Below are positions 1 to 32,000 of a DNA stretch of 32,000 nucleotides, piece by piece. Position numbers and translations under genes: made by a program. The notes beneath the pieces were generated by a model. That model made no database searches and had not been told where the DNA came from. It worked only from the letters and a program-made list of their open reading frames with translations. Positions within the stretch are counted from its first letter, which is position 1. Each line of letters starts with the position of its first letter. The stretch covers positions 2,571,127 through 2,603,126 of the forward strand of contig NC_004459.3 in the NCBI RefSeq assembly GCF_000039765.1. The letters are read 5' to 3'. Origin of the DNA: Vibrio vulnificus CMCP6. GTDB taxonomy: Bacteria; Pseudomonadota; Gammaproteobacteria; Enterobacterales; Vibrionaceae.

Positions 1-181
1 ACATGCGCAATTCGAGCAGTTAGTGATAGACGCGATTCGCTCTGGTAAGTTAACCGTAAAGATCTTTGACGCAGTAAACCCAAGTTTGAATTCTGCGACA
101 AGAAAGCTACAAGATGTTAAGCATGCAAGTAGAAACAATTTTTACCGATTGCAGCAAGGTGGAAAGGTAAGTCCGAAATAA
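1..181 (+). CDS. 3' end of a cassette ORF cut by the window edge (hypothetical protein)
   Basis: Open frame from nt 2 (HAQFEQLVIDAIRSGKLTVKIF...QQGGKVSPK) ending at TAA 179-181, 5 nt before an attC. It falls below the ORF-track length cutoff. Confidence 0.45.
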   Translation, partial: HAQFEQLVIDAIRSGKLTVKIFDAVNPSLNSATRKLQDVKHASRNNFYRLQQGGKVSPK

Positions 182-186
182 ATCAT

Positions 187-308
187 ATAACAAACAATTC
201 AACAGTGATTCGCAACGCTTGGCGCTCTCACTTCGGGTTGAATTTAGTGTTTACGGCGCAGCCTTCAAGTTCAGTGTATGCGCTGCTCACACGTTAATTG
301 GGCGTTAT
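187..308 (+). repeat. attC site 1 (VCR-like)
   Basis: Starts ATAACAAAC (R''), has the dyad GATTCGCAACGC / GCGCTGCTCACA, and ends GGCGTTAT (R' GTTRRRY). Confidence 0.85.
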
Positions 309-656
309 GCTTAATCACGTAAAATCAGTGGTTTATGGTTTTCTTTGTTCCCTTAGCTTTTCAGTTTGGTGTATGTCGGTAAGTTGACTTCATTGGGCGC
401 TGTTTTTCGGACACTTATTCTTTGGCGCTGAAAATTCAGAGAGTTACCTCAATCAATTTTCAGGTAAGCGAGAGGTTAGGGTGGCTGGCTCAATCAGCAA
501 TTTGATCTTAGGTTTTTGAGTTTTAGCGGCCGAATTTCAAAGCCCAGATTTTCAAAACTATGAGTCATTTCGGTTTTCTACGTTTTGGCTTTTGTTTGTA
601 AATCACAGTCGAGTTAATCTTGTTTTCAGAAAAACGTAATCCATTGAAGCTTAAGC
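309..656 (+). other. Gene-less integron cassette, family member 1
   Basis: Bounded by attC 1 and attC 2 with no ORF of 60 aa or more. Clearly alignable to 8294-8646 and 14847-15193, with indels that are not multiples of 3. Confidence 0.8.
592..620 (+). promoter_or_regulatory. Candidate sigma70-like promoter in gene-less cassette (TTGTTT-17-TAATCT)
   Basis: Hexamers at 592-597 and 615-620 with a 17-nt spacer. The same arrangement recurs in members 3, 4 and 6 inside the conserved block GAGTTAATCTTGG. Confidence 0.3.
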
Positions 657-779
657 ATAACAAGGCGTTCAAGAGGGATTCATGCCGCGTGGCATTTTTG
701 GTATGCGGTGAGTTTTGGTGGTGAAAGTAGTGTGCGGAAAGTTGGTTTATGCGGCATTCACCTCTTAACGCGGCGTTAT
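657..779 (+). repeat. attC site 2
   Basis: ATAACAAGGCGTTCAAGAGGGATTCATGCCGCGTGGCA ... GCGGCATTCACCTCTTAACGCGGCGTTAT. Confidence 0.9.
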
Positions 780-807
780 ATTTTTAATCAATTTTCGAGT
801 CGAAATC

Positions 808-1272
808 ATGGATGAAAGAAGTAGAGTTTACCTGGAACAATATCTGAACTCTTTACCTGATGAGGTCGCTTCCAAATACACTTCGTTCAGCTCAGACTAT
901 TTCTGTGCAGATGAACACAATGCTAATCTCTGTGCCGAGTTAATCCTTCGTGGTGAAAAGCGTGCATCATGCAGCTTAGACTATTGGTACAGTGAAAAAG
1001 GCGAGCCAATGCCAGTTGTTGGACACCTTCAAGTCGTGACAAATTGGGATGGTATACCGATTTGTATTATAGAAATGACGTCTGTAACCAAGCAAAAATA
1101 CAGCGAAGTAACACCGGAGTTCGCGGCTTTAGAAGGTGAGGGTGACAAGACTTTAGCTTGGTGGCGGGAGGCGCATTGGAACTTCTTCTCAAAAGAGTGC
1201 GTAGAGTTAGAAATATCACCGTCGGAAGATATGTTGCTAGTACTAGAGCAGTTCAAAGTGGTGTACAAATAA
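808..1272 (+). CDS. ASCH domain protein (PUA-like fold, COG4405-like)
   Basis: 154 aa. The pattern YW...GEP.P.VG...V..DG.P.CIIE...V....F.EV..EFA..EGEGD..L..WR..HW.FF matches my memory of ASCH-family proteins. Confidence 0.7.
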   Translation: MDERSRVYLEQYLNSLPDEVASKYTSFSSDYFCADEHNANLCAELILRGEKRASCSLDYWYSEKGEPMPVVGHLQVVTNWDGIPICIIEMTSVTKQKYSEVTPEFAALEGEGDKTLAWWREAHWNFFSKECVELEISPSEDMLLVLEQFKVVYK

Positions 1273-1275
1273 AAA

Positions 1276-2366
1276 CTTAGTATCAAGTTTGAAGTGCGAC
1301 ACTTTTTACAGATGCGCATGAATATACTCCGTTGGTGTCCTATACCCAAGTCTTTTGCGTGGGCGCGTATTTAATTTGTGTGCAATTTCATTGCAGAGCT
1401 TCTGTGTTACGTGTGACATAGAAGTTCGTTTTGGTAAGTATTGTCGTATCAAACCATTGGTGTTTTCATTAGTCCCTCGCTCCCATGAATGGTATGGATT
1501 TGCAAAGTAAAACAGACAGTTATGATGTTTTTCCAGTTGTGCATAACCATGAAATTCAGTGCCGTTATCCGCAGTTATCGTCTTAAAAGGTAAGTCAGAG
1601 CGGGTCATGATTTTGCTCATTCTTACGTTGAGCGACTCGCTTGTTCTATCGTCCATTTGCCCTATAAAAGTGTAGCCAGTCATTCTGTCGACTAAAGTTA
1701 CGATACAGTGCTTGGTTCCGCGGCCAACGACGGTATCAATTTCCCAATGGCCAGGCTCATTTCGATGCTCAGCTTTTGCAGGTCTTTCGGTAATATGACG
1801 CTTTGCTGCCAGCCGACCTCGGCTGTCTTTTGAGTTATATCTTTTGCGCCTTTTCTTGGTCGATTGGCGTAGATGTTTCCATAGTGTTCCACCGAGAGTT
1901 TTGTCGTTCCAAATATGCTGATAAATGAGCTCGTGGCTCATTGTTGGATAGCCTCTTACCCTTAGGTATCCGACGATTTGGTCAGGGCTCCAATCCAGTC
2001 GTAGCAAGGCTTCAGGTAACCTGAAGTCGATTTCGCTATAGCGCTTGTTTCTGCGCGAGCGGCTTAGCCGGTTGCGAGCCATCTGTTGGGCTCTCCATGC
2101 TTGATAGGAGAACCTTCTAAAGTGTCTGTTGTATCGGGAATTACGTTCAATTTCTCGATAGATAGTAGCTTTGTGACGACCTAGTTGTTTAGCTATTTTA
2201 GCGGTACTAATTCCTTGCTTTCTGAGCGCAGAAATCATATACCTTTCGTTCTCAGTGAGGTGCGTGTATCTCATGTTTTTTACTTCTTGGCGGGAGCAAA
2301 CTTCATGATTATCGCATCTCACTGTTTTTATGTTCAGAGGTGTCGCACTTCGTACTTGAATCCAAG
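1276..2366 (-). mobile_element. IS30-family insertion sequence, copy 1 (1091 bp)
   Basis: 27-bp imperfect terminal IRs: CTTAGTATCAAGTTTGAAGTGCGACAC (1276-) and the reverse complement of GTGTCGCACTTCGTACTTGAATCCAAG (-2366). AAA flanks both ends, a possible 3-bp TSD. Single transposase ORF. Confidence 0.9.
1306..2274 (-). CDS. IS30-family DDE transposase
   Basis: N-terminal HTH (LTENERYMISALRKQGISTAKIAKQLGRHKATIYREIERN) and a C-terminal integrase-like DDE core (WEIDTV...ITADNGTEF...PYHSWERGTNENTNGL). The ORF track extends to a GTG at 2322; ATG 2274 (MRYTHL) is the more likely start. Confidence 0.9.
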   Translation of the reverse strand: MRYTHLTENERYMISALRKQGISTAKIAKQLGRHKATIYREIERNSRYNRHFRRFSYQAWRAQQMARNRLSRSRRNKRYSEIDFRLPEALLRLDWSPDQIVGYLRVRGYPTMSHELIYQHIWNDKTLGGTLWKHLRQSTKKRRKRYNSKDSRGRLAAKRHITERPAKAEHRNEPGHWEIDTVVGRGTKHCIVTLVDRMTGYTFIGQMDDRTSESLNVRMSKIMTRSDLPFKTITADNGTEFHGYAQLEKHHNCLFYFANPYHSWERGTNENTNGLIRQYLPKRTSMSHVTQKLCNEIAHKLNTRPRKRLGYRTPTEYIHAHL

Positions 2367-2370
2367 AAAT

Positions 2371-2492
2371 ATAACAAGGCGTTCAAGTGGGATTCATGCC
2401 GCGTGGCATTTTTAGTATGCGGTGTTTTTTGGTGGGTAAAGTGGTCTGCGGAAAGTTGTTTAGGCGGCATTCACCCCTTAACGCAGCGTTAG
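2371..2492 (+). repeat. attC site 3
   Basis: ATAACAAGGCGTTCAAGTGGGATTCATGCCGCGTGGCA ... GCGGCATTCACCCCTTAACGCAGCGTTAG. Begins 4 nt after the IS30 end. Confidence 0.9.
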
Positions 2493-2607
2493 AGCGCACC
2501 TACAATAATCACATTTTGTGACCGTGTTTAAAATGCCATACTGTTATTGTTTCATATTGTAATCAATCATTTATCATTGGGTTGAATTCATAATTGGAGA
2601 TTCTTAT

Positions 2608-3294
2608 ATGGCAAGATGTACTGCACCAGTAAATGGTCACCGTACAGCAAGTGCTAGAGCTAACTGTCCAGCATGCAGTAGCCGTGGTAGCTACAGTTCA
2701 TATTCATCATACCCTTCGTCCTCATATTCATCGTTTGGAGGAAGTGGTTACCGTTCAGGTGGTTCAAGCTCAAGTAGCCCAAGACCAAGTTGGTCAAGTC
2801 CAGGCTCTTCTGTAGTTTATACTCAAGCTGAAATTAGAACTCTTACTCCAGTCCGAAAAAATGTAGAGAGACGAGCTTCTAAACCTGATCTTCGCGATGT
2901 CTTCCTATGTCACGCTTGGGATGACCGTAAAGGAATCGCCAAGGAGTTACATGATTTACTCGAAGCTAAGGGTGTTTCAGTTTGGTTTAGTGAAAAAGAC
3001 GTTTTGCTCGGCTCAAACTTAATGCGTGAAATCGATAAGGGTTTAGCTAAATCAAGAATTGGAATTGTTATGGTAACGCCATCATTTTTGAAGCGCATAG
3101 CTGGCGAGGGGGTTGCTGACAAAGAGCTTTCGGCTTTACTCTCTACTGATTTGCTAGTACCAATTGTCCACGACACTACGTATGACGATCTTCGGGATGT
3201 AAGCCCGTTACTAGGTTCGCGAAGTGGCTTAGATACAGCAGAAGATCCATTAGATAATGTTGCTAGCAAACTTGCGGAGCTAGTGGCGCTCTAA
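2608..3294 (+). CDS. TIR-domain protein with Cys-motif and Ser/Tyr/Gly-rich low-complexity N-terminus
   Basis: 228 aa. The C-terminal half has TIR hallmarks: DVFLCHAWDD, KGIAKELHDLLEAKGVSVWFSEKDVLLGSNL, IDKGLAKSRIGIVMVTPSFLKR, ADKELSAL. The N-terminus has C4...C20PAC23 followed by SYSSYSSYPSSSYSSFGGSGYRSGGSSSSS. RBS GGAGA lies upstream of the ATG. Confidence 0.85.
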   Translation: MARCTAPVNGHRTASARANCPACSSRGSYSSYSSYPSSSYSSFGGSGYRSGGSSSSSPRPSWSSPGSSVVYTQAEIRTLTPVRKNVERRASKPDLRDVFLCHAWDDRKGIAKELHDLLEAKGVSVWFSEKDVLLGSNLMREIDKGLAKSRIGIVMVTPSFLKRIAGEGVADKELSALLSTDLLVPIVHDTTYDDLRDVSPLLGSRSGLDTAEDPLDNVASKLAELVAL

Positions 3295-3412
3295 CAATCT
3301 GTTTAAGAGTGATTCGCAACGCGTGGCATTTTTACTATGCGTTGCGTTTTGTGTTTAAGGTGGCATGCGGGAGCTTCGGTATTGCGTTGCTCACACCTTA
3401 ACAGGGCGTTAT
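3292..3412 (+). repeat. attC site 4
   Basis: TAACAATCTGTTTAAGAGTGATTCGCAACGCGTGGCA ... GCGTTGCTCACACCTTAACAGGGCGTTAT. The TIR stop codon lies inside R''. Confidence 0.85.
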
Positions 3413-3762
3413 GTTTAATCACGTAAAATCAGTTGGTTGCACTCTTTTTTGCTCACGCAGCTTTCAAGTTTTTCCCTTGTCGGCAAGTTAACATCGTTGA
3501 TCGCTGTTTTCTGGACTCCAATTCGTGGGCGCTAAAAATTCAGAGAGTTGCCTCATTGAAATGTAGTGTTTGGGTGAGGCGAGTGCAGCTTGCTCAGTTT
3601 TAAAGTTAGAGCCTCAGGTTTTCGTTTTCTAACATTGCAACTCAAAGTAAATCCAATTAATTTTATTAGTTAATTCAGTTTTTTAGGCTGTGGCTTTGGT
3701 GTGTAAAGGTAAGTCGAGTTAAGCTCTTGGTATCGTAAAACTTAACCCTTTGAGTCTTAAAC
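3413..3762 (+). other. Gene-less integron cassette, family member 2 (divergent 3' half)
   Basis: Shares the 5' TTAATCACGTAAAATCAG, GTCGGCAAGTT and CAGAGAGTTGCCTCA blocks with member 1 at the same offsets. No credible ORF. Confidence 0.7.
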
Positions 3763-3885
3763 ATAACAAGGCGTTCAAGTGGGATTCATGCCGCGTGGCA
3801 TTTTTGGTATGCGGTTGGTTTTTGTGGTGAAAGTGGTGTGCGGAAAGCTGGTTTAGGCGGCATTCACCCCTTAACGCAGCGTTAT
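3763..3885 (+). repeat. attC site 5
   Basis: ATAACAAGGCGTTCAAGTGGGATTCATGCCGCGTGGCA ... GGCGGCATTCACCCCTTAACGCAGCGTTAT. Confidence 0.9.
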
Positions 3886-3911
3886 GCCTTAACGTGAAAA
3901 CGGGAGAATAT

Positions 3912-4379
3912 ATGAAAGGGAAGATTCTTCGCTGGGTTGATGAACGTGGGTTTGGGTTCATTAAATCTGATGAGCTTGATGGCGACGTATTTGTTCATAT
4001 ATCCAAGTTTCCCCAAGGCTATCGTCGCCCACAAGTAGGTGATCATGTAGAGTTTCATCTGGCAAATAATCAGCCTAAATTAAGTGCAGCAAGTGCTCGT
4101 TTAATTGGCGTGGAACCTCAAAAAACAAACTCTCTTTCAGTTGTAATATCAGCAGCTGTCCTAGGTTTATTAGGTGCTGGATTATACGTGTTTCTTATCG
4201 AACCTAAACTGAACCCAGCGTATGAAAATATGGGTTTTAGTTGTGAAGGTAAAACGTACTGTAGCGAAATGGTGTCTTGTGACGAAGCTAAGTTTTATTT
4301 GTCAAACTGCCCGAACGTAAAAATAGACGGCGACCGTGATGGCATCCCTTGTGAGAGCCAGTTATGTGGCGGCTGGTAG
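3912..4379 (+). CDS. Membrane-anchored cold-shock-domain / Excalibur calcium-binding domain fusion protein
   Basis: CSD (GKILRWVDERGFGFIKSD...DVFVHIS), one TM segment (LSVVISAAVLGLLGAGLYVFLI), and an Excalibur motif (C..M.SCDEAKFYL.NCP.VKIDGDRDGIPCE). ATG 3912 has RBS GGGAGA; the ORF track starts at GTG 3894. Confidence 0.75.
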   Translation: MKGKILRWVDERGFGFIKSDELDGDVFVHISKFPQGYRRPQVGDHVEFHLANNQPKLSAASARLIGVEPQKTNSLSVVISAAVLGLLGAGLYVFLIEPKLNPAYENMGFSCEGKTYCSEMVSCDEAKFYLSNCPNVKIDGDRDGIPCESQLCGGW

Positions 4380-4386
4380 TATCGGC

Positions 4387-4508
4387 ATAACAAACAATTT
4401 AAGAGTGATTCGGCACGCGTGGCATTTTTGATATGCGTTGGTTTTAGTGGTTAAGGCGGTATGCGGCGGCATTGGTATTGCGTGCCTCACACCTTAATTG
4501 GGCGTTAT
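4387..4508 (+). repeat. attC site 6
   Basis: ATAACAAACAATTTAAGAGTGATTCGGCACGCGTGGCA ... GCGTGCCTCACACCTTAATTGGGCGTTAT. Confidence 0.85.
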
Positions 4509-4534
4509 ATTGTTTTTCAAGTTCAGGGATTAAA

Positions 4535-4834
4535 ATGAGTGAGTTATTTAACACTCTGATGGTTTGTGCGGTGTTGGTTTCATTGTTTCCGCTTATAAAA
4601 TCCAGCAAGAGTTTTTATGATGAATGGAGTGAAATGGAGAATGAGCATTGGCGTTCTAGAGGGGCCCCACCGTTCGCAGTGTTCCATTTTGGTATGTTCT
4701 TATTTGTTCCAATGCTTTTCGGCAAAGATCTGGAACAATTGAATAATAAGAGTTTGATAAAACGTAGGAATGATCTCAGGTACAGCTTTGCTATTTTTTC
4801 GCTACTGTTGCTCGCATCCCAGTTAAATCAATAA
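4535..4834 (+). CDS. Small membrane protein, unknown function
   Basis: 99 aa from ATG 4535 (MSELFNTLMVCAVLVSLFPL...) with about 3 hydrophobic segments. The track ORF start at 4472 lies inside attC 6 and is rejected. Confidence 0.55.
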   Translation: MSELFNTLMVCAVLVSLFPLIKSSKSFYDEWSEMENEHWRSRGAPPFAVFHFGMFLFVPMLFGKDLEQLNNKSLIKRRNDLRYSFAIFSLLLLASQLNQ

Positions 4835-4855
4835 ATTGGTTTTGGCAGCATCAAT

Positions 4856-4977
4856 ATAACAAGGCGTTTAAGAGGGATTCATGCCGCGTGGCATTTTTGG
4901 TATGCGGTTAGTTTTGGTGGTGAAGTGGTCTGCGGAAAGCTGGTTTAAGCGGCATTCACCCCTTAACGCAGCGTTAT
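4856..4977 (+). repeat. attC site 7
   Basis: ATAACAAGGCGTTTAAGAGGGATTCATGCCGCGTGGCA ... GCGGCATTCACCCCTTAACGCAGCGTTAT. Confidence 0.9.
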
Positions 4978-5448
4978 ATGCAATGGATTGGAATGTTTAT
5001 GAAAGGATTAAATGGCATCTTAAACGGTTTCACCTGGGGAATCGGTTTCTCAGTTGCAATCATTCTGAGTGGGTTGGTTTATACAAAGTTTGTTGAACCG
5101 TCGCTCGGAAATATTCTTGAAGACAAAGAAATCGATGACAAAGCAATTGAGTATTTAGCGGATTTCAAAACTGCCTATGGTTTAACATTGAAAAATGTCT
5201 TCAAAGATGGGGACGACGTGCGTTTAGCTGTCGTACAGGAAAACCTTACGGAAGACGCATTATATTCTCGTGAAGTTTTAGCATCTGCGTTTGATGTGAA
5301 TGGTAATTTTATTGGTAATTGTATCGGCGAAAATGAACTTTTCATTATGCAGCCAAAGGAAACCTCTTATCTTGAGATCAAATGTGCATTTGTACCATCG
5401 CAAGTCGAGCAAATCGATTCGTTTAAGTTAAGAATTAAGCCGATTTAG
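4978..5448 (+). CDS. N-terminally anchored protein, unknown function
   Basis: 156 aa with one TM segment (FTWGIGFSVAIILSGLVYTKF) followed by a soluble domain. The start is uncertain, with in-frame ATGs at 4978, 4993 and 4999. Confidence 0.55.
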   Translation: MQWIGMFMKGLNGILNGFTWGIGFSVAIILSGLVYTKFVEPSLGNILEDKEIDDKAIEYLADFKTAYGLTLKNVFKDGDDVRLAVVQENLTEDALYSREVLASAFDVNGNFIGNCIGENELFIMQPKETSYLEIKCAFVPSQVEQIDSFKLRIKPI

Positions 5449-5468
5449 CAAGCGCCAGAAAATTGCAT

Positions 5469-5591
5469 ATAACAAGGCGTTCAAGAGGGATTCATGCCGC
5501 GTGGCATTTTTGGCTTGCGGTGGTTTTTGGTGGTGAAAGTGGTATGCGGAAAGTTGGTTTAGGCGGCATTCACCCCTTAACGCAGCGTTAT
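5469..5591 (+). repeat. attC site 8
   Basis: ATAACAAGGCGTTCAAGAGGGATTCATGCCGCGTGGCA ... GGCGGCATTCACCCCTTAACGCAGCGTTAT. Confidence 0.9.
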
Positions 5592-5608
5592 ACGTTTAAG
5601 GAGAAATC

Positions 5609-5995
5609 GTGGTCGTCATATATGGAATAAAAGATCATTTGAATCCAATTAAAGCTGAGTTGTCCGATGTGATTCAGAACTCAATGACTCAAGCTCTAGG
5701 CTTGCCCGAGGATAAACGAGCTCACAGGTTTATTCCGCTTGATAAAAGTGATTTCTACTATCCTAGTGGTCGCACTGATGCCTACACGGTGATCGAAGTA
5801 AACATGATGGAAGGTCGCAAAGTAGAAACGAAAAAGGCATTGATCAAAGCGCTTTTTAGTAACATTGAATCTCGATTAGGCATTTCACCCGTTGATATTG
5901 AAATCACAATTAAAGAGCAGCCTTCCCATTGTTGGGGTTTCAGAGGCATTACAGGTGACGAAGTCGCCGACTTAACCTACAAAATCCACGTATAA
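5609..5995 (+). CDS. Tautomerase-family protein (Tautomerase_2-like)
   Basis: 128 aa with a GTG start 6 nt after a strong RBS (AAGGAG). The pattern IYG.K..L.P....LSD.I......AL..P..KR.HRF.PL...DF..P.GR.D.YT.IE....EGR..E.KK.LI..LF...E recalls this family. Confidence 0.6.
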   Translation: MVVIYGIKDHLNPIKAELSDVIQNSMTQALGLPEDKRAHRFIPLDKSDFYYPSGRTDAYTVIEVNMMEGRKVETKKALIKALFSNIESRLGISPVDIEITIKEQPSHCWGFRGITGDEVADLTYKIHV

Positions 5996-6114
5996 CAAGG
6001 CGTTAAAGTGGGATTCATGCCGCGTGGCATTTTTGGTATGCGGTGAGTATTGGCGGTGAAAGTGGTCTGCGGAAAGTTGGTTTAGGCGGCATTCACCCCT
6101 TAACGCAGCGTTAT
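5992..6114 (+). repeat. attC site 9
   Basis: ATAACAAGGCGTTAAAGTGGGATTCATGCCGCGTGGCA ... GGCGGCATTCACCCCTTAACGCAGCGTTAT. The upstream stop codon lies in R''. Confidence 0.9.
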
Positions 6115-6131
6115 GTTTCAATGGAGTTCTA

Positions 6132-6878
6132 GTGAAGTTAACAGAGTTTGAAAATAAAATAATAGAACTGGTTGGGTGTACTAAGGGTAACGCTGGCTTT
6201 GCAGCTAAATCTAGTATACGCCATATAGAGCGCTCGCTCGCTTTATCTGATTCTATGCCAGAAGTGTCCGCCTTTTTAGCAATAACTGCAGAAGAGGAAG
6301 CCGCGACAGCGCTGTTTCTAGCACTGAAGAATAAAAAATATAATCGTGCTAAAGAGCTGAATAAAAAGCGTCATCAACATAAGGGTGGTGTGTATCCATT
6401 CTTATCCTTACTTAAAGAGACAATTCTGGCTCTGAAAGAAGGGCCAACCTATGAGCTGATAATTGAAGAGGGCCCTAAAGCATCACTGCTTAAACTGCGA
6501 CATATCATTTTCATCGATGGTGAGTATAGATATTTTTATCCCGATCCCCCTCTGAATCTTTTTTCTTTAGATTCGATGGGGAAAGCTCAAGATTATTTTG
6601 AAGGTGTGAAATCAATAGCGGTAGAAAGAGGAATTTTATCAATTAGGGATCATATTGAGAAAGTTGCTAATATCCGCAATACGATACTTTATGCATCAGA
6701 TAGCTCTCTACCAAATGTCTCAAATGTTGAGGAAATGTTGAGCAGGCATATCGGAGCTGCATTGATTATTCAAATGATTTACCTACTAGTGGTTCAAAAT
6801 AAAAAACAGAACCTAGTTGAACAATGTCTTGATGTATTTTTAAGTGTTCAATGTGGATTTACGGCTAATGAAACATAA
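6132..6878 (+). CDS. Hypothetical 248-aa cytoplasmic protein (weak AbiV/HEPN-like N-terminal pattern)
   Basis: GTG start 5 nt after GGAG. No TM segment. The N-terminus (SSIRHIERSLAL...VSAFLAITAEEEAATALFLAL) recalls the helical A..LAI.A.EE..KA signature of AbiV-type proteins. This is a weak, by-eye similarity only. Confidence 0.6.
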   Translation: MKLTEFENKIIELVGCTKGNAGFAAKSSIRHIERSLALSDSMPEVSAFLAITAEEEAATALFLALKNKKYNRAKELNKKRHQHKGGVYPFLSLLKETILALKEGPTYELIIEEGPKASLLKLRHIIFIDGEYRYFYPDPPLNLFSLDSMGKAQDYFEGVKSIAVERGILSIRDHIEKVANIRNTILYASDSSLPNVSNVEEMLSRHIGAALIIQMIYLLVVQNKKQNLVEQCLDVFLSVQCGFTANET

Positions 6879-6999
6879 CAAGCAATTTAAGAGGGATTCA
6901 CAACGCTTGGCACTTTTGCTTCTACTTCAGTTTTAGTGTTTATGGCACAATGCTTTAGGTTTGGGTGGAGGCGTTGTTCACCCCTTAATTGGGCGTTAG
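6875..6999 (+). repeat. attC site 10
   Basis: ATAACAAGCAATTTAAGAGGGATTCACAACGCTTGGCA ... GGCGTTGTTCACCCCTTAATTGGGCGTTAG. Confidence 0.85.
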
Positions 7000-7346
7000 C
7001 TTAAAACATTGAAAATCAATTGTTTGTGGCTTTTTCTTTCTTCCATCGGCAATTAGCTCAGGTTTTTCGGCAAATCAGCATTGTTTGTCAATGCGAGTTT
7101 TGAGCAGTTGCCTCAATTGAGTTTTGGGATTGCGCGAGGTTCGCAAATTTGGCGCAAAGTCGCTTTGGCAGTTTTGCATTCTCTTTGAGTTTTCAGAAAG
7201 TGATTTATCAAAATTTTCGGGTTTTCAAATAGCATGAAAGGCCACAAAGTTTGAACCAATTCGGGTTTCAAAACTCAGGTGGTTTGTTGGTTTTCCAAAT
7301 CGGTTTAATCTCAGCTTTTGGCAAATCTAAGGTGCTGAAATTTAAG
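7000..7346 (+). other. Gene-less integron cassette, family member 3 (divergent)
   Basis: No credible ORF. Retains TCGGCAAATCAGCA, CAGTTGCCTCAATTG and GGTTTAATCT blocks. Confidence 0.65.
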
Positions 7347-7468
7347 CTAACAAACTGCTTAAGCGGGATTCGCAATGCGTGGCATTTTTAGCATGCGGTG
7401 AGTTTCGTGATTAAGTTTGTATGCGGTAGCTTTTGCAGTGCATTGCTCACCCCTTAGCAGGGCGTTAT
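7347..7468 (+). repeat. attC site 11
   Basis: CTAACAAACTGCTTAAGCGGGATTCGCAATGCGTGGCA ... GTGCATTGCTCACCCCTTAGCAGGGCGTTAT. Confidence 0.85.
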
Positions 7469-7602
7469 GCAATGCAAAAAGTCACATGCCTGGTTGACGT
7501 TTGTCGTTTCGATTAATTATCTTTGCTGAGACTCTTTGATTCAATTGTTACCATGTCGTCGTTTTTAGCGATAGAGCTTGTAATGAGCCGAAATGGTAAA
7601 GC

Positions 7603-8133
7603 ATGGCATTTAAAATTGTACTTACAAAAGCAGCGAATGGTTATTCAATCGAAAAAGACCTGAAAATTGGGTTTTCAATTAAGCACCTTTTTTTCGGAGG
7701 TACAGTTTCGTTGTTTCGAATGGATATATATGGGGCGCTGAGTTATTTGATTTACGGAATTATCATCACTTGGCTAGGTGTCGGCATTTTTGGTTTGTCA
7801 GATCATTTATTGGACATGAGGGTTGGTGCTGCAATAGGGGCTTCATCTGTAGAAGTTATAATGGACTTCGTAAATGCACCTCTAATGGCTTTATTATTAG
7901 CAAACATTGAATATCAGGACTTATCTGTAGGTGACAGTTATTTACATTTGTCAATCTATGGCGCTGTAGTGCTGATAAGTTGGGTTTACTTAGCTAATAA
8001 GGTTAACTTATGGAGATTCAAGTCCTATCTACGGAAAGGTTGGAAGTTTGATTTGGAAGGCTGTGAAGATTTGTTTGTAAAGAAGCAAGTTGCAACAATA
8101 CTAATCAAAAATAATATTCATTTAGATAACTAA
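7603..8133 (+). CDS. Multi-pass membrane protein, unknown function
   Basis: 176 aa with about 4 hydrophobic helices (e.g. YGALSYLIYGIIITWLGVGIFGL and LSIYGAVVLISWVYLA). A 134-nt leader follows attC 11. Confidence 0.6.
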   Translation: MAFKIVLTKAANGYSIEKDLKIGFSIKHLFFGGTVSLFRMDIYGALSYLIYGIIITWLGVGIFGLSDHLLDMRVGAAIGASSVEVIMDFVNAPLMALLLANIEYQDLSVGDSYLHLSIYGAVVLISWVYLANKVNLWRFKSYLRKGWKFDLEGCEDLFVKKQVATILIKNNIHLDN

Positions 8134-8169
8134 AGTTCGATCAATATGTCAATTGAGTAACAGCATAGC

Positions 8170-8293
8170 ATAACAAAGCGTTTAAGACAGATTCCCAACG
8201 CATGGCATTTTTCATTCCATCGTTGGGTTTTGTGTTTAAGGTGGTATGGTTAAGTTTCGTGGTGGCGTTGCTCACTACTTAACGCGGCGTTAT
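8170..8293 (+). repeat. attC site 12
   Basis: ATAACAAAGCGTTTAAGACAGATTCCCAACGCATGGCA ... GGCGTTGCTCACTACTTAACGCGGCGTTAT. Confidence 0.85.
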
Positions 8294-8646
8294 GCTTAAT
8301 CAAATAAAATCAGTGGTTTATGGTTTTCTTTGTTCCCTCAGCTTTTCAGTTTTGTGTTTGTCGGCAAGTCGGCTTTTTTGAGCGCTTTTTTTCGGACTCT
8401 TATTCTTTGGCGCTAGAAATTCAGAGAATTGCCTCAATCAATTCTTGAGCAACTACGCGGTTAGGGCGGTTGGCTCAATCAGAAATCCATTTTTGGTTTT
8501 TAAACTCCAAGCCAGTTTTGCCAAAATCCGAAGTCTGATTATCAAAACTATGATTCATTTCGGCTTTCTAATCTTTGTCTTTTGTTTGCGAATCAAAGTC
8601 GAGTTAATCTTGGTCCTGGTCAAACGTAAGTCATTGAAGCTTAAGC
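8294..8646 (+). other. Gene-less integron cassette, family member 4
   Basis: Close paralogue of 309-656 and 14847-15193. The 89-aa track ORF (8445-8714) is not conserved in the paralogues and runs into the attC. Confidence 0.8.
8582..8610 (+). promoter_or_regulatory. Candidate promoter TTGTTT-17-TAATCT in gene-less cassette
   Basis: Same hexamers and spacing as at 592-620. Confidence 0.3.
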
Positions 8647-8769
8647 ATAACAAAGCGTTTAAGTGGGATTCATGCCGCGTGGCATTTTTGGTATGCAGTG
8701 AGTTTTGGTGGTGAAAGTGGTCTGCGGGAAGTTGGTTTATGCGGCATTCACCCCTTAACGCGGCGTTAG
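8647..8769 (+). repeat. attC site 13
   Basis: ATAACAAAGCGTTTAAGTGGGATTCATGCCGCGTGGCA ... GCGGCATTCACCCCTTAACGCGGCGTTAG. Confidence 0.9.
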
Positions 8770-8791
8770 TTTGCTAAAGGCTAGCGATTAA

Positions 8792-9289
8792 CTAGCCTAA
8801 GCTTGCTCTCACATCAGCAATGGTGATGAAGAGTTTATTTTCAGCGTCTTCAAATGCTTGAAAACCATAGCGTTCATAGAAGTGTTTCGCACCGTCTTTG
8901 GCATCAACGATGACAACTGGAAATGCAACGCTATCACTTGCAGCTAATAGCTTTCTGAGTGCGTCAATAAGCAGCCACTCACCAAAGCCTTTCCCTTTGT
9001 ATCGGTCATCGACAGCAAGGCGGGCAATCAGACCACCAGAGGTGGATGATTGGTGTTTTTTTTGTAACTTATCGGGCAATGCCTTTAAGTCAATTGGTGT
9101 CATTGTTAGCGTGTAAAAGCCGATGACATGTGAGTTGTCGTTATCATCTTCCAAAACAAACGTTCTGGTGTTGTCTTTTTTTGCTTGCTGACTCGCCATT
9201 ACTTTTAAGTAATTATTGAGAGCTTCGATACCACAGTTGAATCGGTTTCTATCGTGTTTAGCTTTATCTAGAAGTACCGTATTCATCAT
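8792..9289 (-). CDS. GNAT-family acetyltransferase toxin (TacT/KacT-like) of a type II TA pair
   Basis: 165 aa with a GNAT core (RLAVDDRYKGKGFGEWLLIDAL...FYERYGF). It overlaps the upstream DUF1778-type antitoxin gene by 4 nt. Orientation is reversed relative to the array. Confidence 0.8.
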   Translation of the reverse strand: MMNTVLLDKAKHDRNRFNCGIEALNNYLKVMASQQAKKDNTRTFVLEDDNDNSHVIGFYTLTMTPIDLKALPDKLQKKHQSSTSGGLIARLAVDDRYKGKGFGEWLLIDALRKLLAASDSVAFPVVIVDAKDGAKHFYERYGFQAFEDAENKLFITIADVRASLG

Positions 9290-9558
9290 TGAATTTTGCT
9301 CTCGTATCGATCAGCAGCAGCTTTTAGTTTTGAGCTCTGTGTTGCAGGGCGGTCTAAAGCTTCCATGAGCAACATCGCATCTGCTTGGCTCAGTTTTAAA
9401 GCCTGTTCACGTTCGATGACTTGTTTAGCTTTTTCGATTGCAGCGCTTAGAACAAACGAGTTGATGCTAGACATGCCGGCGATCGCGGCAGCCTTAGTAA
9501 GTAAGTCTTGTGTATCGACATCAACTCTAGCGGTGATGCGAGGCAAAGTAGTAGCCAT
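9286..9558 (-). CDS. RHH / DUF1778-type antitoxin (TacA/KacA-like)
   Basis: 90 aa. The sequence RITARVDVDTQDLLTKAAAIAGMSSINSFVLSAAIEKAKQVIE is typical of the DUF1778 ribbon-helix-helix family. Confidence 0.8.
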   Translation of the reverse strand: MATTLPRITARVDVDTQDLLTKAAAIAGMSSINSFVLSAAIEKAKQVIEREQALKLSQADAMLLMEALDRPATQSSKLKAAADRYESKIQ

Positions 9559-9595
9559 AATGTTATCTCCTGTTGTGTCAAAATGTCACACATGT

Positions 9596-9624
9596 ATTAT
9601 GGTCTTAAAGTGTGCAATAAGCAA
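9596..9624 (-). promoter_or_regulatory. Candidate TA-operon promoter (TTGCTT-17-CATAAT on minus strand)
   Basis: -35 at 9624-9619 and -10 at 9601-9596, about 38 nt upstream of the antitoxin ATG. Hexamer match only. Confidence 0.4.
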
Positions 9625-9649
9625 TCTCTGTGTCACTTTGGCACGCAAA

Positions 9650-9773
9650 CTAACAAAGCGTTCAAGACGGATTCCCAACGCTTGGCATTTTTGGTTTGCT
9701 TCAGTTTTAGTGTTTACGGCACAATACTTTAGGTACAGTGGTCTGCGTTGCTCACCACTTAACGCGGCGTTAT
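9650..9773 (+). repeat. attC site 14
   Basis: CTAACAAAGCGTTCAAGACGGATTCCCAACGCTTGGCA ... GCGTTGCTCACCACTTAACGCGGCGTTAT. Confidence 0.85.
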
Positions 9774-10193
9774 GCGACAGGGAAAAGTTTTTAGGTTTCT
9801 TCACTTTCGTTGTCTCTGGCTATTCGTTTTTCGCTCTCGGCAAATCAGCATCGTCGGCTCAAATTCTTGAATCACTGAAACCGTAAAGCATGCCAAAATT
9901 CGGGAAGTTGCCTCATTAAAAATCGCATTTGGCTGTGGAAAACTATCAGGCGCAAAGTGTGGAAAGGGCAAGTTTATGGAAAGTCGGTATTCGCTGAAAT
10001 TTCGGCTCGTTGAATTTCTCATGAGTAAAAGCCACACCTTCGCTTTAAGGTCGCGTTCCGTGCTTGTGGCGGCCTTTTTAGAAAATGTTGAGTCCCTTGG
10101 TTCTTGAATCACAAAAAGTTATCTGCGCGTTTGTAGTTTTTCGTGTTTAAGGTAATGTTTTCGTCGGCCAATTTGGCGTTTGCGTACAAATCG
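9774..10193 (+). other. Gene-less integron cassette, family member 5 (divergent, IS30 inserted at its 3' end)
   Basis: Retains CTCGGCAAATCAGCATCG and GGGAAGTTGCCTCATT at the family offset. The only ORF is a minus-strand 103-aa ORF that is not conserved in the other members. Confidence 0.55.
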
Positions 10194-11285
10194 CTTAGTA
10201 TCAAGTTTGAAGTGCGACACTTTTTACAGATGCGCATGAATATACTCCGTTGGTGTCCTATACCCAAGTCTTTTGCGTGGGCGCGTATTTAATTTGTGTG
10301 CAATTTCATTGCAGAGCTTCTGTGTTACGTGTGACATAGAAGTTCGTTTTGGTAAGTATTGTCGTATCAAACCATTGGTGTTTTCATTAGTCCCTCGCTC
10401 CCATGAATGGTATGGATTTGCAAAGTAAAACAGACAGTTATGATGTTTTTCCAGTTGTGCATAACCATGAAATTCAGTGCCGTTATCCGCAGTTATCGTC
10501 TTAAAAGGTAAGTCAGAGCGGGTCATGATTTTGCTCATTCTTACGTTGAGCGACTCGCTTGTTCTATCGTCCATTTGCCCTATAAAAGTGTAGCCAGTCA
10601 TTCTGTCGACTAAAGTTACGATACAGTGCTTTGGTCCGCGGGCCAACGACGGTATCAATTTCCCAATGGCCAGGCTCATTTCGATGCTCAGCTTTTGCAG
10701 GTCTTTCGGTAATATGACGCTTTGCTGCCAGCCGACCTCGGCTGTCTTTTGAGTTATATCTTTTGCGCCTTTTCTTGGTCGATTGGCGTAGATGTTTCCA
10801 TAGTGTTCCACCGAGAGTTTTGTCGTTCCAAATATGCTGATAAATGAGCTCGTGGCTCATTGTTGGATAGCCTCTTACCCTTAGGTATCCGACGATTTGG
10901 TCAGGGCTCCAATCCAGTCGTAGCAAGGCTTCAGGTAACCTGAAGTCGATTTCGCTATAGCGCTTGTTTCTGCGCGAGCGGCTTAGCCGGTTGCGAGCCA
11001 TCTGTTGGGCTCTCCATGCTTGATAGGAGAACCTTCTAAAGTGTCTGTTGTATCGGGAATTACGTTCAATTTCTCGATAGATAGTAGCTTTGTGACGACC
11101 TAGTTGTTTAGCTATTTTAGCGGTACTAATTCCTTGCTTTCTGAGCGCAGAAATCATATACCTTTCGTTCTCAGTGAGGTGCGTGTATCTCATGTTTTTT
11201 ACTTCTTGGCGGGAGCAAACTTCATGATTATCGCATCTCACTGTTTTTATGTTCAGAGGTGTCGCACTTCGTACTTGAATCCAAG
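10194..11285 (-). mobile_element. IS30-family insertion sequence, copy 2 (1092 bp, transposase frameshifted)
   Basis: Same IRs as copy 1 and 1 nt longer. The flanks (TCG / TAA) show no direct repeat. Confidence 0.9.
10224..11193 (-). pseudogene. IS30-family transposase, frameshifted
   Basis: Copy 1 reads CTTGGTTCCGCGGCCAAC where copy 2 reads CTTTGGTCCGCGGGCCAAC (~10628-10646). This +1 nt change splits the gene into track ORFs 10224-10811 and 10564-11241. Confidence 0.85.
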
Positions 11286-11289
11286 TAAG

Positions 11290-11411
11290 CTAACAAAGCG
11301 TTTAAGAGGGATTCATGCCGCGTGGCATTTTTGGTATGCGGTTGGTTTTGGTGGTGAAAGTGGTCTGCGGAAGCTTGGTTTATGCGGCATTCACCCTTAA
11401 CGCGGCGTTAT
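11290..11411 (+). repeat. attC site 15
   Basis: CTAACAAAGCGTTTAAGAGGGATTCATGCCGCGTGGCA ... GCGGCATTCACCCTTAACGCGGCGTTAT. Begins 4 nt after the IS30 end. Confidence 0.9.
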
Positions 11412-11865
11412 GAGGCATATGGATATTCAACTAATACAAGTAGAAAGTGATGAGTTCGAAAGTCTGTTTACTGTTGTTAAACAAGGACTTTATTCGCATG
11501 TTGATGCCGTCTTTGGGTGGTGTGATGAGTTTCAGGTCAATCGTTTAAAAAATGATTATGAGCCGCTTTGGTTTCACTGGGTTTACCTCAATAACACGCA
11601 AGTTGGCATGCTATGCTTCAAGCCTTACGACAATGCACTTCATGTACATTTACTCATTGTGTTTCCTGAATTTCAAAATCAGAAACTGGGTGAAAGGGTC
11701 ATGAACATGATTCACGAAATGGCGCGTGAGCAAGGGCGTAGTTACGTAACCTTATCAAGTTTTACTAGAAACGAGCCTGCGGTAAGGTTTTACAAATCCC
11801 TTGGCTATCAGGTGACTGAAAGCGATGAAAACTTCCTTTCTTTGTCGCTTCAAGTTGCCTCATAA
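11410..11865 (+). CDS. GNAT-family N-acetyltransferase
   Basis: 151 aa. Acetyl-CoA-binding-type region VFPEFQNQKLGERVMNMIHEMAREQG...VRFYKSLGYQV. The start is ATG 11410 or ATG 11419. Confidence 0.8.
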   Translation: MRHMDIQLIQVESDEFESLFTVVKQGLYSHVDAVFGWCDEFQVNRLKNDYEPLWFHWVYLNNTQVGMLCFKPYDNALHVHLLIVFPEFQNQKLGERVMNMIHEMAREQGRSYVTLSSFTRNEPAVRFYKSLGYQVTESDENFLSLSLQVAS

Positions 11866-11984
11866 CAAACAATTCAAGAGCGATTCGCAACGCATGGCAT
11901 TTTTAGTTCAAATCAACTTTAGTGTTTACGGTGCAATCGGTTAAGTTAAGTGGTGGCGTTGCTCACGCCTTAATTGGGCGTTAG
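11862..11984 (+). repeat. attC site 16
   Basis: ATAACAAACAATTCAAGAGCGATTCGCAACGCATGGCA ... GGCGTTGCTCACGCCTTAATTGGGCGTTAG. Confidence 0.85.
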
Positions 11985-12010
11985 GTTTCAGAGTTTATCG
12001 AGAGCAAAGT

Positions 12011-12508
12011 ATGGAAATAGTCTTTGTTTATAGAACATATTCAATATTTGGCGGCAACGCCACTTTAGATGTCGCAGGAAAGTGGCTGAGCAAACAGTTG
12101 AAAGAAAATTATGGTGGAAACATCACCTCAATTATCTTTGAATTTTGCGCCAAGAATGTATCTCCTCCTAGAAAAACACTAGAGAATAATAATGTTAAGT
12201 TTGAAGAGTTTCTCCTTCAGCTCCCTATTGCTGAAGTTCAGAAAAAAGGAACAGAGCTTCGAATTTGCTCAAGGTTAGTTAAACATTATCACGATGATAT
12301 TGAACGTGATTCTCAGGTGTTATCGCTAAAGGTATTTCAAACAACGCTGAGTAAGAGCGCCACTTTAATAGAGTCATTAGAGGCGCTGAACAACAACCTG
12401 AAAGCGTTAGATACAAAAGCTTTATCTAGGGATATACGAAACGCAATAGAAAACGCGCCTCAGACGCTACGTGAGTTGGCAATGTTATACCTTGAACAAC
12501 AAACCTAA
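12011..12508 (+). CDS. Hypothetical 165-aa cytoplasmic protein
   Basis: Clean ORF filling the cassette, with its stop codon in attC R''. No motif recognised. Confidence 0.6.
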   Translation: MEIVFVYRTYSIFGGNATLDVAGKWLSKQLKENYGGNITSIIFEFCAKNVSPPRKTLENNNVKFEEFLLQLPIAEVQKKGTELRICSRLVKHYHDDIERDSQVLSLKVFQTTLSKSATLIESLEALNNNLKALDTKALSRDIRNAIENAPQTLRELAMLYLEQQT

Positions 12509-12627
12509 CAAAGCGTTTAAGTGGGATTTGGCACGCGTGGCATTTTGAGGTTGCGTTGGGTTCAGTGATTACGGCGCTATGCGGTAGCTTTTGTATTGCG
12601 TGCCTGCACCCCTTAACGCGGCGTTAG
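12505..12627 (+). repeat. attC site 17
   Basis: CTAACAAAGCGTTTAAGTGGGATTTGGCACGCGTGGCA ... GCGTGCCTGCACCCCTTAACGCGGCGTTAG. Confidence 0.85.
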
Positions 12628-12662
12628 CAGTCAACATCAATTACAGTGAATAACGAAAAAGT

Positions 12663-13451
12663 ATGACAAGTTTTAAAATTGAGAGGCCAGACTTCCCTTT
12701 GTGGGCTCCTAAATCTGTTATCGCTGAATGGGAAGAGCAAGCGGAAGAGGTCGCGTATTGGCAAAGAAAGTTTCCAACTTTAGAGCCTGATACTGATGAA
12801 GCCGATATGTTGGCGCGATTATTAACCTATGAAGACATGAAGTCGGTTTGGGAACGACTACCAAAATATAAAATTAAGCCGACTCTCTTTGTCTCCATGG
12901 TTCAGTGTTCTCAGTCTTTTATCGGTATTAAGCCTTACAATCTAACTCCCAAAGAGCATGCAATATGGCTTCAAGATGTAAAAGACACAGCTCTGAAATT
13001 GAAGTCTTTAATTCAATTTAGTCCCTACGACCGAATCCTAGAAGAAAAGTACCTCAAGAAACGACAAAAATATGTAATGGCAAATATAGTTGAGCACTCT
13101 CTACAAATACTCAAACCTGAGGTCAATGTTGAAGAGCACGAAAAAACAAGACCAGCTTATGAATCCTGGCCTGACTTTTTGCCACAGCCTTTAAGCGAAG
13201 TGCTGTCTGAGCTAGCGTCATTGGAGTCTGAGGATGAAATTAATGTTGTTGGTTCAAAGCGTAGGAAATCTGTCAGATTAGATAAGCCGAGTCATCCTAA
13301 TGCCAAACGTAGTTATTTCATTAGAAATTTAACTCAAGAGCTACGAGATTTTACAGGGCAACCTTTGCGTGACATTGTGACAGTCACTACGGCCACAGTA
13401 TTTGATACGCCATCTTTGACAGAAAGGCAGATCATTCGTATTGCCCCCTGA
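12663..13451 (+). CDS. Hypothetical 262-aa protein, acidic, no TM
   Basis: Largest orphan ORF in the array. No motif recognised. Confidence 0.65.
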   Translation: MTSFKIERPDFPLWAPKSVIAEWEEQAEEVAYWQRKFPTLEPDTDEADMLARLLTYEDMKSVWERLPKYKIKPTLFVSMVQCSQSFIGIKPYNLTPKEHAIWLQDVKDTALKLKSLIQFSPYDRILEEKYLKKRQKYVMANIVEHSLQILKPEVNVEEHEKTRPAYESWPDFLPQPLSEVLSELASLESEDEINVVGSKRRKSVRLDKPSHPNAKRSYFIRNLTQELRDFTGQPLRDIVTVTTATVFDTPSLTERQIIRIAP

Positions 13452-13542
13452 CACAATATCGCCAAAATCTGGATTTAGTGTCATGTCAGGTTGGATAAGC
13501 AATTAAGTATCTTAGCAATGTAACCAGTGTTAGGAGAAAAAT

Positions 13543-13644
13543 ATGCGTTTTGAAGTTAAAGTTAGTCTTTGTATAAGCCCACAGTTTCTATCTAGCTTAG
13601 TTCAAGCTATAAAAATGTTGGCTATTGTCGGGTGCTTGATTTAA
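13543..13644 (+). CDS. Candidate 33-aa small hydrophobic peptide
   Basis: ATG preceded by a strong RBS (TAGGAGAAAAAT). Sequence MRFEVKVSLCISPQFLSSLVQAIKMLAIVGCLI. It lies in the otherwise unexplained 214-nt gap between the 262-aa ORF and the attC. Confidence 0.3.
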   Translation: MRFEVKVSLCISPQFLSSLVQAIKMLAIVGCLI

Positions 13645-13665
13645 TAAAGTCGTGTAAGTTGAATG

Positions 13666-13758
13666 CTAACAAAGCATTTAAGAGTGATTCGCAACGCTTG
13701 GCAGTTTCGCTTCGCTCAAGTATAGCCAAGCGCCGCTCACACCTTAATGCGGCGTTAT
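13666..13758 (+). repeat. attC site 18 (short 93-bp variant)
   Basis: CTAACAAAGCATTTAAGAGTGATTCGCAACGCTTGGCAGTTTCGCTTCGCTCAAGTATAGCCAAGCGCCGCTCACACCTTAATGCGGCGTTAT. The central variable region is about 30 nt shorter than in the others. Confidence 0.8.
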
Positions 13759-13775
13759 AAAACAAGAGGGCAAAC

Positions 13776-14105
13776 ATGGAAAAATCTGAATATGGTAAGT
13801 GGATTCATACTGCTTTTACTGGCGCAAGTTTTGCCTACTTTCTAGCAGTCATTGATAAGGTTGACCTGATTGTTTCAAGCTACTCGTTAGCCTTTTCTAC
13901 GTTGTCATTTGCCTTAGCATTAGCTTTAAACGCTATTTTTGCAATGGTTTACTATGGTTTCGACGGAGAACTAGATGTTACTGAAAAACTCTCTAAATAT
14001 TGGTTGCTACGACGTTTCAACAGTTTGTCCCAGTGGTCGTTTATCTTTGCTGTGATTGGGTTGGTATATTTTGTCATTGAGCCAGTGGTGAGAATTGTTT
14101 TATAA
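13776..14105 (+). CDS. Small membrane protein (3-4 TM), unknown function
   Basis: 109 aa with hydrophobic helices throughout. The stop codon lies in attC R''. Confidence 0.6.
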   Translation: MEKSEYGKWIHTAFTGASFAYFLAVIDKVDLIVSSYSLAFSTLSFALALALNAIFAMVYYGFDGELDVTEKLSKYWLLRRFNSLSQWSFIFAVIGLVYFVIEPVVRIVL

Positions 14106-14223
14106 CAAACTGTTTAAGAGTGATTCGCAACGCGTGGCATTTTTACTATGCGTTGGTTTTAGTGTTTAAGGTGGTATGCGGCGGCTTCGGTATTGCGTTG
14201 CTCACACCTTAACAGGGCGTTAG
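14102..14223 (+). repeat. attC site 19
   Basis: ATAACAAACTGTTTAAGAGTGATTCGCAACGCGTGGCA ... GCGTTGCTCACACCTTAACAGGGCGTTAG. Confidence 0.85.
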
Positions 14224-14247
14224 GCGCTATTCACTTTAGGATTAGGG

Positions 14248-14727
14248 ATGAACGTAGAATTTAAAGTGATCAATTTGGCGCAAGATTATGATTTTTGCGT
14301 AGCTGCTCGAAAGGATGCTTACTATTGCAGTTTCGAGACCTTTTCGGGTTTTGATGATTTCATAGCAGGTTATCGAGAACGAATCCAAGAAAGGCAATCT
14401 GAAGCAGGTTGGTTTTACATCCATATCTGGTTGGATGGAATATTGGTAGGGCAGTTAGAGTTTCGTTCTTTTTCACCCGAGCCAGAGACCGGTTATGTTC
14501 ATTTGGTTTACTTGTTGCCTGAAGTTCGCGGTTCTGGTTTGAGCCAGCAAGTTCAGGCCTACATCGAAACAGAATTAGCACGAGCTGGTTGTGAGCGTGC
14601 TGTGCTTTCCGTGAGTAGAACGAACGCAAGGGCGTTAAGGTTCTATAAGCGTAATGGTTGGGTATATTGTTGCGCTAATCCGAAGCACGATGATACCGAT
14701 TTTTACCAATTACAGCTGCGCGCCTAA
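14248..14727 (+). CDS. GNAT-family N-acetyltransferase
   Basis: 159 aa. Contains YLLPEVRGSGLSQQVQAYIETELARAGCERAVLSVSRTNARALRFYKRNGW. Confidence 0.8.
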   Translation: MNVEFKVINLAQDYDFCVAARKDAYYCSFETFSGFDDFIAGYRERIQERQSEAGWFYIHIWLDGILVGQLEFRSFSPEPETGYVHLVYLLPEVRGSGLSQQVQAYIETELARAGCERAVLSVSRTNARALRFYKRNGWVYCCANPKHDDTDFYQLQLRA

Positions 14728-14846
14728 CAAGGCGTTCAAGAGGGATTCATGCCGCGTGGCATTTTTGGTATGCGGTGAGTTTTGGTGGTGAAAGTGGTCT
14801 GCGGAAAGTTGGTTTAGGCGGCATTCACCCCTTAACGCAGCGTTAT
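14724..14846 (+). repeat. attC site 20
   Basis: CTAACAAGGCGTTCAAGAGGGATTCATGCCGCGTGGCA ... GGCGGCATTCACCCCTTAACGCAGCGTTAT. Confidence 0.9.
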
Positions 14847-15193
14847 GCTTAATCACTTAAAATCAGTGGTTTATGTTTTTCTTTGTTCCCTTAGCTGATT
14901 TGTTTTGTGCTTGTCGGCAAGTTGACTTCATTGGGCGCTGCTTTTCGGACACTTATTCTTTGGCGCTGAAAATGCAGAGAATTGCCTCAATCAGTTTTCA
15001 AGCAAGCGCGAGGTTAGGGTGGCTGGCTCAATCAGCAATTTGATCTTAGCTTTTTGAGTTTTAGCGGCCAAATTTCAAAGTCAGATTTTCAAAAATCATG
15101 AGTCATTTCAGTTTTTAGGTTTTGCCTTTTGTTAACTAATCCTAGCCGAGTTAATCTTGGTTTTGGTAAAAATGTGGGCGTTGAAGCTTAAGC
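14847..15193 (+). other. Gene-less integron cassette, family member 6
   Basis: Near-colinear paralogue of 309-656. No ORF of 60 aa or more. Confidence 0.8.
15129..15157 (+). promoter_or_regulatory. Candidate promoter TTGTTA-17-TAATCT in gene-less cassette
   Basis: Same position and spacing as in members 1 and 4. Confidence 0.3.
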
Positions 15194-15316
15194 ATAACAA
15201 AGCGTTAAAGTGGGATTTGGCACGCGTGGCATTTTTAGTTTGCGTTGAGTTCGGTGGTTACGGCACTATGCGGTAGCTTTTGTATTGCGTGCCTGCACCC
15301 CTTAACGCGGCGTTAT
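15194..15316 (+). repeat. attC site 21
   Basis: ATAACAAAGCGTTAAAGTGGGATTTGGCACGCGTGGCA ... GCGTGCCTGCACCCCTTAACGCGGCGTTAT. Confidence 0.85.
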
Positions 15317-15360
15317 AACACAAAATCAGGCTATTGCTCAAAAAGGCTATTTGAACTATT

Positions 15361-15381
15361 ATTTGTACATTAAATTGTACT
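15361..15381 (+). promoter_or_regulatory. Putative antitoxin operator (TGTACA repeats)
   Basis: TTGTACATTAAATTGTAC lies 15-30 nt upstream of the Phd/YefM ATG. As I recall, TGTACA cores are typical of YefM/Phd-family operators. Confidence 0.4.
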
Positions 15382-15395
15382 GTTAGGAGTTCAAC

Positions 15396-15677
15396 ATGAG
15401 CCGTATCCACTTTGACCAAGATATTCAGCCTTTGTCTGAATTTCGTGCTGGCGTAACGTCATTTATTAAACAGATTAACGAAACTCGTAGACCATTAGTA
15501 ATCACACAACGTGGTAAGGGTGTTGCGGTTGTCCTTGATGTTGCGGAATATGAAGCAATGCAGGAGAAGATCGAGTTACTGGAAGAAATGCGTACTGCTG
15601 AAGCACAATTAGCTTCAGGTTTAGGTGTTTCCAATGAAGACGCTCGCGCTCAAGTGTTGGGGCGTATTAAGAAATGA
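15396..15677 (+). CDS. Phd/YefM-family antitoxin
   Basis: 93 aa. Contains PLSEFRAGVTSFIKQINETRRPLVITQRGKGVAVVLDVAEYEAMQEKIELLE. Overlaps the toxin gene by 4 nt (ATGA). Confidence 0.85.
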   Translation: MSRIHFDQDIQPLSEFRAGVTSFIKQINETRRPLVITQRGKGVAVVLDVAEYEAMQEKIELLEEMRTAEAQLASGLGVSNEDARAQVLGRIKK

Positions 15678-15961
15678 AAGTAGTCTGGTCACCACTAGCA
15701 TTACAAAAGTTAGGTGATGCAGCCGAGTTTATTTCACTGGATAACCCAGTGGCAGCAGAAAGCTGGGTTAATGAGGTTTTCGATAAAACCGAACTTCTCT
15801 CAAATATGCCTGAAATGGGGCGAATGGTTCCTGAGTTACCTCATACTAATTATCGTGAAATCCTTTTTGGCCACTACCGAATCATATATAGCCTCAGTCA
15901 TGAAATTCGTGTCCTGACAGTAAGAAATTGTCGTCAAATGCTAACGGAAAGTGATGTGTAG
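15674..15961 (+). CDS. ParE/RelE-superfamily toxin
   Basis: 95 aa. Contains W.P.A...L......I..DNP.AA..W...V......L...PE.GR.VPE......RE...G.YR.IY. Confidence 0.8.
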   Translation: MKVVWSPLALQKLGDAAEFISLDNPVAAESWVNEVFDKTELLSNMPEMGRMVPELPHTNYREILFGHYRIIYSLSHEIRVLTVRNCRQMLTESDV

Positions 15962-15970
15962 CAATTGTGT

Positions 15971-17061
15971 CTTAGTATCAAGTTTGAAGTGCGACACTTT
16001 TTACAGATGCGCATGAATATACTCCGTTGGTGTCCTATACCCAAGTCTTTTGCGTGGGCGCGTATTTAATTTGTGTGCAATTTCATTGCAGAGCTTCTGT
16101 GTTACGTGTGACATAGAAGTTCGTTTTGGTAAGTATTGTCGTATCAAACCATTGGTGTTTTCATTAGTCCCTCGCTCCCATGAATGGTATGGATTTGCAA
16201 AGTAAAACAGACAGTTATGATGTTTTTCCAGTTGTGCATAACCATGAAATTCAGTGCCGTTATCCGCAGTTATCGTCTTAAAAGGTAAGTCAGAGCGGGT
16301 CATGATTTTGCTCATTCTTACGTTGAGCGACTCGCTTGTTCTATCGTCCATTTGCCCAATAAAAGTGTAGCCAGTCATTCTGTCGACTAAAGTCACGATA
16401 CAGTGCTTGGTTCCGCGTCCAACGACGGTATCAATTTCCCAATGACCAGGCTCTTTTCGATGCTCAGCTTTTGCAGGTCTTTCGGTAATATGACGCTTTG
16501 CTGCCAGCCGACCTCGGCTGTCTTTTGAGTTATACCTTTTACGCCTTTTCTTGGTCGATTGGCGTAGGTGTTTCCATAGTGTTCCACCGAGAGTTTTGTC
16601 GTTCCAAATATGCTGATAAATGAGCTCGTGGCTCATTGTTGGATAGCCTCTTACCCTTAGGTATCCGACGATTTGGTCAGGGCTCCAATCCAGTCGTAGC
16701 AAGGCCTCAGGCAACCTGAAGTCGATTTCGCTGTAGCGCTTGTTTCTGCGCGAGCGGCTTAGCCGGTTGCGAGCCATTTGTTGGGCTCTCCATGCCTGAT
16801 AGGAGTACCTTTTAAAGTGTCTGTTGTATCGGGAGTTGCGTTCAATTTCTCGATAGATAGTGGCTTTGTGACGCCCCAGTTGTTTAGCTATTTTAGCGGT
16901 ACTAATCCCTTGCTTTCTGAGCGCAGAAATCATATACCTTTCGTTCTCAGTGAGATGCTTGTATCTCATGTTTTTTACTTCTTGGCGGGAGCAAACTTCA
17001 TGATTATCGCATCTCACTGTTTTTATGTTCAGAGGTGTCGCACTTCGTACTTGAATCCAAG
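15971..17061 (-). mobile_element. IS30-family insertion sequence, copy 3 (1091 bp, diverged)
   Basis: Same IRs as copy 1. It begins 9 nt after the parE-like stop and ends 4 nt before attC 22. Several substitutions relative to copies 1 and 2. Confidence 0.9.
16001..16969 (-). CDS. IS30-family DDE transposase
   Basis: 322 aa from ATG 16969 (MRYKHL). The track ORF extends artefactually to 17077, past the IS end (17061) and into attC 22. It differs from copy 1 at several residues (e.g. T4K, RRF>KRY, RNE>RKE). Confidence 0.9.
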   Translation of the reverse strand: MRYKHLTENERYMISALRKQGISTAKIAKQLGRHKATIYREIERNSRYNRHFKRYSYQAWRAQQMARNRLSRSRRNKRYSEIDFRLPEALLRLDWSPDQIVGYLRVRGYPTMSHELIYQHIWNDKTLGGTLWKHLRQSTKKRRKRYNSKDSRGRLAAKRHITERPAKAEHRKEPGHWEIDTVVGRGTKHCIVTLVDRMTGYTFIGQMDDRTSESLNVRMSKIMTRSDLPFKTITADNGTEFHGYAQLEKHHNCLFYFANPYHSWERGTNENTNGLIRQYLPKRTSMSHVTQKLCNEIAHKLNTRPRKRLGYRTPTEYIHAHL

Positions 17062-17065
17062 TTGC

Positions 17066-17188
17066 ATAACAAAGCATTTAAGAGGGATTCATGCCACGTG
17101 GTATTTTTGGTATGCGGTGGTTTTTGGTGGTGAAAGTGGTTTGCAGAAAGTTGGTTTAGGCGGCATTCACCCCTTAATGCGGCGTTAT
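17066..17188 (+). repeat. attC site 22
   Basis: ATAACAAAGCATTTAAGAGGGATTCATGCCACGTGGTA ... GGCGGCATTCACCCCTTAATGCGGCGTTAT. Confidence 0.9.
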
Positions 17189-17205
17189 GCTCGTAGGAGG
17201 AAGTT

Positions 17206-17622
17206 GTGTATCTCAGGGAAAAAGAGAAAGCTTTAAATAAAGGTGTAATTTTAATCGGCACTATAGGTATTATCGGTATTTCTATTGCGTCAGGAAGCTT
17301 GTTTTTAGCTCTAGGTTTGAGCGCGATAGCCGCAATTAGCTTGTTATTACAGCAAAAGTTTCCGGATAAAAATGGCCTTTACAGCATCGAGGTTCTAGAT
17401 AAGCGTATTACTCTTAAACTAGGAAACAGTGCACTTTGGCATTTGAGTGTATGTGATGTTGAGTCCTTTGATACAACTTACTCAAGGGACGGCGCAGTGA
17501 TCAGAGAAATTACTTTAAAAACTGTGAGCGATAGTTATGTATTACCAAAACTTGATCGCTTTGAAACTAGCGAAGTTTTGGACCTTGTAACTCTTGTGCA
17601 AACCCTAAAAGAACGAGCATAA
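17206..17622 (+). CDS. Membrane protein (2 N-terminal TM + ~75-aa C-terminal domain), unknown function
   Basis: 138 aa with a GTG start 5 nt after AGGAGG. TM segments: VILIGTIGIIGISIASGSLFLALGLSAIAAISLLL. Confidence 0.6.
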   Translation: MYLREKEKALNKGVILIGTIGIIGISIASGSLFLALGLSAIAAISLLLQQKFPDKNGLYSIEVLDKRITLKLGNSALWHLSVCDVESFDTTYSRDGAVIREITLKTVSDSYVLPKLDRFETSEVLDLVTLVQTLKERA

Positions 17623-17740
17623 CAAATTGTTCAAGAGTGATTCGGCACGCGTGGCATTTTTACTATGCGTTGGTTTTAGTGGTTAAGGTGGTATGCGGCG
17701 GCTTAGGTATTGCGTGCCTCACACCTTAACAAGGCGTTAT
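17619..17740 (+). repeat. attC site 23
   Basis: ATAACAAATTGTTCAAGAGTGATTCGGCACGCGTGGCA ... GCGTGCCTCACACCTTAACAAGGCGTTAT. Confidence 0.85.
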
Positions 17741-17776
17741 ATGCTTTCAAAATCTGTGAGCGAAAGGGAGTTTATA

Positions 17777-18145
17777 ATGATTCTAAATCATGTCTCAGTT
17801 GGTGTTTCAAATGTGCCATCTGCGATGGTTTTTTACGACTCAGTTCTATCTGCTTTGTCCATAAAACGGGCTCATTACATCGAGAATGTCGCGGCTGCCT
17901 ACGGAGAAAATTTTGAGTTTTGGGTAGGTTGCCCATGTGAAAATGCAGCCTCTTCAGGTAATGGAACTCACATTGCTTTCAACGCGCCAAACAAAGAAGC
18001 TGTTGACCAGTTTTACGCTACTGCATTAGAGCTTGGTGGCGAGTGTGCCGGTAAGCCTGGATTGCGTCCAGAGTACGGTGAGACTTACTATGCAGCGTTT
18101 GTCCGCGATGTTGACGGTAACAAAATTGAAGCAGTCTTTATGTAG
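17777..18145 (+). CDS. VOC-family (glyoxalase/bleomycin-resistance/dioxygenase) protein
   Basis: 122 aa from ATG 17777 with RBS AGGGAG. Contains MILNHVSVGVSNV...FYD..L...G.THIAF.A....VD.FY..AL..GG...G.PG.RPEYG..YYAAFV.D.DGNKIEAV. The track start at 17693 lies inside attC 23. Confidence 0.8.
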   Translation: MILNHVSVGVSNVPSAMVFYDSVLSALSIKRAHYIENVAAAYGENFEFWVGCPCENAASSGNGTHIAFNAPNKEAVDQFYATALELGGECAGKPGLRPEYGETYYAAFVRDVDGNKIEAVFM

Positions 18146-18159
18146 CTGAAGCTACGCAT

Positions 18160-18282
18160 ATAACAAGGCGTTTAAGTGGGATTCATGCCGCGTGGCATTT
18201 TTGGTATGCGGTGGTTTTTGGTGTTGAAAGTGGTCTGCGGAAAGCTGGTTTATGCGGCATTCACCCCTTAACGCGGCGTTAT
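18160..18282 (+). repeat. attC site 24
   Basis: ATAACAAGGCGTTTAAGTGGGATTCATGCCGCGTGGCA ... GCGGCATTCACCCCTTAACGCGGCGTTAT. Confidence 0.9.
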
Positions 18283-18352
18283 GTGTCCGAGTACCCCACG
18301 TTTAGTAGACACTTTACTAAGTTAGATCTAGGGTCTAATTGAGAGGTGATTT

Positions 18353-18651
18353 ATGGCTAAACATCGTAATCCAGCGTACACCGAAGAGTTCCGTAAAGAC
18401 GCAGTTCGCTTGGCCAGTCTTCCTGGCCGAACAGCAGTTTCCGTTGCCAAGGAGCTGGGCATCAGTGCCCAGCAGATCCGGAACAGTTCACACGCCTATC
18501 TGATAAACAGTTTAACACTTTAGACGGTGTCGATTATTCGAAGAATGAGTCTAAAGAGCTTCGAGCGCTAAGGCGCGAGAACAAGCGACTCATAGATGAA
18601 ATGGAATTCCTAAAAAAGGTCTCGGCGTACTTCGCGAAGCAGCAAGAGTGA
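18353..18651 (+). pseudogene. IS3-family orfA, disrupted
   Basis: The frame from ATG 18353 (MAKHRNPAYTEEFRKDAVRLASLPGRTAVSVAKELGISAQQIRN) stops at TAG 18521-18523. The expected C-terminus (LSDKQFNTLDGV...ELRALRRENKRLIDEMEFLKKVSAYFAKQQE*) continues in another frame, implying an indel near 18480-18495. Confidence 0.7.
18612..18618 (+). promoter_or_regulatory. Programmed -1 frameshift heptamer AAAAAAG
   Basis: Canonical IS3-family slippery sequence near the orfA end, about 30 nt upstream of the orfB frame opening. Confidence 0.6.
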
Positions 18652-19499
18652 AGTACGAGTTCATTGAAAGCTATACCGGCGAGTACTCGATCAGCTTAAT
18701 GTGTCGTACTTTAGAAGTGAGTCGAGGTGGCTACTACAAGTGGTGTCGTCATACGCCGAGTGAACGTTCAAAGCGGCGAGAGCGCTTTGAACAGCTTGTC
18801 ATGTGTACCTTTGCCCAATATCGGGCACATTACGGTTCAGTGCGAATAGCAGAAGAGCTAAACGAAGCAGGCCATGCCTGCTGCGTGAACTATGTGGCTG
18901 ATACCATGAAGGAAAAAGGTATCAGGGCACGTAATGGTAAAGGGTTTAAGTACAGCAAGGATGTGGCTGCGATGACGAATGTTGCTGACAATTTACTGCG
19001 TAGAGACTTTGTATCTGAGACCCCGAATCAGAAGTGGGTCACGGACATCACGTATATCTGGGTGAAGAGCCGCTGGCTCTTCTTAGCGACAGTGATGGAC
19101 TTGCATTCCAGGCGTATTGTGGGTTGGTCTCTAGGGACAACAATGACCGTTGAGCTCATCACGAATGCTCTAAAAATGGCATTTGAGTTACGTAAGCCGC
19201 CTAAGGGTGTCATTATCCATTCGGACCGTGGTGTACAATACAGAGCATATAAATATCAAGACTTCATGCGTAAGCATGGAGGTGTACCGAGCATGAGTCG
19301 ACAGGGTAACTGTTGGGATAATGCAGTGATGGAGTCATTCTACAGTCGACTGAAAGTCGAGTTGATATACGCAGAAGACTACCAAACTGTCGAAGAAGCC
19401 CGAATGGGAATCTTCGAATACATCGAGGTATTTTACAATAGCAGAAGAAGACACTCAGCGTTGGGGCATGTCAGCCCGGTTGAGTACGAAAGTCTGTAG
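18648..19499 (+). CDS. IS3-family orfB (DDE transposase/integrase core)
   Basis: 283 aa. Contains WVTDITYI, IIHSDRGVQY, GNCWDNAVMESFY and YNSRRRHSALG. Confidence 0.9.
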   Translation: MKYEFIESYTGEYSISLMCRTLEVSRGGYYKWCRHTPSERSKRRERFEQLVMCTFAQYRAHYGSVRIAEELNEAGHACCVNYVADTMKEKGIRARNGKGFKYSKDVAAMTNVADNLLRRDFVSETPNQKWVTDITYIWVKSRWLFLATVMDLHSRRIVGWSLGTTMTVELITNALKMAFELRKPPKGVIIHSDRGVQYRAYKYQDFMRKHGGVPSMSRQGNCWDNAVMESFYSRLKVELIYAEDYQTVEEARMGIFEYIEVFYNSRRRHSALGHVSPVEYESL

Positions 19500-19612
19500 T
19501 TATGTACTGTCTACTTTTTGTGGGGTACACCAATACTTAATATATGGTTCCGGTTTACATGATTCTAATTTTCAATTTCTTCTTATGTCATTTTAAATAA
19601 GTAGGGGTGCAG

Positions 19613-20002
19613 ATGTTTCGATTCATAATGGCTGTTTGCTTAATTTTTATTAGCTGTCCTAGTTTTAGTTCAATAGAAATAAATGGTACATACAAGCAAT
19701 ACATTGAAGATGGTGTTTATTCCACGCTTGTTGTTGAAAGAAAGGACCAAAGTAGTGTTTTTATATCAATGAATTGCCAAAATGGAAGGCCAAATTTCAA
19801 CTCAGGAATGGTTAAAAGAACACTTTTAAAGTTAAACAACAATACTGTCCGTTATAATAAAGCTCGCTTTGATGATGAAGCTTGCATAATTGATATAGAG
19901 TTTACTGAAAATCAAGCAAAGGTTTCTCAAATTGCAGGCTATGGAGTGGTCTGTGGTTTTGGCATGAAAGTAATATGTGATGGAGTGTTTACAAAAAAAT
20001 AG
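19613..20002 (+). CDS. Secreted protein, unknown function (last cassette ORF)
   Basis: 129 aa from ATG 19613 with RBS AGGGG. Signal-peptide-like N-terminus MFRFIMAVCLIFISCPSFSS. The track starts at GTG 19607. Confidence 0.6.
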   Translation: MFRFIMAVCLIFISCPSFSSIEINGTYKQYIEDGVYSTLVVERKDQSSVFISMNCQNGRPNFNSGMVKRTLLKLNNNTVRYNKARFDDEACIIDIEFTENQAKVSQIAGYGVVCGFGMKVICDGVFTKK

Positions 20003-20160
20003 TACTAGTTTGACTGTTTGGGTGTTTTATTGCATGACGATGCGGTCAGGCTAATGGGCTGCTCTCGCGTGCTGGCAATGTAAAAAGTGTGGCAGTCTTA
20101 GATTTTTAGTTTTACCAGAAAGAGAATTTGAGGGTTGGGTGAGAAAGCTGGGTTAAGCAC

Positions 20161-20252
20161 ATAACAAGGCGTTTAAGAGGGATTCATGCCGCGTGGCATT
20201 TTGGGTTTGCATTGAGTTTTGTGGTGAAAGTGGCTTGCGGAAAGTTGGTTTA
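20161..20252 (+). repeat. attC site 25, truncated (R''/L'' half only) - end of cassette array
   Basis: ATAACAAGGCGTTTAAGAGGGATTCATGCCGCGTGGCA...GCGGAAAGTTGGTTTA then diverges. The GCGGCATTCACCCCTTAACGCGGCGTTAT half is missing. Confidence 0.85.
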
Positions 20253-20659
20253 CATACTTGCTGCAATGGTTTTAACATTATGACTATTACCATTCTCAGC
20301 CAGTTCTTTTTGAATGCGCCTCGCACCATCTCGGCCTTTGCTGCTGTCAAACGTCTCCTTGACCTTGATATCAAGTTCTTGGCGATTTGCCTCGCGTTGG
20401 ATGGCCTTGTGGCGATGCCTAATCCAGAAACAAAATCCACTCCGAAAAACTCTGAACACTATAGCAATCCAGATAATGCTAAAACTCAGCAGGTGTTCGA
20501 GAATCAATTCATAGCAATTAACTTAGATTTTTCGCGAAGTAGATGACGGCCTTTTACGATTTTGAGGTCTTGTGCTTGCTCCGCCTACTGACTTTTGAGC
20601 TTTGCTAACTCAACGGCAAACTCTTGTTCTCGTTGCCCAATATTAGTGATTGTATTCAT
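20253..20659 (-). pseudogene. Decayed IS3-family remnant (orfA C-terminus + orfB N-terminus), truncated at the attC junction
   Basis: The minus strand reads ...ELAKLKSQ*AEQAQDLKIVK(fs)AVIYFAKNLS*, then VFRSGFCFWIRHRHKAIQREANRQELDIKVKETFDSSKGRDGARRIQKELAENGNSHNVKTIAASM|. This is the typical IS3 zipper/KKA..YFAK and orfB HTH region. The reading frame ends exactly at 20253. Confidence 0.65.
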
Positions 20660-20891
20660 TTAACTCAATGTCCAAACTGCTGGTGCGGTTAAAAATCTAT
20701 ACCGACAACTTTAGTGAACATGGATTTTACTCCTAATCCTAATACTGTGCCTGTCGTGCCGTACAGCAATGTTACAAGGGAGGTGCGTTAATAACATCAA
20801 AGCGTGTCATAAATATGGGCATACCACTTAAGCAATATGATTCATACCAAGAGATATGAAGGACTGCCAGGTTAAGTCTGGATTACTACAG

Positions 20892-23084
20892 CTAGCTAAT
20901 CCAGGCATTTTCCGATTTAACTCGCCCCTTGTTATGGGGTCTGCTACTAAGCCAATACATAATGAGTAGGAGCAACATCGTTAGACCAAACAATGCCATA
21001 AATGCATGATTGATGACTGTCTCCATCGCTTGGTTAGAGCTGATGCGGGGAGCCAAAATGAGCGTAAGTTGCCCTTCGTCGTTATTCACTGCCTTCAAGA
21101 TAGTTGCATCAACGCGTTGATAAGCAACTTCAGCCTGCATTTGGATTAACCTATTCAATGTCTCTATTTTAACATCGTCATGGACAGGATCTGGATTTGC
21201 TCTCATTATGGCTATTTCTTGCAAATCAGCACTCGTTGGACCCATCCACTGAATAGAAAGAATGTTTTGCTTTGGGGTTGGTAACTTCAATGAAGCATGA
21301 TTGTTTCGCCATATTGTACTTCTCAGGTTATGTAATTTACCTTGATAATTTTTAAGGCTATCACTATTTTTAAGTAACTTTTCATTCGCAAACTCGCCAC
21401 CTTGTAATGCTTCGTCCCAACAGTTGTCGCTACAGTGGCTTTTTGTTGCCTCTCGCCATAATACTGAAAACTCTTGTTTGAACGCTGAACAATCTGCAGC
21501 CAATGAATCTGTACTTCTAGTTGAGCTTCCTGTAGCTAATGTATTATCCGTTTTAACACCCTCACTCTTTGCATCAGTTGGGCAGTATTTCGCTAAATGA
21601 TTAGCGATTTCCATTAAGCTCTTTACAGTAAATATCGCTAACTCACTTCGCCTATACATGACTAAATTATCGACTGAATACGACTTTTTTACTTCAAAAG
21701 CCAGCATCATCAACATGTAGTCTCCTTCTGAAACGTCGGGGGTATAATCTGGCTCATTGCTGATAAAATCTTTATACTCTTCGACCAACTCAGTATTAGG
21801 AACCACTTGAAAGTCTTCATCCGTCAACGCATATTTAAATACGTTGCAATAGAGAAGCGCATTATCTTTTGAAAAGCTATCTAAACACAAACGGGGGCGA
21901 TTGATTAATAAATGATCGCCAACTTTTAAATCGCTCGATGCCCAATCTTGAAAGGTGTTAATTTGATAGGATGCGCTATTTTTAAGCATGGTAAAAGCGG
22001 CATCGCGCCATTCCAATTTTGTGTTGAAAGCGATGATTAAACTAGCGCAGAGTAATCCCACCGCAGCAGTAAGATATTGTGGTTTTCTTTTCGCAAAATC
22101 GCGTTCTGAAATTTCGTTTAAACCTATTCGCACAACGGTCGATTGATTCTGTTCAATTTCAAAGTATACATTTTTATTAATACTCACCGTATTTTGCCAA
22201 TGGCTTGGCATCCAAGCCTTTTTTGTTTTCCCGTTTGGTTCAGTGAATGTCAGCCAAGTTTTTCGATCAGAGCTATCTAAAGACTCTATTTTGCCGAAAT
22301 ATCGCGTTATCACTATATTGCTAGGTTCATATTTTGGCTTTGTCTTTAAAAAAAGTATCAGTAGTGCAATAACAGTTACCGTAAGCAGAACTACTGGAGC
22401 AAGCCATACAGGTTCAATGGCAATATCAATCTTGCTGATGTACGCAAAAATACTCGTAGCCACTACTATAATTAGCGGTACGGAAAAATTGTAAAAGGGA
22501 GGTGATAGATACAAAACTTCTGTTTGGGTGGCGGGTCGTTCAGACTTTAACACGGTTTGAGGGACAGTGTGCGTTGCTGGCCCCATACATTGCTCTACAG
22601 GTTGTGTTGTGCTTGGCGCATATGCTTCCGCTCCCTTAGAGAAGAGTGATGGCGCACTTGCAAGAGTATTATTGATTTCATCGACAATATAGTAATCGTT
22701 AAGACGAAGGACTAGAATTGTCTCGGCAACCACAACGACTTCAGCAAGTTGATCCTCAGTATCAAGGAAGTATATCGCTTTATCGGATATTGCTACCGGA
22801 TAATCAGCCAAAGCGAGGAATTTCGTTTTTCCCTCATCATCTGGAATTACATGCACCTCAAAAGGTTCAGTGATGTAATAAACCTCAGAATATCCGACAT
22901 CAAAACCATATAACTCTGAGAGGGCGGAACGCTCTTCTTCAGAAAGGTTTGCATCACGCTTCACACTTAGCAACTTAGTCCGACGCTCTTTTAAGGCTGC
23001 TTCTTTATCACTACTACTATTGAATAGTGTATTGATTAAACTAAAAACAAGAAATATTTTTATTATGATGGCAAGTTCATACAT
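20892..23084 (-). CDS. Large inner-membrane protein, IgaA/UmoB-like architecture
   Basis: 730 aa. An N-terminal TM segment is followed by LSEEERSALSELY (cf. the enterobacterial IgaA LTPEERSAVENYL as I recall it). It has clustered TM segments near residues 200-250 and 340-360, a C-terminal TM segment, and a large Cys-containing periplasmic-type region. The family assignment is from memory only. Confidence 0.45.
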   Translation of the reverse strand: MYELAIIIKIFLVFSLINTLFNSSSDKEAALKERRTKLLSVKRDANLSEEERSALSELYGFDVGYSEVYYITEPFEVHVIPDDEGKTKFLALADYPVAISDKAIYFLDTEDQLAEVVVVAETILVLRLNDYYIVDEINNTLASAPSLFSKGAEAYAPSTTQPVEQCMGPATHTVPQTVLKSERPATQTEVLYLSPPFYNFSVPLIIVVATSIFAYISKIDIAIEPVWLAPVVLLTVTVIALLILFLKTKPKYEPSNIVITRYFGKIESLDSSDRKTWLTFTEPNGKTKKAWMPSHWQNTVSINKNVYFEIEQNQSTVVRIGLNEISERDFAKRKPQYLTAAVGLLCASLIIAFNTKLEWRDAAFTMLKNSASYQINTFQDWASSDLKVGDHLLINRPRLCLDSFSKDNALLYCNVFKYALTDEDFQVVPNTELVEEYKDFISNEPDYTPDVSEGDYMLMMLAFEVKKSYSVDNLVMYRRSELAIFTVKSLMEIANHLAKYCPTDAKSEGVKTDNTLATGSSTRSTDSLAADCSAFKQEFSVLWREATKSHCSDNCWDEALQGGEFANEKLLKNSDSLKNYQGKLHNLRSTIWRNNHASLKLPTPKQNILSIQWMGPTSADLQEIAIMRANPDPVHDDVKIETLNRLIQMQAEVAYQRVDATILKAVNNDEGQLTLILAPRISSNQAMETVINHAFMALFGLTMLLLLIMYWLSSRPHNKGRVKSENAWIS

Positions 23085-24141
23085 GTAAATATAAAGTCCT
23101 TTTTATGTTGATCATTTGTTGTCTTTACAGTTTTCAACCAATGATAGAAGCAAATATGCAATTTCCGTGTTAATCAACATCCATAAAATTACCCAAGATA
23201 TCTCAATCCTAATAGAAAAGTGATCACATCTACCTTTCATATAGCTCATGATAGGATGTAAATAATTCCACCAATAAATATAACCGTAGCGTTTTAACTC
23301 ACGTTATAAAACATATTAGTCATCATTTGTAATTGATGAATTTGTTAATTTGGTTGGATGTGAAATTCTTCTGTTCGACATTATCAGAGCAAAATCAACG
23401 AAAGGCCATATAAAAAATGTCGCAATTAAGAGACGGATTGCGTAAAGTTTCATATCCTTTAATTGGTGCTTACTGCGGCTTTGTTTCTAAGTTCGAGTTC
23501 AATTAAAAACGCGCCTAGCATGGCTAATTGTAAGGTGATTAGCTTCGTTTCAGATATACCTAGCCTCGTAAGCCCATCCAATGTTTTGAGCATGGAGTAA
23601 TTCTAGCCAACGTGGCCGTTGTCATTTCTTAATCTGGCAGAACATCACCGTCTCTGAAAGCGAACGGCTATGGTGGCCATACTTATTTTTCCTATAATTA
23701 TTTGCACCATATAGCTGCTGGTGATCGACAGGTAAATTGCGAGGATGACCATGTTCCATAGAGTTGTCACTTGTCTCGCTGGAATTCACTGTTTGGCTCG
23801 TTTAATGAGAATCGCTTCGGAGCACAACTTAGTGTCATACACACTATCATCAGATATCTCTACGATTCTTTGTCGCGCCTGTTTGAACAAATTGGGGAGC
23901 ACTTCACCGGGCTGACATTTGGGGCAATGACTTCAGACGCTCCGAGCTTCCCACCTAAATCTGGCCCTTTGTTACGAATGGGGTGCTGTTGCAAATATTA
24001 GACAAATTTCAAGTTTGTGCATTCCTTATTTAAGTTTTTTCTAAAAAGCATCATATGCAACTGTGTTTTCTTCGCTTTTATTAGAAATGCCTACGCAAAT
24101 AGGGTTAATTACCGGCAGTTAACCGATATAAGGAATGAGAA

Positions 24142-24723
24142 GTGACTAGCATGGTGAGGAATTACAAGCAAATGGCTGTGTCATATTGCTTTATTACGCT
24201 TTGTATCTTGGCAATGAGCACTGGAGTTGGTGCTCAAGAACTAGAAGCAAAACAGGTATTAGCGGGTAAGTTGGTTATTCAGGTGCCAGCAGAGTTGCAA
24301 ACAATGCCCAAAGAGTTGATTGAAATTAAGTTTCCAAATTCCAACCGACCCACTGATGTGTTGAGTGATTCGACAGGTGGTGTGACTCTTGCGTTTAATC
24401 ATACTCAAAATGTTCTTTCGCCTAATCAAATCAGAGAAGCACATGGTGTCATCTCGAATATGTTTAAGAATAGGTATCCCTCAGCGACTTGGTTCAGAGA
24501 TGAAGTCAGTCCCCTAAACGGTCAAGAGTTTATCATCATGGAGTTGATCACTCCGGCCATAGATACTCAAATTCACAACATCATTTATGCAACATCCATA
24601 GACAATAGGCTTTTGTTTGTCGCGTTTAATACAACGGTAGAGCAGTCTGAACAATGGTTACCGGTTGGCAAACAAATCATGGCCTCAATACAAGTGGCTA
24701 AGTCGTCATTGTTAGTGGAGTAG
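24142..24723 (+). CDS. Secreted protein, unknown function
   Basis: 193 aa with a signal peptide (AVSYCFITLCILAMSTGVGAQE). The start is GTG 24142 or ATG 24151. Confidence 0.6.
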   Translation: MTSMVRNYKQMAVSYCFITLCILAMSTGVGAQELEAKQVLAGKLVIQVPAELQTMPKELIEIKFPNSNRPTDVLSDSTGGVTLAFNHTQNVLSPNQIREAHGVISNMFKNRYPSATWFRDEVSPLNGQEFIIMELITPAIDTQIHNIIYATSIDNRLLFVAFNTTVEQSEQWLPVGKQIMASIQVAKSSLLVE

Positions 24724-24730
24724 GGAAAGC

Positions 24731-25354
24731 ATGGATGCAGCATTTAATGAGAAAACACCTAAAAGCGCATTTATTCTAAAGGTCGTTGTGTTGATATTTT
24801 GTGTAGTGGTTATCGGTCAGACGAGCGCAATCTACCTCCCCGCAATAAATGGAAAATTACCAAACTTATCTTCGCTCTTAGGAATAGTGGCTTGCTATAT
24901 TGCACTGTTTAGTACGGGGGCTATGTTAATAAAGAGAAGTAAAGTTTGGTTCGGACTGCTTGGAATAATCGTTGGGGCTGTGGTTTTCTTTGGTGCTAGT
25001 TTTTTGGCAAGTTACGTTACCGCAAAAGATCGTGCTATCGATAGATCGGTGGTGGAAAGAAACAAAACTTTGCCAATGATGCTGGACGAATACACTCAAC
25101 TGGATAAGATCTCGGTGAATCATGAGAGCAAAGGGTACAATTTGCACTTATCGCTGATTGAACACTCAAAACTGGACATTGATGTCGAGGTTTTGAATGA
25201 ATTCTTTGACGTAGACATCAAACCCACTACCTGTTCAAATGAACAGTTAAGAATGCTTTTTGAGCTGGGCTATAGTATTAACTATCTCTATTTGGACAAA
25301 AACCAAGAACGTATTAACGACTATAATATTAGGCCAGAAGACTGTGGCATTTAA
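24731..25354 (+). CDS. Membrane protein (3 TM + C-terminal domain), unknown function
   Basis: 207 aa, starting 8 nt after the previous stop, so probably an operon. A hairpin terminator follows. Confidence 0.6.
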   Translation: MDAAFNEKTPKSAFILKVVVLIFCVVVIGQTSAIYLPAINGKLPNLSSLLGIVACYIALFSTGAMLIKRSKVWFGLLGIIVGAVVFFGASFLASYVTAKDRAIDRSVVERNKTLPMMLDEYTQLDKISVNHESKGYNLHLSLIEHSKLDIDVEVLNEFFDVDIKPTTCSNEQLRMLFELGYSINYLYLDKNQERINDYNIRPEDCGI

Positions 25355-25377
25355 GAGTCTAAAATCTTGGGATTAAA

Positions 25378-25412
25378 AAGCGCGATAGAATAGAAAAGTC
25401 GCGCTTTATTTC
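25378..25412. terminator. Bidirectional rho-independent terminator
   Basis: AAGCGCGA-13 nt loop-TCGCGCTT, flanked by an A-run upstream and TATTT downstream. It lies between convergent genes. Confidence 0.6.
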
Positions 25413-25455
25413 GTTGGTTTATTCAATCTTGTCGACTGAAAGCGAGGGCTAGTAA

Positions 25456-26826
25456 TTATCTCGCTTCATAATTCAACTGGATTTCATCATTTTGGCGGTG
25501 AAGCCAGTGTAGACGAACCCCCAACATAGCGGCCGCAGAAGATAAGCCGACGATGAATCCTATCCAGAAGCCTTGTGCCCCCATTGGTTCAACAATCCAA
25601 TCGGTAAGACCAAGAACATAACCAGTAGGTAGACCAAGTAACCAATAGGCGATAAATGTTCGGTTGAAGATCGCTCGCATGTCTTTATAACCACGTAGCG
25701 CACCAGCGGCGATAACTTGTATCGCATCGGTACATTGATAAATAGCGGTAAAGATCAACAACTGCATCGCTAAGGTGATAACCACTCGGTTATCGGTATA
25801 GAGGAGAGCGATTTGCTCTCTCAGAATAACCGTCAGTAAAGCGGTAAACACTGCAGTTGAAAGACCAACTAAGATACCGACATGAGAAGCAATGCGAGCG
25901 CCTTCTGTCGATTTTTCACCAAGCATATGCCCAACACGGATACTGGTTGCTGCGCCAATACTCATAGGTAACATGAACACCAATGAAGAAAAGTTAATGG
26001 CAACTTGGTGTGCTGCAACGACAGTAGAACCCAATGGCGCAACCAACAAAGCGACGACCGCAAACAGAGTCACCTCGAAGAAAAGTGCGGCAGCGACCGG
26101 AAAGCCAAGTTTAAATAGCTTAACTTGCGCATTTAGCTGTGGTGGATGAAACGTAGTAAACAATTGAACCTGCCTTAGTCTATGTGACGTTGTCACATAA
26201 AACAGTAGCAACAAAAACATGATCCAATACACTATGGCTGTGGCGACGCCACAACCTACACCACCAAGGGCTGGCGCACCCAATTTACCGTAAACGAACA
26301 TCCAGTTCAGTGGAATATTCAATAGTAAGCCAATGAAACCGATCACCATGGCAGGTTTTGTTAAAGACAAACCATCAGTCAAACTGCGCAGTGTTTGAAA
26401 CAATAGAAAAGCAGGTACGGCAAACATCACAGCGTGTATATAACCAATGGTTTTGGTCGCCATTACCGCATCGACATTCATGTAACCGAGTATCCACTGA
26501 GTTTGAAACAATACGCCAATGATCGGGATACTGATCAATAGGGCCATAACCGCGCCTTGTTGAATTTCAAAAGGGACTTGCTCTCTTTTGCCTGCACCAT
26601 TGAGCTGAGCGACAACAGGGACCAGTGCCATCAATAGCCCAATACCAAACAAAATAGAAGGCAGCCAGATACTTGCTGCGACAGAAACTGCAGCCATGTC
26701 CGTTGCACTGACGCCACCCGCCATCACGGTGTCCACAAAACCCATACCGGTTTGAGCAACAGATGCAATCAAAACTGGTGTGGCGAGCTTAATCAAATTA
26801 GAAGCTTCTTTTTTATAGCGATGCAC
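25456..26826 (-). CDS. norM: MATE-family multidrug efflux pump NorM
   Basis: 456 aa from GTG 26826 with RBS GGAG. Near-colinear with the Vibrio parahaemolyticus NorM sequence as I recall it (HRYKKEASNLIKLATPVLIASVAQTGMGFVDTVMAGG...). The track ORF is 27 codons longer. Confidence 0.9.
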   Translation of the reverse strand: MHRYKKEASNLIKLATPVLIASVAQTGMGFVDTVMAGGVSATDMAAVSVAASIWLPSILFGIGLLMALVPVVAQLNGAGKREQVPFEIQQGAVMALLISIPIIGVLFQTQWILGYMNVDAVMATKTIGYIHAVMFAVPAFLLFQTLRSLTDGLSLTKPAMVIGFIGLLLNIPLNWMFVYGKLGAPALGGVGCGVATAIVYWIMFLLLLFYVTTSHRLRQVQLFTTFHPPQLNAQVKLFKLGFPVAAALFFEVTLFAVVALLVAPLGSTVVAAHQVAINFSSLVFMLPMSIGAATSIRVGHMLGEKSTEGARIASHVGILVGLSTAVFTALLTVILREQIALLYTDNRVVITLAMQLLIFTAIYQCTDAIQVIAAGALRGYKDMRAIFNRTFIAYWLLGLPTGYVLGLTDWIVEPMGAQGFWIGFIVGLSSAAAMLGVRLHWLHRQNDEIQLNYEAR

Positions 26827-27061
26827 GTTAACTCCAATGTTTAAGAAAAAGATAAATATGCTAAGCGTGCGAGGCACGTTGGGACGTTTTCGATCGGCAA
26901 AGACCACAAAAGTGGTTTATGAGGCGCTAAAAAACAGTAGTTGCACAACCTAAACTAAGGGGGCAGTATGGAAATCCGACGGTGCTTGGCGCTTAAGGCA
27001 TATTCCACCGTGATAATAATGGAATCTCATATTTCAGGCTACAGAAAAGAAGGTAACTTAG

Positions 27062-27682
27062 ATGTTTACAGGCATAGTACAAGGTACGGCAGAGGTTGTT
27101 ATCATTGAGGCAAAAGAGTCATTTCAAACTCATACCATTCGCTTATGTGGTGAGATGCTTAGTGGCTTGGCCATTGGTGCTTCAGTGGCACACAATGGAT
27201 GTTGTCTGACGGTGACAAAGATAGCAGATGATCTTGTCAGCTTTGATTTAATGCAAGCAACACTCAAGTTAACCAACTTAGGAACGCTTCGTGTTGGCGA
27301 TCGAGTCAACATTGAGAGAGCGGCAAAGTTTGGGGATGAAATTGGTGGTCACTCAATGTCGGGCCACATCAGTACCACGGCAACGATCGATCAAATCATC
27401 GACACACCAAATAACCGCACCATTTGGTTCAAACTGCCTTACGATGATGCGATGAAATACATATTGGCGAAAGGCTACATAGGCGTAGATGGTTGCTCGT
27501 TAACGATTGGGGAAGTCGAAGCAGAGCGTTTTAGTGTGCATCTCATTCCAGAAACATTAAATCGAACTCTGTTTGGTCAGCGTAACGTTGGGGAAAGCGT
27601 GAATATCGAGTTTGATCCGCAAACCCAAGCGATTGTTGACACGGTTGAACGTGTACTTATGTCTAAAGGTGTCGTTGCTTAA
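27062..27682 (+). CDS. ribE: Riboflavin synthase (alpha chain)
   Basis: 206 aa. Contains [10 protein letters not shown]...[14 protein letters not shown]...SFDLM.ETL..TNLG.L.VGD.VN.ERA.KF.DEIGGH.MSGH...[15 protein letters not shown]. This gene is named ribC in E. coli K-12. Confidence 0.9.
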
Positions 27683-27709
27683 GCGACACCAATCCACCAG
27701 CCAATATAA

Positions 27710-27913
27710 CTAGAAGACTTGTTCGTCGTCGGCATCGACGATGAGATTAATGGTGTCGTGCAGTTCATCCACCATCATGTTTAAATGAATGGCATGACAA
27801 CATGCAGGGCAATCATCATAAAACTCCTGGTCGCCATTGCTGGCGTCTAGAGTAATTCCGATTTTGTGGCCGCAGTGTGGGCACGCAAATTTCTTCTCAG
27901 TGTAGTTACGCAT
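27710..27913 (-). CDS. CPXCG-motif cysteine-rich (zinc-ribbon) protein
   Basis: 67 aa with motifs CPHCG and CPACC. Confidence 0.75.
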   Translation of the reverse strand: MRNYTEKKFACPHCGHKIGITLDASNGDQEFYDDCPACCHAIHLNMMVDELHDTINLIVDADDEQVF

Positions 27914-28146
27914 ACATCTTATTCCTTACGTCTAACCTGTCTAACTTAGGGAGCTACGCTTTGGGTTTAGTGCTTCCTATACCACGACATACCAAGCTTG
28001 GGTGTTCGTTTTCATAGTAGGCAGAGAAGTTGCTATTTGGGCCGAATTAAGTACGAAACTTGACTATTAACTCAATATTGAAACGCTTTCTTAGAGTTGA
28101 TAGTGATGTGCGTCGAAAATTGCATGGCGCACATCTGAAAACAACG

Positions 28147-29013
28147 TTAGTAGGAAAGGATTTTGTCGATCGATTTTTGTGCCTGCTCTAAATAGTGGCC
28201 GCCAAATTGGTTACAGTGATTGAGAATATGATAAAGATTGTAGATCTCTTTGCGCTGAGTATAACCGAAAGGAAGTGGTGCAATATCTTCGTAGCCACGA
28301 TAAAACTCAGCGTTAAATCCACCAAAAAGTTCCGTCATCGCAATATCACATTCGCGGTCTCCCCAGTAACAGGCTGGGTCATAACAAATAGGCCCAAAGG
28401 CAGACAAAGCCACATTACCATGCCACAAATCGCCGTGAATGAGAGAGGGGCGGGGATTGTGGTTAAGTAACTGCCGAGCAACAACTTCAACAATCTCATC
28501 AATCACTCCGAATGTGACCCCTTTTTCTTTCAGCAGTTGCAATTGCCAGCCTATTCGTTGCTCTGAGAAAAAGGTAGACCACTTCTTATGCCACGCATTG
28601 GGTTGCAAAGTCGCACCTAAGTAGTTGTCTTGATCGCAGCCATACTCTTTCTGTTCTCCCCAAAGATGAAGATAAGCCAATTGTTGACCAAATTTATAGC
28701 TGTTCTCGGTATCTTCAAGGGGCTTTGTCGGGAGGAAATTAAGGATGATAAATGCGTTGGATTTGGTATTACCAATCAAAACCAACTCAGGTAGGGTGAC
28801 GCTGTCGGTTTGGCGAAGCAAACGCAGGTTTTCGGCTTCAACTTGGAACTTGCTTAAAAAGTCTTTTGAGTTGATCTTAACGAAATAGCGCTGCTCACCA
28901 TCGCTGATCATATAGCATTCATTGATGTCGCCACCAGACAAATGCACTTTTTCAACGATATCGTAGGAAAACATTAAGGTTTCAGAAAGCTGTTGAGAAA
29001 TGGCCTGCCACAT
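28147..29013 (-). CDS. Fructosamine/ketosamine kinase family protein (YniA-like)
   Basis: 288 aa from ATG 29013 with RBS AGAGAGGA. Contains LSGGDIN..Y...DG...FVK and the kinase motifs LIHGDLW.GN and YDPA.YWGDRE.D. Confidence 0.85.
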   Translation of the reverse strand: MWQAISQQLSETLMFSYDIVEKVHLSGGDINECYMISDGEQRYFVKINSKDFLSKFQVEAENLRLLRQTDSVTLPELVLIGNTKSNAFIILNFLPTKPLEDTENSYKFGQQLAYLHLWGEQKEYGCDQDNYLGATLQPNAWHKKWSTFFSEQRIGWQLQLLKEKGVTFGVIDEIVEVVARQLLNHNPRPSLIHGDLWHGNVALSAFGPICYDPACYWGDRECDIAMTELFGGFNAEFYRGYEDIAPLPFGYTQRKEIYNLYHILNHCNQFGGHYLEQAQKSIDKILSY

Positions 29014-29240
29014 AGTCGTCCTCTCTTTTTGATAACCGCACATCTAATAGTTTAATTCATAACTCAATTTCGGATTTGGTTAACTGACAAACTTTTCAAA
29101 CATTGTGATTATTTTGAATCGCGAATTAACACAACTGTGAATCGAGTCGCTTAGTCATCGCTAATTTAGTGGCTTCGGCACTAGAGCATTTATTATTCGA
29201 CAAGTATCATTCAGTTTTTGATGTTGGTTCCAATAGTGGT

Positions 29241-30206
29241 ATGAAAATCCTAATCTGTGACGATTCGGCAGTAGCCAGAAAATCAATCAGTCGTTCCATT
29301 GTGTGCGACAGAGCGATTCATCTAATCGAAGCTCGAGATGGCTACGAAGCTTTGCAGATCATGATGGAACAAAATATTGATCTTTTGTTTCTTGATCTGA
29401 CGATGCCAATCATGGATGGATTCGAGTTACTCGCTTCACTTCCTGTCAGCCAACATCACACTGATGTCATTGTCATTTCAGGAGATGTTCAAGCCGAAGC
29501 GAAACAACGCTGTCTTGAGTTAGGTGCGTTCGCGTTTGTATCTAAACCGTTTTCTAAAAGAGAAATTGAACCGTTCTTTAGCCAATTCGGTTTGCAATAC
29601 GCCGACCCACATTCAAAACCAGAACTTTCCGCTGATCCTAAACTCACATCATTTTCGAAATTCAAAGAGCTCACCAACATTGCACTTGGCAAAGGGGCCG
29701 CCATTATGGCAGATCACCTTAACGAGTTTATTCAACTGCCAGTACCGAATGTTGGTCCGCTGACCTATGGTGAACTCTATATGACCATGGTGGACGTGAT
29801 TAAACGAGAGGGTGCCGTCGCGGTTTCACAACGTTTTGTCGGTGGTGGTATCCATGGCGAGGCGCTGGTTTGTTTATGGGGACGCGATATTGATGTGATT
29901 GGCCAAAAGTTGGGTTATCACCAAGACTTTACCACTCACAACGAGATCATCCTTAACGTCTCCAACTTGCTCGTTTCGTCTTTTTTGACCTCACTTGGTA
30001 GCCAACTCGACAAGCAATTTTCGTTACGACAGCCGGCCATTATCGATAGTTTTTCAGCCATAGGAGACAGCGAAAAAGAGTCTCAAGAGCTTTTTACTGT
30101 CGAATACACCTATTTTGCTGAATCACTGGATTTCGAATGTGAGGTTTTATTTCTCATTGATAAACCTTCCGTTGGTATTATCTACGAAATTATGGAGTCA
30201 CTATGA
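29241..30206 (+). CDS. Response regulator: REC domain + CheC/CheX-like C-terminal domain
   Basis: REC domain: MKILICDDS...DLLFLDLTMPIMDG...VSKPF. The C-terminus (FKELTNIALGKGAAIMADHLNEFIQLPVPNV) resembles the CheC-family E..NI..G.AA signature. The start is taken at ATG 29241; the track uses GTG 29169. Confidence 0.75.
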   Translation: MKILICDDSAVARKSISRSIVCDRAIHLIEARDGYEALQIMMEQNIDLLFLDLTMPIMDGFELLASLPVSQHHTDVIVISGDVQAEAKQRCLELGAFAFVSKPFSKREIEPFFSQFGLQYADPHSKPELSADPKLTSFSKFKELTNIALGKGAAIMADHLNEFIQLPVPNVGPLTYGELYMTMVDVIKREGAVAVSQRFVGGGIHGEALVCLWGRDIDVIGQKLGYHQDFTTHNEIILNVSNLLVSSFLTSLGSQLDKQFSLRQPAIIDSFSAIGDSEKESQELFTVEYTYFAESLDFECEVLFLIDKPSVGIIYEIMESL

Positions 30207-31165
30207 ACTCTGATCTCACGTTAAATATCGCCGATTTTCACTGGGTGACGCAGATACTCGATACTATGGACTCTGGACTGGTGGTGATTGACCGCTCTTA
30301 CAACGTCTGTGTTTGGAACAGCTTCATGCAATCCTATAGTGGCGTTATGTCTCAGACAATCTTGGGTAAGAATCTCTTTGAGTTTTTTTCTGATTTACCT
30401 CGTACTTGGTTAGAAACTAAGGTCAATACCGCCGCAATATTGGAAACTCGCTCTTTCTCGAGTTGGGAAAACCGTCCTTATCTTTTCAAGTTTCATAACT
30501 TTTCACCTGTTTCCAATGGCAGTACCTACATGTATCAGGATATTGTCATTACACCATTGCGCTCACTGTGTGGTGACGTTAGCCATGTCGCCATTCAAAT
30601 TAATGACGTTTCTGAAATTGCACGCAGTAAAACGCATTTGAAAGAAACCAACCACCATCTATCAGAAATCAGCCGTCGCGATGGCTTAACGGGCCTGTTT
30701 AACCGCGCCTTTTGGGAGCAGTCGCTCAAAGAAGAGTTTTCTCGGATGCAGTTTTTGGACACGCCGAGCTCTTTGGTCATTTTTGATATTGACCACTTTA
30801 AAAAAGTCAACGATACCTATGGGCATCACGCAGGTGATGAGGTAATACGTAGGACCGCATCTTTACTGAAGAAAACCGCGAGAAACAGTGATCTGTGTGG
30901 TCGATTTGGTGGCGAAGAGTTTACGGTTATGCTGCCTCATACCAGCGCTGATCAGGCGCGTTATTTTTCAGAGCGGTTACGAAAACGTATTGAGCAAGAA
31001 ATTGTTTGCGTGGAAAAATTTGCGATTAATTACACCATCAGTTTGGGTGTCTGTGAATTTGATGCAAAATTCACCTCTCATACTGAGTGGCTAAAAGCGG
31101 CAGACAGTGCGTTATATCACTCAAAAGAAGGGGGCAGGAACCAAACGACCGTTCATGAAGAGTGA
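30203..31165 (+). CDS. PAS-GGDEF diguanylate cyclase (GGEEF active site, RxxD I-site)
   Basis: 320 aa. Contains RDGLTGLFNR, FDIDHFKKVNDTYGHHAGD and RNSDLCGRFGGEEF. Overlaps the upstream gene by ATGA. Confidence 0.9.
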   Translation: MNSDLTLNIADFHWVTQILDTMDSGLVVIDRSYNVCVWNSFMQSYSGVMSQTILGKNLFEFFSDLPRTWLETKVNTAAILETRSFSSWENRPYLFKFHNFSPVSNGSTYMYQDIVITPLRSLCGDVSHVAIQINDVSEIARSKTHLKETNHHLSEISRRDGLTGLFNRAFWEQSLKEEFSRMQFLDTPSSLVIFDIDHFKKVNDTYGHHAGDEVIRRTASLLKKTARNSDLCGRFGGEEFTVMLPHTSADQARYFSERLRKRIEQEIVCVEKFAINYTISLGVCEFDAKFTSHTEWLKAADSALYHSKEGGRNQTTVHEE

Positions 31166-31322
31166 TCTTTGTTCGCTTTTGGTGCAAAGTCCGCCATATA
31201 GTCAAATTCTGGCAATTATAATTGATTAAATGGATGAAATTTTCTCGACATGGCTTAGTATTAACAGAGAGAAAAAAGATGTAAGCTTACACAGTAAGTA
31301 AGCATTCAGACGGAGAAAAAGA

Positions 31323-31667
31323 GTGGTTGTTGAAACCGATGGATACTTAGCTCTTATTGAGCACCTTGCCTTAAATCTTGATGTATTCGCGTCTGACGTT
31401 GGCGATACGGGCACAGAAACCATTGAAGATGTGGTGACAGACATGATCGCCTCAAACATCATGGCGATTTTTGAACAGAACCCAGAGCTGCATTCTAGCG
31501 TTCGCTTTAAACTGTTAAAAGAAGCGGATTCAGTCGCAGAAGATCTAGGAGAAGTTCTGGCAGGGGTATGGCTCAAAAAAGCCACTAATGAACAGATCAA
31601 CTTTTTAGATGAGTATATTGCTTTAGTAAAAAATCTGTTCGATACCGCTGTAGCAAAATACGACTAA
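31323..31667 (+). CDS. Conserved acidic hypothetical protein
   Basis: 114 aa with a GTG start after GGAGAAAAAGA. The coding-like composition contrasts with the Ser-rich antisense ORF. Confidence 0.6.
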   Translation: MVVETDGYLALIEHLALNLDVFASDVGDTGTETIEDVVTDMIASNIMAIFEQNPELHSSVRFKLLKEADSVAEDLGEVLAGVWLKKATNEQINFLDEYIALVKNLFDTAVAKYD

Positions 31668-31709
31668 GCCGTAATATTCGCTGATTTGTTTTTAGTCCGC
31701 ACTATTCAT

Positions 31710-31736
31710 AAGAAGGGTTACATTGTAACCCTTCTT
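31710..31736. terminator. Palindromic hairpin between convergent genes
   Basis: AAGAAGGGTTACA-T-TGTAACCCTTCTT, followed by ATTT. It overlaps the last codons of the NlpC/P60 gene. Confidence 0.5.
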
Positions 31737-32000
31737 ATTTGCCAAAACTTACTCGCCCAATATGGATTATCCGTTCTCGAAATGATGACCCCTTTTGAAG
31801 TGGACGCGTGCATGAACTGCTGGTGGTTGAGATAGATCCCCACGTGATAATCGGATTTCGTTGTTTTGAAGAATAGTAGATCGCCTTGTTGCCTCTCTTC
31901 CCAACGTATCGGTTGGGAAGCATTAAACTGTGCCAAGGTCGTTCTTGGTAGCGCTCGTTGATAGGCGTAGAGAAACGCTTGTTGTACAAAAGCAGAGCAA
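31718..32000 (-). CDS. NlpC/P60-family peptidoglycan endopeptidase, C-terminal part (5' end off-window)
   Basis: The frame is open to the window edge: CSAFVQQAFLYAYQRALPRTTLAQ...GDLLFFK...HVGIYLNHQQFMHAS.SKGV.IS...NPYW...F. This is the catalytic Cys/His pattern of NlpC/P60. Confidence 0.8.
   Translation of the reverse strand, partial: CSAFVQQAFLYAYQRALPRTTLAQFNASQPIRWEERQQGDLLFFKTTKSDYHVGIYLNHQQFMHASTSKGVIISRTDNPYWASKFWQIRRVTM

Follow-up and report, generated by a model that had tools for sequence, protein, structure and literature searches.

The window, by which we mean the whole stretch of 32,000 nucleotides that was analyzed, shows a Vibrio vulnificus superintegron in which six of roughly 23 cassettes (m1 to m6, Table 1) belong to one gene-less family. 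As about 23 attC sites were counted in 1-20300, the originally predicted share of about one in four cassettes was accurate, and all six predicted members indeed exist as discrete cassettes, with starts 4 nt upstream of those predicted if counted from the G|TT crossover point. The six members and 107 complete copies found elsewhere start directly after GCG|TTA and end at an [ACT]TAACAA R'' box, and the pairing of R' and R'' is extended, the first 10 nt of the cassette being complementary to the last 10, with a change from C:G to T:A in one subfamily. The predicted attC flanks on both sides were found, with the exception of the right flank of m5, which is unusual because an IS30-family element intervenes between the cassette body and its attC. 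The m5 body is nevertheless complete, and its length agrees with relatives of ~425-430 nt.

Table 1. Coordinates of the six family cassettes, their conserved boxes, and candidate promoters (positions counted from the first nucleotide of the window; the last column gives identity to cassettes of Blanco et al., 2024)
Feature	Position	Strand	Description	Identity
m1	305-656	+	~350-nt type; own attC 657-781	82-86% (V1, V4, V7, V8, V12)
m1 boxes	376-384; 443-453; about 481-494		box A (TCGGTAAGT); box B (GTTACCTCAAT); box C	
m1 candidate promoter	592-597; 615-620		-35 TTGTTT; -10 TAATCT	
m2	3409-3762	+	~350-nt type, second subfamily; own attC 3763-3887	81% (V2)
m2 boxes	3480-3488; 3547-3557		box A; box B	
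m2 candidate promoter	3696-3701; 3720-3725		-35 TTGGTG; -10 TAAGCT	
m3	6996-7346	+	divergent ~350-nt type, short module; own attC 7347-7470	57-59% (no close tested relative)
m3 boxes	7046-7054; 7067-7075; 7107-7117		two A-like boxes; box B	
m3 candidate promoter	7284-7289; 7306-7311		-35 TTGTTG; -10 TAATCT	
m4	8290-8646	+	~350-nt type; own attC 8647-8771	87-89% (V1, V4)
m4 boxes	8361-8369; 8428-8438; 8469-8479		box A; box B; B-like box C (GTTGGCTCAAT)	
m4 candidate promoter	8582-8587; 8605-8610		-35 TTGTTT; -10 TAATCT	
m5	9770-10193	+	~430-nt type; body of 424 nt; attC at 11290	65% (P1)
m5 boxes	9837-9845; 9907-9917		box A; box B	
m5 repeat	9864-9875; 10101-10112		12-mer TTCTTGAATCAC, present twice	
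m5 candidate promoter	10131-10136; 10153-10158		-35 TTGTAG; -10 TAATGT	
IS30-family insertion sequence	10194-11285	-	between m5 body and its attC; outside the cassette family	
m6	14843-15193	+	~350-nt type; own attC 15194-15318	82-84% (V7, V8, V12)
m6 boxes	14914-14922; 14981-14991		box A; box B	
m6 candidate promoter	15129-15134; 15152-15157		-35 TTGTTA; -10 TAATCT	

The six elements are members of a family of non-coding cassettes that abounds in the sedentary chromosomal integrons of Vibrio and is now referred to as "promoter cassettes", each of them a mobile cassette equipped with an attC site but carrying no gene. Box A (TCGGYAART) and box B (RTTRCCTCAWT) are present in each of the six, a combined pattern without any match in 100 shuffles of the window. 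Pairwise identities are 87% for m1/m6, 80% for m1/m4, and 78% for m4/m6, and m2 is 65-69% identical to these three. For m3 and m5, pairwise identities are 53-59%. Conservation restricted to blocks, as predicted for m2, m3, and m5, does not apply to m2, which can be aligned over its entire length. The family is defined by a conserved 5' module of ~200 nt that comprises box A0 (TTGGCAAT), box A (TCGGCAA), AAATTC, box B (GTTGCCTCAWT), and box C (GGCTCAA). Homologues of m3 were found in V. vulnificus (locus L124) and V. navarrensis (contig L166), and an inner hairpin GCATTG/CAATGC was noted by eye in m3.

An nhmmer search yielded 123 matches, corresponding to 91 unique complete cassettes from about 20 Vibrio and Aliivibrio species, all bounded by attC R'/R'' and all residing in loci of these two genera, and the boxes are invariant across the ~20 species. 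The family was absent from ~95 non-Vibrionaceae loci, which had been brought in by chance pattern matches, as well as from 27 metagenome loci, and no match was obtained in 5,426 E. coli genomes. Three length types of ~350, ~430, and ~460 nt have the 5' module in common, and the ~460-nt type (12 cassettes) contains tandem modules within one cassette. Full-length matches include V. floridensis, V. proteolyticus, and V. mimicus, and plasmid copies in V. alginolyticus, V. parahaemolyticus, and V. navarrensis are 84-90% identical. In ten V. vulnificus loci that were picked via an unrelated protein and thus blind to the family, 56 of 286 cassettes (20%) were family members, in V. navarrensis L166 even 8 of 15, and copies also occur in tandem, for example in L092 and L166. 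Outside Vibrio, a family copy that is 82% identical to m5 and has a Vibrio-type attC occupies the first position in a class 1 integron on a plasmid of Pseudomonas mendocina, adjoining qnrVC1, which realizes a scenario that Blanco et al. (2024) had raised merely as a possibility.

The finding is mostly known, as a study of 2006 very probably concerns this family and work published in 2024 showed that close relatives turn on downstream genes. Boucher et al. (2006; BMC Evol Biol 6:3, PMC1382264) described a highly paralogous non-coding Vibrio cassette family that accounts for 45 of the 219 cassettes of V. vulnificus CMCP6 and for 34 of the 187 of YJ016, and for which they suggested selfish, promoter, or RNA roles. 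Like the family described here, it is attC-bounded, has neither an ORF nor a codon-like substitution pattern, and is present with many paralogues per array, at a share like the 20% given above. Homologues of >80% identity were reported in other vibrios and none beyond, to which the Pseudomonas plasmid copy and the division into ~350-, ~430-, and ~460-nt types with a common 5' module are now added. As the paper contains no sequence or motif, we rely on species, copy number, and properties in considering the two families very probably the same.

The second study (Blanco et al., 2024; NAR 52:2961, PMC11014356) tested 30 gene-less "promoter cassettes", 17 of which (V1-V13, C2, C7, P1, and P4) are direct homologues with the module boxes in all of them. 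The nhmmer E-values were, for example, 4.5e-32 for P4 and 1.7e-22 for C2, and F3 (5.6e-07) and F2 (0.0037) are distant homologues. C1, C3, C8, P2, and F1 gave no nhmmer match to the family, and C4-C6, C9, C10, and P3 were judged from their sequences not to belong to it. The text of that study nowhere discusses families, paralogues, or homology among the tested cassettes; its authors suggest spurious initiation in AT-rich DNA or decayed genes.

Sense promoter activity has been published for 14 of the 17 clear family members (Blanco et al., 2024). GFP increased 5-20-fold with 11 of the 13 V cassettes, all of which are from V. vulnificus, V7 and V12 being the two inactive ones, P1 and P4 were within a range of 8-28-fold, and C2 was active, with native RNA-seq transcripts rising inside the cassette, while the tandem-module member C7 was inactive. 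Size-matched lacZ control fragments gave no reporter signal. In view of the 81-89% identity that m1, m2, m4, and m6 show to V cassettes, the six copies in the window would be expected to be active on the sense strand as well. Of the originally proposed RNA or cis-regulatory function, the cis-regulatory side is favored by the tested homologues and a structured RNA is poorly supported (see below), and with these two studies the function is less open than originally thought. Gene-less integron cassettes with measured promoter activity are also known from Treponema (Tansirichaiya et al., 2019; PMC6557892), a likeness that we draw from their description; they differ in being from other organisms with an atypical integron layout and in having sigma-70 consensus-like promoters noted chiefly on the antisense strand.

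Most copies contain a weak sigma-70-like candidate promoter, TTGTTT-17-TAATCT, ~36 nt 5' of attC. Of 62 ~350-nt cassettes, 40 have a match scoring 6 bits or more whose end lies exactly 36 nt before R'', and 6 of 13 ~430-nt cassettes have one that ends 35-38 nt from it. The sequence between candidate promoter and R'' is unlike in the two types. BPROM chose the same boxes in Table S4 of Blanco et al. (2024), namely AGTTAATCT with TTGTTT, and GGGTAATCT. The candidate scores ~7 bits, agrees with the consensus at 6 of 12 positions, and was not listed by a simple consensus scan, and the ~460-nt type as well as some ~430-nt subtypes have no candidate -10/-35 box. The 5' module contains no conserved sigma-70 match, as no position is matched in more than 16-23% of the sequences, and it is not itself a canonical promoter. 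In published 5' RACE analyses of V7 and V11, 5' ends were scattered over positions 12-261. The predicted start was not among them, but the method was blind to it because the TAATCT box lies within the annealing site of the nested primer gsp4_R. According to the supplement text, the inactive V12 and the active V4 have an identical -35/-10 region, and activity must therefore be determined by something else.

With modest confidence, we favor the view that the family members are internal promoter cassettes that most likely function in cis. A weak sense-strand promoter in the cassette would restart transcription within the long array, so that downstream cassettes remote from the integron Pc promoter could be expressed. 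The putative elements would be a -35 box TTGTTT or TTGTTA, a spacer of 16-17 nt, and a -10 box TAATCT, TAAGCT, or TAATGT, and with the -10 end ~36 nt before the R'' box, transcripts would cross attC into the next cassette. The 5' module would be a cis-regulatory element, serving as a platform for factor binding or as a signal in a short RNA leader, and would modulate promoter output. A promoter requires ~50 bp, and the conserved ~200 nt of the module are in their length left unaccounted for by a promoter alone. Tandem family copies and an overall number of promoter-like matches no higher than in shuffled sequence likewise speak against this view.

As already listed by Boucher et al. (2006), the cassettes could in principle also be selfish integron passengers that spread by efficient excision and re-insertion or are homogenized by gene conversion, with promoter activity being incidental to the T/A-rich sequence. 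The very high copy numbers in V. vulnificus and in the V. navarrensis contig would agree with this, as would the tandem copies and duplicated internal modules, the near-identical copies in many Vibrio species, the plasmid copies, the class 1 integron copy, and an overall density of promoter-like matches that equals that of shuffled sequence. However, conservation is patchy, and the (near) invariance of boxes A and B across types that are otherwise diverged to 53-59% identity points to selection on specific sites. In addition, the silent lacZ fragments of equal size argue against incidental activity, and the attC sites of the members are of several ordinary types that are likewise used by coding cassettes. 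We regard this explanation as unlikely.

Returning to the internal promoter cassettes, it is an unlikely extension that their 5' module is a switch and not a passive spacer, either as an RNA leader with box A and a downstream GAGG as alternate pairing partners of box B, or as a DNA platform in which the four boxes A0, A, B, and C may serve an unknown Vibrio factor. We consider it quite unlikely that the cassettes encode a regulatory RNA, for which the module would be transcribed and function as an sRNA or as a cis-acting RNA switch with pairing of box B (UUGCCUC) to the upstream box A (GGCAA) or to a downstream GAGGU. An RNA role had been left open in both previous studies, and the sense strand is U-rich in 91 of 91 copies, with a T>A skew of +0.235. 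Covariation analysis supported one helix, the 5-bp pairing of box A with box B (GGCAA/TTGCC), and none of the others. Pairing of this helix amounts to 99.5% across 43 non-redundant modules, with changes on both sides in two of the pairs. Its covariation score was attained by 0 of 500 shuffles, and slid controls gave none. Each of the 12 tandem (~460-nt) cassettes carries AGCAA/TTGCT in module 1 and GGCAA/TTGCC in module 2, and m1 has GGTAA/TTACC. These two compensated events, however, are set against 5-6 uncompensated singletons. The helix of box B with GAGGU is conserved without real covariation and has single mismatches in 13 of 62 copies, and the other RNAalifold helices are 60-90% paired with many uncompensated mismatches. 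Folding of nt 41-215 was not unusually stable (mean MFE z-scores of -0.05 for the plus and -0.16 for the minus strand, below -2 in 2% of sequences), and neither a promoter 5' of the module nor a terminator was conserved. Rfam gave no match at gathering score over the 32 kb, and the lone match with E<=1 was a chance hit inside an attC. A structured RNA of the Rfam, riboswitch, or sRNA type is poorly supported, with no curated-family match and no multi-helix covariation or extra-stable folding. The trans-acting sRNA-Xcc1 of Xanthomonas campestris (Chen et al., 2011, as cited in PMC8876359) is likewise a non-coding integron cassette and has a regulatory product, but the Vibrio family differs in having no Rfam match and no evident promoter, terminator, or discrete transcript. 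According to the machine-read supplement text, both inactive cassettes, V7 and V12, are altered in the C:G pair predicted for box B and GAGG, and such alterations on either side of the pairing fit a switch without proving it.

The predicted lack of any conserved ORF was confirmed by indels, periodicity, and a protein-family search. Of the gap runs, 21 of 22 in one subfamily and all 9 in the other have lengths that are not divisible by three, single-T indels move close relatives from one reading frame to another, and no 3-nt periodicity of variability was found in the family alignments. Together with the boxes, this agrees with the original view that the cassettes are conserved and non-coding rather than junk. 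The claim that every short ORF is broken went too far with respect to the 13-codon ORF MSHFGFLRFGFCL, as 19 of 32 close relatives keep it intact with start and stop and 24 share the stop, but it has no coding signature: its three codon positions show 30, 39, and 24 changes, it lacks a Shine-Dalgarno sequence, and in the sister subfamily the reading is ATG AGT TAA. At least 35 stop-free sense-strand codons span one alignment column in 49 of 49 ~350-nt copies, which is explained by the scarcity of A on that strand, and the 417 "hypothetical protein" clusters called by annotators on family cassettes vary between 60 and 159 aa, have no Pfam domain or protein family, and gave named hits exclusively in Vibrio. 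As no conserved frame with synonymous-biased substitution was found, a small-protein gene was rejected, and it is highly improbable that the cassettes encode a small protein, be it MSHFGFLRFGFCL or an open frame of 50-100 codons, or are decayed remnants of protein genes.

Superintegrons contain hundreds of mostly promoterless genes, and how these are expressed is an active question. No new kind of element is revealed here, but three previously separate pieces of information are brought together. Of the 30 promoter cassettes tested by Blanco et al. (2024), 17 or more constitute one conserved family, very probably that of Boucher et al. (2006), the conserved core of this family is not recognizable as a promoter, and one member already occupies the first position of a class 1 integron. 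Testable targets are provided by boxes A and B, by the -10 box, and by the variants V7 and V12. If the 5' module is indeed a switch, it would gate the restart of transcription, and a fifth of all cassettes would then form a distributed, condition-dependent control layer of the superintegron.

The window opens with 20.3 kb of cassette array belonging to a sedentary chromosomal integron, with the plus strand as the sense orientation and about 23 attC sites that start with ATAACAA or CTAACAA (R'') and end with GCG/TTAT (R'). A MAFFT alignment of all six gene-less stretches (m1-m6) bore out the original prediction that they form one cassette family. Pairwise identity is 87% for m1/m6, 80% for m1/m4, and 78% for m4/m6; m2 is 65-69% identical to these three over its entire length, and m3 and m5 show 53-59% identity. 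Box A (TCGGYAART) and box B (RTTRCCTCAWT), spaced by 31-61 nt, are common to all six members, and their combined pattern did not occur in 100 shuffles of the window. Every member is a separate cassette ending at an R'' box, and its start, the G/TT crossover, lies 4 nt earlier than proposed. The claim that attC sites flank each member holds except for the right side of m5, where an IS30-family element intervenes between the complete 424-nt body and the attC at 11290.

Coordinates of the features (window positions unless another record is named)
Feature	Position	Remark
Family cassette m1	305-656	
Family cassette m2	3409-3762	
Family cassette m3	6996-7346	
Family cassette m4	8290-8646	
Family cassette m5	9770-10193	
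Family cassette m6	14843-15193	
ASCH-domain protein	808-1272	154 aa; identical to V. vulnificus chromosome proteins, e.g. CP002469, CP014049
IS30-family element, first copy	1273-2366	
IS30-family element (HTH_38 + rve), middle copy	10194-11285	between m5 body and attC at 11290
IS30-family element, third copy	15956-17060	
attC sites with hairpin and T-run	682-705, 2396-2419, 3788-3811, 4881-4904, 8672-8695	and others
Complementary termini of m1	305-314 with 647-656	
Complementary termini of m2	3409-3418 with 3753-3762	
12-mer of m5, first copy	9864-9875	in the 5' module
12-mer of m5, second copy	10101-10112	
Integron-borne family cassette with own Vibrio-type attC	L158 5992-6543	NZ_CP115818.1 28423-28974

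Three IS30-family copies are present in the window, with the HTH_38 + rve transposase on the minus strand and, in the middle copy, its reading frame split into two ORFs. All three lie directly 5' of an attC R'' box, which suggests that the element targets the boundary between cassette body and attC for insertion. Another V. vulnificus strain has a comparable IS30-type element that interrupts a different member of the family (locus L126, around 6335-7303). Each family cassette begins with 10 nt (TTATGCTTAA) that are reverse-complementary to its final 10 nt (TTAAGCATAA), extending the R'/R'' pairing of attC far past the 7-nt core. The m2 subfamily carries the compensatory pair TTATGTTTAA/TTAAACATAA, and the variable pair was C:G in 31, T:A in 15, and T:G in 2 of 48 copies. 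In many attC sites, a small GC hairpin precedes a sense-strand T-run (ATGCCGCGTGGCAT TTTTGG), resembling a terminator; according to Blanco et al. 2024 (PMC11014356), attC sites do not terminate transcription.

A scan of a genome collection with the two-box pattern gave at least 120 loci. About 25 Vibrionaceae loci were among the matches listed, and the remaining loci, which matched by chance, were used as controls. Profile searches, supplemented by loci fetched via cassette proteins, found 123 hits and 91 unique complete cassettes, with none in the control loci. The hosts are V. vulnificus, V. floridensis, V. proteolyticus, V. mimicus, V. cholerae, V. parahaemolyticus, V. navarrensis, V. hepatarius, V. 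aquaticus, V. sinaloensis, V. aestuarianus, V. atypicus, V. anguillarum, V. pacinii, V. fluminensis, V. furnissii, V. ouci, V. genomosp. F10, and others, plus Aliivibrio. A box-free pattern yielded 27 loci in metagenomes, all of them chance matches without a family member. The cassettes fall into length classes of about 350 nt (two subfamilies and an m3-like type), 430 nt (m5-like), and 460 nt (two tandem modules). All types share a 5' module of some 200 nt with the order TTCTTTG, A0 (TTGGCAATTCG), A, AAATTC, B, and C (GGCTCAA), while the 3' halves vary by type. The family has neither similarity nor complementarity to the intIA/attIA region.

In ten 20-kb V. vulnificus loci, a sample picked via the unrelated ASCH protein and thus independently of the family, 56 of 286 cassettes (20%) were members. 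Non-coding cassettes have been described as 6-49% of Vibrio arrays; they are paralogous, have homologues of more than 80% identity in other vibrios only, are apparently under purifying selection, and were proposed to be selfish elements, promoters, or regulatory RNAs (Boucher 2006; PMC1382264). One family in that study had 45 copies among 219 cassettes in V. vulnificus CMCP6 and 34 among 187 in YJ016. As the paper contains no sequence of it, we infer the identity from these fractions (20.5% and 18%), which match our 20%; it is very probably the same family. The cassettes m1-m6 belong to a known non-coding cassette family that is abundant and Vibrio-wide.

The family, its 5' module included, is non-coding. 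In the two subfamilies of about 350 nt, 21 of 22 and 9 of 9 distinct gap runs were not multiples of three, and column variability did not follow a period of 3 nt (the observed value was reached by 179 and 80 of 200 shuffles). Single-T indels shift close relatives into other reading frames. The T-rich, A-poor composition of the sense strand (37% T, 23% A), with a skew of T over A of +0.235 in all 91 copies, accounts for its long open frames. Of 32 relatives, 19 keep a 13-codon ORF intact. It has no ribosome-binding site, and it changes at its three codon positions 30, 39, and 24 times; the sister subfamily reads ATG AGT TAA there. The longest frame (103 aa) matched 417 clusters among 5.8 billion proteins, with products of 60-159 aa without a Pfam domain, and every named cluster was a 'hypothetical protein' from Vibrio.

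Neither is the 5' module a stable RNA fold. An Rfam scan at gathering scores and at E<=1 gave nothing relevant, and the folding energy of nt 41-215 in 41 sequences did not differ from dinucleotide shuffles (mean z -0.05 and -0.16 for the two strands). Consensus folds by RNAalifold (4, 24, 40, and 48 sequences, both strands) disagreed between the sets beyond the attC R'/R'' stem and a helix of box A GGCAA with box B TTGCC, and most predicted consensus pairs had many uncompensated mismatches. Mutual information was discarded, its signal being swamped by type differences and gaps at an effective sequence number of about 20, and the inner hairpins CGGCC/GGCCG and GCAU/AUGC, seen by eye, were too inconsistent. 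The A:B helix paired in 99.5% of cells in 43 non-redundant modules, with two pairs changed on both sides and a covariation score that none of 500 shuffles reached. Each of the 12 tandem cassettes carries AGCAA/TTGCT in module 1 and GGCAA/TTGCC in module 2, and m1 has GGTAA/TTACC. The helix has only 5 bp, is not extendable, and went through about nine independent changes, five or six of them uncompensated. We regard the A:B pairing as suggestive, not established.

Activity data exist for 30 gene-less cassettes that were cloned between divergent reporters (Blanco et al. 2024; PMC11014356). Using the sequences of their Supplementary Table S1, we found the family module in V1-V13, C2, C7, P1, and P4; F3 (E 5.6e-07) and F2 (E 0.0037) are distant members, and C1, C3, C8, P2, and F1, not detected by the core profile, are non-members. 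By eye, C3-C6 and C8-C10 (V. cholerae), C1, P2, and P3 make up two further homologous groups, one of which has the palindrome CTGAAAATTCAG in common with the family. The text of that study does not discuss homology or families among the cassettes and favours AT-rich spurious initiation or decayed genes. A 5-20-fold sense-strand signal was reported for 11 of the 13 V cassettes, all but V7 and V12; P1 and P4 were inside the 8-28-fold range, C7 was inactive, and C2 was active, with a transcript rise inside the cassette in native RNA-seq (PMC11014356). The accessible part of the Krin 2018 supplements holds no TSS data for C2.

No conserved sigma-70-like match was found in the 5' module, where no aligned position has a match in more than 16-23% of sequences, and promoter-like density across whole cassettes equals that of shuffled sequence. 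One match is conserved in position, with a -35 of TTGTTT, TTGTTA, or TTGGTT, a spacer of 16-17 nt, and a -10 of TAATCT, TAAGCT, or TAATGT. Of 62 cassettes of about 350 nt, 40 have the end of this candidate -10 at 36 nt before R''; in the class of about 430 nt, the distance is 35-38 nt in 6 of 13. The stretch in between is unconserved across types. BPROM had chosen identical boxes in Table S4 of Blanco et al. 2024, and the 5' RACE ends of that study were scattered (V7 12-261, V11 106-244), with none at the candidate start (PMC11014356). A start there was undetectable, however, because the TAATCT box is the annealing site of the nested primer. The active V4 and the inactive V12 have identical -35/-10 regions. 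In a post hoc comparison of two cassettes from machine-converted supplement text, V7 and V12, the only inactive V cassettes, were also the only ones with an altered CTCAWT of box B (V7 CCTAAAT, V12 CCTCAGT, the latter with a further downstream change of GAGG to TAGG). Both changes strike one and the same predicted C:G pair, and both variants are found in other strains too.

The 12-mer TTCTTGAATCAC of m5 is present twice in the type of about 430 nt. Its second copy precedes the candidate -10 by about 40 nt and, in relatives (P1 and one at locus L068), is embedded in the 22-bp near-palindrome TTTGTGGTTCTTGAATCACAAA; the repeat looks like a duplicated, putative protein-binding site.

A class 1 integron on NZ_CP115818.1, a plasmid of Pseudomonas mendocina, has as its first cassette a family member of about 430 nt that shares 82% identity with m5. 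Starting with intI1, the integron continues with attI1, the family cassette, qnrVC1, a small cassette annotated as VF530 family, and aac(6')-IIa, and the family cassette directly abuts attI1 (AAAACAAAG/TTATGCGAC). This was the sole such record among 72,556 plasmids (PLSDB), and 5,426 E. coli genomes held no copy of the integron-borne cassette. Capture of promoter cassettes by mobile integrons appears only as speculation in Blanco et al. 2024 (PMC11014356). Copies also occur on records labelled as Vibrio plasmids (NZ_CP016323.1, NZ_CP065219.1, NZ_CP010886.1, NZ_CP135970.1). NZ_CP016323.1 (V. vulnificus, 40.8 kb), with its 19 matching places, may be a piece of superintegron and not a true plasmid; the V. 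alginolyticus copy belongs to a short series of cassettes on a plasmid of 130 kb.

Motifs of sigma-54, sigma-28, sigma-E, sigma-32, CRP, IHF, ArcA, ops, and boxA did not fit when compared by eye, and an antitermination element was set aside because, in the controls of Blanco et al. 2024, attC was non-terminating and empty-vector read-through was low (PMC11014356). The 5' module is not a canonical promoter; it may be a factor-binding platform, a short RNA signal around the A:B pairing, or a feature favouring cassette spread. The best-supported function of the family is that of an internal sense promoter feeding the downstream cassettes, which we consider somewhat probable given the published experiments on 81-89% identical homologues.

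Follow-up and report, generated by a model that had tools for sequence, protein, structure and literature searches.

A mobile integron cassette of Vibrio vulnificus encodes a solitary, probably antiviral TIR-domain protein of the Brc236 family

The cassette and its array

The window (the whole 32-kb stretch of Vibrio vulnificus CMCP6 DNA that was analysed) contains a Vibrio-type array of integron cassettes, in which a 21-nt attC core has 18 matches and a 20-nt R'-side attC motif has 15, against 0 expected in either case. One of these cassettes (2489-3408, + strand) is filled by a single ORF (2608-3294, +, stop codon included), present exactly as described in a first-pass annotation made from the sequence alone, which starts with ATG and encodes 228 amino acids comprising a CHCC motif, a tract rich in serine, glycine, tyrosine and arginine, a helix and a TIR domain; the gene is real and intact. 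The flanking Vibrio-type attC sites are the third and fourth of the window, a numbering carried over from that annotation that holds when the attC at 187-308 is included in the count. Alignment of the eight attC sites of the window, together with pattern scans, placed attC 3, the attC of the upstream ASCH cassette, at approximately 2371-2494 (+), with its R'' box ATAACAA at the left end, its R' box GTTAGAG at 2488-2494 and the crossover between G2488 and T2489. The cassette's own site, attC 4 (approximately 3288-3414, +, from the attC alignment and the sequence), has its R'' box GCTCTAAC at 3288-3295, where it overlaps the stop codon of the ORF, and its R' box GTTATGT at 3408-3414, with the crossover between G3408 and T3409. 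These crossover points give a mobile unit of 2489-3408 in place of the 2493-3412 proposed before, and a leader of 119 nt in place of 115 nt.

Read with the preceding G, the 5' end of the cassette (G+TTAGAGC, 2488-2495) is identical to the reverse complement of the R'' box in its own attC, as it must be in a real cassette. Comparisons between arrays revealed that DNA similarity to four of them (L094, L095, L097 and L008) stops at the cassette ends, the matches ending at 3411-3416, that neighbouring cassettes vary between genomes and that the identical TIR protein occurs in 8 different cassette contexts. We conclude that the TIR gene occupies a true, independently moving integron cassette. No intI was found among the ORFs of the window, past whose left end the array extends, and in Photobacterium (L008) the orthologous cassette has an IntI-like integrase 2 kb upstream. 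The leader (2489-2607, +) carries a Shine-Dalgarno-like GGAG 7 nt 5' of the ATG and is conserved over 82 nt (88% identity) in the same Photobacterium cassette; a weak sigma-70-like site (TTAACG-17-TACAAT, 2478-2506) spans the attC/cassette junction, and an Rfam search of 2300-3600 matched no RNA element. Between the ASCH ORF and attC 3 lies an IS30-family insertion sequence (1276-2366, - strand; transposase ORF 1306-2322), which the array L093, elsewhere 99.9-100% identical, does not have. The array around the TIR cassette contains many toxin-antitoxin cassettes.

A TIR domain and a conserved N-terminal module

The motifs quoted in the first-pass annotation are all in the translation (DVFLCHAWDD, GVSVWFSEKDVLLG, IGIVMVTPSFL and ADKELS, as well as C4-x15-C20-P-A-C23 and the S/Y/G tract), and its assignment of a TIR domain was borne out for residues 96-228 (2893-3291, +) by Pfam, with matches to TIR_2 (3.2e-16; 60.3 bits, cut-off 28) and TIR (1.3e-5), and by a family profile searched against the PDB, which retrieved AbTir (3e-18), PdTIR (1.4e-16) and TcpB (5e-16). 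An AlphaFold2 (AF2) model from 35 sequences was unusable (pLDDT 50), whereas one from a 115-sequence alignment reached pLDDT 72 overall and 70-90 over residues 61-228, being unreliable for the first 60 residues. Foldseek matched this model best to PdTIR, BtpA, BtTir and AbTir, with target-normalised TM scores of 0.7-0.9 and, for the best-matching chains, TM 0.85-0.89 at an rmsd of about 2 A. The glutamate of ADKELS, already pointed out as a TIR hallmark, is E173 (codon 3124-3126, +); in the profile alignment to AbTir (7uwg) it falls on the catalytic E208, and it is invariant in 115 sequences, so that we take it as the putative catalytic residue through which the protein is predicted to act as an NADase. 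The WxxxE motif of AbTir, PdTIR and BtpA is altered, however, since the glutamate is kept but A165 stands at the position of AbTir W204 and is followed by a family-specific four-residue insertion (G166-E167-G168-V169) that precedes E173; catalysis or its product may therefore differ.

Among solved structures, AbTir, BtTir, PdTIR and BtpA (TcpB) are nearest in both fold and sequence (E about 1e-16 to 1e-18, about 30% identity) and, like the cassette protein, are products of single genes that keep the catalytic glutamate and have a helical segment before a C-terminal TIR domain, but their N-termini are coiled-coil or lipid-binding, in contrast to the CHCC motif and S/G/Y/R tract found here. AbTir and BtTir are cyclases that make cADPR isomers, and we know of no established antiviral role for any of the four.

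Residues 1-27 (MARCTAPVNGHRTASARANCPACSSRG; 2608-2688, +) contain C4, H11, C20 and C23, each invariant in the alignments of 115 and 82 sequences; the three cysteines had been recognised before, but the equally invariant His11 had been overlooked. Four such residues at short spacing may form a zinc knuckle. Pfam and the PDB returned no match for them, and model confidence is low over residues 1-27 (pLDDT 57-68). The low-complexity tract that follows (residues 24-61, 2677-2790, +) is 34-46 residues long across the family, consists of 36% Ser, 17% Gly, 12% Tyr and 11% Arg with acidic residues nearly absent (Asp+Glu 0.2 per tract), and is predicted to be disordered (pLDDT below 50 over residues 28-55). 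Its composition is constant over a GC3 range of 0.13-0.78: there are about 5 aromatic residues and 5.5 basic ones, and acidic residues are all but absent. No tandem repeats were detected in the DNA beneath it, which argues against slippage-type phase variation. With Tyr and Arg set in Ser/Gly spacers, no acidic residues and predicted disorder, the tract resembles the prion-like domains of the FUS family, from which it differs in being only about 40 residues long. A conserved linker (residues 62-95, 2791-2892, +; W62, S67, Y71, R77, L79, T80, P81, R83, E87 and R89) then leads, through a helix predicted at residues 73-91 (pLDDT 85-88), directly into the TIR domain, and the sequence match to BtpA chain 4lzp_B begins at residue 79.

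The constant composition and predicted disorder are compatible with the idea that the tract drives self-assembly. It might instead be a mere flexible linker in an antiviral TIR protein that forms no condensate and that senses and oligomerises through the CHCC knuckle, the 73-91 helix and surfaces of the TIR domain. Such a protein would account for rare members (P0270-P0272 and P0193) that have ordinary sequence in place of the tract while keeping the CHCC and linker motifs, and the tract-less subgroup P0270-P0272 indicates that folded proteins of this kind can do without the tract; the helix, moreover, is confidently predicted and homologous to the one before the BtpA TIR domain, and a very low dN/dS of the TIR domain fits many constrained interfaces. 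A mere linker would, however, drift with genomic GC, whereas the Tyr and Arg counts, the Ser content and the absence of acidic residues do not, and a second homologue search, seeded with P0270, put tract-less variants at about 3 of more than 8000 clusters at 90% identity. We therefore consider the linker-only explanation rather unlikely.

The N-terminus as a whole has no significant match in Pfam, PHROGs or the PDB, and the module is nearly confined to this TIR domain, residues 1-95 retrieving 197 matches from 1.84 billion representative proteins. A sensor shared with other effectors was considered and rejected, as nearly all 197 are fragments of the same family; the long N-terminal matches P0205 (with a TamB-like tail), P0241 and P0174, which might have been fusions, look like assembly chimeras or frameshifts.

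Solitary organisation, family spread and Brc236

A PADLOC model (PDLC00424, ThsB1/ThsB) covers the whole protein, matching residues 1-228 to positions 1-234 of 234 with E=1.8e-117, and thus places it in a defence-annotated family of TIR proteins. The first-pass annotation had not recognised the domain combination as a described one; the end-to-end match does not support, or makes overstated, a claim of an undescribed architecture, as does a relative that has already been cloned and screened. This relative is gcu236/Brc236, a TIR-domain protein of a mobile-integron cassette, which is among the cassettes reported to confer phage resistance in E. coli and which scored as protective when cloned alone, although it was not one of the 13 that were studied in detail (Kieffer et al., bioRxiv 10.1101/2024.07.02.601719). 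A tblastn comparison with the gcu236 sequence from the supplement of that preprint revealed full-length homology including the N-terminal motif, in three reading frames because of OCR errors in the machine-read text, and with shared motifs (xxCTAPVNGHRTAS, FLCHAWDDR, VWFSEKD, DKELS and LVPIVH..TTY..LRDVSP.L.SRSGLDT). The cassette protein and Brc236 belong to the same family. Brc236, likewise a single-ORF cassette, is similar to the E. coli/Klebsiella subtype (about 60-75% identity where the frameshifted text is legible) and carries a short mobile-integron attC, unlike the Vibrio chromosomal attC of about 125 nt described here. The preprint analyses neither its mechanism nor its N-terminus (Kieffer et al., bioRxiv 10.1101/2024.07.02.601719). 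The other integron preprints examined make no mention of a TIR cassette, and literature searches by accession or motif (WP_001389195, WP_031591821, WP_114213634, MARCTAP) returned nothing.

By definition, Thoeris pairs ThsB with an adjacent ThsA effector (SIR2-SLOG or Macro/TM). The PADLOC match supplies a ThsB-type TIR protein, but no adjacent ThsA was found in the window or in the loci of other species: neither ThsA nor any other PADLOC match (E<=1e-5) occurs among the 35 other ORFs of the window, and the gene is equally solitary in other species, where 80 loci from at least 10 phyla have no conserved neighbour. The first-pass annotation was right that the cassette contains no partner gene. 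No neighbour cluster was common to more than 13 of 87 loci, those shared being generic ABC ATPases, type I restriction-modification genes and integrases, and no PADLOC family among the flanking proteins occurred in more than 3 of 132. Solved ThsB or Thoeris structures are likewise missing from the 50 best Foldseek matches, which the AbTir/PdTIR/BtpA group leads. The protein could still be the ThsB-like TIR of a split or orphan Thoeris-like system, generating a cADPR-type nucleotide signal for an effector whose gene lies elsewhere in the genome, as its PADLOC class and the cyclase activity of its nearest structural relatives, AbTir and BtTir, would allow. We hold this to be decidedly improbable, given the missing ThsA and the lack of a recurrent neighbour, and given that cassettes, small plasmids and islands carry the gene by itself, so that each transfer would leave an unlinked partner behind; the protection scored for Brc236 cloned alone in E. 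coli, as reported in the preprint, points the same way.

More than 500 species of at least 10 phyla have the family, which is also present in other integrons and on many plasmids; among its hosts, in many phyla, are free-living marine, soil, groundwater and anaerobic taxa. The E. coli member WP_001389195.1 is present in 109 of 5426 complete genomes (2%), more than 140 Klebsiella plasmids carry the family, and carriage on conjugative plasmids is frequent. Inspection by eye recognised about a dozen clear cassettes among the non-Vibrio loci; a heuristic attC finder applied to 82 loci was too noisy to yield a percentage, as it called sites in 15 of 78 downstream regions but also in 39 of 400 control windows. 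Sequence identity is 63-95% within the family and 63-78% across phyla, and purifying selection is strong, with a dN/dS of about 0.04 for the family and 0.02 for the TIR domain. Genes that recur near family loci include those for type I restriction-modification, AbiL, RmrA and reverse transcriptase. Phage origin or an anti-defence role was also considered and rejected, as 50,697 GenBank phage records contained no family member and 2.9 million IMG/VR contigs only 24 family loci.

An NAD+-consuming or signalling role outside phage defence, whether manipulation of a eukaryotic host in the manner of BtpA/TcpB, interbacterial toxicity, or addiction and stabilisation of arrays and plasmids, would suit selection of a housekeeping kind, the frequency of conjugative plasmids as carriers and the abundance of toxin-antitoxin cassettes in the array, and the Brucella host-targeting effector BtpA/TcpB is among the closest solved relatives. 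Free-living hosts of many phyla argue against a host-specific virulence role, however, no linked immunity or antitoxin gene was found among the flanking proteins of the 80 loci, and no secretion signal is evident in the sequence; with genes such as AbiL and RmrA recurrent nearby and a phage phenotype reported for Brc236 in the preprint, we judge a non-antiviral role quite unlikely. The cassette gene is probably antiviral.

Proposed mode of action and significance

[quoted passage not shown] 2024, PMC11350192). The phage portal has been implicated as the trigger of TIR-V and TIR-IX and the tail fibre as that of TIR-VI, co-expression being toxic, and a further 20 TIR candidates were inactive (PMC11350192). 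The E. coli member WP_001389195.1 might be one of these active proteins or one of the inactive candidates.

We favour, with modest confidence, the reading that the cassette protein is an antiviral TIR effector that works by itself, an orthologue of Brc236, which would act as an abortive-infection NADase whose N-terminus both senses a trigger and drives assembly. TIR catalysis generally needs self-association, and SARM1 and plant TIR proteins are enzymes that crowding or condensates activate. In an uninfected cell the protein would be monomeric or dimeric and inactive. Upon infection, a trigger, which we guess to be a polyanion such as phage nucleic acid but which may alternatively be a conserved protein, would be recognised by the basic N-terminal module made up of the Cys/His/Cys/Cys knuckle and the Tyr/Arg/Ser/Gly tract. 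Recognition would raise the local protein concentration, upon which the TIR domains would form an active oligomer, as those of AbTir and SARM1 must, and the assembled domains would cleave NAD+ through E173, possibly also producing a cyclic-ADPR isomer like AbTir and BtTir, so that growth of the infected cell would stop before phage release. Phage sensors typically evolve fast, whereas this family has a dN/dS of about 0.04 and keeps 63-78% identity across phyla, and we counted this against an antiviral effector.

A bolder version, which we regard as improbable, is that the protein is a universal, host-independent antiviral switch, in which the basic module of about 60 residues (CHCC zinc knuckle and FUS-like tract) would bind a generic polyanion that accompanies infection, such as phage nucleic acid, condense and thereby concentrate an AbTir-type TIR domain so that it assembles in active form. 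If true, no earlier example would exist of an immune enzyme of bacteria that a condensate switches on through a low-complexity domain, and this would explain how one 230-residue protein can function without change in hosts from Clostridia to Vibrio while selection on it is purifying and of a housekeeping kind. A condensation experiment on a bacterial TIR protein was not found in the literature searched.

Defence by single TIR genes and defence genes in integron cassettes are both documented, the family is modelled by PADLOC and Brc236 has been screened, so the gene does not represent a new kind of system. New relative to the literature searched are the reach of the family, its dN/dS of about 0.04, which is unusual for an immune sensor, and the N-terminal module with its invariant CHCC residues and composition-conserved tract. 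As a phage-resistance determinant carried on clinical plasmids and integrons, the family would be relevant to phage therapy. How TIR proteins are activated by self-association is a question common to SARM1 and plant TIR immunity, and if the tract does drive assembly, this 228-residue protein would offer a very small, portable model for how TIR domains are switched on.

Boundaries and setting of the TIR cassette

Pattern scans of the window recovered 18 matches to the 21-nt attC core and 15 to the 20-nt R'-side motif, each against 0 by chance, and the window is a chromosomal integron array of the Vibrio type. Counting the attC site at 187-308, the sites on either side of the TIR cassette are the third and fourth of the array, as the first-pass annotation had it, and the 228-aa ORF between them (2608-3294, + strand) contains in translation all the motifs quoted there. 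The crossover points, between G2488 and T2489 and between G3408 and T3409, place the cassette (+ strand) at 2489-3408 with a leader of 119 nt from its 5' end to the ORF, rather than at 2493-3412 with one of 115 nt as previously given. The R'' box of the cassette's own attC (GCTCTAAC, 3288-3295) overlaps the ORF stop codon and is the reverse complement of the cassette 5' end (G+TTAGAGC), which is the hallmark of a true cassette. A protein identical to this one occurs in at least eight distinct cassette neighbourhoods of other Vibrio genomes, and DNA similarity to four of these arrays ends at the cassette boundary, which indicates that the cassette moves on its own.

Directly upstream of attC 3, between the ORF of an ASCH cassette and its attC, lies an IS30-family insertion (rve and HTH_38; 1276-2366, transposase ORF 1306-2322, - strand) that is missing from L093, an array otherwise 99.9-100% identical. 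Because it is opposed to the direction of the array, this insertion probably blocks upstream read-through transcription and so separates the TIR cassette from it. The cassette directly downstream (3409-3790) has no convincing ORF and is ~70% identical to a paralogue at 309-656. Such cassettes, which may specify non-coding RNA, occur repeatedly within Vibrio arrays (L091 has 4 in 6.7 kb) and follow the TIR cassette in 5/8 contexts, an adjacency that probably reflects mere abundance. In another Vibrio array (L094, 3822-4631) the neighbouring cassette codes for a different, second TIR-domain protein of 269 aa. Elsewhere (8792-9558, 15396-15961 and other cassettes) the Pfam matches in the window array include toxin-antitoxin cassettes (ParE/Phd-YefM and TacA with a GNAT), three GNAT acetyltransferases and further rve-type transposases; attC sites are recognisable only up to ~18.3 kb, and the genes beyond are of the usual chromosomal kind (MatE, lumazine-binding/riboflavin synthase, fructosamine kinase, GGDEF response regulator).

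TIR domain and N-terminal module

The TIR domain proposed at first pass was borne out by Pfam TIR_2 (residues 96-228, 3.2e-16) and by a family profile that matched the solved structures of AbTir (3e-18), BtTir, PdTIR and BtpA/TcpB. An AlphaFold model from a 115-sequence alignment (mean pLDDT 72; the run before it was poor) was confident for both the TIR domain and a helix at residues 73-91, with residues 28-55 disordered and residues 1-27 at low confidence. Foldseek agreed, with PdTIR, BtpA, BtTir and AbTir as top matches (target-normalised TM up to 0.89); none of the 50 best was labelled as ThsB or Thoeris. The profile aligned the invariant E173 (in ADKELS) with the catalytic glutamate of AbTir (in NYELDG), which we take to be E208. 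In contrast to the bacterial TIR WxxxE motif, the family has Ala165 at the Trp position, followed by a family-specific GEG(V/I) insertion (G166-E167-G168-V169, in the region of residues 163-173, window 3094-3126), of which E167, conserved in at least 90% of the family, may provide the active site with a second acidic side chain.

At the N-terminus, M1, C4, T5, A6, P7, G10, H11, C20, P21 and C23 are invariant in the 115 sequences, a pattern suggesting that C4/H11/C20/C23 form a putative Cys/His/Cys/Cys metal knuckle; the N-terminus matched nothing in Pfam or PDB. The tract of 34-46 residues that follows is, family-wide, 36% Ser, 17% Gly, 12% Tyr and 11% Arg, with ~0.2 acidic residues per tract. 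Its composition is equal in genes of GC3 <0.30 and >0.60 (~5 aromatic and ~5.5 basic residues) and no underlying DNA repeats encode it, so it is selected at the protein level. That the tract is a mere linker is unlikely. A variant lacking it was found in only about three clusters. Residues 1-62 contain 6 Lys/Arg and 0 Asp/Glu, against 16 and 23 in the TIR domain. The module is not a shuffled sensor domain: as sole query it retrieved only 197 proteins from 1.84 billion representatives, essentially all fragments of its own family.

Distribution and mobility of the family

A word-indexed search returned at least 8000 clusters at E<=0.001, the best-scoring 120 matches being nearly all full-length and 70-100% identical. 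Scanning one genome per species, we found the family at 63-95% identity in at least 518 species, including Proteobacteria, Bacteroidota, Firmicutes, Acidobacteriota, Planctomycetota, Verrucomicrobiota, Chloroflexota, Myxococcota and Vampirovibrionales. Gene GC3 tracks that of the host over a span of 0.13-0.78, synonymous sites are saturated among distant members, and dN/dS for close pairs is ~0.04 overall (TIR domain 0.02, N-terminus 0.07). The family sequence is thus old and under strong purifying selection, not a recent sweep. Of 5426 complete E. coli genomes, 109 encode a member, and others lie on plasmids of Acinetobacter (small), Enterococcus, Bacillus cereus, Rhizobiales and Klebsiella (~140 plasmids; the one examined is conjugative and of type IncFIB/IncFII). 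None was found in GenBank phages, and members are rare in IMG/VR (24 loci).

Outside Vibrio, several copies likewise form integron cassettes but with clearly distinct attC sites (L029, L039, L043, L031/L071 and L004/L010/L011), the last three loci sharing the 5' end GTTAGAGCGC. The attC sites of L039, L029, L043 and L031/L071 are short (60-80 nt) and of mobile-integron type, against the ~125-nt Vibrio repeats of the window; that one gene has such different sites implies that attC sites were exchanged or that the cassette formed more than once. In Enterobacter kobei a copy (L005, 7762-9157), together with ~240 bp and ~470 bp of flanking DNA, separates the toxin gene cbtA from the antitoxin gene cbeA in a prophage-type island. 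Upstream is a GCTAAC-A-GTTAGGC motif, and the arrangement may be a scar left when an integrase inserted DNA at a secondary site. Another (L089, 4323-5033) is carried by Acinetobacter baumannii p2VB280820, a small (9.9 kb), mobilisable tet(39) plasmid belonging to a type assembled from XerC/D (pdif) modules, which would be a putative further route of single-gene mobilisation.

Solitary organisation and proposed mechanism

None of the 35 other window ORFs matched a PADLOC model at E<=1e-5. When all ORFs within 10 kb were clustered across 87 loci, no common neighbour emerged (largest clusters: ABC ATPases 13, HsdM 7, phage integrases 6, IntI-like integrases 5, HsdR 4), and no PADLOC family recurred in more than three of 132 immediate neighbours, in line with the lack of a partner gene in the cassette described at first pass. 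The protein itself is covered over its whole length by PADLOC PDLC00424 ('ThsB1|ThsB', 1.8e-117), so the architecture, earlier not recognised as a described one, is already in a defence database. Despite this match to a ThsB model, Thoeris membership fails because no ThsA effector is present in the window or recurs beside the gene in the other loci compared, and a split Thoeris-like signaller is unlikely.

The DNA of gcu236, a mobile-integron cassette with a TIR domain that Kieffer et al. report among those conferring phage resistance, translates from their supplement to VAQCTAPVNGHRTASAAA..., FLCHAWDDRQGAAKQLHDLLEGAGVKVWFSEKDL..., and DKELSTLL..LVPIVHGTTYDALRDVSPMLASRSGLDT, frameshifted because the PDF was machine-read; judged by this translation, gcu236/Brc236 belongs to the same family. 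Brc236 was outside the 13 cassettes studied in depth (bioRxiv 10.1101/2024.07.02.601719). For the window protein, we consider a non-antiviral role unlikely. [quoted passage not shown] 2024, PMC11350192).

With its conserved glutamate, AbTir-like fold and solitary organisation, the protein is best read as a self-contained abortive-infection TIR enzyme. TIR catalysis by AbTir, SARM1 and plant TIR proteins needs self-association. By analogy, and from its composition and conservation, we infer that the basic CHCC and Tyr/Arg/Ser/Gly N-terminus would sense a trigger and promote the self-association required for catalysis. Very low dN/dS and portability across phyla argue for a generic trigger, for example a nucleic acid or highly conserved protein, and a fast-evolving phage protein seems less likely; many constrained TIR-TIR interfaces could explain both features instead.

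The first-pass observation is confirmed and its interpretation was largely right, its claim of novelty being overstated in view of the PADLOC model and of Brc236. On sequence grounds, the cassette is an orthologue of Brc236 and a probable TIR defence unit of one gene. What still makes it interesting is its N-terminal module, which is undescribed, and how unusually conserved the family is.
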